Assembly (NCBI GenBank): GCA_030704615.1
Contig: CM060732.1
Coordinates: 54,560,001 to 54,624,000 of the forward strand
Origin: Takakia lepidozioides
Lineage: Eukaryota; Plantae; Bryophyta
Direction: 5' to 3'
Length of the DNA: 64,000 nucleotides
In this document: one piece after another, positions 1 to 64,000 of the stretch
Position numbering within the stretch: position 1 is the stretch's first letter
How the letters are laid out: each line of letters opens with the position of its first letter
Notes under the pieces: model-generated
The model's database searches: none
The model's input: only the letters and a program-made list of their open reading frames with translations
What the model was told of the DNA's origin: nothing
Made by a program: the position numbers and the translations under genes

Positions 1-2
1 TA

Positions 3-3000
3 ATGCGGACTATTGTAGACTACATCCTTGCCCCACATTTGAAGCCGAGAATGCCACGATCAAGAAAAGAGGCAAGAGCAGCCTTGGATGCTGTGGGGAT
101 GGGCTATAAGATTTTTCATGCATGTCCATGTGATAAAACCCTGTACTTCGGAGAGGATGCAAAACTCACCAAATGTCCAAAGTGCAACAAAGACCGATAT
201 CGGGATGATGTTCAAGGGAAGAAAGCCCCGCACAAGGTATATCCGCGCCACAATACACTTGTATATTGCATTCTACCTTTTTGCAACTGTTTTACTTAGA
301 GATATGAATGACACTGATTATGATATAGGGCCGACATGGGGATGGTGTAGAAAATGCACTACTTTCCAATCATCCCGCGATTGCAGGCACACTACCAAAG
401 CCCCTCATTGGCACAACTGATGAGATGGCATGCCTCGCATCGGAGCCCCTCCGGGAAATGTGTGCGGGCCACAAGATTCACAAGCATGGAGGCATACTGA
501 AGAGATGTGGCCTTTTATCTTGGAGGACCCACAACATGTCCGCCTCGGCTTCTCCTCGGATGGGCTCAACCCATACTCTGTCCAGTCATGTAGTCATTCC
601 ACTTGGCCGGTGACCATGGTGAATTACAACATCCCTCCGTATCTTTCAATAAAAAAAGGCCATATCATGTTGGCTGCCATTGTACCGGGTGAGTGTTCCC
701 ATTTCATGCTTATTATTTCTTTGGATTTTACATTAATCTTCTTCTCTTTGGCGCAATTCCGATGGAAGATTGATGAGTGACGTAATCATGTAGTAAGATG
801 TGTCATTCATTATGAAGTATAATTAGCATGGTGGAGCATTGAAACAATTAATGGTGTGAATGTCTCATAGGGAAAAAACAAGTGAAAGACATGGACACGT
901 ACTTGCGACCTCTAGTTGATGAACTGAAGGAGCTATGGAGGGGGGTCCCGCATTGGATGCTTCACTTGACCTATGGCCGGACAATCTTTTCAGATGAGAG
1001 ACATCTTGCTTTGGACAATGCATGATTATCCAGGTATATTATATTCCCCATGAGAAATCCGCGTACATTTACCTGTCAAGGGATATTGATGAGGATTGGG
1101 ATTGATTGAAGTAGCGGCGACAGTATTCTGTATCGTAGTGGGGTAGATGCACATGGAAACTTTTTGTCTTTCCTAATGTGGCGGAATGTCTACAAGACTT
1201 ACTGTTTGCTCGGGGTTGAGCACTAAAGGGTACCACGCATGCCTGCAATGTGGCGATGAACTTGATGCACAAAGCTCCAGCAATCTTCGCAAGATGGTGT
1301 ATCCCAACTACCGCAAGTTTCTTCCTATGAGCCATCATTGGAGAAGAAAAGACAAACACTTGTTTGATGACAAAGTGGAGTTACGTCCCCCACTTGTGAC
1401 ACCATCCGGGCACTTTTGGGAAGACCGATGGAAGGAGGCCCATCCGGAGGGGTCCGGTGAAGTGGAGGTGCCCCGGCATGAAGTGGCTTTCAATCTTCTA
1501 CGAGTTGCCATATTGGGCGGTACATATTCCACAAAAATACCATCAATATTGCTATGCATGCATGTGATATTGCATGTTTTGTATGATTTCCATTGTCACT
1601 TTCACGACAAAAATAGACGTGTAAGAATGTGTGGGTGGGGATATGTGTAAGACCTGAAGATTTGTCATCTTCTAGATCCCATGCATATTGAGAAGAATAT
1701 TTGCTCGTCCCTTTTTCGTGTTCTTCATGGCACGCCGGCAAAGAAGGGAGTGGCTGCGAAAGGAGATTCTCTCGGTGTTAGGAAGGAAGAGCAGGGTCGC
1801 ATGCCCCATCTATGGGCCGAAGAAAATGGTGTGGACCCAAAGGGTGTTGTACGGTGGAAGGATAGGCGTGCACCTTGGCAATGGACAAATGAGGAATACA
1901 AGAAAGTGATAGCCACCATAGGAGCTGTCCGAACACCAACTGGTTATGGGTCATCCCTCCGTATGAAGTTCAACGAAGACGGGGTCCATGGTTTGAAGTC
2001 TCATGACTACCACAATCTATTGCAAGACATCTTGCCCATTGCAGTACGTGGGACATTGACTCCCGAGGTTCGCAAGACAGTCTATAGATTGGGAGCATTG
2101 TTCCGGTGGATTTGCTCCAAAGAGCTGGAGGAAGCGGACTTTCCACGCATGAAGAAGGAGGCGGTGGTGGTCATGTGTATATTGGAGATGCACCTTCCTC
2201 CCTCCTTCTTTGACATCCAAGTGCACTTGGTAGTGCACTTAGTGGAAGAGGCTTCGATTGCCGGCCCCCTTCATTCTCGGTGGATGTACTACCTTGAGCG
2301 ATACATGAAGACTTTGAAAGCACATGTAAGACAAATGGCATACCTGGAGGGTAGCATGGCGGAGGGGTATACATTGCAAGAGGCTATGTTCTACTGCATG
2401 GAGTACTTGGCAAGGGTGGATAAGGAAGCCCCTCCGATGTGGAAGGAAGATGAGGATGTACGAACCAAGGACATCGTTTTGCCCAAAAATTCAAAGAGGG
2501 TAAAATTACCCATCATGGTGATTAACCAAGCGCATGAGTTCATACTGAAGAACACCCCATCCATACATGAGTGGGAGGCAAGATACAATAACCTTGTTCA
2601 GCAACGACAGGAGGAGACGGTTGCGTGGAGGCGGAACCATGCAAGGGCTACTACACGCGCTCCGCGAGCAAGGGGCCGGCGTAGGAATGTGCCTTCACAA
2701 GAATTGCCCATGGAATTGCAGCCTCTAAGTTCATTCCGCCATTGGCTTTGGACTGAAGTAGAGGATAGCATTGCGAAAGGTGAGGTGGTTTCAGATTTGG
2801 TGCAAGACATTGCAAGGGGCCCCTCTCAATTTGCGACCTCATACACGGCGGTTTGGGTTCATGGTCTTCATTTCCGCATTCGTGCTTTTGACATGAAGCA
2901 CAAAACAACGTTTGATTCTGGCTTGTGTGCCTCATATTGGCAAGACTCCGTGTGGGGCAGGGGAGATACACGACCTACCATGAGCACACTCAACTACTTT

Positions 3001-3593
3001 GGAGAGCTTGAGAGCATACTCCAACTTCAGTATACAAGGCATCAGCCTCTTATCTTCAAGGCAAGGGGTTCCAGTCTGTGGGGCCATCTGCAACAATAGG
3101 AAGACGAGTGTGGTTTCATGCGCGTCAATACATATAGGCTCGAGTCTACTCATCGTCCCTCCGATGAGCCTTTTTCATGGCCTTCAGACATGGAGCAAGT
3201 TTTCTTCTCCGGATCAGGAAATTGGAAGGTGGTTGTGCATGCTCAGCCAAGATGAAGACGTATCTATCATGGTCGGGGATCTACATGGGGCAAGGCAGAT
3301 GCGGAGGAGGAAGAGACTGGTCATGATGACGGTGATGTTGGCCGAGGTTGGATAGAGGGGGTACAAGAGAATGATGACGCCCCGGACAATGCATCCCGGA
3401 CCCTATACGATGAGGCTCCATCAGATGCAGATGTTGGAGAAGAAGATGAAGATATGGTCATTGAAACCGAGGTGGAAGATGATTCAGATGTGCCTTTTGG
3501 TGACCAGGCCATTTATGACAATGACTCTGATGAGCAAGAAGACTTGCAGCTTGATGAGGACGAAGAAGCTCCGGATGATGATGTTCAAGTTGA
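3..3593 (+). pseudogene. CACTA TnpD/TNP2-type transposase (Transposase_21, DUF4218 and DUF4216-like parts), spliced and frameshifted
   Basis: Motifs HACPCDKTLY..CPKC, RLGFSSDGLNPY..STWPV..NYNIPP, HDYP, GYHACLQC, DPMHIEKN, GLKSHDYH..LPIA and LPPSFFDIQVHLVVHLVEE..GPLHSRWMYYLERYMK, plus an acidic tail. The frame is broken by frameshifts and short GT-AG introns. Confidence 0.88.
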
Positions 3594-4829
3594 TTAGACA
3601 CGTAATCAAAGCTACATAATAATTCTCGCACAAAATTGTACCCATCACTTCGATTGATTGTACATGTACATGCCTGTAGCTTATTTCTATGATTGATTAA
3701 TGAAAAATCCATGAAAAAAATCCTTTGTTGGTGTGGCGATCTAGGAATGATTCTAGTGAAGTTGTGACTCGAAAAAATGACTCTAGGATTGTTGAGTTTT
3801 TGTACGAGGGCAAGAATGTTGGAAGACATGGTTCTTGTTCTACAAGTGCTGACCAAGACTTACCCCTAGAAACCCTTCAATCAAGTTGGTTACCATGATC
3901 TCGATGCAACAGAAAGAATCTTCAAAATTGGTGTGAAAGACAACAATGTTGCTAAAGCCATTGCCAAAGCAATCTACCCTCAACCCTCTAATCCCATGGC
4001 CCTTCCCTTTTCCTTTCCTAGTGTCCCCACCCCCTCTTCCTGCCTTTTGTCTTTAACAATAAGGCCGCCCGGGTTGATCACGGTCTCCCACATGCAAGAT
4101 AGACCTGTTATATTGTAGCACAGAAGGAGGACTAAAAAGATTTGCAACAATGGATCCATTCAGCTTGGCCTCTGCCATGACCTTTGCAAAGACACAAAAA
4201 AGGCGATATTATGATTCCCCGCCGTCGCAAACCTGTTGGGGCATCGCAATGTCGTCGCAAGGCGATCCCTGGAGGTCGCAACCCCCTACATTTACAATAT
4301 CTATGGTTGCGGATTTGTCCTACGTAATGATTTTTGTTTTAGCTGTATTTTGTTTTGTGAATGCAAACCCCCACCCACTATCCATGGAAAAAAATGGACC
4401 AAACAAAAAAAACAAAGAGTTTCCTTCACTCATTATTGTGGAATTCTCTATGGAGAGTGCATGAAGTTGAAAAGAACTCAACTTGGGAGTGCAAATGAGG
4501 GAAGAAAATATGGTTTTCAGTCCAAATGATTTTTGTTCACTCCCAAAATTTGCACACGCATTGCAAACGTTGTCATTACGCACATGACTTGGGAATGGAA
4601 TACAACAAAATCATATGCATGTGCAAAAAATCATCATCCCACCTGAGGGGATGAGGAGGAGGATGTGGCGGCGGCCGTCAAGTTTGTTGGGATCGGCACC
4701 AATGGCGGTAGAAAGAACTTTGGCCTTGTTATACAGCAAGAGAGAAGGAGCACTATAAAGATTGGAAGAAGGGGATCAATTGACCTTGGCCTCAACCATG
4801 ACCTTTGCAAAGAGACACTAAATAGGGCC

Positions 4830-5404
4830 TCTTTGCGACTCCCGGACGTCGCAGGCCCGTCGCATTACCGCTGACGGGCGACTTCTAGCAGTCGCAACCC
4901 CCGCGAGGTGGCGTGCCCTCGCCATGTGGCGGCCAAGGAGAAAATGGCATCCTTGCGACTCCCCAACGTCGCGGCCCTGCAGGCGTCGCCCTTGCAGGCA
5001 TGCGACTGCGGGGAATCGCAACCTCGCCATTGTGGCATTTCGGTGACGTCTAGACATCGCAAACCCCAGCACGACCTGACTCGGCCCTCCCCACGCGCCT
5101 AAGTATGAGGGGTGTTTGTTGCGATTCCCGACAGTCGCAGCCTTGCGGGAGCGTCGCAGAGGGTAAGTGCGACGCCCAGGCGTCGCAACCCCAGCTCACT
5201 GGCTGGTCATCCCCAACAGCAGACGTGGCGGAATCGCAAGTAGGCGAAGCATCACCGGAGCGGCGCGAGCGACGGGCTGACGTCGCAATTTCCGGGCCGG
5301 GCGCCTGTGCGGCGCTGCAGTCGCAGAGGGTCGTCGCAGGAGGGTCGTCGCGTCCGGCGCGCCCGGGGTCCCGGCGTCGCTAACCCCCCCTAAACGTAGT
5401 AGTG
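4830..5404. repeat. CACTA subterminal repeat array and right TIR
   Basis: Many direct and inverted GTCGCA/TGCGAC motifs in a GC-rich tract ending in TAGTG. Confidence 0.85.
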
Positions 5405-6075
5405 ACATTTCGCTAACAATGAGAGTGATGTGTACAAATTTCCTTCGAAGGAAGATACGAGCTGTTACCACCACATTCGGTTGGATGTTGTCCGTGCACT
5501 TACTTCCTCCTCCCTAGTGTCTGCCGTGCATGTACAATTTAGAGCCACGAGGGCAGAGGCAGATAACGTAAAAGCGGAGGTGCATGAGTTGTGCAGAGTT
5601 GTTGCAGAAATGCTTCGCGTGAACACTTTTCTAAGGGATCTTCATTTGGAGGGTGTAAACCTGAACATGAAGTCAGCTGAGCTAGTGGCTGACGCGTTGC
5701 GTCAAAATTGTACTCTGCACTCTCTCGGTCTGCGTGTCAGGAATTTGGATGCAGAGAGTGTGCGAGTGTTGGTGGCTCCGCTTGCTACCACGCATGCCTT
5801 GGAATGCAACCGTGCGCTGCAGGAGCTGTACATAGATGCACAAGAGCTCCAACGTGTTTGGTGACGAGGGAGCAAGGCACGTTGCAGCGATGTTGTGCAA
5901 CAATTCTTCATTGTTGTCGCTCGACAAGTTTGTGGTTGGGAGATGACGGCGGAGGGCGCTGCGGAAATTGTGCGGGCTCTGGCCACCAACAACACCCTGC
6001 AAGTGCTAGACCTAGCCTATAACCAAATAGGTGTAGATGGTGTGGAGGCGCTAGCGGCACATCTCAGAAACAATG
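5405..6075 (+). pseudogene. TORNADO1-like Roco pseudogene, segment 1 (RI-like LRRs)
   Basis: LRR motifs MLRVNTFLRDLHL, ALRQNCTLHSLGL and ALATNNTLQVLDLAYNQIGVDGVEALAAHLRNN. The frame is open right up to the CACTA end and continues across the retroelement as NN-ASPTRLDI at 29502. Frameshifts are present. Confidence 0.8.
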
Positions 6076-6604
6076 TGTCGTGCGCATACATATCGCTACA
6101 CAACTACATCGCTGTCCAAACCACACCACACATATATGCACAATAAAGTAGTCTGCCACAATGAGGTAAGAAAGCTAAAAGACACACTCTCAACACAAGA
6201 AATATGAAATCCATCGCTATCACTATTTAAAAATAGAAGTCGAGCCAGGGGCACCCCAAGCTATGGGGACTCCACCCCACAACAACCTACACTCCCATCA
6301 TAAGCACACTCAGATCTAAACGCATGAAGGAGCTCGGTCGCGCAGGCTCAACTTGAGAGAGATGAGCTGCGCGACTGCCGCTCTCGTGAAGATAAGACGG
6401 TTCAGGTGTCAAACTAAACTTGACACCTGACTTAACACTTGACCTAAATCCAAGTGTTAAGTACAAATAACTAGCTTTATTCTAGTCGTTTTCACATTGT
6501 GCTTATTTAACTTGACAGCTGTCGTGCGCATACATATCGCTACACAACTACATCGTTGTCCAAACCACACCACACATATATGCACAATAAAGTAGTCTGC
6601 CACA
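6076..6604 (-). repeat. 3' terminal repeat block: A (6520-6604), gc, B (~6162-6517), A (6076-6160)
   Basis: The two 85-bp A copies differ by 1 nt. B matches 29149-29501 with about 6 substitutions and small indels. Confidence 0.92.
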
Positions 6605-6616
6605 ATCGCCCCCCTA
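6605..6616 (-). promoter_or_regulatory. Polypurine tract of the MTase-Gypsy element
   Basis: The minus strand reads TAGGGGGGCG-AT-TGTGG..., immediately before repeat A. Confidence 0.75.
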
Positions 6617-6862
6617 GCTGGTGGGTAGGTCAATCTACCTCCAGATAGCTACAAGATGTAATAGCCACAGCCGTACTAAGTCCTCTATCACTGCCCCTAT
6701 TGCACTCAAACTCTATAGACCAAGAGGCCGGGTACAAGTAGCCCCATCGTTAGTCGCCGTCTTGCAATCTGTGAACTTGAGCCAGGACCTCGTGTGTTCA
6801 AGGTCTCCTAGTAGCTGGGCCTTGCGTTTCTTGTTAGCCTTCCATGGTTGTATGCACTCCCA

Positions 6863-8296
6863 CTATCCAATGCAATGTGGACATAACCAATCCCCATCCG
6901 GAACCATCTCAAGAGGTGGAGTCAAGCATCCCATATGCCAACCTCTAGAGCATTGATCACACACCAGCATGGTGGCTGCCCCTTTAGCATACCCACACAA
7001 CATGCACCTCAAACCTGCAGCCACTGCCAGGTTTGGGTCAATCCTGCCATCGACATTCGGAAGGTGACATGGCGCACAATTACGCACATGGTCCTTCCAA
7101 GTTATGCCATCCCGACCCTCCAAGACCAAGACGCCTGAGGGCAAGACCTCTCGAACCCTCAAAATAACACGTCCTGCAGTCACATCCAGGGTCGTAGGAG
7201 TAGTCTGCTGCAGATAGACATAGTCACCAGGGTTGAATCTCCGAACCCCAGGACGATAGCCCCTACCACGTATGGTAGCATACCTCAACGTATCACGGTG
7301 TTGTGCAATGGCAAGGTTCTCGAAAGCCATGGGCATGACTCTCTTGAACAACTCTGCACGCTGCTCACATGCACGTGCCCACACGTCCGGATCGTCAAGG
7401 TTAAGAACTGTAGCAGCTTCTCTGCGAATGGATGTAGGCAAATCCGGCTCTCGGCCAAAGAGAAGAAAGTATGGTGAGAAGGAGGCAAGTGATGCTTGCT
7501 TGCTAAACCTGTAGCCCATGGCTAACCAGGGTAACTGAAGGTCCCAATCTCCTAGGTGTCCATTCTGCAAGCCATACTTGCGCAAACCCCTCTTTACTGT
7601 CTGAACAACTCTCTCTGCCAAGCCATCGGCCTCAGGATGATCCCGAGAAGTGGTGCGGTGGTCTATCAAGGCCTTGTCACACAAAGCCTGAAACTCCCCA
7701 AGAACTCTCTCCCTTGGTCCGTGAGTACCTCAGCTGAGCACACCGAATCGGCTAAAAACACAATCCAAGAATGCATACTCAGCTCCCTCACTAGCCTTAT
7801 CAGGTAATGGAACCAATTCAATCCACTTGGAGAAGTGCTCCACCATCACCAACATGTACTTGTTGTGGCGCATGGTCAGTGGCAACGGCCCTGCGAAGTC
7901 AAGACTCCACCTGTAGCCCAATCCCATGATCGGAAGAGGGTGCAATTGTGGGTAGGGGCGTTGAATGAAGCACGCACCATGTCACACACCATGCACCTAG
8001 CCACAATTGTTGCACCTCTGTGTGCATACCACGCCACCAATACTGCCCCTGCAGTAGACTATGAGTGCGTCGCACCCCAAAATGCCCCAACTCCTCATGG
8101 GCATGCCGCACTAACCGTGCCCGACTAACCGTGCCCGCTGTGTTGGGTGAGGCACAATCCTCACTCGACCATCCTCCCACACTCGGAGCAGGTGTGTCCC
8201 CTCCCACTTGAACCTCTTGGCTCGTTGTAGGATCCGATCCCTCTCCTTGGCAGTCACAGTGGCTGCAGTGTCTCCAGTGCGGAGGTAGTCCAACAC
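6863..8296 (-). pseudogene. Integrase (HHCC and DDE) with C-terminal PHD finger, frameshifted
   Basis: HAHEELGHFG..YWWRGM, RWSLDFAGP, VLTDQG and DGLAERVVQTVK. The C-terminal CMLC..MLVCDQCSRGWHMGCLTPPLEMVPDGDWLCPHC is a C4HC3 PHD finger. Confidence 0.9.
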
Positions 8297-8845
8297 AACT
8301 GAATCCTCATGTATATCTTTGGCGCCACTTGCTCATTGCTGGCCTCAGGGTCCTCAGACACTTGATCTACAGTCATCCCTGTTGCAGGTCCATCTTGGCC
8401 TTCCGCTGCCAAGATACACAGAAATGCAGATGCATGCCATCCGGGCACCATCTCCTCGTCCATCTCACCATGCCACCGAGCTCCAGTGTCATCCTGCTGG
8501 CTCGTGCATGGATTGCGACTCAACCCATCTACATTGCGATTGACCAAACCCAGTCGATGCACCACCTGAAAGTCATACTCTTGAAGGATGAGTGCCCACC
8601 GTGCAAGCTTCCCCGTAAGCTTGTCTGACTCCATCAACCACTTGAGTGGTTGGTGATCCGTGACAAGGGTGAAGAGATTGCCATATAGATAGCACCTAAA
8701 GTGTGCCATGGCCCACACTGCAGCTAAGCATTCTCCCTCATATGAGCTATACTTAGACTCTGCAGCATTGTTCGAGCGGCTAGAATAAGCCACTACGAAC
8801 TCTCTTCCCTCATCATCCACCTGTGTGAGCACCGCTCCAAGCCCG
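8254..8845 (-). pseudogene. Ty3/Gypsy RNase H domain
   Basis: GLGAVLTQ..VVAYSSRSNNAAESKYSSYEGECLAAVWA..F.LVTDHQPLKWL..GKLARWALILQEYDF..NVDGLSR. Confidence 0.9.
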
Positions 8846-8934
8846 CCTGTACCGTCTCGGTAGGCAGAGAGACCGTCAAGGGAAGTGCACTCCGCACTCT
8901 ACATTGCTCAGCCATAGCCAAGCTGATAATTCAG

Positions 8935-9870
8935 GTCAAGCAATAGAGATCCATTGCTTGCCCCAACACTTGACGACGTGATGCCTCAGAAAGAGAAGGC
9001 ACCGCCGTGGTCCCAGTGGAAAATCCCATAGCCCGCTCTCGCTCATCGGCATTAGGCTCCACTAACTGCTGCAACTGAGCATCCCACAGGAGGCCAGGTC
9101 CACCATCCCGAAAAGCATGGGATCCTGGGAAGCTGAGCAGTGTAGGTAATGCTGTTCGTGGTTGACTCACCCTGTTGACCACTGCCAAAGGCGAACGGTC
9201 ATCGTGTCTCACACGTTGAGACTGCCTCCCTGTGTCCAAAATGCTATCCACTATGAGGTGTGTTGGCCGCTTCACCCCATCAAATGCACGCTTGAGCAGT
9301 GCGGGTGGCATCAAGTTAGTCCACCATAGCCGTGGACGATGAGCCCGTGATCCCACTGCAGCTGCATCTAGCAGCACTGCTAACCCAAGCCACGACGGGA
9401 CTTGATGCACACTGGCCATCACCCTGGCCCGAGAATCGCCCATCAGTGGCACATTCTCCAAGATGTATGCTGGCGATACAGCTTGATGAAGCTGCAAGTG
9501 GCGCAAAATCCGCACCATCTCCCAAAACAGACCCGTCCTCGAGTCTCGCAATCCATTGCCATGCCCGGCTGATGAATGCCCTTGGCAGGGCCAACCTGCC
9601 ACTACCAGATCAATGGAGCCAACCTACTCCCACTCCGGCGCCCCCAGCAACGAAATGTCTGCTGGCAAGGCTTGTTGGTATCCACGAACTGCAGACACTG
9701 GTAACAAAGCAGGGTACTGCTGTACCAACTGAGCAACATGGCACAGTGAGACACGTCGTGTAGTCTTATCCCTCTCCACATACAGGTAACGCCTTACCCG
9801 CACACCTGCCTGTAGCATAGCAGCCAATCCGGTGCTGATCCCGCCAAACAAGTCCAGAAGGCAAATGCCT
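8935..9870 (-). pseudogene. DNMT3-like C5 cytosine methyltransferase domain within Pol (copy 1; in-frame TAG at 9624-9626)
   Basis: Motif I LDLFGGISTG, II YVERD, III ADI, IV VAGWPCQGHS, VI YILENV, VIII AHRPRLWWTN, IX ERERAMGF and X QVLGQAM. Confidence 0.9.
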
Positions 9871-9998
9871 TCATCCGGATACAACCACACAATAGATGTG
9901 GTATCCAATGGTGACAACTGAGGTGGTCTTGGTGCAATACCTGTACTCTCCTCCTCTCCTGATGGTACAAAAGCCTTTACCCAGGCTTGTTGCACCCG

Positions 9999-11368
9999 TC
10001 AATCAGCAACCTGCTGCAAATCCTTGCTCGTACCCCACAATGGAGTGTGAGCAACCATGGCAGGCAACTCCGCCATACCATGCATGTCATCCTGCTCTGC
10101 TGGAGGTGGCACATCCTCTGCATTGGCATTTCCTTCCAGCAACTCTCCAGGCCAACTAACTGCAGCTGTAAAGGCGGCTAGTGTTGGCATCTTGCCCCGT
10201 TGGGCAGCCGCAATATCCCGAATGAATGTCACAGGGAGCTGTCCACGACGACCATCCCCTGACTGCCATCCAGGCCTGTAGAATGCTGACTCCTCCCAAA
10301 AATCCAGGGTGAAGCCCATGGGGTATAACACTGCCCCCCACCACGAGGACATTGTAAGAGACCGCGTCTGTCACAATGGCCTTGGCTCGCATTACTGAGC
10401 CATCGATAAAATGATCCGGCTGTAGTCTAATGGCCAACTGATGCCGTGTCATGCCCCGAGCCTGCTCTGATCCTCCCAGAGAAGTCTGTATCTAGAGAGG
10501 ACAAGGCTCCATATCCGCCTCCATGAGGCCCAAATCTGCAATAGCAGCTCTGCCCAACATCAGTGGCTGAGCTCCCAAGTCCAACAAGATCCGTAGTGGC
10601 CGATACTTCTTGCCAGCCGGTCCACTCAAAGAGAAAATGCCATCCTGGTTGTCTAACAAGACAACTCCAGGTGTCACCATGGCGCGCTCAAAGGCTGGCC
10701 TAGCTGGCAGCTCTGTCAACCTGGCAGCTGCAGCTCGCCATGGCGCAGCCGTGGCAGTCTTGACCCTCAAATCCGAGGATCCCTCTGCCACTACACCTTC
10801 CAGTAACTCCGCAGAAGATGAAGTGACCCCCCACTCTCACAGAGTGTTGCTAGTCTGAACACTGCAGCTGGACTTACCCCGGGCGTCGCAATCATGGTTG
10901 CCGAGAATAGTGGGGATTGACACAAAGAGGTGGCTGCCCCCAACAACACACTGGCTGCACTAGCCTTGGTAGCAGGTGTCAGTGTTGCAAGTGTAGCTCT
11001 CCCCAATGGCATAGAAACCCCGCCTCGGTAACAGTCGGGCGAGAACTAGGTGCCATGGATGGTGTTGACACTGTCTCCGCCAATGTGAATGACTGAGGCA
11101 GCCTCGCCTGACGGCTTGCCTCCCCACATTGTGGATCCAACTCCACCTCTGCACCTCGTGGCTCAGGAACTCGTGCTGCTCCTCGAGTCACGGCTGCAGC
11201 AGACTCCACCTGCTCTAGTGGTAGTGCTGCTCCGCACATGAATCCCATGCCTCCCATATCTCCTCCCTCAGGAACAGGAGGTGGACCATCCCGCCTGGGA
11301 GCCGGTATCGCCTGAGTTGTAGCCATGGCAGCGAGCCTGTGCTCTAGCTGCTGAAGCCGGTTGGCCAT
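9999..11368 (-). pseudogene. Gag-protease linker and aspartic protease (copy 1), frameshifted
   Basis: LLDLGAQPLML here and FLDSGAQPLML in copy 2, followed by YNVLVGG. Collinear with the open frame of copy 2. Confidence 0.8.
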
Positions 11369-11470
11369 GCCTTGGTCAACACCCTGACCTCCACGTCCTT
11401 GGCCATGTTGAGCTTGCCCTTGGCCTGCACCTCGTGCCCGACCACCTCGTCCTCTCTGGGCCGGTCCACC

Positions 11471-12817
11471 TCACCCCCGACCACCATTGTTCCTTTGGAA
11501 CTGGCCTGGGCGCAACTCAGGATGCAAGTCATAACACTGGGCATCTCCATGCCCATATTTGCCACAATGCCCACACTGCAACTGTGCTGGCTGTGTTTGT
11601 GCTGGCCTTTTGCCACTCTCTGGGCAATTTCTCTTGACATGGGGTCCTCCACATGTCCAACATATCACCCCTGGTTGCTGTTGGCCTGCAAAAGATGCCA
11701 CGGGCCTCTGCCCCTGAGGTCCCCTGTAAGCTCCATGGAACTTGGGTTGGGAAACCTTGCCCCCCTGACCACGCTGTTGGGTAGTCCCTTGTGCCTGTGG
11801 GCTGGCAGCTGCGCCTTGTGCAGGCATGTCCTTGCCAAACCCAATGGTAACAACTCGCTCCTCCACCATATTGAGCTCAATCCGCTCAGCCAGCAGAAAC
11901 ACATCTGCTAATGTGGGTTGGGCTGCTTGTAACAGGGTTGCATCCCGCACCCTTCTCTTGAGCTCCTTGTCCAAAATTCCATACCAGAACTGGATTGCCT
12001 GAGCTTCAGTAACCCCTTGGGTCACACTTATCAAGCGCCTCATACGAGTGTAGGCCTCTCGCAAGCTCTCACTGGGTTTGCGCTGGAAGTCTTGCAAACT
12101 TCGCAGCTTCTCTGTCCGTACACCTTGGTAGTTCCTCCGCAACTCCTGAAAGAACTCCACCACCAGGTTGAATCTAGGCACATGTGTTGTAGTCGTGGCA
12201 GTAGAAGTAGTAGAACCATTTGAACTGGTACCACCTGCAGAAGTACCGGCACTACTTGTTCCACTACTAGTGCTGGCAGTGGGAGATATTGGTACTGATG
12301 CAGCTACTAGTCGCGTCATGCCTGGAGTAATGGAGACGTAGTCAGATGACCAATACATCCTCCACTCCTCAATCTCTGCTTCATGTCCTCGCCTGAACTC
12401 GTGGTAATCGTCCATAGGCAGGCCTTCCAAATGCTGGAACAGTCCCTTCCACGCCATGAATAGGGTGAATAGCTGTGGATTGCGCATCTGCTGCAAATCA
12501 CACCTGCTGTCGAACTCCTGGATAAAGTCATCCAACTCGATTGTGCCCATAGCTCCAGAGTACCTACGAGGCCCCTTGGTAGCTCCATACATCTCCTCCA
12601 TGTCGTCCCACAACAATGGCGAATGAAACTGCACACCTGATGATGAAGCCTCCGAGTCTCTGTCTGACTCTACACTAGTTGAGGGTGGAGGTGAAGGTGG
12701 TCTGAAACGAACACCTCGTCTCGTGAACCCACTCTCACTGCTACTGCCTGTAGCCGTACTCCCCTCAAAACCCTTGGGTAACTCCGTGATGACACTCACA
12801 ATGTGCATCTCCCCCAC
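11471..12817 (-). CDS. Gag of the MTase-Gypsy element, with two CCHC zinc knuckles
   Basis: RRYSG..LDDFIQEFD, FQRKPSESLREAYTRM, CWTCGGPHVKRNC and CGHCGKYGHGDAQC. Confidence 0.82.
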   Translation of the reverse strand: MGEMHIVSVITELPKGFEGSTATGSSSESGFTRRGVRFRPPSPPPSTSVESDRDSEASSSGVQFHSPLLWDDMEEMYGATKGPRRYSGAMGTIELDDFIQEFDSRCDLQQMRNPQLFTLFMAWKGLFQHLEGLPMDDYHEFRRGHEAEIEEWRMYWSSDYVSITPGMTRLVAASVPISPTASTSSGTSSAGTSAGGTSSNGSTTSTATTTTHVPRFNLVVEFFQELRRNYQGVRTEKLRSLQDFQRKPSESLREAYTRMRRLISVTQGVTEAQAIQFWYGILDKELKRRVRDATLLQAAQPTLADVFLLAERIELNMVEERVVTIGFGKDMPAQGAAASPQAQGTTQQRGQGGKVSQPKFHGAYRGPQGQRPVASFAGQQQPGVICWTCGGPHVKRNCPESGKRPAQTQPAQLQCGHCGKYGHGDAQCYDLHPELRPGQFQRNNGGRG

Positions 12818-13335
12818 GTGACACTATAAGGCTCTAGTACTAATTCTAATAGTGACACGGGTGGGCACTTGTTGCAGTTTAAGGGTCATATCCCAATGGC
12901 TCAGGGCACTGCACCTGCATCCACCGCAAGAACTCCTATGGTTGGCTGGTCATCAACCCAGCCTCACCATAGAAGAAACACTGGTGGTCTTGCTGGTCGT
13001 CACTCCAGCCTCACCACCGACAGCATACTCTAGGATTGACCGGTGATCAAATCCGGCCTAATCCCTATGAAAGCAAGCGCCCACACAAAACCAACATGGC
13101 GCACAGTCAAGCATGCAGGTGTTGGGAGGGATCCAAACAAGAAATCAAAACATCAACACCCCCCACACCAAAATCCAGCTGCAATGCTGATCCTGCAGAA
13201 TAGCCCTGCCCAAAACCCCGAACTGACTGGCCTCCACCAAGAGAGGCTTTGGCAACTACAAGTACAAGGTAATGAAAATAGTACAAAGATGGAGGGGAAG
13301 AATAGAAGCCCGACCAAGCAAGATCTAATCCTGAT

Positions 13336-14085
13336 CTATTCTATCAACTGCCAGACTTCTCTCAAAGTGCCTCGCTCTGCATGATGGTAAGGTGTAGGAG
13401 GTATATTTATGTCCAGAAACCTGCCACTAACCTTGTCCCAAGCTACAGTAGCTCGCTCTAACCAACCCTCCTCCTCTTTCTGCCAGGTAGAGACAAAGCA
13501 ACACTCTGTTATCTCCCGCTCACTGAACACTAAAGAAAACAAAGGTAGGGTCTGATAGTCTCTCAACTTGAAAGCTTTGAGACGGTTGCGGGTGTCCACA
13601 TTGCGAATGACTGCATCTCCTTCAAACAGAACAAACTTGTCATTGCTAATGAACCCCCGCTCGTGGTTGCCTTGTGCAGAGCGTGTCCGGCTGCAACGCT
13701 GTCTAATTGCACAAACATGTGTAGCTCCTGCTCCTCTACTCCAATACACCACGGCCTTATGGCTGAACACCTTGGTCCCTGGGGCTGTCTTTGGCTGTGT
13801 TCCAAGCCTAGCTTTCACCCACTTTGGTATTTCACCTACAGCTACAGAACTGCTGGCTCCAACAGAGTTCTGACTGTCCAAAGCGCTATTGAGGCCCTCA
13901 ATGCCAACTACAGCAGTTTGTTGTCTACTGCTAATGCCTGACTCCCAGTATGCAATCAACTCGTCCAACTGTTCTCCACTCAAATCAGTCTGAGTTCCTT
14001 GGGAAACATAAATCATGTCCCCTTGTGTGCACACGCTAAGAGAAGAGACCTGCCCTTCAACGACGTCCTCATTTCCCCCAGCCAT
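13336..14085 (-). CDS. Extra ORF upstream of gag (249 aa, unknown function)
   Basis: ATG-initiated open frame. A homologous, frameshifted copy sits at the same position in copy 2 (37017-37767). Confidence 0.55.
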   Translation of the reverse strand: MAGGNEDVVEGQVSSLSVCTQGDMIYVSQGTQTDLSGEQLDELIAYWESGISSRQQTAVVGIEGLNSALDSQNSVGASSSVAVGEIPKWVKARLGTQPKTAPGTKVFSHKAVVYWSRGAGATHVCAIRQRCSRTRSAQGNHERGFISNDKFVLFEGDAVIRNVDTRNRLKAFKLRDYQTLPLFSLVFSEREITECCFVSTWQKEEEGWLERATVAWDKVSGRFLDINIPPTPYHHAERGTLREVWQLIE

Positions 14086-14729
14086 ACAAGGAGTACATCC
14101 CCAGATTTATCTCTCATGTAGACCAGGACAGGTTAGAAACAGAATTGTGATCTTTCATGGCACACTCACACTCTAAAATTCCATAGATTTTTAGCAGAGT
14201 CCCAAAACAAAAACCAATCTAGATAGGTAGATTTCCCCTTTCTGCAGCTATCCCCTCAAAAACTGAGTCAACGGAGCTCATTTGACAAAGATATGACCAA
14301 CCACGCTCTTTAAACATAACACCTTTTTCTTTTCCTTTCCCTTTTAAAAAAAAAATAAGACAGAACAAATGCAAAGGAAACTCCTTTTTCTTTTTTTTTT
14401 CAATACTTTCTTGGTTCTTCCCTGTTATCTACGGGTTCCCGAGGCCTTCCCCTCCAGGTCTATGCAAAATCAAGCTGGTGCCGACAACGCTCAAGTACTG
14501 AGGCACTCAGGATTGAAGACTATCTACTGCCCAACTCTTGCCTGCAGCTCTCACACCAGCAGGGCTTGTACCCGCAGAAAGCGATTCTCCAGCACCATCA
14601 TTCGTACTCCGATCGAAACCAGCTCTCATGCAATCACCAGGTGCTCCAACAGCATGCGCCATGGAACCAGCTTCAAAACGTCCAACCCCAAAAAGGGTCT
14701 CGTTTATCTACAATGAAGGTGCACACCCT

Positions 14730-15650
14730 TGTCGCGCGGCTTTTACTCACCCATCCCTTCGCTATCCGAGGCGGAAACTCCAAGATAGAAGAGTTGGAAA
14801 TCTCTAAGTACTCAGCCCGCGCAGAACAATCAGTCATGACCTACAGCTAGTGTATCATGGGGGTGTTTCCTATTTGTTTCCCTTTCCGCATTCATCTTAG
14901 CTACCTTACCATTGATAATTAAGTATCAGTTTGCTTCCAATCTATCGGTTTCCTTCACTCATCCATTCAATCCACAGCTTCTCTCAGATCTCTCTACACA
15001 GTGTGATTGTATCGTATAAGTATCAGATTATGATTTATCAGGTATCAGGCCGAAGCCATTATGTCTCTAATCTGCTCTCCAATATCACTACAGCTTTGCA
15101 TATAACAAGCATCTACTAATCCTCTTTTCTCCTTCATCGTGCTCTCCATCTCTTGCCTCCGATCTCCGCTCCCCCTGACTCCGAAGTCCTCCTCCGAATA
15201 ATGATCATCCCCTTCATTCCCCGTTTCTCCCTTTATCCTCCTATCCGCGGTTCTAACCGTTTCCCTCTCTAACCGTCGTCTGTGAACTAACATGTTCCCT
15301 TCACAGGTGTTGTTCCCCACAGTCGTTCCCTGTCCTACTCTTCGTTCCCTATTATCGTGACAGCTGTGTCAAGCGGTGACTGGCTGTGTTTGGCTGTGTC
15401 GGGCTGTGACTGGCTGTGTGGGCTGTGTTGCTGTGACGACTGTGACGGCTGTGTGCTGTGTGGGCTACTGTGTTGGCTGTGGGCTGTGACGACTGTGACG
15501 GGCTGTGTCGGCTGTGTGACGACTGTGTAACCCCCCTCTACAGTGCGCTGCTGTCACCCCTAAGGCTCCTGTTGGTCTCAGTCTGTGCAAAAATTAAGGG
15601 TACCCTACAGATCCCGTATAAGTGTCTAAGTCCCCTACAGTCCTCTAACA
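14730..15650 (-). repeat. 3' LTR of the nested Gypsy element
   Basis: Near-identical to 26856-27768. The differences lie mainly in the GGCTGTG repeat tract. Confidence 0.95.
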
Positions 15651-15652
15651 TT

Positions 15653-15666
15653 ACCCCTTCCCCCTC
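15653..15666 (-). promoter_or_regulatory. PPT of the nested Gypsy element
   Basis: The minus strand reads GAGGGGGAAGGGGT next to the 3' LTR. Confidence 0.85.
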
Positions 15667-15699
15667 AAAAAGCCGTGTCCTCACGGTTTACTGTTTTCG

Positions 15700-18600
15700 A
15701 GTAGCAAACCTTTGTGAGTGAGCACCTTTGTTGACGTTGAGAGTTTCGTGGGGGGCTGTGTTGTACGAGGCCCGAGGTCTGTCTCTGGTGATGGAGAGGT
15801 TGATAGTACTGGATAAGTGAGGCCTTCTGGAGGCTGATATCGAGGTAATCTTTCCGGCATAGGAGATCCCTTTGTTTCTTCTCTTCCATCTGAATTGCAT
15901 AGTCTTCTCCCATGTCAAAAGGATTTGTGAAGAAGAAACAGTTTATCAGAATCCTCATCGCCTCTCAGGTGTTTTAATTTTCGAACTTTTTGTGGAAGGA
16001 ATCATCTGGGGCATACAATGCTGTCCTACCATGTCTGGAAGTTTGTATTTTACAACTTGGTGTAACCGCTGAACAGCAAAATTGGTTGTAGGCACTGAGC
16101 TCCTTGTCTGTCCAGAGAGTGAGTGGGTACCAATTAATGGTGCAAGCGTGCAAGTAATTCCATGCCACATGTCCCTTATAGAAAAAATGTCATCAAGTCC
16201 GAATTTTGTGTTGACAAATGGTTGCAGGCGCCTGAAACCATGAACGAATTGAGAATCCTTCTGCATCATAACTTTGGGTCATATAGGTACATATGAGGTG
16301 GCACGAAGTAATACCCAATGATCTCCACTGGAGTAACTTTGAAAGCGTGTTTGCATCTTTTTGTGCTCAATGTGGTAACGTACCAGAACAAGCAGCGTAG
16401 TAGTATAGCCCGCACCCCATGACAATACTTGCTAGCTCCTTGGTCTTGGTATAAATGAGTCCATGTACAACCTGGAAAGCAACCAATTCCCTCAACATGG
16501 TACCTGCCTCGTGCCAGTATTGTGCAAAGTGATGATCTTCAATATGTCGATTGTTGGAAGAACTTTAGTCCTAGTTGCCACTGGCAGCCAATACGCATGA
16601 TTTGGTAGTAATGTGCGAATGACTGCGGAGGACTAAATTCTTTCCAAGCCAATCCAACATGATGGGAATTGGTTGAAGGGCATAAGCATAGCCCTGCTGT
16701 ACTCCCTTGCAGCTGGAGTTTTAGGTGGGTTAAAAGCGGCATTGCCCCATACCTCCGGCTGTGGTGGCTGTGGTGTGGTTGTAGTAACCACAGGTTCAGC
16801 TACTGGTACACTGACCTGTTGTGGTGGTGGTGGTACTGGCTCTGTATCATTGGCATCTCCTGCACCTCCTGTGAAGACTGAAAAGCCAGAGTTCTGGCTT
16901 GCAAATAAGAAGCCATTAGCTGTTCCTGAGGGATATAGACTCTTTGGTCGATGTTTGAAGTGAGGTTTCCACTTGAGTCTGGAGTCCGTCTACATCCTCT
17001 TGTAACTCTGCTATCCTACTATAGACATTGTCTATAGTAGTTGTGGCAATGTTCTGCACCTGCAGTCTGAGCTCATTCATCTCGCTTTGGGTGAGCTTCC
17101 GTGGGCTTTTGCCCTCTACTGGCCCTTGTGCTAACCAGACCTGCATAAGGCTGTTATCCACCAAGCTGCTTGTGGTTCCCCTGAGAGTTTGCTCCTCTCT
17201 TAGCTTGTACAATTCCAACTGCTGTTGTAAAGCCTCCATGCGCTTCGCCTGTGGCTCAACCAATTGCGCATAGGCCAGCAAGTAGATTATTGGCTTCCTT
17301 CGAAGCCTTGTTACTGACCGCGATTCATTTCTATTGGCCACGATGGTTTGTTGCAACTCCACGATGTGTTTCTCTTGATCAGCTTCCCTCTGCCTGTATT
17401 GCTTGAAAGTATCTTCATGGCGACAGATTGTATTCTTCATATCGACAATGAGCTTCATTTGCTCAACATTCTCTTCTTCTGCCTTCGTACATTTTCCGCT
17501 TGACTGTTTATTTCTTTTGTTGATTGGTCAAGCATAGTTGTAAATGTAGCACATTGTATCGCCATCCTGTTATGCACTGTCTGCAACTCCGTATGTAGTG
17601 CATTCAGTTCTTGCAACTTGCTTTCATGCTGCACCTGCATTTGGTATAGCTGTTGCTTATGTGCTTCGTGCAACTGGTCTTGCGCGAGGTTTGCCTCAAT
17701 CAATTGTTGCTTGGCCAACTGCAAAGCCATTTCTGTATTGCCCAAGTCCTGCTTCATCTTGAGAGTGACCTCTTCATCGACCTTGTTTGCACACTCAGTG
17801 GCAAGTCGAGCCTCAAACTCCTTCCTGAGTTCCTCTTTCAAGGCTGTCAATTGGGTAATTGGAACATGGGATTTGACATAAGTCCCAACAAATTAAGTGT
17901 CCTGCCTATGGAACTCATCAGCATTGCCTGTGAGGGTCATCATGGTGAGGTTGCTGCTGTGTTCCTCCCGATCTTCAACAGTATGATGTCTCACTAACCA
18001 TTCAGGCCATTGTCCCACCGGATTTTCTTCCTGAACTACTTCATCTATGACTGGTGTTACAGTGTCATGACCTTCCGCCTGTGGTACCTCCAACACAGGT
18101 GTGTGCATTATATGCACCTCAGGATTTCCCTTGGGCAACTGTTGCACCTCTGGGAATTTCTGTCTCCTTGACCAGACCAGAATATTCATAGAGAAGGTCC
18201 CCTTTCTCTATTTCTGCCACTATCTGTTCTGTAGTTGGAATATCTATCCCTTCACTTTCCAAATCAATTATTTCGGGTTGAGCTGCATGGATAACTTGTG
18301 ACCTTGTGACAAGTCGTTCAAGTGGCTGTGTTGGCTGTGATGCAGAAGTAACTTCCTCCTCCCTCTCTGAAGGTCCTGCTTCCAGTAATAACATTCTTTG
18401 TGCTGCTGTGCCCCTTCCTGGTCATGAGCTTGGGAAACATTATCATGCGGAATCCGTGAAGCCAGTGGATCCGCCACTACAGTCTTTCCCCTTCTCTGCC
18501 TCTTAGTCTCGGGTTGTGCTGCTAGTCCACCCTCACTGTGTGAAGAGCCTTGCTCTTCCATTGCAGTTGTTTCTGGCTCAAACACTCCCATTTCCTTCCT

Positions 18601-19240
18601 TTCTTGTGCATTAAGTATGCCAGAATTAAGGATTATTTGAGCAATGATTGGGCCAGACACTATGATAGGAGACTTTGCGGTAGTACCTTGTAATCTTTTC
18701 ATCTCCTCTACTAGTGCGTTGTACATTATGTCCGCCCATTGTACCTCTTGTCCCTTCAGGCCTTTGAGTATTTCCTCGTGAAGGATCTGCTCAAATATTG
18801 TTGGTTCTGTTTCAGGGCAAACAGAACGTTTCAATACCTGGCCTATCTCTTTTAACCCTGGGTACACAGCTTTGGTACAAGCATAACCCTGAGTTTTAAA
18901 AGAAACTCCCTTCTTGGAATAAGTCCCCTATTTGCAGTCTTGCCCTGTGTTCCCCCACATGCACCTGACCTGCTGGCAATCGAAACAATTGCTGGAGGTA
19001 TAGGGGAGTAATCATTAATTCAACTCCCTTCACCGTTGTTGTTTCCTGTCCTTGGCTCAAAGTTCTGCAAAAATTGTAACATGTACTGTCTATGGTGTAG
19101 TGTCCAATCTAGGCTTTGCAATCCTTCCAATCTCAGCTCCTCCAGTATCTTTATCGCCTGTGGGGTAGCCATCGTTTGTTTCTGCAGAATTGTGGTGCTC
19201 TTCACCCTGATTTCCTCCATTCCTCTCACTCTCTTCATCT
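15700..19240 (-). pseudogene. Large decayed extra ORF downstream of pol (Athila-ORF-like N-terminus, acidic region, coiled coil, Pro-rich region, unknown C-terminal domain)
   Basis: A chain of frameshifted minus-strand ORFs: 19020-19655, 18268-18867, 17893-18394, 17455-17850, 16916-17458 and 15955-16269. The segment at 17000-17850 is a Q/E-rich heptad region. Confidence 0.55.
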
Positions 19241-20229
19241 TAGACTCACAGAACTGCTTTGGCTGTAACAACTGCAGGAATGCCTGTAGTGCACAAAGCA
19301 TAAACGTATGGTTGCCGCAGAAAGCTATGGGTAATCTCTTGTAAGCCTGCGGGGCTTGCAAGCATTGCTCAAGAGAAAAGCTCTGCTCTGTCGTTTCGTG
19401 TCTATGCCACTGCGTAAGTAATATTGCGAGCGTATAGTCTGTTAGTTCCTCCATAGTTTCCAAGTTATAGCATTTATGGCCTGTCCTGTCGAGACGCCCG
19501 TTACTCAGAACGACGCCGCCTCTTGCGCTCAATTTTCCTCCATTTTCTTGATCATTTCTCTGGTTTTCTATTGGCTGTATCCGCTGTGACTGGATTTTAA
19601 CTTTTATCTTCTTTAGTGGACTTTCCCTGTTGGATAGTCCACTAGGATCACACATGCGACATGAATTCAGCTTTTCTGTACTTGCCGTTCGTTCGTTTCC
19701 CTTTTTCCGTATTCATTAATGGGCCCGCCTTTCATCCCATTTGACGGCCGTTCTTGTCCTCTTTTTTTTTGACACCTGTCCTTGCACTTCATTCTCTGCT
19801 GTGTGTCGCACCCTGACCTCCACGTGTCTATTTTTAAAGTAATTTCCGTTTCCTCTTCCGTCATCCATTTTCCTGAAGTTATTATGTGTCCACTTGTCAC
19901 TGATTCTATGGATGGTGTAACTTTAGTAGGCTGTGTTGAGCTGTGACAGGCTGTGTCATACTGTGTTACCCTGTGATAGGCTGTGATGCACTGTGGTAAG
20001 CTGTGATAGGCTGTGACACGCTGTGGTATGTTGTTATAGGCTGTGTTGCGCCTTGCTGGGGCTGTGTGTTGGCTGTGTGTGTTGTCACGTCGTGACGGCT
20101 GTGGTTGGCTGTGTCACGTCTGTTTTGCCCACCCTGGTCGTATATGCTGGGCCTAGCAACAAGTGTTCCATACTCCGTTCGTAACACTGGTGCAGCCCGT
20201 GACTGTTCTTGCGGTTCTATATGCAAATC

Positions 20230-23200
20230 ATGCTGCAGGGGTTTGTCATGGATACCACTGTACCCTTCAACTTATTTGCATTGACTCTTCCCAGCATTTC
20301 TTTGTTAATGGTTTGTAACATGGCGTGTTGTTATCATACATCTTTTGTATGACATAAGGTCCTTTCCACGGTGATTTAAGCTTAGAAGCTTGAATCTTTC
20401 CTTTCTTCTGCAACCATAGAACCAAATCCCCCGTCTTAAAAGTCTTTAATTGCCTTCATCAAACTGTTCCTTTCGCTTCATCTGAATTCTGGTCATATTA
20501 TCAGCTGCATCAGCACGTACTTCTTCCACATGGTATAATTCATGTTTCCTGACCTTGATGGAGTCTTGCAATTCCATTCTTTTTCCCCACTCCGTTCTCA
20601 TGGTAGGTAACAGGAATTCCACTGGAAGTAAGGCTTCCATACCATAAACTAATTGGAATGGTGTATACTTAGTGGTGACTTTATATGAAGTCCTGTATGA
20701 CCACAAAGCTGTCAGCAGCTTTGTATCCCAATCCGTTCTGTTTGCATTGACTATCTTAGCCAAGATAGTACATAGTATTTTGTTGGTAGCCTCTGCCTGC
20801 CCATTACCCTGTGGGTAATATGTTGTACTCTTTCTATGCACAATCATAAACTCTTTAGTCAACAACTCAATGGTCTCATTCATGAAGTGACTTCCTTGAT
20901 CACTGATAAATTCTAAGGGACATCCAAATCGTGTAAGTATGTTCTCGTACAGGAACCTTGCTGTGGACTTGGCTGTGTTGTCCCTCAAAGCTTTAGCTTC
21001 CACCCACTTTGTAGTATAATCAGTGGCTGTAATTATGTACCTGTTTCGTGTATTCTTGGATGGTGGATTAATTGGTCCAACAAAGTCTAGTCCCCATTTC
21101 TGAAATGGTTCCGTAGGCATTGTAGGATGCAAGGCCATTCTTCCAGATCTCTGCAAAGGTCCTAGCCTCTGACATTCATCACACTTCTGACAATACTCAT
21201 GTACATCTTTGAACAAAGTAGGCCACCAGTATCCTGCGAGTAGTATCTTTCTACTGGTAGTCTCTTCTCCAAAATGACCTCCAGCCACTCCTTTATGAAC
21301 TTCCTCCAAGACTTTATTTACTTCATGGTGGTACAAGCATCGTTTTAGTACTCCATCAGGTCCTAACTTATACATTCTGCTTCCTACCATAGTATAAGGT
21401 AAAGCTTTGATAGCAATTCTCTTCCTCTGCTCCTTACCATAACTAGGTGGGCACTGACCATGAGCAAGGTAGTATCTGATTGGCCACTGCCAATCTAACC
21501 ATTCATCTGCACTTCCTTGCACCTCCATTACAAATAAACTCGCATCAGGTAACTGATCGTCCACTCCTGTGGCGGCCTCTCCTGTTGTTAGTCGTGACAA
21601 ATGATCTGCCACAAGATGCAAACGGCCAGGCTTGTAAATAACCTCGAACTCAAACTCATGCAAGATTATTAACCACCTCGCTATCCTTCCACTTATCAAA
21701 GGTTTGTTCACCAGATATATCAGAGCCTGGTGATCCACATAAAACATAAACTTTCTTCCCAATAGGTAATGCCTGAATTTCTTGACTGCATAAATCATTG
21801 CCAATGCTTCTCTTTCCGTTGTACTATAGTTCCTCTCAGCACTGTTCATCAACGGCTAGCATAGTACACAGGTGAATCTATATTCCCTGTAACATTCTGG
21901 GCTAACACCGCACCCAACGCTTCTCCTGATGCATCGCAGTGAACATGAAATACTACATGCCAGTGAGGGTTAATCAGCACAGGTGTAGTTGTTACTGACA
22001 GTGTAAGTTCCTCAAACGCCTGTTGACATTCAGCTGTCCAGGCAAACACTGCATCTTTCTTCAGAAGCTTGCTCAATGGTGCTGCTATTTGTGCATACCT
22101 TTTGACAAATCTTCTGTAATAACTGGTTTGCCCAAGGAATCTCCTTAAACTCTTAACATTCACTGGTGGTGGAGAGACTTTAATGGACTCTGTCTTCCTG
22201 GGATCCACAAGAAGTCCCTTCTTACACACAATGTGTCCCAGAAGCACCCCTGAGTTCACACAGAAAGTACACTTCTCTGGATTCAAGCCCAGACCTCTCA
22301 TCCTGCATCTGGCCAGGCATAACTCCAATTTATGCAAGTGCTCATTCTTAGAGCTGTACACACTGAAATCATCCAAAAACACCTGCATGAAATCATCCAG
22401 ATACTCATGAAAAGATTCACTTATCACTCTCTGAAAGGTCGCTGGTGCATTACAAAGTCCAAAGGGCATGACTTTGTATGCATAAGCCCCCCAGTCTGTG
22501 ATGAAAGCTGTTTTCCCTTGGTCTTCTTCTGCCACTTGCACTTGATTATAACCACTGAAGCCATCCATGAATGAGTACATCTCATGGCCTGCCACAGTGT
22601 CTAATACTGCTTCTGTGAATGGCAAAGGGAAAGGATCTTTCTTCGTACAAGCATTCAGCTTCTTATAGTTCACACATACTCTTAGTTTGCCATTCTTCTT
22701 TGGAACTATAACAATGGGTGACAACCAAGTTGTATACTCTATTGGGTATATAAACTTAGCCTCAGCCAACTTCTTTATCTCTTCTCCAACCTTCTGTGCG
22801 TAGTTGGGATTCATTCTATACCTCGCCTGCTTGATTGGTACTGACCCTGGTTCCAGTTCAATCTTATGCTGACAGACTTCAGGTGGTATCCCTTTTAGAT
22901 CCTCATAGCTCCAAGCAAATACATCTCTGTATTTGATGAACAAGCTTTTAGCTTCTTCGAAGAATTCCGGCTCCAAATCAGCTCCTACTTTCACCATTCT
23001 CGGTTCCTCCTGAGTTCCCACATTTACTTCTCTCACCTGCTCATCAGCTGTGATTGTCCAACCAGTCACCACTTCATCCTTTAAGCTCACAGTGGCTGGT
23101 TCTTCTAGGATTTCTATCTCTCCTTTTCTTCATAGAAATGTGGTGGGTAACTGCTGGTTTCCTCTTCAATTGGTGTTGCGACACTACACCACAGCAGATA

Positions 23201-26200
23201 CCTCTTAAACAACTTAGGCTTTCCAGCCGCATCTCCGCAACCTGCTCCCATTCTGGGTGTGCAGCAAATAGGGTAGCTTCCTGCTCCTCATCCAGTCCTC
23301 CTCTCCAGTCATACTCTCTGACTCCTCGAGGTCTTCTTGTAGCAGGTAATCTACTAGATTTCTTTGTGGTAATTTGTATCTCGTGCATCCCATTATGCAC
23401 AGTTAGTAACTGAGAATTCCAGTCATGGAATACCCTGGCCTGTTTCAGCCACGGACGTCCCAATAATAAGGAGTAAGCCTCCATGACTTCATCCATTTTT
23501 AATACAGTTACTGTGATCATAAAGATCATTTTCTGTATCTGTATCTTAACTCCTCTTATTAATCCCAATGGCTGTACACTTCTTTGATCTGCCATTGTTA
23601 CTGTAAATGGGGCTGGTTTCATGTTACTTAGACCAAGCTTCTTCCTTAATTGGTCTGTCATGATATTTACTCCAGAACCACCATCTATCAGTACATCAGT
23701 TAGTTCTGTGCTTCCAATTCTCAATTGGATTACTGGCATAGAATCATCAAAGTCCATGACTGGTTCTCGCCCTTCCGGCTTCACATTATAACTGGTCACC
23801 TTGCTGTTCAGGTCTGTGTTTCCTGTCTCTTGGGCAATTCGATTGATTGCCTGATACAGCCTGTGCCTACAATAAGGTGCCACAGCTAATAGCTGTCCAA
23901 TGGTAATTTCTGCTTTGGTCTGACATATTACTGCAGCCAAAGTCTCTTCATTACTTTGCATGTCTGCATCTTTTTTTTCCTTTCTTCCTCACTCCCTTCT
24001 TTTTCTCCATCCGAATCAGAGGAATCTGCCACAGGAATATCAGTACTCTTTTGCATTTCCCTTATAGTATCTGCCACTTCCTTGTGCAGTTCCTTCTCAT
24101 CTTTCCAAGTCTCTTCATCTTCAGGCATATCATTGCCACTTCCATTCTCATCTTCTTCCTCTTCTACTGGAGGTATTAGTTTGGCTTTACTTCTTGTTAC
24201 TATCATTGTACTTACTTCTGGTACAACACATGGCCTAACCATGTGAGCTGCCACCACTGGGCCCTCATTCACAGGAGCTCTCATCTCATTCTGGTGTCTT
24301 ATCCAGAATGAACAGGCTGCCTTGCGATGTCCTGGCTGATTACAATAGTAACATAGCTCTTCACCATTGGGTCCTCGCCCTTGGTCTGTTCTTGGATTAT
24401 TTCTATAATCCTGATTCCCGGGCTGGTAATTCCCCCTTGGATTACCCTGATAGTTGCCTCTGGAATTTCCTTGGTAATTCCCTCTTGAATTACCTCTCCC
24501 TTCCATGCCATTGTTATAACCACCAGACCTACCATAGTGGTCCTGATCATTATTTCTTCTTGGCTGGGGCTGCACCTGATGCACCCTTACTTGCCTAGGT
24601 TCTCTTGCAGCTGTCCTTCTGTTGTAGTAACAATTCTCAGTAGAATGGTTATCCATTTTACAGATAGTACAGTGTTTCTCCTTCATGTGGCATTCTGTGG
24701 TGGTATGGCCTTCATTCTGGCACTTTGCACACCATACACCCTTCCTCCAATGTGTTGCAGCCTCTGTGGCATACTTCTTCAAGATTTCTTCCAATTTTTT
24801 TTCATAGTTATCCCTCTTCAACTTCTCCTTTCTCTTACTCTTTCTTTTTAGTTCTTGCTCTTCTTCTTCATCTGACTCATCCTCAGAGTCCTCATCTTCT
24901 TTTTCTCTCTCCTGAGCATTCCCAATTGCTCAATTCTGTTCGCAGTTTCAAATGCCTCCTCCACTGTATTATGGGGTAACATATCCACTTTCTTTTGCAA
25001 CTCTGGTCTTAATCCACTCACAAACCAAGTCTTCTGTAAACCGGGCGCTGGTACTGCAGCCAGCTTTTCATCATCAATTCCATCTTCTCCATATACTCTT
25101 CAACAGTTTCATGCTTCTTCTGCTTCAGCTGTTGTAAACTTCCATACACTTCATCCTCAGTTTTACTTGTCCTGAACCTATTTCGAAATGCTGTATTCAA
25201 GCCATTCCAGGTTAGGAAATGATTATCAGGGAATCTTGCATACCATTCACTTGCTTTCTTGATAAGTGAACAAGGAAACAGTCTCATCTTGGCATCATCG
25301 CCATTCTCATTGTTCACTATACACATGTGCTCAAATTGGCTAATGTGTACATCGGGATCCCCTTTTCCTGAATATATTGGAAAGGGTGGTTTTGCCCGTG
25401 TTGGTTGTAACGCCATCTGTGGCCCTACCTTCTGCCCACTGACAGGTGCTGGCACCCTTGCTGGTGCTGGTCCTTCTGGACCTGTTGTTTTTGTGGTGGA
25501 TCTTCCACCAAGTGGTGGCCCTTGAGCACTCCTTGCTTCTGGTCCCACGATATTCACAGTATTCCCAGCTTCAGTTGCACTACTTCCCACACTCCCTGTC
25601 CCCCAGAGCCAGATCCAGGCAGCCCGCCTGATCCCCCTGAGCCGACACCTTCGTTGGCCTGTGATCCAAGTGCTCCACTTGATCCAGGTCCAACGGGTTG
25701 GGATGTCCTGGTTGTAGTCTCAACCTCAGCTGTTGGGTCTACTTCTTCATATTCTTCCTCTTCTAATTTCTTCTCTCTGTTTTCATCCTCCAAGTTCTGC
25801 CCTTGGGTTTCTTCTTCACTCATGTAACTCAACTGTAATGGTGTTGGAGAGTCTGAACTCTCCGTTGGCTCTGCCACATCCTCTTCTCCTTCTTCATCTT
25901 CTGCTTCAGAAACTGGAGTTCCTGCTTTTGGTGTTCCATGCCAACTCTTATCAAAGATTTCTGTCAAGTCTTTTATCCAAGGATGTACCTCAGATCTTTC
26001 ACCTCGTGATTGATCTTCTTCCTGTACCAATTCCCTTAATCTTTCTTGCAAAGAAACAGAAGGAGTGGCATCCAACTCTAGTTCTTCCGGTATAGGTGAT
26101 GCACTTTTTGATCTTGATGGTGTGAGAGGTCCAGATGATTCCCCTATGTCTATTCCTCTCTCCCAAAGATATGGATAATTAGCTTTCAGATAGCTTTCTC

Positions 26201-26246
26201 TTTTTGATGAATATCTCTGTCGTCTAGCTTCTCTTTCATCACTCAT
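20230..26246 (-). pseudogene. Gag-Pol of the nested Gypsy element, with stops and frameshifts
   Basis: Gag PIYSGKGDPDVH..FPCSL..ASEWY with three CCHC knuckles, PR VLIDGGSGVN, RT MDGFSGYNQ..MPFGLCNAPATFQR..VFLDDF, RH DASG..EREALA, and IN GGHFG..KWGLDFVGP..SDQGSHF..NGQAE. Confidence 0.93.
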
Positions 26247-26835
26247 GTCCCATGTCTTTCATTTCTTTTAATGTGGCAATAACCAAAACTCTCTTCTGTA
26301 ATATCTCTCGTATATGCCTGGGTTTCTTTCAAGCTTCAATGCACCCTTGGCTATACTTGAAGTCTCCGTTACCATATAACCATATGGCAAACAAGTCTGA
26401 AAAGCTGTTCTTGGTGTGAGTTTGATCCACAAAATATCCTTTGGAATCCAATTCTTTACCAGTACAAGCTCTTCATGCATATGAGTATAAACATTCACCT
26501 TTCTTTCTTCCCAGCCTTCAAACTCTACTCGTTTAATGGATAGCAACGCTATCACATAAACCAATGTTGGTAACCAACGTGCTCTTCCTCTACAGGCTAC
26601 CTGATAAATCTTTATCACTCCTTTCTCCAGACCCCATTCTGGATCAGCATCATGCACTCGTTTAAGAATATTTTCTTTACATCCGTCTGGCAATTCCAAG
26701 AACCTTTGAAAGAATTGTTTGGACAATCTTTCTTCCTTCGTTCCACAGGGAATTTGATTCACTTCAAATTCTTTAATGGTCCAACCACCATGATCCCACC
26801 AGATGCCTGTCACATCTGGTTGTTCATGTCCCAGG

Positions 26836-26853
26836 TCCCCAGTATGGTCGCCA
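26836..26853 (-). promoter_or_regulatory. tRNA primer-binding site of the nested element (possibly tRNA-Arg)
   Basis: The minus strand reads TGGCGACCATACTGGGGA, 2 nt after the 5' LTR. The tRNA identity is an inference. Confidence 0.8.
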
Positions 26854-26855
26854 AA

Positions 26856-27768
26856 TGTCGCGCGGCTTTTACTCACCCATCCCTTCGCTATCCGAGGCGG
26901 AAACTCCAAGATAGAAGAGTTGGAAATCTCTAAGTACTCAGCCCGCGCAGAACAATCAGTCATGACCTACAGCTAGTGTATCATGGGGGTGTTTCCTATT
27001 TGTTTCCCTTTCCGCATTCATCTTAGCTACCTTACCATTGATAATTAAGTATTAGTTTGCTTCTTCAATCTATCGGTTTCCTTCACTCATCCATTCAATC
27101 CACAGCTTCTCTCAGATCTCTCTACACAGTGTGATTGTATCTTATAAGTATCAGATTATGATTTATCAGGTATCAGGCCGAAGCCATTATGTCTCTAATC
27201 TGCTCTCCAATATCACTACAGCTTTGCATATAACAAGCATCTACTAATCCTCTTTTCTCCTTCATCGTGCTCTCCATCTCTTGCCTCAGATCTCCGCTCC
27301 AGCCTGACTCCGAAGTCCTCCTCCGAATAATGATCATCCCCCTTCATTCCCCGTTTCTCCCTTTATCCTCCTATCCGCGGTTCTAACCGTTTCCCTCTCT
27401 AACCGTCGTCTGTGAACTAACATGTTCCCTTCACAGGTGTTGTTCCCCACAGTCGTTCCCTGTCCTACTCTTCGTTCCCTATTATCGTGACAGCTGTGTC
27501 AAGCGGTGACTGGCTGTGTGGGCTGTGTCTGCTGTGACGACTGTGACGGGCTGTGTTGGCTGTGTGGGCTGTGTCGGCTGTGTGGGCTGTGTTGGCTGTG
27601 TGGGCTGTGACGACTGTGACGGGCTGTGTCGGCTGTGACGACTGTGTAACCCCCCTCTACAGTGCGCTGCTGTCACCCCTAAGGCTCCTGTTGGTCTCAG
27701 TCTGTGCAAAATTAAGGGTACCCTACAGATCCCGTATAAGTGTCTAAGTCCCCTACAGTCCTCTAACA
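26856..27768 (-). repeat. 5' LTR of the nested Gypsy element
   Basis: Direct repeat of 14730-15650, followed by the TSD ACCCT. Confidence 0.95.
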
Positions 27769-28209
27769 ACCCTTTTGCAACCCTCAACGCAGCAGTGACC
27801 TGCTCCCTTCCACTGGCCATCAGTATTTTTCTCACCTCTGCAGTGACATCCACCTGCCAGTTGCATCATGAATCCAGAGCTTATCCTCGTCTCTGTTTTC
27901 GGTTTTTGGATTTCTGCCTACAATCCCATAGGCAATAGAATGTTGAAACACTTCGGGCGACCATAGATCTACCCATGGAGCAGAAGGCGTGCTGCTTATA
28001 TCTATAAGCTGCGAGCTTGGAGTGGTCTCAGAAAACCAACAAAATGCGGCTCAGCAGCCAGCCTCCTCAGAACAAGCCAACCCTGCCAAGTAGCTTCAAT
28101 GCACTAGGAGAAACCTTAGAACACGGTGTTTTCATGCCCTACTTAGGAGGAACAAAACAAACCTACAAATCCGGCAGTAAGCGCCACTGTTGTAGCGCGG
28201 ACAAACTCC

Positions 28210-28518
28210 TTCACGGTAGCGGGATGGCTGGACATGCTCGACGCGCACATGGATGCGCTTCCGAATGATCCTGGGACCAACCTGCTTGTTAACAACTACA
28301 CCAACAGCCCGCTTGGTGACATTCCAGACGATACCAGTGCGGCCATGGTAGAACTTGTGGGGCATGCCCTTGTGCACAACGCCATTCACCTTGATGTCCA
28401 CATAATCTCCAATCCTGTAATTTCTCAGATACGTGGTCAAGTGAATGTACCCCTTCTGCCTGAATGGCCGCGAGAACAGATCCCTGGTGCGCGATCGCAA
28501 TCCATGACCTGCCGGCAT
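28210..28518 (-). pseudogene. RPL21: Captured 60S ribosomal protein L21 (eL21) fragment, codons 1-103
   Basis: [80 protein letters not shown]. It is uninterrupted and truncated at the 3' end. Confidence 0.93.
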
Positions 28519-28723
28519 GGCTCGTGCCTTCCTCTCTCACCGCCGCTGCACATTGACACATTCATGCGAGAAACTCCAAGTGCATAAAAGCTTGGACAGG
28601 CTCATTCATGGGAGAGTGCTTGCAAGTCACGGTGGACTCAATCTGAAGCCACACAATGAGCAATATACAGGCATGTCCAAATCAAAGATGCCGAACAGGT
28701 TTGTGCGTAACTAGAGCAGCTCC

Positions 28724-28948
28724 GCGCAGCTGGTGGGTGCACTAAAGGCTGGCAATGAAGGAGCACAGGAAGCAGCACTTGAGGCTTTGTTCCTACTACG
28801 TCAAGCCTGGTCCTCCAGTCCTGCCGAGGTGGGAAAAGCACAAGCCATGGCAGCGGCAGAAGCCATTCCTATGCTGCAGCTGTTGATGAGGACAGGCCCC
28901 CCACGCTTTCAGGACAAGGTAGACAGCCTGCTGCAGTGCCTGCCAGGA
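28724..28948 (+). pseudogene. CSI1: Captured fragment of CELLULOSE SYNTHASE INTERACTIVE 1-like ARM protein (region before the C2 domain)
   Basis: [73 protein letters not shown] matches the recalled CSI1/POM2 sequence [22 protein letters not shown]...GPPRFQEKA..LLQCLPG. Confidence 0.85.
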
Positions 28949-29134
28949 AGACGAGAATATTGTTAGCTTTGAACTGCTGCAGCGACACTTCGAGTGTTTC
29001 CCGTCTTCCTGTTATGCTCCACTAGGCACACATAGCCAGTCTAACTGCAGGCTCTCGTAACCAAGCTATATTATAATAGTGCTTAAAAACAAGAACGTCA
29101 CATCTAGCTTAGCACTAGAAAACTAGATACAGTT

Positions 29135-29148
29135 TCATCTCTCTCGAG
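29135..29148 (-). promoter_or_regulatory. Putative self-priming primer-binding site
   Basis: On the minus strand CTCGAGAGAGATGA directly follows the 5' LTR and is the exact complement of the LTR sequence at 29337-29350. No TGG tRNA-type PBS is adjacent to the LTR. Confidence 0.75.
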
Positions 29149-29501
29149 TGATAAGAAAGCTAAAAGACACACTCTCAACACAAGAAATATGAAATCCATC
29201 GCTATCACTCTTTAAAAATAGAAGTCGAGCCAGGGGCACCCCAAGCTATGGGGACTCCACCCCACAACAACCTACACTCCCATCATAAGCACACTCAGAT
29301 CTAAACGCATGAAGGAGCTCGGTCGCGCATGCTCAACTCGAGAGAGATGAGCTGCGCGACTGCCGCTCTCGTGAAGATAAGACGGTTCAGGTGTCAAACT
29401 AAACTTGACACTTGACTTAACACTTGACCTAAATCCAAGTGTTAAGTACAAATAACTAGCTTTATTCTAGTCGTTTTCACACTGTGATTATTAACTTGAC
29501 A
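29149..29501 (-). repeat. 5' terminal repeat (B) of the MTase-Gypsy element
   Basis: 353 bp with TG..CA ends, a direct repeat of ~6162-6517. Confidence 0.92.
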
Positions 29502-29935
29502 AATGCTTCTCCAACACGTCTTGACATTTGCAAGTGTCAGAGCAGGAATGACAACGAAAATTGGGGGCGAGCAACCACCACATTGGCCAACATGTTGAAA
29601 TCAATTTCACATTGACTCATCTCTGTGTGTCGTGGATGTCTCAAGAAGACATTGTGGTGTTGCTCACATCACTTGCCACCAACGCTTCGTTGAGGTCACT
29701 TGTAAGGGTGTTGTTGGGGACATGGTTTTTGCAACAATCATGGATTTGTTGGGAGCCAGTCTGTGGCTACAAGCACTAGACATAGACTATACTCCCTTGC
29801 AGGTGAAAGGCAAGGCAGCGGTGGTGGATGCCCAGTTGCAGAATAAAGTGAGGACTGAGCACGCGGAGGTGTTGAGAGGAATGAAGGTCGTGACTCCAAA
29901 TGTAGCGCGTTTGTTCCTTTGTGGCTACAGTCTCT
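29502..29935 (+). pseudogene. Roco pseudogene, segment 2 (end of LRRs, start of ROC domain)
   Basis: NASPTRLDI, INFTLTHL, LATNASLRSL, LQALDIDYTPL and ARLFLCGY (strand leading into the P-loop). Frameshifted. Confidence 0.75.
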
Positions 29936-30783
29936 GCGTGTATATACATATATTCCCTTTGGCTTTGTTGTCTGCCTTCTTTCCAGACCCAACAGCTTGT
30001 CCCACATCCTGTTGGCTAGCTGCTTGACTTTGATACACTTGATACACCACTCTTACGTCTATTTGCTAAGGACCTTCATTATCTTGGTTTTCTCTACCCG
30101 GATGCAGACCTGGCCTTTTTTGGGCCTCTCTTTTATAGTTAGGATGTAAATCCTGAAGCAAGCTTCCTAGTTTACTCAAGGCTCCAGGTGCAAGTTGTTA
30201 AGACTAGGCAGTTAAGCTTGCCCATGGTGGCTGGTAAGGGTATTACCCAATCCTACAGGATTTAAGTCTTATGGCCTCTTGTCCTGGTTATTTTTTCCAT
30301 GACTCATTTTTTTTATTTTTTCTTAAGAACAGGGGGATTGTAGCCCTGGAAAATTTATGAAGTAAGGAAAAAACCTTCTTTAATATGATATATGTACAGG
30401 GCTTCCTCCCCTTTTATTAAAAATAAATAGTAAATAAATACTCTATGATAATTTTTGAACCCACATTTTATCTTGCTATTTTGTAAGGCAAAAAAGGATA
30501 GGTATAGGCCATTTTAATCAAACTTTCTCATCTTCAAAATAATGTATGTAAGTGAAAATAATAATAAAATGATAATAAAATTAAGAACAATAGATCGACT
30601 TTTTTTTTTAAAAAGAGACACCCGGAACGACAGTTTATTGATTAGGCCCTGAATGTTCATTAATCACAGTAACCTCGCCCTTTCGCATGGAACACCGCCC
30701 AACAAAAGGGGGAGAAGAACATATTACACCCATCTATGTAGCAGAATTTGACCCCATAATCATCTGGGTGGCACTGTGTGCAC

Positions 30784-31607
30784 GGGGGTTGGTATCCTAT
30801 GAGCACAGCGTGAGCATGCTCATGTGAGCACGGCATGAGCACAACCCACAGTCATGGGGTTGTATGTTTTTAAACCATGGTCATAGGAATTACTTGTTTT
30901 GAGGCACGGTGCATTTATAGGATGCAGCTGCACCAAAACGATAAATTATCTGATCTATCTTTCAATTTCGCATTGAGAAATTAAAATTAAGTAGTAGTTT
31001 CGGGAGTGAGAGTTTTAATTTCACACCGAGAAATTAAAATTAAGTAGGAGTTTCGGGAGTGAGAGTTTTAATTTTGCACTGAGAAAATAAAATTAAGTAG
31101 GAGTTTCGGGAGTGAGAGTTTTAATTTCGCACTGAGAAAATAAAATTAAGTAGGAGTTTCGGGAGTGAGAGTTTTAATTTCGCATTGAGAAAATAAAATT
31201 AACTAGTAGTTTTGGGAGTGAAATTTCGCATTGAGAAATTAAAAATAAGTACCGTAGTAGTTTTGGGAGTGAGAATTTCGTCTCAATAAATTATCCATGG
31301 GACGTGACAATCTTTAAGGTCTCTTGGAGTCTCAACGCCCTTTTCTCAAGTCTATCATGGAAAGGGCCTAGTATCGGGTGAGCATAGCGTGAGGAAATCC
31401 CACACCTATAGGATAACATATTTATCATGTATAGGGGTTACTTGTTTCTTAAGTGTTGCTGTCAAGGCCTATGTGAGCAGTTAAATTTCACAAAAGTTTT
31501 AGTTTTTCAATTTTCGTTTCGCTAAACAATATTTGGAAGGCATCTTAGGAATATGCGGTATATTCGCTTGTGCTCACGTGAGCATGCTCACTCGCTATCC
31601 AACCTCT
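30784..31607. mobile_element. MITE-like nonautonomous DNA transposon in the Roco intron
   Basis: Imperfect TIRs (GGGGGTTGG.. / ..CCAACCTCT) with GTGAGCATGCTCA subterminal motifs at both ends, and an 8-10 bp flanking duplication (c)(t)GTGTGCAC. Confidence 0.65.
30964..31280. repeat. 53-bp tandem repeat, about 6 copies
   Basis: Unit AATTTCGCATTGAGAAATTAAAATTAAGTAGTAGTTTCGGGAGTGAGAGTTTT at 30964, 31017, 31070, 31123 and 31176, plus a partial copy. Confidence 0.9.
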
Positions 31608-31862
31608 GTGTGCACTATCCAATTGAGCTTCTGTCTTGCAGTATGTTTTGTCGTCGGGTTATTCAAAGAAACGAGTATTTCCTTTCTAATCATATTAAGC
31701 TGGTTTGATAAAATGGTAGTTAAGGTAATTAGTTTAGAATATTAAATATTTTTAAATATGGTAGGTGATATTTATCATATTGCTTCTGACCAAAAAATAA
31801 AATAAAATAAGACAATAAACATTGTTTAAATATGCATTTTGATGATATGTCCATCATGTTCT

Positions 31863-32270
31863 AGGGTAAACAACGTTGCGGAAATCAATGGCTCGAAGAA
31901 TTTCATATGTGGCTTCGAATGTGTGGGTTAAGGCATGGCATAAGGGCATGACTGTTTTCTCAAAATTGCAATGCATTAGACGGGAGTTGCAACGCACACG
32001 AGGGATTGAGGTTGAGACTACATTGCTTAACAACAACATTCAAATATCTTTATGGGATATTTTGCCAGGCAAGAGGATTTTCATTCATTTCATGATCTGA
32101 TGTTGCCCAACCTTAGCGGCCAAGGCAGTGTCGGCATATTCATATTTGTGTGCGACCCATTCAAGATGACAAACGACGTCGACCATGGACAAACGAAATT
32201 GGAGACAATCAAGAACGAGCTATTGTATTGGTTACGTTTTCTCTTTTCAAATACAAGAAGATCAACATTG
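31863..32270 (+). pseudogene. Roco pseudogene, segment 3 (ROC GTPase)
   Basis: GK(T)TLRKSM (P-loop with a 1-bp deletion), RTRGIEV, SLWD-FARQEDFHSFHDLMLP and YWLRFLFSNTRRS, typical of TORNADO1-like ROC domains. Confidence 0.85.
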
Positions 32271-35200
32271 TATCTATAGGGTCTCCGAAAGATTGGCGTG
32301 TCAGTAGCCAATTCAATGCGATTCTCTTGACCCTTCAGTGCTCCTAAGTCCTTCAAACTGAAGGCAAAGCAATTCCTGTAAGCCCTCAGGAACCACCGTA
32401 TACGTCGTCTCTCTCCTCCGGTGACAATGGGTCCAATGTCAGGCTCCCAATTGTCCTCCGTAACTGCAACCTTAAGTCCAGTGGGCTTAGAGGTAGAGGA
32501 CGCGTCCCGTGGTTGCTATGCCGCAACCTCTTGAGCAGTACTCCCTGCCTGCTCAGTCAATGACAAGGCCTCATCCTGCCCCATCATCTCATCCTTGATG
32601 ACCTCATCAACCCGAGAAGAATCCCCAACCTCATCCATCACAGCTGCCTTGGCTGCCAACTCCCTCTGAACCTCGAGCACCTCCCACGTGTGCCATGGAT
32701 GTCTACACCCCGTGTTCCTCACCAGCTCGCCCCCACTCGCTGCTTGTACCGTCTCGGTAGGCAGAGAGACCGTCAAGGGAGGTGCACTCCGCACTCTACG
32801 TTGCTCAGCCATAGCCAAGTTGATAATCCAGGTCAAGCAATTGAGATCCATTGCTTGCCCCAACACCTGACGACGTGATGCCTCAGAAAGAGAAGGCACC
32901 GCCGTGGTCCCAGTGGAAAACCCCATAGCCCGCTCTCGCTCGTCGGCATTAGGCTCTACTAACTGCTGCAACTGAGCATCCCACAGGAGGCCAGGTCCAC
33001 CATCCCGAAAACCATGGGATCCTGGCAAGTTGAGCAGTGTAGGTAATGCTGCTCGTGGTTGACCCACCCTGTTGACCACTGCCAAAGGCGAATGGTCATC
33101 GTGTCTCACACGTTGAGACTGCCTCCCTGTGTCCAAAATGCTGTCCACTGTGAGGTGTGCTGGCCGCTGCACCCCATCAAATGCACGCTTGAGCAGTGCG
33201 GGTGACATCAAGTTAGTCCACCATAGCCGTGGACGATGAGCCCGTGATCCCACTGCAGCTGCATCTAGCAGCACTGCTAACCCAAGCCACGACGGGACTT
33301 GATGCACACTGGCCATCACCCTGGCCCGAGAATCGCCCATCAGTGGCACATTCTCCAAGATGTATGCTGGCGATACAGCTTGATGAAGCTGCAAGTGGCG
33401 CAAAATCCGCACCATCTCCCAAAACAGACCCGTCCTCGAGTTTCGCAATCCATTGCCATGCCCGGCTGATGAATGCCCTTGGCAGGGCCAACCTGCCACT
33501 ACCAGATCAATGGAGCCAACCTGCTCCAAATCCGGCGCCCCCAGCAATGAAATGTCTGCTGGCAAGGCTTGTTGGTATCCACGAACTGCAGACACTGGCA
33601 ACAAAGCAGGGTACTGCTGTACCAACTGAGCAACATGGCGCAGTGAGACGCGTCGTGCAGTCTTATCCCTCTCCACCTATAGGTAACGCCTTACCCGCAC
33701 ACCTGCCTGTAGCACAGCAGCCAATCCGGTGCTGATCCCGCCAAACAAGTCCAGAAGACAAATGCCTTTATCTGGATACTGCCACACAATAGGCGTGGTA
33801 TCCAATGGTGACAACTGAGGTGGTCTTGGTGCAATACCCGCACTCTCTTCCTCTCCTGATGGTACAAAAGCCTCTACCCAGGCTTGTTGCACCCGTCGAT
33901 CAGCAACCTGCTGCAAATCCTTGCTCGTACCCCACAATGGAGTGTGAGCAACCATGGCAGGCAACTCCGCCATACAATGCATGTCATCCCGCTCTGCTGG
34001 AGGTGGCACATCCTCTGCATGGGCATTGTCTTCCAGCAACTCTCCAGGCCAACTAACTGCAGCTGTAAATGCGGCTAGTGTTGGCATCTTGCCCCGTTGG
34101 GCAGCCGCAATACCCCCAATGAATGTCACAGGGAGCTGTGCACGACGACCATCCCCTGACTGCCATCCAGGCCTGTAGAATGCTGACTCCTCCCAAAAGT
34201 CCAGGGTGAAGCCCATGGGGTATAACACTGCCCCACCAACGAGGACATTGTAAGAGACCGCGTCTGTCACAATGGCCTTGGCTCGCATTACTGAGCCATC
34301 GATAAAATGATCCGGCTGTAGTCTAATGGCCAACTGATGCCGTGTCATGCCCCGAGCCTGCTCTGAGCCTCCCAGAGATGTATGTATCTGGAAAGGACAA
34401 GGCTCCGTATCCGCCTCCATGAGGCCCAAATCTGCAATAGCAGCTCTGCCCAACATCAGTGGCTGAGCTCCCGAGTCCAAGAAGACCCGTAGTGGCCGGT
34501 ACTTCTTGCCTGCCGGTCCACTCAAAGAGAAAATGTCATCCTGGTTGTCTAACAAGACAACTCCAGGTGTCACCATGGCGCGCTCAAAGGCTGGCCTAGC
34601 TGGCAGCTCCGTCAACCTGGCAGCTGCAGCTTGCCATGGCGCAGCCGTGGCAGTCTTGACCCTCAAATCCGAGGATCCCTCTGCCACTACACCTTCCAGT
34701 AATTCCGCAGAAGATGAAGTGACCTCCCTACTCTCACAGAGTGTTGCTGCTAGTCTGAACACTGCAGCTGGTCTTACCCCCGGCGTCGCAATCATGGTTG
34801 CTGAGAACAGTGGGGCTTGACACACAAAGGTGGCTGCCCCTAACAACACACCGGCTGCACTAGCCTTGGTAGCAGGTGTCGGTGCTGCACGTGTAGCTCT
34901 CCCCAATGGCATAATAACCTCCGCCTCGGTAACAGTCGGGCGAGAACTAGGTGCCATGGATGGCGTTGACACTGTCTCCGCCAATGTGAATGACTGAGGA
35001 AGCCTCGCCTGACGGCTTGCCTCCACACGCTGTGGATCCAATTCCACCTGTGCACCTCGTGGCTCAGGAACTTGTGATGCTCCTCGAGTCACGGCTGGAG
35101 CAGACTCCACCTGCTCTAGTAGTAGCGCTGCTCCGCACATGAATCCCATGCCTCCCATATCTCCTCCCTCAGGCGCAGGAGGTGGACCATCCCGCCTGGG

Positions 35201-35359
35201 AGCCGGTACCACCTGAGCTGTGGCCATGGCAGCGAGCATGTGCTCTAGCTGCTGAAGCCGGTTGGCCATGCCTTGGTCAACACAGGCTGTGCTTGTGCCG
35301 GCCTTTTGCCACTCTCTGGGCAATCTCTCTTGATATGGGGTCCTCCACATGTCCAACAT
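32271..35359 (-). pseudogene. PR-DNMT3-like MTase-RT(N) polyprotein segment in one reading frame, with TAG stops at 33677-33679 and 32516-32518
   Basis: ORFs 33677-35359, 32516-33676 and 32090-32356 share a frame. They contain FLDSGAQ, all C5-MTase motifs (~32830-33770) and the start of RT. Confidence 0.9.
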
Positions 35360-37917
35360 ATCACCTCTGGTTGCTGTTGGCCTGCAAAAGATGCCACGGG
35401 CCTTTGCTCCTGAGGTCCCCTGTAAGCTCCATGGAACTTGGGTTGGGAAACCTTGCCGCCCTGACCACGCTGTTGGGCAGTGCCTTGTGCCTGTGGGCTG
35501 GCAGCTGCGCCTCGTGCAGGCATGTCCTTGCCAAATCCAATGGTAACAATTCGCTCCTCCACCATGTTGAGCTCAATCCGCTCAGCCAGCAGAAACACAT
35601 CTGCTAATGTGGGTTGGGCTGCTTGTAACAGGGTTGCATCTCGCACCCTTCTTTTGAGCTCATTGTCCAGAATTCCATACCAAAACAAGATTGCCTGAGC
35701 TTCAGTAACCCCTTGGGTCACACTTATCAAGCGCCTTTCGCAGGTTCTCACTGGGTTTGCGCTGGAAGTCTTGCAAACTTCGCAGCTTCTCTGTCCGTAC
35801 ACCTTGGTAGCTGCTTTGCAACTCCTGGAAGAACTCCACCACCGGGTTGAATCTAGGCACATGTGTTGTAGTCGTGGCAGGAGGAGTAGTAGCACCTTTT
35901 GAACTGGTACCACCTGCAGAAGTACCGGCACTACTTGTTCCACTACTAGTGCTGGCAGTGGGAGATATTGGTACTGATGCAGCTACTAGTCGCGTCGTGC
36001 CTCGAGTAATGGAGACGTAGTCAGGTGACCAATACATCCTCCACTCCTCAATCTCTGCTTCATGTCCTCGCCTGAACTCGTGGTAATCGTCCATAGGCGG
36101 GCCTTCCAAATGCTGGAACAGTCCCTTCCACGCCATGAATATGGTGAATAGATGTGGATTGCGCATCTGCTGCAAATCACACCAGCTGTCGAACTCCTGG
36201 ATAAAGTCATCCAACTCGATTGTGCCCACAGCTCCAGAGTACCTACGAGGCCCCTTGGTAGCTCCATACATCTCCTCCATGTCGTCCCACAACAATGGCG
36301 AATGAAACTGCACACCTGTTGATGAAGCCTCCGAGTCTGTGTCTAACTCTGCACTAGTTGAGGGTGGAGGTGGAGGTGGTCTGAAACGAACACCTCGTCT
36401 CGTGAACCCACTCTCACTGCTACTGCCTGTAGCCGTGCTCCCCTCAGAACCCTTGGGTAACTCCGTGATGACACTCACAATGTGCACCTCCCCCACGTGA
36501 CACTATAAGGCTCTAGTACTAATTCTAATAGTGACACGGGTGGGCACTTGTTGCAGTTTGAGGGTCATATCCCAGTGGCTCAGGGCACCTGCACCTGCAT
36601 CCACCGCAAGAACTCCTATGGTTGGCTGGTCATCAACCCAGTCTCACCATAGAAGAAACATTGGTGGTCTTGCTGGTCATCACTCCAGCCTCACCACCGA
36701 CAGCATACTCTAGGATTGACCGGTGATCAAATCCGGCCTAATCCCTATGAAAGCAAGCGCCCACACAAAACCAACATGGTGCACAGTCAAGCATGCAGGT
36801 GTTGGGGGGGATCCAAACACAAGAAATCAAAACATCAACACCCCCACACCAAAATCCAGCTGCAATGCTGATCATGCAGAATATCCCAGCCCAAAACCCC
36901 GGACTGACTGGCCTCCACCAAGAGAGGCTTTGGCAACTACAAGTACAAGGTAATGAAAATAGTAATGAGATGGAGGGGAAGAATAGAAGCCCGACCAAGT
37001 AAGATCTAATCCTGATCTATGCTATCAACTGCCAGACTTCTCTCAAAGTACCTCTCTCTGCATGATGGTAAGGTGTAGGAGGTATATCTATGTCCAGAAA
37101 CCTACCACTAACCTTATCCCAAGCTACAGTAGCTCGCTCTAACCAACCCTCCTCCTCTCTCTGCCAAGTAGAGACAAAGCAATATTCCCCTATCTCCCGC
37201 TCACTGAACACTAAAGAAAACAAAGGTAGGGTCTGATAGTCTCTCAACTCGACAGGTTTTGAGACGGTTGCGAGTGTCCTCATTGCGAAGGACTGCATCT
37301 CCCTCAAGCAAAACAAACTTGTCATTGCTTATGAACCCCCGCTCGTGGTTGCCTTGTGCAGAGCGTGTCCGGCTACAACCATGTCTGATTGCACAAACTT
37401 GTGTAGCTCCTGCTCCTCTGCTCCAATACACCACGACCTTGTGGCTGAACACCTTGGTCCCCCGGGATTTCTTTGGCTGTGTTCCAAGCCTAGCTTTCAC
37501 CCACTTTGGTATTTCACCTACAGCTGCAGAACTGCTGGCTCCAACAGAGTTCTGACTGTCCCAAGCGATATTGAGGCCCTCAACGTCAACTACAGCAGTT
37601 TGTTGTCTACTGCTAATGCCTGACTCCCAGTATGCAATCAACTCGTCCAACTGTTCTCCACTCAAATCAGTCTGAGTTCCTTGGGAAACATAAATCTTGT
37701 CCCCTTGTGTGCACAGGCTAAGAGACGAGACCTGCCCTTCAATTACGTCCTCATTTACCCCAGCCATACAAGGAGGACATCCACAGATTTGTCTCTCACA
37801 TAGACCAGAGCAGGTTCTAGAAACAGAATTGTGGATCTTTCACGGCACACTCACACTCTAAAAATTCCATAGATTTTTAGCAAAGTCCCAAAAACAAAAA
37901 CCAGGTCTCAGATAGGT
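32271..37917 (-). mobile_element. Second, end-truncated copy of the MTase-Gypsy family (extra ORF, gag, PR, MTase, start of RT)
   Basis: Collinear and highly similar to 8845-14230. It additionally keeps the post-MTase linker and the RT N-terminus FAFSLKDLG..RIELATDTPIFRRPYRY. No LTRs remain. Confidence 0.92.
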
Positions 37918-37919
37918 TT

Positions 37920-38055
37920 GGCTCCAAATTTTAAATTAGATCAAAAGGGCATTTTTATTTTATTTTTTTTAAAAGGTTTTCAAGTTTAAAAATTTAAAGT
38001 TACACCCAAAATATCTGGTAACTGGTTCCCGGTTCCCTAAGTTCTATATACACTG
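37920..38055. mobile_element. Possible hAT-like transposon terminus
   Basis: The minus strand begins CAGTGTATATAGAAC.. followed by GGAACCGGGAACC motifs, exactly where Roco coding resumes. The partner end was not found. Confidence 0.35.
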
Positions 38056-39065
38056 GTGAAGGTGTTAAAAGATAAGGTGGAGAAGGACATGCTCAAGAAT
38101 GCAGGTAAGCTCACATACGTACATACATGGGACCCGTTTGAGAGTAATATACTGCAAGGTGGTTTTGACAAGGCCAAGGATTTGTTGGGCAACAAAGAAT
38201 GCGTGGATATGTTATCCAGCCATCTTCAATATTTGAAAAGTATGCAACAAAAGCTTAATCTGCCAATCGATACAAATGATATGGAAGAGCATGAATATAC
38301 TGAAGCGCATACTCCAACTGGAGTTGCAAAGAGTATAGTTGGTATTGCACAAGGTGTGGAGAATTTACATCACGAGCTCCGTGGTGACATGCAAGAGATG
38401 AAGAATTGCTTACAGACGCTACAAGCAAGCGTATTGAAGCTGGGCAAAGACATTGAATCTTTGCAAGAAAAACTTTTGCCAAGTCTTTGCTCAAAGTTAG
38501 ATGAGATGATCGATTTCTCTCTACAATTGCACCAACGTAAAATTCCTCGGCTTGTCTACTTCACCACCACTGACATCACGTTTAGCAGAAAAATATTCAC
38601 CAGCATCTTGCCAGGCTTGAAAACAAAATTGGTATCCATGTAGTACCTGGTCAAGCTGGTTGTCCGCTTACTTGTGAAAGCAAATTGGGACGTAATATTC
38701 GACCATTGTTGGTATGGGGCCTCAAAACCATTACGTTGTTGATCAAAGTGGGTGCGCACATGACGGCTGGGATAGGCAATATGATCCCTGAACTGGCGGA
38801 CCTTTTAGCACTTGGTTTAGACTCAGGGGTTATCGATAAGGTGTTACCCGCAGATGGAGGAGACGATGGGCTGCCATTTGACAAAGATGCAGCTCCATGG
38901 GGTCTCGCTGACTTCTTGGGAAATGTGAAGAACATCTCAAGTGTGTTTGGTTTGGAGCAAGTCTTGTATAAGGAGCCCGGAAGAAAAACTGGGCAAATAG
39001 CATGGATTTGCAAAGAACATCTGAAGCAGGGATTGGAGAATCGCACATTGAGTACACGACCATGA
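38056..39065 (+). pseudogene. Roco pseudogene, segment 4 (C-terminal region), frameshift near 38640
   Basis: YVHTW..FDKAKDLL, a coiled coil, KLDEMIDFSLQLHQRKIPRLVYF, LLVWGLKTITLLIKVGAHMTAGIGNMIP and VFGLEQVLY..IAWICKEH, resembling the TORNADO1 C-terminus. Confidence 0.8.
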
Positions 39066-39137
39066 AACTAGGTGGGCGATATTCCATTGGAGGACCGGAA
39101 GCACTTGTGGGGGCCCAGCTATATCCATATCCCCCAT

Positions 39138-40968
39138 CCGAGACCTGATTGGCCCAGCCGTACTATAGAACCGGGCCGGGTAGGGCCGATTCTGCCCTGT
39201 AAGCGGCACTGGGCAGAGTCGGCCCGTTCACTAGCGTTAAAAGCAAGGTGTGGAGTATTCTCACCGCTACGTGGCGCAATCTCATTGGGCGTGAAATATC
39301 CCATATCGATTGTCAATATTCAGAACGGTCCCCATGGAGGATATAGACGGGGTGAGATGTCAGTAGAAAGACATTGGGCTTCAATCCACTCTTAATAATA
39401 TGGGCATGCACCTTCCTTCCCTCTGCGAGGTCATTCATCTTGTCATTGCAGTATCTGTCCCAATGTCTTTTTACTGAATTAATCTCAAGAGACAGGGTTG
39501 ATATATGAGGCAACTCCAACATAAATGAAGTGGAGTACTTCAGATATCACTACAAACCTATTTACTGTGCATGCACCGTATACAACCATGTTTTCAACAC
39601 CTCTTCGATTCAACGAAGAAATAAAAATTGTAGCTAGATTGCAAGCAGAGGCACAGTTGCATATACTTGGAGCCCACCTCATAGAGGTCTAGCGGGCTGG
39701 AAAGGACAAATCCTTGCGCCCATGCATGAATAGAGTGTGGACAGAGTGTGAAGTTGCTGGTACCCACAAAACAAGATGTTCTAGACATGGAATGTACACC
39801 ATCAATATCAAAAGATATAGACATACGATCATTGATCATTCCCTCTCACAGTTATGACATACCTCTAGCCGGCACATCAAAAGAAGAACAAATGAGAATG
39901 AAATTGTACATTATAATGTCCAGAGCTAGAAAGAAGTTCAAGCAAAAATGCACCTATCAGCAGGTAAGCAAAATGTCATAATGTTTCACCATATTGAGAT
40001 ACCCATGGCCTCTAGAGGGATTGCAAAAAGACGTGGCACCTGAAGATCCTGATTTTATGAGAATTTGTCCATCTCTGTATGTGGATGGCTGAAGAAGCCT
40101 ACTTGATATACCTCATATGCTACCTGAATCATTTATCTGCGAATTATCAGATTATGAACCCCCGGAGAATGTGCTCAATGTAAAGGTTTACCGCCAAAGC
40201 TTTGAAACCTGCCAAATACATAGGTCTCAAACACATTGGTGACTTTCTTTCCGACAACGATACCCACAACAATGCCCGAAGAGAGCAAACACATATAGTC
40301 GTTCTGGGCTTTTTAATGGATATTTTGAAGTTTACTGTAGCAACAAGAGAATCGAAGAGCCTTTCATGTCTCCCAAGACCTGAAACACTTGGTAGCTCTA
40401 GTACTAGCCATCACAACCAAACTACAACTGAATTTTCGAGAATTTCTCTAAGAGGAAGAGCCCAATGCATAAGATATGTTACAACCTAACATCTCTGATC
40501 CTCGTAAGAAAATCTTTTGATAGCAAATGGTTGCTTCTAAAAATGGGCCACAGTATCCATCTCGTAATAGAGAGACTAATGAAGGAGAAGAGATGTTCTT
40601 CCTAGTCTCTATCTCTCTATTATAAGCATGTGCCGATTGCAGATGCATAGTAGATAGATCAATATTTGGCAACATTAGGATGCTCTTTCAAATCGGACTA
40701 GGGGCAGTGAGAGTCCATACTTTTACAAGTCAGTGTAAATGTCATCCTTGAATCTCAACTCGTTGAAACACACTCATAGATCGCCTCCTAATAGGAGATT
40801 GGCACCAATGATGCAAGTAGTGTTGTTTAAAGTAGATCCCTGTTATTTAATAGTTTGAATGCGCAGATTTTGGAGTTAGGGGACGGATGGCAGCAGCGTA
40901 ACCCGTCATCCAAGTCCGTTCAGTTCGAGGAGGGGGTTTATGGATACGCTGGGCCAATCAGGTCTCGG
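39138..40968. mobile_element. Putative nonautonomous TIR element carrying a PPR fragment
   Basis: Perfect 21-bp inverted repeat CCGAGACCTGATTGGCCCAGC (39138-39158 / 40948-40968). No clear TSD. Confidence 0.45.
39365..39460 (-). pseudogene. PPR L-motif fragment
   Basis: DLAEGRKVHAHIIKSGLKPNVFL resembles ALAEGRKVHTHIIQNEFEQNSFL in the PPR-DYW gene. Confidence 0.65.
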
Positions 40969-41532
40969 TGTTCTACCTAGTTGCAGATTGAGGATGTGGA
41001 AAATTGGGAAGAAAATCTATTCCACTATCCCCGCAACAATTCGATCATAGTGTAAGCACAGCAATTCAATCAACACATCACTAGAAGCATTCGTGTCATT
41101 TACCACTGGGGTAACGACTCATTTTGAGTCGTAAAAGTCAAAAAATTGGGATCGACTGGAAGTTACAAACGACTAGTTACAACAAACGTGGTAGTTGGGT
41201 TGGACATCCAATGATTGGAGTGGTAAAGGACGTAGACGCGCGAACAACTGCTTAGCGATTAATGCTGAAGAACCACGTGGCGTAACTAGGCGGGCCGCCC
41301 GTGTGTATGACCTTTTGGGCTGACTTTGACTTTTCCCTCCGGATGAGTGGATCAACTCACCGGAGTGCGGTGACACAAGGACGCGGACGTGGACAACGAT
41401 GTGGACGCCGACGTGGCGGCGCCACGACGAGCAGCACTGCTGCCACGTGGCCACGGGCCCGGGGCGCCACATGGTAGTAGACCACATAACTTGCAGTGCT
41501 ACCTGCCCAGTGGCAATTGCGACTGCGGAAGT

Positions 41533-41797
41533 TGGCGCAACCACTGCTTTACTACTTTAAATGAAGTGCTTGAAATTACTTGAACAATCATTCATAGTGA
41601 TTCATGCTTTGAAGTTTTGGTGTTTGTAGTGAGTCGACTAATACATACGCATGTAATGCCATACAAAAGAACTAATCATGCATTATAAATGCACAAACGA
41701 TGAAAGACATGCCATGAAACAAAATGAAATGAAAATGAATGAAATGAAACAAAATGGTACTTTATTACATCTACGGAAAGCTCAAAGAGCTTATGGG
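41533..41797 (+). repeat. Left arm of a ~265-bp inverted repeat (partner 52498-52768)
   Basis: Reverse-complement match including the (GAAAT)n tract. Confidence 0.9.
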
Positions 41798-41939
41798 ACA
41801 AAATGAAAAAAACAAAGTAAAAGAGCAGCCCAAAAGCTACTGCTACTCTGGGGATTGCCTAAGGGTCAAGGCCTCGTGCAAATAAGCTGCCAAGCAGTTC
41901 TGATCCTCATAATGCAAGGCTTCAGTGAGTTCCACGGAA

Positions 41940-43010
41940 TAGACCATCTACCCATGGAGGTTTCTTGTAGTTATTGATCCACAGGGAATCATAGGTAAAC
42001 TTGTGCTTGAAATTTGGCCCTCTAGGATGAATCTGGACCCATACTCTATCCCTGCTCCTTCAGCTATCCATGCCCCTGCACAAATCATGCATTCATCCTT
42101 GCCTTGCTGCTAGGAGCTAACAATGACAGCCTAGATTTGTTCAGCTAGGAAACACCCAACTCAGTTTATCACACTAGTTCCTATGCTCAATTGCGTCTGC
42201 TACTCTCTGAAATGTAGCAGGCATTCATCTTTTTGGCTCGGTTGTCCCATCATTGACTGGGGGTAGAAAAGTATTCATTCCACAACTTCTCCTCATGTCT
42301 GTTACTTGTTTTTTGATACTTTCCTATTGTCACATAGCAGTATCATGTCAAAGTCACTCCAAACTAGATTCACTCAACCAGCTAACTTGCAGAATTCAAC
42401 ATGGAAATTTTGGGCCGATTCTGATAAGAGGAAAAAACAGGGGGAAATGTGCTGAAGAAGATGCCTTCATTAACAATGTCTGATTTTATCAATTGTGCCG
42501 TTGCTGCCAGTTGACCATCTACCCATGCAGGTTTCTTATAGCTTCATAGTTAATCTGGAGCTTGAAGTCCGGCCCTCTTGGGTGAATCTGCACCCACACT
42601 CTATCCCTGCTCCTTCAGCTATCCATGCCTCGCACGAATCATGCATACAACCTTGCCTTGTTCCTAGCAGTTGACGATGACAGCCTACACTTGTTCTAGG
42701 AAGCACCCAACTCAACTGATCACACTAGTTCCCACGCTCAATTGCATCTGCTACTCTCTATAATCCAACAAACATTCACCTTCTTGCCTCGATTGTCCCA
42801 CCATTGACTGGGGTCAGAAAAATATTCATTCTACAACTTCTCCTCGTCTGTGTTACCTGTTTCTGATACTTTCCTGTTGTCAAAGTCACTCCAAACTATC
42901 AAAGCTTCACTCAACCAGTTAACTTGCAGAATTCACACATGAATAATTAGGTGCGATTTTGATAAGAGGGGAAAACAAGGTGAAATTGAAGAAGGTGCCT
43001 TCATTAGCAA
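41940..43010 (+). repeat. Diverged ~500-bp tandem duplication, with a third partial inverted copy at ~49130-49295
   Basis: GACCATCTACCCATG..CTCTATCCCTGCTCCTTCAGCTATCCATG..CTTCATTA occurs twice. The reverse complement of the core occurs near 49230-49260. Confidence 0.8.
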
Positions 43011-43861
43011 TCATTAGCACATAACTATGAAAGCTATCAAAACATAACCGTTCTAAAGCCAGGCATTTAAACACACGTTTATGGATGAAACTCATGAAAA
43101 GCACTTTGCAAAACTACAAAACTTACAAAACACCTCTCAAACCAACCCAGTTCCAAACAACAAGAACCATTCTAGATGATATACACTTTGTTTGCCATAT
43201 CCAACGCATCATAATTAGTTGTCAGCCTTACATAAGCCTTCTCCAGTCCATCAGGGCTGTTGCACAAAATTGCAAGCCCAGAGGTAAGAATACATGTAAT
43301 AAGCACCCAAAGGGGAATAGTCCTTGCTCTACTAAGCCAGCCTTGAGGTTCCATTCTAAGCTTGAGATTGCGACTTGACACAGCTAACAACAATCATGTC
43401 AGCTGATTGAGTGTTCCTGAAGATCTTGAAAATAATCAATCATGGTAATCTCAGGTTGTCGCCCACACAATAAGAGAGGGTGTGATGGTAACTCAGGCAG
43501 GGTTACTCCAACCCTACATGACAAGTGGATTTTGTTTCAGAGTGAAAAGGATAGCGTAGCATTCTAGCAGGCAAAGAATTGCAACGTAGCTACGGCGTGA
43601 GCCCAGCCCCGTGAGCTTGGGAGCTGAGCTCACGTTGTAGCTGCAAAGCGTGAGCGGCACAAATCTGCTGGAGAAGTGTGCCATGTTCAAATCACCCATT
43701 ATTGGAAGCTCAAAGAGTGTGCAACAACGCACACTGTTTTTGGCCCGCACACTGCTTGTTTTCTAATGTGAAATTGGGCCACACAGGGCCTGTCTGCCAT
43801 GCTCTAAACACCATCGTTTCTTGCCTCTCTCTTATATGAATTTGAATTAACAACCCTGTAG

Positions 43862-46800
43862 GAGAAGATGCAAATGGTGGAGGATGAGAACCCTTCGGGG
43901 CAGGGGAAGGAGATCATTGTTGATGTGGACGATGAGTTCTATGAAAGCAAAGCCGCTGAGATGCTAGGGGGTCAGAAGGTAAACTCTCAGCTTGTGGTGC
44001 AAAGTATGCTTGCCCTGGGTGGGAGGTTGAAAATTCCCCTGTGTAGGTTGGTTTCCATGCCCGTCGTTTGTCCACCCCTCATCAAGGACATCCTGAAGTT
44101 GGAGGCCGAGTTTGTTCATGGGTATTTGGATGGATCCGCAGTCTTTTACGTTTCTACTATGGATTCCAGAGGCAATGAGCTCCTTGTGGATGAGTCAATC
44201 GTGGACTCCTGGGATCCCATTTGGAGACAGGTGAACGAATCCTTCGAACTTCTTCTCTCCAGGAAACCTTCGACCCAGGCATTCTCAGGGAAGATGTTTC
44301 ACGTATGGGATGGCAACCACCGGTTGCTTGCATGGATGGCTGTCATTGGGAGGCTGCACTCACAGGAGGAAGAGTGGCATTACTCTGTTCGATCAATGGT
44401 GCTGGATTGTGACGGGAACATGATGGGTCTTCTGACGGCAATGAATGATGTGAACAAGTTGGTTTCTCATTCTACATGTTTCAGTTGTGGTTCCGTGGTT
44501 CTTTTGTTCCAGTCCTCTGTTGACTGTTCTTGAATTTAGTTCTGACTTTCACACATCATTCTGCAGAGGGACGGAGACATCGCATGTCAAAACGAGTCTG
44601 GTTCACACACTGTACAGGATACAAAGGATCGGGCAGATGCCCTTGACCAACTTCAAGACCATCCTTTCAGCAGAGACATACAAGAAGTGCGAAAGCTCCA
44701 AGACATCAGAAACGTGGTACTTGTTGACCCGTGAGGCTTTCATGGAGTATATGTACGCGGTGAGATACATCTTCCATCATCTAGCCTTTCGATATTCCTG
44801 CTTCCAGATGTTTGTTTCTGTTTGTTTCCCTGCCCTTGGGTTGATGCAACTCTCGTGCATTCCCTTGCAGCAAGATATTGCAGATGCAGGAGAGTGTGGC
44901 AAACTGGAATACTACAGCTCTACCCCTGAGGAGAGAAGGACAACAAAGGGGGTTGAGAGTCACATCAAGAAAGAAATGACCGCCACAAGAAGGACTATTA
45001 TGAGTGCTTTTGTTAAGCAGTTGAGAATTGCCGACCCATCATTCGGACCGCAGTTTCTTCAAGAGGTGAAAAACCATTACAACAAGCCAGGCAAGCCGGA
45101 GATGGCCCAGGAGAAGTTACACGGGTTGTCTACCGCCGTTGTGTCTTCAGAACAGAAGGTGAAGTGGCTACAGATATGGAACTCCGATCCCACTGTTAGG
45201 GATACCCACATGTTTCCCAGGGCGGAGAAAGAGAAGAAGACCCAGCGTGTCATTCCTGTCAGTGACAATGTGCTGGACACATGGCTTTATAAGGCCACTT
45301 ACTGGAGCCAGGTATGATGTCATTTGCTGTGTCTTTTTTGTCATTCTCTTTCCATGTTACATTGGTTGTGATTGTTTCTTGGTTCATTCTTGCATTTGAA
45401 TTGTTTTGCAGTTGGAGGAAAGGGCCCGGTCGGTTCTACATACGCAGCTGGCTGACTATGGCATCACCATGATAGCACCGAAGGTCTCCTTCCAAGCATA
45501 CATGAGGAAATGGAGAGCCACAATGTGGCAATCTTGTTTCTTCAGAGAGTTCAGCAAGGAGGGTGGCATCAGTCGAACAAATGAGCTTGACCAGCGAGAG
45601 AAAGGAGAGGAAGCCTGGAAATGATGCCTTTATAGGTGCAAAATGGACTGTGCTTCTTTGTTTTGCAAATACACACTCTCCTCCATCCAACCTGTTTTGG
45701 GCTGGCTCATATGAGTTTGCGGTGCCGCACACTCATTTGTTCTATCCGTGTGTAGTAACACCAACGTGCACACCCTGGGCCCTTCAGGCTATTTTGTGTG
45801 CGGTGGTTGCAGTGTACTATGCCGCATACTCTTTTAGGGGGTCTTCATGATGTGGTGGAAAAGCTGGGAGACAATAATTGCATTGCATAATGAGGCTGTC
45901 TCTGTTCCTGCAGGTACATAAAGTATGTTCTCATGGCAAAGAACTGCTTGGACGAACATCCTGATTTCGTGGACCTTTGGCTTGTCCCTACTGGCAACCA
46001 GACCATGTTTACTACTGGGATCTTGCATGACTGGGGCCCAGACCATCTTTTTGCTTGTGGTTGGTATTTGGATTGCCCTCCTTCTGAGACCCCAGCTCAG
46101 GAGGTGTCTTTGAGGAGAGAGAATGAGCGTATAGCAGCCACCGCCGCAGCAGCCGACCTTGACATTCATGATAGAAATTTGAGGACTCTTGCAGCGAAGG
46201 AGCCTCCCGCTCAGGATACCCCGGGTAAAGGTAGAAGGCAAAGGGAAAAGAAGTTGCTGGTGGTGTGGGGAAAAGAAGGGGTAGGGGGAAGGGGGCACAA
46301 GGGCAAGTAGGTGGGCAGGGAAGTGTTGCAGATACTGGCCTTGTGGTGGATGTCCAGCAGACTCCACCGCAAGGTAGGGGATCCGGGAGAAAGAACAAGG
46401 GGGATCCGGGAGAAAGAACAAGGGGGTGGTTGATCCCAAGGACCCGTACCATGCAGTGGAGCATCCCACGAGGGTCATTCGCCCTACCAGGTTGGAGATG
46501 GCCAACGTCGGCTTCCTTGCCATGATGGAGTCCAAGAAATCTGATTACAAGGGCGAGCCATCACCAGTGTGGGAGAGGATTGTGGAGTTCCTCGGCACGG
46601 TGCGTGTTGTCTTTTGCTTCTTGTCTTTTGTGGGCATGGATCGTTTCAATCCTCTTGAGCATTCCATTGCATGCTTGTTGCAGGCTCAAATGACCAAATC
46701 TTGGGTGAACGGGAATGAGAAGCCATATGCAGCCGAACTCATCATCTTGGACATCCCTGATGGGTTGTCAGTCCCGGATGTCCCTCCATCGGGTGCTTGT

Positions 46801-47330
46801 CCAGGTTGGAATGCTTTTGATGAGTGCTACTGGCGGTGGGTTTTCTCCTTTTGTAATTTTTTTCTGTCCGATGCAGGTGTTTTGGTGCTCATCCAGTCCA
46901 TCGACTTTCGCTGTCACTGTGCACTTGCCAGCTATTTGCAAGCCTCCGGTATGAGGGTCGTGAAGACATGGAATTGTGTGAACAACATGTACCTGACGAA
47001 GGGGGATCGTCCGGGAGAGATGGTAAATCTGCCTTCTTATTCCTCTTCTTGGTGGTTCTCGGATGGAGTCAAATGAATATGTAGGGGCCTGGTTTTCAAG
47101 CTTCTTAGTTCCTTGTGGATGTCCTGTTCGCAGACTCGTTTGTTTGAAGCTGTTTGTCTCATCCGAGTGCATCCACCTATGACTCCAGCCGTCATTAGGG
47201 AGTTCGCCATCACTCATGGGGGCAAGTTCATAGACGAGAGGATAGATCCTCCCACGGATGACATGCACCACAACTACGTGGACATCAATGTGTGCTAATC
47301 TGGTCCATGGCGAGGGGCCTTGCCTTCCAC
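43862..47330 (+). pseudogene. Multi-exon gene with a ParB/Srx-like N-terminal domain and a truncated amino-(N6A/N4C)-methyltransferase-like C-terminal domain; likely transposon-borne and decayed
   Basis: FHVWDGNHRLLAW (DGxHR motif) and short GT-AG introns (44458-44566, 44760-44870, 45312-45411). Downstream is AELIILDIPDG..W..FLSDAGVLVL. Premature stops are present. Confidence 0.55.
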
Positions 47331-47874
47331 CAATCATCTGTAAGTCCTGTGAAATTGTTTTTGTGGCAGTTTGTAAGCAGTGGGTAGCGATGGTGGGCTG
47401 TTGTAGGATTTGATGAACTCAATGTCGTGTATTGACAACAACCCCTCATCTCTTATGCAAGCATTCAACAAGCCAAGTTGACTGCAGAGCATATGCTGCC
47501 CCCCACGTTTCTAGTTGCCTATTGTTCTTCATCTCCTGGGCAGAGGCATTTTCCAGGGTCTCCATCTGTGATGACACCTTGATAAGAGTGAGATGAGTTG
47601 ATGCAGGATAGGGGGAGGGCTTGCTGGTGTATGTTGTCCGATAGGCCCCATGCACAGAGTCAGAGCTAGAAGTCAGCCTTGCAAGGACCCAAGTGAGAGA
47701 AGTCTGGTGGGGATAGCATCTTGGGGGATGGCAGTTAGGGCAATGTGTGTCTAGGGCAATATATGTCATAGCAGCGGGTGATGTGCTACCAATTTTGAGG
47801 ATAGAGACAGCTTGTAAGCTGTAGATTTGTATCAGTGGTTTCTTCTGACACATATTGCTCCCAGTTTGTCACAA

Positions 47875-48690
47875 CCAGTTTTGTTTGCGTTTGTAGTGCA
47901 TGTGCGAGCCTGTTGGGGAAGGGCAAAGAGGTCCATGGTTGCATCGTCAAAGCTGGAATGTGGCAGATGTCATTCTGAACAATACCCTTGTGGACAAGGA
48001 GTGTTCAACAATATGGCTGAGCGAAATGTGGTGTCGTGGAACGTGCTGATCGCAGGACATGCACAACAGGGGCGGGGATTGTAGGTTTTGGAGACCTATG
48101 AGCAAATAGTTTGGGAGGGGGTGAAGTCCAACCACAAATTATGTTTGTTTGTGTTTGTAGTGCATGTGCGAGCCTGCTAGAGAAGGGCAAAGAGATCCAT
48201 GGCTGCAAAGTCAAAGCTAGAATTGTGGCAGATTTCATTCTGAACAATACTCTTGTGGAGATGTATGCCAAGCTCAAAGAGGAATTTTGAGACATATGAG
48301 CAAATGTTGCGGGATGGAGTGCAGCCTGGCCAGGTCGAGGCCAAGAGGGCAAAGAGGTCCATGGTGACATTGTCAAAGCTGGAATTTTACCATATGTCAT
48401 TCTGAATAGTACCCTTACATAGACATGTATGCCAAATGTGGGTGCATCAAGGATGCAAAGGGAGTGTTCAACAATATGGCTGAACGAAATGTGGTATGAT
48501 CATCGAGCCCATGATTGCAGGATATGTACAGTGGGATGGAGTCCTTGAAGACCTCTAAGCAAATGGTGCATGAATTAAGGTGTGTTTAGCCCATTGACCA
48601 CATCAGGCTTCTTTGTGTTTGCAATGCACATTGTATGTGCAAGCTTTGCAGCCCTAGAAAAGGACAATTATAAGGTCCATGGTGACATTA
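47875..48690 (+). pseudogene. Degenerate PLS-PPR fragments
   Basis: GKEVHGCIVKAG..VILNNTLVD..VFNNMAERNVVSWNVLIAGHAQQG and DMYAKCGCIKDAKGVFNNMAERNVV, with many frameshifts. Confidence 0.85.
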
Positions 48691-51139
48691 TATAGGGGTG
48701 TTTGCTGAGATCATGAGATCAAGTCTTTGCTCTTGTCAAAGATTGAAAACAAGTCTAGGGTAGTTTATGTCTAACCTCATTTTCAAGGACAGTCTTTGGG
48801 CACCAAACCTCTACAGTTTTGGACACAACCCCCTCTAAGTCTACTCCCATTACGAGGATCAAAAATGCTTGGGGGCTTACATGCATGGAGCTGCGATGCT
48901 TAGACATCGGGCAATTACATTCTCCTTTGCTCTTTGCATCCGTTTACTGGTTCATGGTGACATAGTCAAAGCTGGAAATATACTAGATGTCAGCCTGAAC
49001 ACTGCTCTGAAGCCTAACCTGGAGTTATTGCAAATGTGGCAGCAGGAATTATCCAAAAACAGATAACGTAGATGTGGAGAAGCTCGTTGGTGAATCTATG
49101 GTGGTTTTGTAGTGATTTTGACATGTTACTGTAGGTAGTGTTGGGGTGTTTCCTCGAAGAACTTCACGCCGTCAGTGTCAGCTGCTAGCAGTATGGCTGA
49201 AGATGTATTCATGGTTTGTACACAGGCATGGATAGCTGAAGGTCCAGGGATAGAGTGCGGGTCCAGGTTCATAAGAGGGCCGGATTTCAAGTGAAAAAGA
49301 TGTACGATCGACATCCAGACAAAGAAGATTAACACTTTGATAAGGTATGATCTGGACTGAATATGTTGTCTTCATGGCTGACGTGAGGTTTTTCACAGAT
49401 TCTCACCTCTTTGTCATGGTAGGCATGATGGTACATCCACAAGCTGTAGTGCCTTTGGATGAGAAGCAGTCCCCTCACAAAGCATACCGCTCGTTTTCTC
49501 AAGAGCATACCAATTCTTTGGGGGGTGCTATTCCATGAGCCCGGAGGCGTGAGCCTGTGAGCCCAGGAAACCGTGAGCCCAGCACAGGCTCACGCCATGT
49601 CAGCATGCATACAGGGCTTATTTCCGCGGGTGTCACCTATTACCGCGGGTTGATCAGCCATTTCCAGGGAATGCAGACTGGATGTGTTACATCCATTGTA
49701 TCCATCCTTTCTATCCATTGCATCCATTTAGACGTTATCAACATACCAAGCCCCTACATTGGAATGTGGCTACGTCATGAGCAGGAGCACACTCACATCA
49801 TCCAAAGCGGATCCCTACGAAATCTTTTCTTACTCACCACCCTTGCGGACATGCCATGTATGTGCGGGAGCATCATGGATGCTCACCAGAATTGAGAATG
49901 CCTGAACGCTCTTTGATCACGTGGACTTTAACGTGATGGATTAACCAAGCATTCTTCTAGCAGGAATGGTTTGGAGACCAACGAGCAAATGATGCGAGAA
50001 TGCTCCACCCGAACCAAAGACGTTTGTTTGTTTTTGCAATGCACATAAGCTTGTGAGCTCCGCAAAACACTAAATAGATTGAAGGAACAATCCGGGCAGT
50101 CCATGCAACCCCCATCTCCAACGATAGTTTGTTCTCATGAATTTGCATCCCATGCACACATTGCAAACATGACAACAATGACACACAACCATCCCATTTC
50201 AAAATTGGCCCCGAATAAAAGCAAATGAAAACTTCATATCAACTGTCACAGTCATCAGAATCAGTATCGACCTCCTGTGCTATGTCATCCACAAAGATTC
50301 TGGCCCCAACACAATGTCTTCTACCACGGCCGTTGATGGTTGGACTGCGAGTGCCATGAACGGACATGCTTGCTGCGAGTGCCTCTGCATTGGCAGGTAG
50401 CAAGTAAGACTGAGGAGGACTTGAAGGAAGTCCAAAAAGGTGTGATAGCCCTGGAGGGTCAGTGGAAGCACGCGGACTCCTGCACAAGTCGACAAAAACC
50501 CATTTTCAATACAATGATGCAATGCACAAGTCCAACGAAGAGGATGTCTCCCATGTGCACTTTGCCTTAAGAACAGTGATTCTGGGTATTGAAACAATAA
50601 TGCAAGCATCCACAAGTTGAACTTACTCACAGGCAAAGTCGGAGTCCAGCTCCTTGTCGGAAGTCTCCCTTGTATCAATATCACCGGGAAAGTGTGTCCA
50701 CCCAAACCCATCAGGAGGTTCTTGTAAATCTCAGCATCCCCTTCAATCCCAAAGAGATGTCGTGCACTGGCCTTACAAATGTGGTACGAAGCACCTGCAG
50801 TGGAATAGAATGAAGGCAACAGACATTGACGACACATTTGGAATGGTGGGAAGTGCTGAAAGTGCAAGCTCAAACAAACCTCATGAAATGTGAATGTTGA
50901 AGAGACGAACCTGTGCCCATTGACAAATCCAGAATCTGGCGTCTGTGTGCAAAGAACAGCGTTCTGAGTGGTGATTGTGATCTCAAAATCTACCCCTGCA
51001 TTCAAGCTGATTTCTCTCTCGAGCAGAGCCGCCTTGTGGATGTTCCAGCCAGTGTCCAAAAACAGCTCAAGTGCAAGACAACAACATTAGCAAGGCATGG
51101 TTAGCTAAGCAAGTCATGGTGGGGATGCATTTGAACTCT

Positions 51140-51955
51140 CTGAACGTAATGTGGTCGGACTTCACCCCCTCCCACATCAACTGCTCATAGGTCTCCAAAA
51201 CCTGCAATCCCTGCCCCTGTTGTGCATGTCCTGCGATCATCACTTTCCACGACACCACATTTCGCTCAGCCATATTGTTGAACACTCCCTATCCAGAAGG
51301 GTATTGTTCAGAATGACATATACCACAATTCCAGCTTTGACGATGCAACCATGGACCTCTTTGCCCTTCTCCAGCAAGCTCGCACATGCACTACAAACAC
51401 AAATAAACGTAATGTGCTCGGGCTTCACCCCCTAGACCCACATCATTTGCTCATAGGTCTCCAAAACCCGCAATCCCCGCCCATGTTGTGCATGTCATGC
51501 GATCATCACGTTCCACCACACCACATTTCGCTCAACCATATTGTTGAACACTCCTTGTCCACAAGGGAATGCTCCCACGTTTGGCATACATGTCGACGAG
51601 GTATTGTTACATCTGGTGCAGTTCCAGCTTTGACGATGTCACGATGGACCTCTTTGCCCTTTACTAGGTCTCCAGGGCTGCCAGGTTTGCACATGCATTG
51701 CAAACACAAATGAACGTGACCCGGTCAGGCTGCACCCCTTCTCACAACATTTGCTCATATGTCTCCAATGCCCTCATCCCGCACACATGCTGGCCATACT
51801 TGCCAGATTCAGCGTGTTCCATGAGACAACATCTCGTTCAGCCATGTTATCAAACTCTCCCTTCGCAACTTCATAGGTCTCCAAAACCTTCATCCCACGT
51901 CCCTGCTGTGCATACCCTGCAAGCATCGCACTCCACGACACTACATCTCGGCAAA
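51140..51955 (-). pseudogene. Degenerate PLS-PPR fragments, inverted relative to 47875-48690
   Basis: RDVVSWSAMLAGYAQQG, KGKEVHRDIVKAGTAPD, ITFICVCSACASLLEKGKEVHG and FNNMAERNVVSWKVMIAGHAQQG. Confidence 0.85.
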
Positions 51956-52497
51956 ACAGGCTGAAATAGGTCGAAGAAGAAGGTGCCCTCACCACATTGT
52001 CCTCTACTTTGTGTCATGACCCATTGCGGATTAGACTGACCATGAACCCAAAAAAACCTCTTGTGCGTGCTACTTGTATCTGTAGTCAGATAATGTGGGA
52101 TCAATTGGTCCGTAAGAACCACCATGGTGCAGCTGAGCGGGCAGAGATTAAAATATGGGCTGCTAAGACCAAGCTGATTCCCCCAAGAACCTTGTGATTA
52201 TCAGGAATACCAAATCATGGTACAAAGGGGAGCCAAGAGCCCACATTTGCACATAATTCGCCCCTGACGCCATAAACGCTTGCAACAACAGGACATGGGC
52301 CTCGATTTGGTCTTCGTCCTTATTGCATCACTTGCTCGTCTCTCTCCCAAGCATCCATCCCTCTCCCAACACTTAGTCAAATTCAGGCAAATGACAAAGT
52401 TACTCTTCCACCCTTAGATCATTTTACATCCGACGATTAGAACAATCTCTACGAGCCACACAAGCCCTAAAATACATTAAAATATTCCACGTCATGA

Positions 52498-52768
52498 CCC
52501 ATAAGCTCTTTGAGCTTACTGCATATGTAATAAAGTACCAATTTGTTTCATTTCATTTCATTTCATTTTCATTTCATTTTGTTTCATGGCATGTCTTTCA
52601 TCGTTTTCGCATTTCTAATGACATTATTAGTTCATTTGTATGGCATTACATGCGTATGTACTAGTCGGCTCACTACAAACACCAAAACTTCAAAGCATGA
52701 ACCACTATGAATGATTGTTCAAGTAATTTTGAGCACTTCATTTAAGTAGTAAAGCAGTGGTTGCGACA
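52498..52768 (-). repeat. Right arm of the ~265-bp inverted repeat
   Basis: Reverse complement of 41533-41797, ending ..GGTTGCGACA. Confidence 0.9.
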
Positions 52769-54429
52769 TCACAATTTGAAAATATTGGTTTTAAAAGTCA
52801 ATAATACACAATCAAGATTGTCAGTTGAAGCAAATCCGATGGTTGAGGATTCGTCACATCATCGTTTATGTACTCTTTCTGTTTTCAGGATCTGCCATTT
52901 TTTACCACTCTAGCTTGCAATCACCCTCCCGTCATCTCCAGTCAGAGATCGCAGAAATGGTTCTTGCACGTCTCCCAGTGCGCTTTCTTCTTGCAACCCA
53001 AGCTGTCTGAACAACATTGAGCCAATCGCCCGAGTCGTATCAATTGCTTGGGCATGTTCAAACGCCATGTTTGCTGTCCTCCTAGAATCTCCATAAAATC
53101 TCCACGTCACAAAACCATTTTCAGACATAGTAAAGCACTGCCAAAAAGTTTTATAAAGCATTGCCAAAAGCAAAAGTCATTGGGGTGCATTCCACCTGGC
53201 GGAATGCACCCCATCAGCTCCCTTGAGTGCATTCCAAAATGCAGAATGCACCGACCATTATTATTTTTAAATTTTCGGCATTTCTTTACGCAGGGTAATG
53301 CCCCTCGTGTCGGGCATCCCCAACTTTTCGAGCCTTCCCCTCTGGCTACCGCCCTCGGAGTCAGGCCCTTTAGAATCCGAGAATGCCCTCCACTCAAGGC
53401 ATTATCCCATACATACTCTGCTGTCGATGTGCCCGCTATCTTGATCAGCCCTTTTTTTTAAGGCGAAAAATAGCCAAAAAGCTACAAATAAAATATGGAG
53501 TTGACATAGTTATATAGAAATATGGGATGAAAATAATTTGTTGGAGCCAGCTGCAGACGGAGCCAAAACGCTTGATTATCATATAGGCTTGGCGCCTTCA
53601 GTTTTGGTCATCTCTTTATGGATGACCAACTAACTATAGTCGGTCTAATATTTTTGAAAAAAGTATCTCGGAAAATAGATACTTGTAAATACCATCTGTT
53701 GTACCAATATATCTTTTATGATGAGGCTATTTAAGGAGTCTTGTAGAGTTGAGTCAAAATGTTTGGCGGGCCCAAAAAATCCGTTCCTTCATGAAGGGGT
53801 GATGGAGTTTTTTGCAAGGCCATAGCTTAGTCTCACCTCCCCCTTATGTTTTGCCCAAGCATAGAGACCATGGCCATTTGAGGCTTGTTGCTTTTGTAGG
53901 GAGCTTATGATTTGTTTGTGCATGCAGTTGGTAAAAATATGCTGTCATGTAGAATTAGAAGTGCACATCCTCTAAAATTTGAACTCACCATAATTTGGAT
54001 GTCTGAATTTTGTAACTATAGCCACACCTATACAGGTACACTACTAGATATCGCAGAGTAACTTTCCATGTGTAATGTGTACCATATACCGCCCCAAAAT
54101 CCGCAGTGTTCTCTGATGGAGTTCTGACGTCTGTGAAACTTTAAAGATGAAGATAGAAGGGCTGATCCTGATTAGGTTTTCTTGGAGGGCCCCGATGAGG
54201 GAGCCGGCCCAAAAACTATGGTATGCCGCGTTCTGTGCCCCGCGCACGGTATTCTTTAGTAAAAGGCGAAAGAATAGTTCGCTTTGTGCTGAGCACACGG
54301 CTGGTGAAGAGATGGTTGGAAAGCCTAGATTATATAGGACTCATCCATCGAGATGTCTGCAAACGATATGGGATAAATATTTGGGTATAATTTTTCCAAC
54401 ATAAAATGCAAAACCCTACCTTGCAGGCA

Positions 54430-54790
54430 ACCCAGTTTGACCTTGGGGCCATAAACCGTTTGACAAAGAGGGAACAGACATTGACAGTCTCCATTTCTCT
54501 GCATCTGTTTATGGTTCAAAGGTACACATCCCACCCTGACCTTAAATTTCTGTCTATTGCTGACGGTAGGTAGGCCCTTCAGATCATCTCAAAGGTCCTC
54601 ACCCATGTCACAAACTGGAAACAAGCTCAGGGAAACTTCAGATTCAGTTCGGCACGGAAGAAAGGTATAGAGATGATCTGATGACTGAGGGCAGAAAAGC
54701 TTGGTTGGCTTTATGTACTGCAACTCTTTTTAAGTTAGATCTTCGGAGCGAAGGTGTCAAGTGCCAACAACTTGTCAAGACCTTCTTTGT
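54430..54790 (-). mobile_element. Non-LTR retrotransposon (LINE) ORF2 C-terminal remnant
   Basis: LFPVCDMGE..DDLKGL..KFKVRVGCVPLN.KQMQR.GDC, homologous to 62123-62420. Confidence 0.65.
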
Positions 54791-55896
54791 ACAGTAACGA
54801 TGCTCTATGAAGAGGAAGGATCGGATACTTATACATGTAACATATACACAGAATAGCTTGATCCATCCGAAATTGTGGCAGATGACGAATGGAAGTCATT
54901 CTGGTGTAAAAGAGCAGGAGCGTCGTCGTCGTCTGTGTGGTCGCAGCGATGGCTGAAGCCGCACCCAGCTTGGCCTTTCACTCTCCTTTGGCTGAATCGG
55001 AGGGAAGGACTACGTTCTGGGAATTTTTTCCCGGAGGTTCTGTGGAAGTGCAATGTGTATTCAGCCTGGCGAATTCGGGTCGCAGAGACTTGGGTGTCAT
55101 GGCTTCGGTGACTGCCCACCCTGCAGGGATGCTGGAGAAAGGTATGGACATGTAAGTCTTCTTGAAATCTTTGGTTCCAGCTAACCTGAATTGATCTTGG
55201 TCGAAAAATCGTGGTATGCCACCCAAGAGGCGAGTAGACGCCCTTGTCCATCGGTTATGCTGGATTATTTGACGTTTAGTGTATATCAGCTTTCCAATTA
55301 TGGCACTGAGAGAGAATGTACTCATAAGACGTTGCCGTAGCCTTGTGGCCATTGGGAGAGAGAGAGAGAGGGAGAAAGAGAGAGAGAATTTTCAGGGAGA
55401 GCCCATGCAATCTTGCTCAGTAAGACTTTATTGCTCACCGAGACGAGAACAATTATTAGAGGTTAGTGAAGATCTACGTTGAATATGTGTTTCTCTGCAG
55501 GTCAAACAATGGACACGGATCGGCTCTGGCAGGACTTCTTGCAGATCCGTCACAGTTGTGGAACGATAGGTTTGGTAAGGTGAGGCAATTTTCATTTCGG
55601 ACAGAAAAGGTTAGCAAAGTGGGAGGGATTTGGACAGAAGGTTGCATGCTGGTGCTTTGTGGACTGGATTTCATGTCCTGTTACTTTCACTACTGACAGT
55701 ATTCTTGTGTCCTTAAAAAAGCAGCAAAAGCATTGTTCCTGCTGTTGTATTTCTATCACAAGGTTGTTTGTCCTGCGCACTACAGCATAAGAGTAGGTTG
55801 TGTAAGGTTTGTCCCAGCAATTTGAAGGTGCTTGGTTTTTTTGTGGTTGTAGCCGGGTTTGAGCGAAGCTGTGGTTGAAGCTCTGGCTGCTCAGCT

Positions 55897-58668
55897 ATGC
55901 AATGGTGGTTTTCACAGAAGAGTCCAAGATTACCATACTTCAGACATAAGCGAAGGAAGGACCCTCTTTGGATTGAGGGTTCACCAAATCCTCCTTGTGT
56001 GAAAGCAGGGATAGCTGCCATGATAGACGGTCAATCACAATGTGGCTATGTGAGGAGACTATGTATGGCAGGACGGCTGAAGGAGGCCTTGCATATTTTG
56101 GACCAACAAGGCAATTCGGCAGACTCCGATACTTATGTCTGTCTCTTGCAGGAGTGCATCAACAGGAAAGCTCTCGCAGAGGGAAGGAAGGTGCACACCC
56201 ACATTATCCAAAATGAATTTGAGCAAAACAGCTTTCTACGCAACACCCTTGTCAACATGTATGCCAAGTGCGGGAGCTTGGTGGAAGCACGCCAAATATT
56301 TGACAAAATGCCTGGGCGGGGTATGTTTACGTGGAATATAATGATAGCGGGATATGCCAGGCATGGGTGTGGTAGCGAGGCTTTCGAGATCTATGATCAA
56401 ATGATACAGGAAGGGGTGGTGCCGGACAGGGTTACGTTCACTTGTGTTCTCAAGGCATGTACCAGCCTGACAGACCTCGAAAAGGGTATAGAGGTTCATA
56501 AGGACATTATCAAAGCTGGAATTGCGCCAGATCTTATCCTGCAGAATACCCTTGTTGACATGTATGCCAAGTGTGGGAGGATAGAGGATGCACGTCAAGT
56601 TTTCGACAACATGGCTAAGCGAGATGTGGTGTCATGGAATGCTATGATAGCTGGATATGGTCAGCATGGGTGTGTTTGGGAGGCCCGCCAACTATTTGAA
56701 CAGATGCAACAGGGAGGCTGCAAACTGAATGTGGTCTCATGGAACGCCATGATCGCAGGATATGCGCAGCATGGGTGTGGTAGGGAGTCTTTGGAGATCT
56801 ATGAGCAAATGATACGGAAGGGCGTGATGCCCAACAAGGTCACTTTCACTTGTCTTCTCAATGCATGTGCCAGCCTGACAGCCCTGGAAAGGGGAAGAGA
56901 GATCCAGGCTGGAATCATTAAAGCTGGAATTGCGCCAGATATCATTCTGGAGAATGCTCTCATTGACATGTATGCCAAATGTGGGGATGTAAGGGATGCA
57001 CGTCAAGTGTTTGACAACATGGCTAAGCGAGATGTGGTGTCATGGAATGCAATGATTGCAGGATATGCTCAGCATGGTCAAGGTAGGGAGGCTTTAAAGA
57101 CGTATGACCAACTGATGCAGGCAGGGGTGCGACCCAATAGGATCACCTTTATTTGTATTCTCAAGGCATGTGCCAGCTTAGCAGCCCTGGAAAATGGAAA
57201 TCAGGTCTATGCTGACATCATAAAATCTGGAATTGCACCAGATACCGTTCTGCAGAATACCCTTGTTGACATGTATGCCAAGTGCGGGAGCATGAAGGAT
57301 GCGCATAAAGTGTTTGACAGTATGGCTGAGCGAGATGTGGTCTCATGGAATGTGATCATTGCAGGCTATGTCCAGCATGGGTGTGGTAAGGAAGCCTTTG
57401 AACTATTTGAGCAAATGTGTGAGGAAGGATTGAGACCGAATGTGGTATCATGGAATGCGATGATCACCGGATACATGCAGCATGGGGATGGTAGGCAGTC
57501 TTTGGTCATCTACAAGCAAATGATAGGGGTAGGAATGACCCCAAATAAAGTCACATTCATTTGTGTTCTCAATGCATGTGCCAGCGTGGCAGCTCTGGGA
57601 AAGGGCAAAGAGGTCCATGCTGACATCATTGAAGCTGGAATAGGGCCAGATATAAATTTGGATAATACCCTTATAGACATGTATACCAAATGTGGGAGCG
57701 TGAAGGATGCACGGCAAGTGTTTGACACTATGGGTGAACGAAATGTGGTCTCGTGGAGTGCAATGATTGCAGGATATGGTCAGCATGGGTTTGGGAGGGT
57801 GGCCCTCCAACTATTTGAACAAATGCAACAGGAACGCTTAAAGCCGAATGGTATCACCTTTGTATGTGTTCTCTCTGCTTGTAGCCACGGGGGCCTAGTG
57901 GATGAAGGTTGTCACTACTTTCATACCATGAGTCTAGGTCATGGCCTCACTCCTACAGTGGAGCATTTTGGCTGCATGGTGGACCTTCTTGGCCGTGCAG
58001 GGCAATTAAATGAGGCAGAGGACTTTATTGACAAAATGGTGATTGAACCAGGTGTGTCTGTGTGGGGGGCCTTGCTTAGTGCCTGCAGGATTCACGGCAA
58101 TGTAGAGGTAGCAGAACGCACAGCAAAACGCCTCCTACAATTGGATCCCCAGGTGGCTGCAAATTACGTGCTGTTATCGAATATCTATGCTGCTGCTGGC
58201 AGGTGGGAGGAGACAGCAAAGGTGAGGAAAATGATGCAGGACAGAGGTGTCAGAAAGGAGCCAGGGTGCAGCTCCATTGAGGTGGACAACCAGGTGCATA
58301 CATTTGTGGTAGAAGACAAGCTACATCCAAAAATTGAGAGAATCCATGCTGAGCTGGAGAGACTGTCTGGGCGAATGAAGGGGGCTGGTTATGTGCCTGA
58401 CATGCGCTCTGTACTGCATGATATACAGGAGGAGCAAAAGAAATTTTCCCTGTGCTATCACAGTGAGAAGCTGGCCATTGCTTTTGGGCTCATTAGCACG
58501 CTGCCTGGGACACCTATCCATGTCATAAAAAACCTTCGGGTGTGTGGTGACTGCCACACCTTCACAAAGTTCATCTCAAAGATTGTTGGGCGAGCAATTG
58601 TTGTACGGGATTCCAACTGCTTCCACCACTTCCAAGATGGGGTTTGTTCTTGTGGGGATTACTGGTGA
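55897..58668 (+). CDS. PLS-class PPR protein with E1-E2-DYW cytidine deaminase domain (organellar C-to-U RNA editing factor), 923 aa, intronless
   Basis: About 19 P/L/S motifs ending P2-L2-S2, then E1, E2, PG box (KEPGCSSIEV), HSEKLA (HxE), CGDCH (CxxC) and a terminal DYW. The exact start codon is uncertain. Confidence 0.96.
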   Translation: MQWWFSQKSPRLPYFRHKRRKDPLWIEGSPNPPCVKAGIAAMIDGQSQCGYVRRLCMAGRLKEALHILDQQGNSADSDTYVCLLQECINRKALAEGRKVHTHIIQNEFEQNSFLRNTLVNMYAKCGSLVEARQIFDKMPGRGMFTWNIMIAGYARHGCGSEAFEIYDQMIQEGVVPDRVTFTCVLKACTSLTDLEKGIEVHKDIIKAGIAPDLILQNTLVDMYAKCGRIEDARQVFDNMAKRDVVSWNAMIAGYGQHGCVWEARQLFEQMQQGGCKLNVVSWNAMIAGYAQHGCGRESLEIYEQMIRKGVMPNKVTFTCLLNACASLTALERGREIQAGIIKAGIAPDIILENALIDMYAKCGDVRDARQVFDNMAKRDVVSWNAMIAGYAQHGQGREALKTYDQLMQAGVRPNRITFICILKACASLAALENGNQVYADIIKSGIAPDTVLQNTLVDMYAKCGSMKDAHKVFDSMAERDVVSWNVIIAGYVQHGCGKEAFELFEQMCEEGLRPNVVSWNAMITGYMQHGDGRQSLVIYKQMIGVGMTPNKVTFICVLNACASVAALGKGKEVHADIIEAGIGPDINLDNTLIDMYTKCGSVKDARQVFDTMGERNVVSWSAMIAGYGQHGFGRVALQLFEQMQQERLKPNGITFVCVLSACSHGGLVDEGCHYFHTMSLGHGLTPTVEHFGCMVDLLGRAGQLNEAEDFIDKMVIEPGVSVWGALLSACRIHGNVEVAERTAKRLLQLDPQVAANYVLLSNIYAAAGRWEETAKVRKMMQDRGVRKEPGCSSIEVDNQVHTFVVEDKLHPKIERIHAELERLSGRMKGAGYVPDMRSVLHDIQEEQKKFSLCYHSEKLAIAFGLISTLPGTPIHVIKNLRVCGDCHTFTKFISKIVGRAIVVRDSNCFHHFQDGVCSCGDYW

Positions 58669-61600
58669 TACAAGGGAGGGGAAAGCACCTGAAAGGTGAT
58701 GGTGGAAAGGACATACTTTAGCTTAGACTGAAGTCGAAAGAAGGGGCTTGTGACATTGAATGCAACAGTCGCACTGCACTGTAAGCTACCAACATTGCTG
58801 ATGATGACAATTCAAATATGATTCAAACAGCAGCAATGAAGTCATCTGTTTACAGAGGCAGATTCTGCCAGGAACAGTCGCATGAAGAAAATCCTGACGT
58901 ACCCGGGCTGAAAGTTCTACACAACAGCAAGGGACCCTCAAAACATTGGAAGACTCTATAGGTGAAGGTTCTTGGGAGCTGTTGACACCTCTGAAGTGTA
59001 TGCCCTTCCATTTGAATGGAGTGACACACCTCTAGAAAGTATCCACATCTGCAATGTAATTTGACTGCATCTATGAGCTCCACTCTCATGTTTGCAAGAG
59101 GTGGATTATTGGAAATCTTCTCCAACTCTTGCAGCAAGATGGAGGCCAGGCTTTTCAGAGAATGTACTCATAAGACGTTGTTTGCCGTAGCCTTGTGGCC
59201 ATTTACCCCAGAGCCCAGTGTGAGCGGAACACAAAGGGAAAGAAACTACCTTTGTCAGGGGCTGATGCTGGTAGTATGACTTACCTTGGAACAGAAGGCT
59301 TTTCAGACAGTCAGCTTGTTGAAAGTGTAAGAGCTAAATGATAGAGGCTGGTTTGTGAGCAGTACGCAAGACTTAAGTATGAGCCAAAATATGGGAAAAC
59401 GCCAATGGTGTAAATAAAAAACTAGCTTCGGCTTCTCACCCTCAAGCTTCTGTCTCAAGCAGCTAAGTACATTATCAGACTGGAAATTCTAGATCCACAC
59501 TGACTGGGATCACGATTGTACGAAGCTCCAACGATTTCTTGTATCCCAAACCCCCAGTTCTTCTGGTCTTTTCTGCTCACAGCCTCTCTCAAACAGCTTT
59601 GATGAGCAATGGAGATGTGAGATCTCTCTCTCTCTCTCTCTCTCAAAAATCATTGACGGTTGGAGAGCAGATCAGGTGTGAGATCTGCCTAATCGCCGAT
59701 TCTGTTCGGAAATATCAGGGGTTGTTTACTGTGTCCGCATCTGCAAGCGATCGTACAACTTCTCTTCAAGTTAAGACGGGTTCTGTCCATGCCCATGGCG
59801 ACTTGAGGCAGTTGTACAACTGCAGATCCCAGCTGTCCAAGTGATCCCAACGGGATCTTCCTCGAGAATTTCAGCGCCCATCCTGCGCATTGCGATTGCA
59901 CATCACGAGTTCATAGTAGCGCAGGTTGCACCATCTCTTCTTCACAAGGCAGACCAGGGGTAGACTTGCTCAAAGACCACCACAATTCCCCAGACAACCG
60001 TTCTCCAAAGTCATACAAATTATGCATACTTCAATCACATGTCTATAAAACCGTTACAACAAAGCTGTATCGGTCTTCTACGCACCTCCATGAGTGGATG
60101 CAAACCCACCACCAGCATCTCCCAAGCAAGAAGAAGCTTCTCTCAAGCAAGTAGAAGCTTGTCTGTCTAGAATCCAGAGCTGGGTTCTGGGGCCTACCTT
60201 CTGCACTGGTAGATTGCAGCATGGTGGGTCCAGTCCCTGAAATGCTAAAAGAGCATATGGCTTTCCCGGGCAGCCAGTAGCGGAAGTTTTGTGGGGGTGC
60301 CCATCCTAGGTATTATCGTTTGCACTTCCTGCCCGTCTCCTGTTTTCTCTTTCTCTCTCTCTCTCTCTCACCGAGCGTGCACGTTTGCTTCGGTCTTCCG
60401 TTTACGACGTTCACACCTTCTTCTTCCTTTCCTCATGATCGTTGGGGAGGATATATTCTGGTGTGGGACTGGAAGTGCAGTGTAGATGATAGGATTGCTG
60501 TGCAGTCGTTGCGACTTACTCGCCACGGACCCACTAATTGCAGGGACACAGAAGGTGTTTGTTACTGGGCAATGTGAAGTGCAAGGAGAAGGAAGAGAGG
60601 AGCAGAGAAGTGTAAGTAAGAGCGGCTGAAAGGTTAGACTCCCTAGCAGGTTTCTCCCTTTCAACTCGGTTCGTTTTCCTTTCCCTCCTCCATAAGTTGC
60701 ATTCTTCTTCTTTATAGATGTTCATTCGAGCGTCGCCGCTTCTTTCGTCTTACAAGTATCTAGCGTTTCAGCTAGGTGTGCTAATTGTCTATCACTTTCT
60801 CTCGATATTTTTTCTCCCTTCATGTTCCCACCTTCTAATGTTCGGTGTGTGGATATTTCTCACGAGTGTAGACAGAATGTTGCAGTTTCATTTCCTCCCA
60901 AGCGACTACTTGAAGGATGTGAGATATCAACTTAATGTCAAGTACAAATTGCACAGACTGCAAAGCTTAGCCACTGAAGGTTGCCCGGGTCTCCCCACAC
61001 TCCGAAAAATCCCAGGTGTAGATCTGAGGTGCTCACCCAGGGAATTAGAGGAAGCATTTCCTTTAGAATTAAATTAGTTTACGCATGCCCTTTTACGACG
61101 GAGCTGGGGGGTCCTCTCCATGCCCAGGGCAGATGTACAGAAAATGTATTTATGTTGATAGTATACTAGCCGTCTGCCAGAGCTGGAGTCACCTCCCTGA
61201 AGAGAATCCTTGACACTGTAGGCTGCGTCACCGAGGGAAGGTAGAGTCGACAAAGCACTACAAAGCTTGTGAACAGGTGAATGTCTTTTTCTCCATGGTC
61301 ATTGAGGGTGGCAACATGGAGGCCTCTATGTATGTTACAGGGGAATGATATGAGACAATCGGCATTATCTATGCCAATGCTTTCCTTGATTGTGCAAATT
61401 AGCTTGTCAAGGGTCTCAAACACAGCAAGGGTCCACTGAAAGGCAGAGGCCAAGAAGTGCATGACATGTATGGCTGCGGCATGGTCAAGCTAGCCCACAG
61501 CTATTGGCTTGCTGGTGACACCACAACTGCAACTAGTTCCAACCATTTACTTTGTCCAGTTGACTCCAAGCTTAACTCCAATATTCCCTCCAAGCTTTTT

Positions 61601-61946
61601 ATGCAGTTCAGGGCTGTAATAGGTTTGAATCCATTCAACATGAGTTCCAAGTCCAGCAGAACGATTGACCACAGCAGTTTTGAAATTAACTCAGATATGA
61701 GAGAAATTAGAACATCTAGCATTCTTTAGTTTTCCTATTTAAGCTGGGTTGGAGCATTGTAAAGTAGCTGGGTACTTCTAATCAAGATTGACTACTCTAA
61801 CACCTTCAACCTCTCTTATTTTAAAAGTGCTGGTTTTAATGTACGGCTTATCTTCGGCAGTCTGTGACGCCCTTTGCTCTTGGGATTAGAGCAGGGGTTC
61901 AGGTTTCCATACTCATATCATTCCTCTGAGAGTGCGTGCACACTTA

Positions 61947-63230
61947 ATGTACTCATAAGACGTTGTTTGTTGTAGTATGACTTACCTTTGAACAGACAAT
62001 TCATCCGAGTTTTCCAGATATCCTCTAGGAATCCCTTTACACAAGCACCAATCTGCTGTGTGTGATTTGCCCAATAACTAGGCCCCAAAAGGGCCTGGGC
62101 TTTTGGCTTAGCCTTGAGATTTTCAAAGTTGGTAAATACAGGAACAAATCTCTTGATGGAAGAGGGTGTTTCTCTGGTGAGAGTACCCAGGACAATGAAT
62201 CAGAAAATGGATATTGTCTTCAGGTTGCCCACACAATAGGCATTTGCAATCCCCCTTTCCTCTCTGCATCTGTTTGCTGTTCAAAGGTAGGCTTCCTGCC
62301 CTGAGTTTAAATTTCAGTCTAGTGCCGCGAGTGGTTAAACCCCTGAGGTCATCCATGATGGCCTCACCCATGTCACAGACTGGAAACAAGTTCAGGGAAG
62401 TTTTCTGCCGAACTTCATCGCATGCAGAGAGAGAGGGATGGGTGGTAGCTCAAGAAGGTGGTAACGAAAGGATTCTTAGGTGTTGCTGTAAGCTTTGAAA
62501 TCATAGTGAGCCTGTAGGTGTTTTGTGTCAGGCTGGTGGCGATGAAGGTAGGGGGGCATGGATGGAAAGTACCTGTACACTTGCAAGACAGTAATTACCG
62601 TGATGTGGATCCTCTTGATTCTGACTTCGGCATTGTCATCCCCCCTCCCGCGGATGGTGAGTTAACCATTTGTCTAGGATTGGTCATGTTTATTTGCCTA
62701 TGTTTGGGCCATGGTTCTCTGGTAGATCTGACAGGTTCTACTTGGGAGTGAATTGTACGAAGGTGTAGCACACTCTTGAAGGTAGTAGGAATGATTTATT
62801 CCTACATCTTGTAGACTTGCAAGCAGGTAGGCTGCTCTCCATTTCTCCAGTTAGGACGTACGACACTTGTTAGTAAGGTAGGTAGGATGAGTTTGAATTG
62901 AACTTTCCGGGGAGGTGTAGGTAGGTGTTTCCATTGCTCTAGCTGAGACACAATTTGCTTATATGGTAATGAGGGAAAGGGTTTTTCCATAACCCTGGAG
63001 CCACACCCGGGGCTTGTAGTGGCAAGCTGCAACACCAAGATGCTGCCCTGGCCTATAAAATTTTAAAAACCTGCTTGCCAAGGAACTTGCTCACAGTCTT
63101 GTGGTTCCAGATGTTCTGGTAGGCTATGTAGTACATGGGCAGGATCCAGCAAGTGTGCATCGTTTGACATTATGAAAGTGGGGAGTCTGTTGTATTCTAG
63201 GCTCTCTTATTGTTGTGTCGGTGGAAGCAG
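61947..63230 (-). mobile_element. 5'-truncated, decayed LINE (RTE-X/L2-like C-terminus) with 3' UTR
   Basis: LLTSVVRP, then RLKFKLRAGSLPLN..CLLCGQPEDNIHFLIHCPGY..R (CCHC), followed by a 3'-end motif shared with 55311, 59157 and 63801. Confidence 0.7.
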
Positions 63231-63373
63231 GCTATGAAGTGAATTCACCCGTCACACTTAGAATAAGAAATCTGTTTTGTACCTGTGTCCAAGGGCTGGG
63301 ATTCTCTTGTGTCATTTTTTGATACGTTCAAGGGTAGATTCAACCAGCTGAAACTACTTGGGTCCTTCCAGTC

Positions 63374-63563
63374 ATGTGTGACCGAGCCTTGCAATTGGAG
63401 AAGCAGCAAGAGAGAGTATTCTCGTGGACCTCTGAGAGGCTGAAGCTGCTAGATGGCCTACTTGACCAAGTGTACAGAGTGTTACAACCCACTAAAGAGC
63501 AATGCGATGCTCGCCGCCTTGTCATCCAGTTTGTTGACAACTTTGTTAGACAAAAGATACCTG
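63374..63563 (+). CDS. Probable first coding exon of a HESO1/Cid1-like terminal nucleotidyltransferase (continues beyond the window)
   Basis: LDGLLDQVYRVLQPTKEQCDARRLVIQFVDNFV resembles the HESO1-family N-terminal helices. A GTGAG donor follows at 63564. The catalytic motifs are not in the window. Confidence 0.55.
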
Positions 63564-64000
63564 GTGAGTTGAGAGGTAGTTGATGGTTCTTTGCAAGTCT
63601 TCAATTTGAAGGTCCATTTTCAAATTCAGTATATGTCGTTATTTTCCTATCATGTTGCAACTGTTGTCTTGTTTGTATGTGGAGCTCCTGTGCCTGGAGA
63701 GTGGCCATGCAATGCACTTGCATGCACCTTGGAATGCATCCAGGTTGTAATTGCACATTCCTTTGTTGGCTTCTTAACGGAGCTACACAGAGCCACATAG
63801 AGAGAATGTACTCATAAGACGTTGTTTGCCGTAGCCTTGTGGCCATAGACCCTCTGCCCGGTTTGAGCGGAGCTCGAGAGAGGGAGAGAGAGAAAAGCTC
63901 ACAGTAGATTTTTTGCTGGGAGAGGAAAAATCTGTGATGCTGACTGCAGTCTTTCAGTAGTTCTTATGCACTAACTTTGCACCAGTTCTTTGGTGAAGAG

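Follow-up and report, generated by a model that had tools for sequence, protein, structure and literature searches.

The two retroelement copies found in the analysed window (64,000 nucleotides of Takakia lepidozioides contig CM060732.1) are dead members of a Gypsy-type family with a built-in DNMT3-like cytosine methyltransferase (MTase). Judged by its sequence conservation, this MTase is a conserved feature of the family, not a decaying capture. The original prediction of a Gypsy-type element bearing a DNMT3-like enzyme was borne out by the Pfam domains, the TG..CA ends and a short target site duplication (TSD). The element type itself is already known as KnitGypsy-Dnmt3 of Klebsormidium, and self-methylation by DNMT-carrying retroelements was already proposed by de Mendoza et al. 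2018 (PMC5890265). Literature searches, with Repbase, REXdb and subscription Marchantia-genome papers outside their scope, returned no paper on an embryophyte family. Why a transposon carries a transposon-silencing enzyme has been an open question since 2018, the sole Gypsy example until now being algal and inactive in yeast. Close relatives with open ORFs occur in Marchantia polymorpha, for which CRISPR tools exist and whose met1 mutants release many transposons (10.1101/363937), and make this question directly testable.

Both copies lie on the minus strand and share 95.6% identity over 2543 nt. The features of copy 1, in element order, are as follows.

6076-29501, minus strand: whole of copy 1, from A1 at the 5' end to B2 at the 3' end
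29152-29501, minus strand: repeat A1, 5' end of copy 1, starting TGT (agrees with A2 at 344 of 351 columns)
28204-28518, minus strand: ribosomal protein L21e retrocopy fragment in the 5' region (PF01157, E 1.1e-44)
14730-27768, minus strand: nested, unrelated canonical Ty3/Gypsy element without MTase (LTRs 26856-27768 and 14730-15650)
13336-14106, minus strand: upstream ORF-like region, common to both copies (37201-37839 in copy 2)
11471-12823, minus strand: Gag (weak Retrotrans_gag match, below cut-off)
10221-10707, minus strand: aspartic protease region, frameshifted
8895-9872, minus strand: DNMT3-like C5-MTase (catalytic PC motif 9579-9599)
8254-8845, minus strand: RNase H, fused directly to the MTase tail
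6863-8200, minus strand: integrase, H2C2 zinc finger and core, broken by frameshifts
6866-7015, minus strand: C-terminal PHD finger of the integrase
6607-6617, minus strand: purine tract CTAGGGGGG, directly before B1; the same tract precedes B in relatives
6520-6606, minus strand: repeat B1, ending ACA (86 of 87 positions identical to B2)
6514-6523, minus strand: palindrome GACAGCTGTC where B1 meets A2: ACA of the right end, then GC, then TGT of the left end
6167-6517, minus strand: repeat A2, pairing with A1
6076-6162, minus strand: repeat B2, which closes copy 1 at its 3' end with ACA; TSD CATT follows

The features retained in copy 2 are fewer.

35280-36502, minus strand: Gag, with frameshifts and a 200-nt deletion relative to copy 1
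34118-34603, minus strand: protease, in frame with the MTase (active-site motif 34463-34480)
32792-33769, minus strand: DNMT3-like C5-MTase (PC motif 33476-33496)
32510-32518, minus strand: conserved in-frame stop TAG CAA CCA, end of ORF1 (stop codon 32516-32518)
32269-32509, minus strand: start of the RT-containing ORF2, breaking off near 32269

The full extent of copy 1, including the nested Ty3 element, had been overlooked in the original prediction. A 4-bp TSD, CATT, flanks copy 1 directly outside A1 and after B2, and the nested element has its own 5-bp TSD, AGGGT. The upstream ORF-like region gave no Pfam match and no tblastx match in related loci, while the Gag of copy 1 bears CCHC-type knuckles near 11558-11662. 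The differing nonsense codons predicted for the two MTase domains, 9624-9626 and 33677-33679, are real, but copy 1 is more damaged than was thought: it has a second stop within the domain end (8931-8933), another just upstream of the MTase (9999-10001) and frameshifts. The deletion with its junction near 8845 took out the linker together with the conserved stop and the whole RT. In copy 2, homology to copy 1 stops at 37917, no A repeat remains, and of ORF2 some 80 codons survive, from the N-terminal part of RT. CpG depletion was rejected as a sign of self-methylation, since the copies (observed/expected 0.46-0.51) are no lower than the nested MTase-less Ty3 (0.33).

Pfam scans of the related loci gave the family domain order Gag-PR-MTase / RT-RNase H-integrase-PHD, with rve and H2C2 domains that identify the integrase as DDE-type. 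The Gag-PR-RT-RH-INT order thus holds at family level, as does the predicted position of the MTase between protease and RT; it does not hold for the window copies, from both of which RT is absent, neither having an RT core. Elements of the DIRS order, such as SymbioDIRS-Dnmt3, carry a tyrosine recombinase. None was found in the Pfam scans, which sets the family apart from DIRS-order elements (Ngaro/PAT).

As predicted, a complete, non-permuted C5-MTase lies 3' of the protease in both copies, and all seven motifs originally quoted for it are present. Motifs I, II, IV (PC), VI (ENV), VIII (RxR), IX and X occur in non-permuted order, and the PF00145 profile matched both copies above its curated cut-off (E 1.8e-12 and 8.9e-12). 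The likeness to DNMT3 was upheld by sequence, profile and fold. DNMT3A was the best solved structure by sequence (E 3.4e-10) and led the profile comparison (3.7e-23; plant DRM reached 2.5e-11 and M.HhaI 1.2e-6; DNMT2 gave 3.5e-5 against 1e-23 for DNMT3), a ranking over DRM, DNMT2 and bacterial MTases that expresses similarity to solved structures only. The predicted fold of the copy 2 domain (pLDDT 91.6) had DNMT3A as its top Foldseek match (E 2.7e-19, TM 0.83 by target), with only 21% identity in the structural alignment. Among the alignment rows covering each site, the catalytic Cys is retained in 57 of 60 and the ENV Glu in 60 of 64; the motif VIII arginines are altered in 27/65 and 17/65 rows, mostly by CpG-type decay.

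The terminal repeats are not those of an ordinary Ty3/Gypsy element, which has a full LTR at either end and a tRNA primer-binding site. Split direct repeats in the order A..B-A-B with TG..CA ends were seen in the window, in L051 and in L055/L058, and no TGG of a tRNA primer-binding site follows A1 in any of these. All six distinct insertions with both ends have a 4-bp TSD. The purine tract before B1 is likely to be the plus-strand primer site. The window, L003, L009 and L081 show the B|A junction without a mismatch; with up to two mismatches it was found in only 8 of 28 PHD tails, and about half of the 3' ends terminate at a single B. Recombination between B repeats, double cutting and collapse in the assembly are all conceivable origins of short A..B forms. 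Self-comparison of 31 loci revealed no permuted integrated form with A-B-A at the 5' end, and a circular overlap of L081 was taken for assembly collapse rather than a circular intermediate. The same repeat order, A1 ... B1 A2 B2, is described for the Ngaro/PAT/VIPER elements, which use a tyrosine recombinase (PMC6681497), whereas here it accompanies a Gypsy RT-RH-INT and TG..CA ends. Split repeats together with a DDE integrase suggest a hybrid DIRS/retroviral replication route. In the case of foamy virus, the integrase cuts a palindromic end-to-end junction (PMC1180852).

The protease, MTase and RT start of copy 2 do share one frame, as first proposed, but the stop codon at 32516-32518, which the original prediction had overlooked, separates MTase from RT. 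The MTase therefore ends ORF1, with Gag and protease, and does not continue as a single open frame into RT. Of 57 loci surveyed, 18 were frameshifted, and all 39 same-frame loci have an in-frame TAG or TAA followed by CAA between MTase and RT. The same stop occurs in L081, an intact distant relative whose open frames of at least 1162 and of 1047 codons are parted by it alone. Its contexts in four lineages are CAA CCA (window), CAA CCC (L001 type), CAA TCA/TTA (L075, L076) and CAA TCA (L081). On this conservation the stop of copy 2 is a family feature rather than decay. The motif was absent, within the stretch examined, from 16 of 77 loci, mostly of a divergent subfamily with long inserts, and some relatives, namely P0045, P0305 and the one from Closterium, have MTase and RT in one ORF. 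Two Marchantia proteins, Mp_4g09160 and Mp_8g17980, are Gag-PR-MTase proteins whose C-terminus lies 74 residues past the MTase. UAG-CAR-YYA is the TMV readthrough signal, with 6-32% readthrough in plant reporters (PMC2754532); because the family stop matches it, ORF1 would correspond to Gag-protease-methyltransferase, and ribosomes probably read past the stop into RT-RNase H-integrase-PHD. CAA CCC, the context met most often, mismatches CARYYA at the last base, and no conserved RNA structure was found after the stop (z -0.6, -1.3 and -2.4).

KnitGypsy-Dnmt3 of Klebsormidium nitens shares with this family the Gypsy domains, a coding region that contains a non-permuted DNMT3 without introns, DIRS-like repeats (A1, B, A2, B) and purifying selection on the DNMT (PMC5890265). 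Its host is an alga and those here are land plants; its DNMT is reported to share one ORF with RT and RNase H (PMC5890265), whereas here it belongs to the Gag ORF before the conserved stop, and would share an ORF with RT in the Takakia-window family only if that stop is read through. For KnitGypsy-Dnmt3, the available text of PMC5890265 is silent on a PHD finger, the length of the TSD, a palindromic junction and readthrough. SymbioDIRS-Dnmt3 of Symbiodinium likewise joins a retroelement DNMT3 to split repeats, and performs de novo CG methylation in yeast (PMC5890265); it is a dinoflagellate DIRS-order element, while the present family encodes a DDE integrase and makes TSDs of 4 bp. The TMV-type stop context also resembles a readthrough candidate in the rice gypsy element RIRE2 (PMC2754532), but unlike the TMV and RIRE2 stops the one here follows Gag, protease and MTase, which places the enzyme on the abundant side. 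A PHD finger is known from another green-lineage LTR-type element, REM1 of Chlamydomonas (cited in PMC6673714).

Taking these features together, we lean, with some caution, towards a model in which ORF1 encodes Gag-PR-MTase, Pol arises by readthrough, and an MTase made at capsid level probably acts on the cDNA of the element itself, methylating it ahead of integration. Leaky termination at the conserved stop would yield a minority of full-length Pol, while the MTase would be packaged at capsid-like amounts, freed in the particle by the protease, and would probably methylate the cDNA there. Such enzyme production at Gag level, as predicted by the conserved stop, changes the mechanism to be expected. 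Plus-strand DNA would be primed from the purine tract that precedes B1, and jumps between strands via A and B, as in split-repeat DIRS-order proposals, could restore both ends and give DNA with the ACA-GC-TGT junction. The DDE integrase would then cleave this palindrome after each CA and insert the element, the PHD finger tethering it to nucleosomes with unmethylated H3K4. Unmethylated H3K4 is the state read by DNMT3's own ADD domain. The pre-methylated cDNA might pass for ordinary host DNA, or arrive already silenced.

The enzyme might instead act in trans, on host chromatin, the insertion site or competing elements, through ORF1 or a PHD-guided readthrough product. Expression at Gag level would exceed the need of one cDNA, and the PHD finger, which matched CHD4, PHF12, KDM5A/B, ATXR5, PHF21A, BAZ2, UHRF1 and AIRE, is similar to H3K4me0 readers. 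Moreover, in chlorophyte relatives the same enzyme adjoins the integrase, lying between it and RNase H (86 of 139 rows), and the family is apparently very abundant in organism A, where 20,602 contigs of run X1 match on 1951 bases and the summed contig depth is not a copy number but indicates only many variants. Gag products, however, normally assemble in the cytoplasm. Klebsormidium has no unusual methylome according to the available text of de Mendoza et al. 2018 (PMC5890265), and we consider action in trans unlikely.

It is rather improbable that the domain is kept for nucleic-acid binding or RNA methylation, in packaging or tRNA-independent priming, and not for DNA methylation. The missing TGG after A1 would fit such a role, as would the KnitGypsy-Dnmt3 domain, which did not methylate yeast DNA, a result its authors themselves label inconclusive (PMC5890265). 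Against it, the fold and all catalytic motifs fit DNMT3, far above DNMT2, and the related SymbioDIRS-Dnmt3 enzymes do methylate CG DNA (PMC5890265).

Still less probable is cDNA methylation as in the preferred model with ORF2 produced by splicing or reinitiation. In the CAA CCC loci of the L001-type subfamily an ATG lies two codons 3' of the stop, so reinitiation is possible there, and the public gene models P0012 and P0043 skip the linker, joining MTase to RT. Their introns are, however, predictions; copy 2 has no Met between the stop and its break, the first Met of L081 ORF2 is residue 117, inside RT, and the same frame and CAA-YY context are kept across four lineages.

Relatives of the element in Marchantia and Calypogeia have 66-74% identity, others occur in Sphagnum and Riccia, and a Closterium relative has 38%; no match named Klebsormidium was among those listed, and the proteins returned included no host DNMT3. 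Between the window MTase and 63 loci, dN is about 0.25 and dS is saturated (pS 0.76), with similar values for Gag, PR and RT. As dN/dS is 0.57 among metagenomic loci and 0.68 between the window copies, nearly all copies seen are decaying; on these substitution patterns the MTase is under purifying selection between lineages, not among dead copies. That a host DNMT3 gene was captured recently and is decaying neutrally, or that the assembly is at fault, might be suggested by the broken state of both window copies and their mutual dN/dS, but is very improbable, since the domain order recurs in dozens of independent loci, 252 protein clusters are related to the MTase at E up to 1e-30, and the enzyme is far closer to elements of other plants than to DNMT3A, with saturated dS. 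The MTase is thus not confined to these two copies; such confinement, as a neutrally decaying capture, was what the original prediction had named as fatal to it.

A wider view, which we hold only tentatively and with less confidence than the model above, is that of an ancient Gypsy lineage spanning green plants from chlorophytes through to liverworts and peat mosses. With tRNA-free priming, a split-repeat palindromic junction cut by a DDE integrase, and a packaged Gag-level DNMT3 and H3K4me0-reading PHD finger, it would amount to a mobile system for de novo methylation, complete in itself, that would mark its own DNA and, when present in many copies, might influence the host methylome. In bryophyte proteomes such ORFs carry the annotation hypothetical protein or DNA methyltransferase, and can distort DNMT counts.

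Viral contigs gave only 12 weak matches to bacterial or phage MTases (30-48% over short stretches), which gives no indication of a viral source. A search of genome contigs with P0031 gave no relative; the one relative from the genome-contig search, L081, was in a bin labelled cyanobacterial, most likely as eukaryotic contamination. The predicted land-plant host with a DYW-PPR gene was confirmed, though the PPR search resolved it no more finely than land plants: among the 120 best matches listed for the PPR-DYW gene are named gymnosperms along with one lycophyte, one moss and one liverwort, at 50-67% identity.

The window element belongs to a real, conserved and abundant land-plant branch of the kind typified by KnitGypsy-Dnmt3. 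The minus strand carries both copies, which in self-comparison share 95.6% identity across 2543 nt and 94.3% across 2651 nt. As originally noted, a complete C5-methyltransferase (MTase) lies downstream of the protease (PR) in each: PF00145 was matched in the Pfam scan (E 8.9e-12 and 1.8e-12), and every motif quoted for the enzyme was found when the frames were translated with X at stops. The two different nonsense codons claimed for copy 1 (9624-9626) and copy 2 (33677-33679) are both present; copy 1 has further stops at 9999-10001 and 8931-8933, plus frameshifts. Placement of the MTase between PR and reverse transcriptase (RT) holds for the family, since the order Gag-PR-MTase-RT-RH-INT-PHD (RH, RNase H; INT, integrase) recurs in 80 metagenome loci, but not for copy 1, whose RT is gone. 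There the MTase tail is joined to RNase H at ~8845, followed by integrase and a C-terminal PHD finger. Copy 2 has the RT start after the MTase, but breaks off early in RT, at ~32269. Both copies are dead. The best matches of the PHD finger are CHD4, PHF12, KDM5A/B, ATXR5, PHF21A, BAZ2, UHRF1 and AIRE, which we take to be readers of unmethylated H3K4. The RT at 21849-23129 is part of a different Ty3 element nested in copy 1. Features in and around the copies are as follows.

Features in and near the two copies
29152-29501, minus: repeat A1, 344 of 351 columns identical to A2 (6167-6517)
6520-6606, minus: repeat B1, 86 of 87 positions identical to B2 (6076-6162)
14730-27768, minus: nested canonical 13-kb Ty3/Gypsy element lacking an MTase; LTRs 26856-27768 and 14730-15650 (893 matches, 11 substitutions) containing 9-nt tandem repeats; 5-bp target-site duplication (TSD)
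~15700-20400: region past the nested integrase, several ORFs of 200+ codons with no Pfam match, one coiled-coil-like
28204-28518, minus: fragment encoding part of ribosomal protein L21e (PF01157, E 1e-44), without introns, in the copy 1 5' region, possibly a transduced retrocopy
13336-14106 and 37201-37839, minus: ORF-like region 5' of Gag in both copies, with no Pfam match and not found in related loci
30907-31278: tandem array, 53-nt unit

The suggested resemblance to DNMT3 was confirmed by sequence and by structure. The best solved structures by sequence were DNMT3A, then DNMT3B, DRM2 and M.HhaI. A model predicted from a 57-row alignment (mean pLDDT 91.6) gave DNMT3A-DNA complexes as top Foldseek matches (E 2.7e-19, TM 0.83 by target, 21% identity). 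The motif order is non-permuted. Among 82 rows (80 loci and both copies), counted where the site was aligned at 55% identity or more, the motif I Phe was kept in 54/54, the catalytic Cys in 57/60 and the ENV Glu in 60/64, while the two motif VIII arginines were kept in 38 and 48 of 65. Between the window MTase and 63 loci the median dN was 0.25, with pS saturated at 0.76 and dS about 3 from the 15 measurable pairs; dN was alike in Gag (0.31), protease (0.39) and the RT start (0.26). In comparisons between loci, dN/dS was 0.57 for the MTase and 0.35-0.61 for other domains. The value of 0.68 between the window copies is expected because these are dead.

A conserved stop separates MTase from RT. 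Of 57 loci with an MTase-RT gap of at most 500 nt (7 with longer gaps were not counted), 18 are frameshifted; the remaining 39 have MTase and RT in a single frame, and the linker of every one of them contains TAG or TAA with CAA next to it on the 3' side. Irrespective of frame, a stop-CAA hexamer lies 150-420 nt 3' of the MTase in 61/77 loci (52/62 distinct insertions), against a background of 0.16 per stretch; a few of these matches are at other sites. The 16 loci without it include copy 1, which has lost this region, and members of a divergent, long-insert subfamily. Because most loci belong to one subfamily, the independent count is four lineages, in which the stop is followed by CAA CCA (window), CAA CCC (L001 type), CAA TCA/TTA (L075/L076) and CAA TCA (L081). 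The MTase of locus L081 is 49-51% identical; its two long open frames are parted by that stop alone, and the first Met of ORF2 is at residue 117. The Marchantia and Calypogeia ORFs stop 72-76 residues past the MTase, and gene models uniting MTase with RT leave out the linker. Some more distant relatives (proteins P0045, P0305) have no stop between MTase and RT. In the accessible text of PMC2754532, the TMV readthrough signal is UAG CAR YYA, with readthrough of 32% in plant reporters expressed transiently and of 6-10% in stable ones.

The element ends are built of split direct repeats. Copy 1 runs from 29501 to 6076 in the order A1 ... B1 A2 B2, with termini TGT and ACA and the sequence CATT on either side. 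A 4-bp TSD was found in 6/6 distinct insertions with both ends among the fetched loci and the window: three full-form (window, L051, and L055, the same insertion as L058), the other three (L014, L033, L071) having a short A..B form that lacks A2-B2. In copy 1 a purine tract lies directly 5' of B1, and no TGG primer site follows A1. The B1-A2 join is ACA-GC-TGT within the 10-bp palindrome GACAGCTGTC. The window, L003, L009 and the distant L081 share this B-A junction without a mismatch, and with at most 2 mismatches it occurs in 8/28 PHD tails versus 21/1640 shuffles; many remaining tails stop at a single B or have decayed.

From these features we infer a mechanism in which the main product would be Gag-PR-MTase, and leaky termination at the stop would yield RT-RH-INT-PHD. 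The MTase would be released inside the particle and then methylate nascent cDNA. The split repeats could restore the element ends, leaving a B-A junction; if this were cut symmetrically after CA, processed ends of the retroviral type would result. This cut is proposed by analogy with foamy-virus integrase, shown to cleave a palindromic junction in the accessible part of PMC1180852. Two observations speak against treating self-methylation as proven: the corresponding Klebsormidium domain showed no activity in yeast (PMC5890265, accessible part), and the element copies (CpG observed/expected 0.46-0.51) have not lost more CpG than the nested element, which has no MTase (0.33).

The MTase is not confined to the two window copies: besides the 80 metagenome loci, relatives form 252 clusters at 50% identity with E up to 1e-30. 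Named hosts are Calypogeia fissa (73% identity), Marchantia polymorpha (58-75% at many loci), M. paleacea, Riccia sorocarpa, Sphagnum fallax, S. troendelagicum and S. tenellum, and the algae Closterium (38%), Haematococcus (36%) and Scenedesmus. Neither a vascular plant nor Klebsormidium was named among the matches listed (58 and 120). The commonest MTase-RT linker of the metagenome loci matches S. fallax protein P0043. In the public run X1, 20,602 contigs align to 1951 bases; in all four public runs there are loose ends where copy 2 breaks off, and one contig continues for 1551 nt. These contigs indicate that the family is abundant there and that other copies are not cut off at this point. 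A divergent subfamily comprises L053, L054, L056, L063, L066 and L067 (42-54% identical, 1.3-2.8 kb from MTase to RT), with no stop motif near the MTase. A fold-back rearrangement is seen in L060, L068, L070 and L075, loci of a divergent subfamily in which an MTase-PR segment in inverted orientation comes after the MTase-RT region. L081 (CADCWO010000201.1) and protein P0207 lie in prokaryotic bins labelled Synechococcales and Obscuribacterales, likely as eukaryotic contamination.

The FastTree MTase tree (139 rows, no host DNMT3 outgroup; a further 76 rows were excluded because their architecture is unknown) separates PR-MTase-RT elements (53 rows; liverworts, Closterium, window) from RH-MTase-INT elements (86 rows; Haematococcus, Scenedesmus) by one change with support 99. 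The window copies stand beside liverwort elements in a 13-row group (support 100). The split recurs, less strongly supported (86), in the 55-row RT tree. Either a single old capture with later relocation or two captures would fit. The chlorophyte-type clade, with MTase between RNase H and integrase, comprises P0059, P0312, P0051 and 83 other rows; its member P0311 also has a PTM/DIR17-like Tudor domain.

According to the accessible text of de Mendoza et al. 2018 (PMC5890265), KnitGypsy-Dnmt3 has DIRS-like repeats and its DNMT shares the ORF of RT, whereas the conserved stop places the window family enzyme in the Gag ORF. New relative to that element are the host range, this readthrough-type stop and the junction anatomy. 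The accessible text of a 2025 survey (PMC12344493) repeats the KnitGypsy-Dnmt3 account and names no land-plant family. The view that no embryophyte family had been characterised agrees with our literature search, which gave no land-plant description within a coverage excluding most subscription papers and Repbase; five Marchantia gene identifiers were absent from every paper found.

The host is a land plant, judging by an intact intronless PLS-E-DYW PPR gene at 55879-58668 (plus strand), in line with the DYW-PPR genes noted originally. Broken PPR fragments lie on both strands at ~39360, 47880-48500 and 51150-51950. A DUF4218 ORF (PF13960), typical of CACTA/En-Spm transposons, is present at 1651-3099 (plus strand).

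Follow-up and report, generated by a model that had tools for sequence, protein, structure and literature searches.

In a Gypsy clade found in mosses, liverworts and green algae, inserted copies have as their termini the two halves of a palindrome that lies within the LTR, and we consider the probable cause to be that the cDNA circularizes and integrase then cuts this palindrome. The starting point was an element in the window, the whole stretch of 64,000 nucleotides of Takakia lepidozioides DNA that was analyzed, where the repeat is split into two blocks, A and B, which stand as B at the 5' end and as A-gc-B-A at the 3' end. The split-repeat layout is family-wide. To judge by the sequences compared, the clade spans mosses, liverworts and green algae, and the conserved 10-base palindrome appears to mark its insertion ends. 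A broader reading, on which we lean only slightly to the positive side, is that in this old clade (chlorophytes to bryophytes) the att sites moved to a palindrome in U3, integration came to require circular cDNA, and the layout converged on that of tyrosine recombinase (YR) elements.

The outer element lies on the minus strand (29501-6076) in the order B-internal-PPT-A-gc-B-A and is flanked by a 4-bp target site duplication (TSD). In full, B1, the internal region, the polypurine tract (PPT), AT, A1, gc, B2, AT and A2 stand between two copies of AATG (left 6072-6075, right 29502-29505), and the element measures 10,382 bp once a nested Gypsy (14730-27768) is subtracted. B1 (29149-29501) forms the 5' end, TGTC..., and its host junction is present in a contig. 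At the other side the PPT (6607-6616; the same G tract is found in relatives) is followed by an AT dinucleotide (6605-6606), the 85-bp A1 (6520-6604), the gc spacer (6518-6519), B2 (6163-6517; the rest of U3, R and U5), the B2/A2 joint with its AT (6161-6162) and finally A2 (6076-6160), the terminal copy of the U3-proximal repeat A, which ends the element in ...GACA and whose host junction is also seen in contigs. Self-BLAST and the sequence itself agree with an earlier note on this DNA in the placement of all these parts. The A copies (6076-6162 and 6520-6606) are 98.9% identical, A1 and A2 differing at 1 of 87 positions, and the B copies (6167-6517 and 29152-29501) are 98.0% identical, with 8 mismatches over 353 positions between B1 and B2. 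At the A1/B2 boundary stands the perfect palindrome GACAGCTGTC (6514-6523), which occurs once in the window and which, from its conservation in relatives, would be an intact fused att site (GACA-GC-TGTC). Just as the note had read it, the element termini, TGTC at the start and GACA at the end, are the halves of this palindrome without the central gc. The 4-bp duplication and the restored host frame also hold: with the element and one TSD excised, an open frame runs through the site, and its left piece matches LRR_6 (E 3.6e-8). The claim that the inner joint, where the cDNA ends would have been joined, retains the AT that lies between PPT and A stands in part. The dinucleotide is present at 6161-6162, but B2 ends in CTTACCTCA where B1 ends in CTTATCA and is two bases longer near its end, which makes the retained AT ambiguous in the window copy, as its A is shared with the terminal CA of B and may be the last A of B. 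At position 6165 the majority of the contig depth is without the two extra letters (835/1523 in run X1).

The window element is a dead, RT-deleted Gypsy copy with a DNA methyltransferase, a DDE integrase and a PHD finger. On the minus strand it carries a broken gag and protease region (10246-12823; tblastn to ORF1 of the relative L081, and ORFs), a C5 cytosine methyltransferase (C5-DNMT) domain with one in-frame stop (8931-9998; PF00145, E 9e-13, and homologues), an RNase H remnant with the RT deleted upstream (8377-8844; Pfam, tblastn) and a frameshifted H2C2/rve integrase with its D, D and E motifs present and a C-terminal PHD finger (6863-8306; Pfam, tblastn, motifs). By tblastn, the intact Pol of L081 has no match in the window element over residues 1-388. 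Since the RT is lost, this copy cannot replicate alone, and either it must have been mobilized with RT supplied in trans or the deletion came later. The relative L081 (3-6635) is intact, its two ORFs, gag-PR-DNMT and RT-RH-IN-PHD, being separated by a stop, and would be a good source of active integrase; another relative, L082, has A1 and A2 copies that are 100% identical (2311-2884). Both were found in a bacterial genome bin and are likely plant contamination. The Gypsy order PR-RT-RH-IN with a DDE integrase is seen in the window remnants, apart from the deleted RT, and in L081, and the PPT, primer-binding site (PBS), TG...CA ends and 4-6-bp TSD of LTR elements are all present. Named relatives come from Marchantia, Calypogeia, Sphagnum, Klebsormidium and volvocine algae; two scans of viral contigs found none.

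Several further features of the window were recorded. The nested 13-kb element is an ordinary minus-strand Gypsy, separate from the outer one, with ~0.92-kb LTRs rich in short CACAGCC-type repeats and a 5-bp TSD, ACCCT (self-BLAST, Pfam). Upstream of gag, a 256-aa ORF without Pfam match (13336-14106, also 37201-37839) is shared by the two copies that the family has in the window; the second of them, at about 32190-37917, has lost both ends, is 94-96% identical and keeps the start of the RT. The 5' leader of the outer element holds two intronless host gene fragments (28132-28966), one of RPL21 on the element's own minus strand (Pfam E 2.3e-44) and one with ARM repeats on the opposite, plus strand (Atlas 0.92), the latter presumably resembling CSI1; together they suggest mRNA capture. 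Fragments of a CACTA-type transposase (Transposase_21, DUF4218) lie at 1177-3099, and a PPR gene cluster at 47880-58668 comprises one 929-aa PPR-DYW ORF along with several copies that are broken or inverted. The PPR-DYW gene marks the host as a land plant, which to judge by the nearest matches is likely a bryophyte.

With an alignment of the window integrase-PHD and 27 relatives as query, we fetched the best 80 of 435 metagenome loci together with 9 genome-bin loci, and 87 of these 89 were analyzed; L088 and L089 were excluded as weak matches. For 58 of the 87 analyzed loci we could tell where A ends, the other 29 being too short or damaged or lone families that were examined apart. Repeat samplings of one insertion were merged (L016 with L017, L069 with L045), and L020 and L061 were classed as A-B-A. 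Among the resulting 44 independent 3' ends, which come from few hosts and represent independent insertions, not independent species, 40 stop at the terminal CA of A in the palindrome half GACA: PPT-A is followed by host DNA in 23 and PPT-A-nn-B-A is found in 17. Two others (L005, L081) read A-gc-B and then their own PBS and are collapsed assemblies or circles, one (L010) is cut by the contig end, and one (L049/L051) reads A-B and then unrelated DNA. Eleven independent copies have both ends (window, L003, L021, L031, L045, L055, L059, L064, L072, L077 and L079). All 11 start at the TGTC of B with host DNA upstream, and A is absent within 1.2-2.8 kb upstream of the B start in ten full-length loci. 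Six are B-internal-A-gc-B-A and five B-internal-A (one damaged), whereas the mirror layout B-A-gc-B-internal-A is not found among them (0 vs 6). The 4-bp TSD is perfect in nine, matches at three of four positions in L031 and is unscorable in L079; ends have decayed to AACA in L003, L064 and L067, and their TSDs and that of L069 were read from the junction sequences. Independent insertions thus share breakpoints and 4-bp TSDs, as the earlier note proposed to check, and the ordinary A+B LTRs at both ends that it named as counterevidence, that is, the Gypsy norm of two full terminal LTRs bounded by PPT and PBS, were seen in 0 of the 11 full-length copies. B-internal-A is a second layout, as common as the one ending in A-B-A, and by distance A-only copies are not older than A-B-A copies in what is a weak test (Mann-Whitney p 0.68 and 0.46).

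The palindrome itself is conserved. It is exact in seven of eight LTR families and degenerate in one, and the B regions of these families have no pairwise blastn match to each other. It sits 52-180 nt after the PPT, is extended to 16-20 bp in three families and has a background expectation of 0.012 per 250 bp; the bases directly after the PPT show no common motif across the eight families. L083 also has the palindrome, and none was seen downstream in L068, L078, L080 and L087. The spacer among 23 clusters is GC in 7, AC in 7, GT in 4, AT in 3 and AGC in 2, which amounts to GC and products of transitions from it. In a Chlamydomonas repeat library (PMC9940879), a G tract is close by in 9 of the 11 occurrences among the matches listed. 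Conservation of this kind supports the internal fused att site well.

Where the LTR should begin and end follows from the positions of PPT and PBS. The 15 bases directly after B1 (29135-29149, minus strand) are a perfect complement of 29336-29350 inside B1 on the same strand, the predicted 5' end of the transcript and self-primer. Of 13 loci examined, 9 have such a match, 11-16 nt long, where controls reach at most 7-10 nt; it comprises four different PBS/self-primer sequence pairs and in most relatives stands ~30 nt after a TATA box. This looks like Tf1-like self-priming from a predicted transcript start. The placement of the PBS puts the end of U5 at the end of B and, with the PPT before A, the reverse-transcribed LTR should be A-gc-B, in agreement with the earlier note.

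We propose the following scheme. RNA is predicted to start in B1 and to prime itself as in Tf1, and reverse transcription would, from the PPT and PBS positions, give A-gc-B at both ends of the cDNA. These ends would no longer be integrase substrates; they would instead be joined into a 2-LTR circle with a variable B/A joint, or a 1-LTR circle may form. Integrase would then nick after each CA of GACA-GC-TGTC, which would leave the usual 2-nt 5' overhangs, and insert the molecule with a 4-bp stagger. DDE integrase nicking after each CA is established chemistry. The products, B-internal-A-gc-B-A and B-internal-A, are those seen in the genomes, and from the TGTC and GACA ends, the lost central GC and the 4-bp TSD we infer that a DDE integrase cuts the palindrome. 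A linear A-gc-B-int-A-gc-B cut at its palindromes gives B-int-A and never B-int-A-B-A, so the right end must first join the left end. The source of A-only copies may be a 1-LTR circle, a linear cDNA cut at both palindromes or a later recombination of A1 with A2. A symmetric 2-LTR circle has two palindromes and the mirror product is therefore expected to be equally frequent; its absence is unexplained by a plain 2-LTR circle. The earlier note's interpretation of circularized cDNA and an internal att-like site is supported up to the missing mirror product, the circle and its cleavage by integrase being what we infer for the window clade from the ends and joints of inserted copies.

In this scheme A2 and the B/A joint fall outside the RNA that is copied, and each cycle would make them anew. 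Among 14 joints of one family, 5 are blunt and retain the AT pair of either end, 6 share an AT overlap, 1 is shortened by one nucleotide and 2 carry more extensive deletions. Within each of the close pairs L023/L026 and L021/L048 the two joints differ. In 13 elements the distance between an element's own A1 and A2 is 0.092, compared with 0.130-0.132 for A2-A2, A1-A1 and cross pairs, and within an element the A pair and the B pair have diverged to a similar extent. On these comparisons A2 appears to form no separate lineage and the joint looks remade in each cycle; against this, for 4 of the 13 A2 copies their own A1 ranks just 6th-15th of 25. The heterogeneity of the joints also fits the regeneration that the earlier note had suggested. 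Blunt and AT-overlap joints are one AT unit apart and could interconvert by slippage after insertion.

The joint could also be the work of the RT. Here the internal att site would be the same, the plus strand would jump from the right end to the left end and recopy A, by a clamp or by rolling-circle run-on, and integrase would cut branched or concatemeric cDNA without a host-ligated circle. Such a jump would favor the 5' palindrome and account for the missing mirror products (0 vs 6), and the 2-nt overlap of 6/14 joints is as in RT clamping. However, 5/14 joints are blunt and 2/14 carry larger deletions, one of them at a 4-nt microhomology. Blunt joints and microhomology deletions are typical of host end-joining, and we regard the RT jump as rather unlikely. 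Alternatively, joint and A2 would be inherited by way of an RNA that continues past B2 into A2 and of additional template switches like those proposed for PAT/Ngaro elements, so that the layout is copied and not remade. The layout is formally that of PAT, Ngaro and VIPER (PMC4157794, PMC6681497), and two joint classes cover 11/14 joints. Still, the differing joints of close relatives, A2 copies without a lineage of their own and the existence of A-only copies with perfect TSDs make inheritance through such RNA improbable. Split direct repeats are a hallmark of YR elements, and a tyrosine recombinase, encoded by the element or borrowed from a DIRS-type element, might integrate the circle; we consider this very improbable, as the YR domain is absent from the window ORFs (Pfam) and from intact L081 (16/16 ORFs of at least 100 aa), and DDE signatures are seen in the 4-bp TSDs, whose sequences are unrelated, in the TG...CA ends and in the loss of the central dinucleotide.

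The window locus itself is supported by independent contigs. Single Logan contigs without differences cover the left host junction (5800-6101) in 3/4 runs and reach 26 letters into the element, which is below the 31-letter bridging threshold; a single contig of run X1, also without differences, covers the right one (29461-29640) with 41 letters inside the element. Summed contig depth drops to the single-locus level at both element ends. The family is very high-copy in the source organism, where its copies were viewed through Logan contigs alone, which cannot count layouts, and in run X1 there are 15 contigs at whose ends this same terminal motif leads into mixed sequence. The window copy is internally rearranged (RT deleted, a nested element, captured genes) and no contig among those listed spans the whole A-B-A stretch, but with both host junctions covered by independent contigs, A-gc-B-A at 17 independent 3' ends in other genomes and the same layout in published consensus sequences, a one-off rearrangement or assembly artifact, the latter raised by the earlier note, has next to no probability and is refuted as a reading of the family property.

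The prevailing view treats LTR circles as dead ends, and for HIV-1 and foamy virus the cutting of circle junctions by integrase is a contested side route. If our reading is true, LTR circles would be true precursors of integration in a DDE-integrase lineage, which would explain the DIRS-like layout of KnitGypsy-Dnmt3 of Klebsormidium nitens and would show how split direct repeats can come about in elements that have no tyrosine recombinase. A clade in which nearly all scored insertions lie at the internal palindrome, with relatives in Chlamydomonas and Marchantia, would offer a clean test system for circle-derived integration. LTR finders that require two terminal LTRs would miss this high-copy family. 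The paper on REM1 reportedly describes a PHD-bearing Chlamydomonas Gypsy of unusual structure and may bear on novelty. In the literature searched, no published mechanism was found for the layout, the internal palindrome or circle-derived integration in this clade.

PAT, TOC, Ngaro and VIPER presumably integrate from a circle. They have the split direct repeats of the window element, in the order A1-coding-B1-A2-B2, and a tyrosine recombinase (PMC4157794, PMC6681497), whereas the window element has a DDE integrase, no YR, 4-bp TSDs and the PPT and PBS of an LTR element. The closest described case is KnitGypsy-Dnmt3, for which the legend of Fig. 4c gives DIRS-type repeats A-coding-B-A-B with Gypsy domains (de Mendoza et al. 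2018, PMC5890265); as far as that legend goes, both elements combine a Gypsy Pol and a C5-DNMT with DIRS-like repeats. A K. nitens DNMT-RT-RH-IN protein (P0187) matches the DNMT half of the window element at 47% over 98%, and another (P0008) its integrase-PHD at 54%. The window element appears to be related to KnitGypsy-Dnmt3. Three of the supplements of PMC5890265 contain no locus ids by which P0187 could be tied to that element, and the parts of the main text covered do not give termini, TSD, palindrome, priming or integration mechanism ('target site' has 0 occurrences). In the Chlamydomonas library of PMC9940879, the Gypsy-14a_cRei consensus starts with TGTC, carries PPT-A-gc-B-A and ends with GACA; Gypsy-14a/14b and Gypsy-22_cRei are sequence entries whose layout is undiscussed in the accompanying text. 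As far as these sources show, the layout is already on record, in a figure legend and a consensus sequence, yet without explanation. Gypsy-7a_cRei, an active PHD-bearing family of the same library, has other ends and a tRNA-type PBS in its entry and is not of the same kind. Troyka, as described in PMC12440569, has CG...CG ends and a 3-bp TSD and is restricted to animals; the window element, with TG...CA and 4 bp, is unrelated to it. In Tf1/Sushi and Tcn1 the PBS complements the predicted transcript start and not a tRNA, as in the window element, but those elements have ordinary terminal LTRs. The survey that covers them (Neumann et al. 2019, PMC6317226) took in elements by the presence of an LTR at either end and would therefore miss split-repeat elements; 'PHD' and 'methyltransferase' have 0 occurrences in the text of PMC6317226 that was covered. 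Finally, the integrases of PFV and HIV-1 cut palindromic LTR-LTR junctions, and circles can be linearized and integrated, in the portions of PMC1180852, PMC1905944 and PMC4372172 consulted. These viruses share with the window clade a DDE integrase and a palindrome of two fused att ends, which in the clade would likewise be cut. In PFV and HIV-1, as these sources describe it, the palindrome arises where U5 is joined to U3, its use is a side route and the provirus is normal, whereas in the window clade the palindrome is encoded in the genome inside U3 and is apparently the sole end used.
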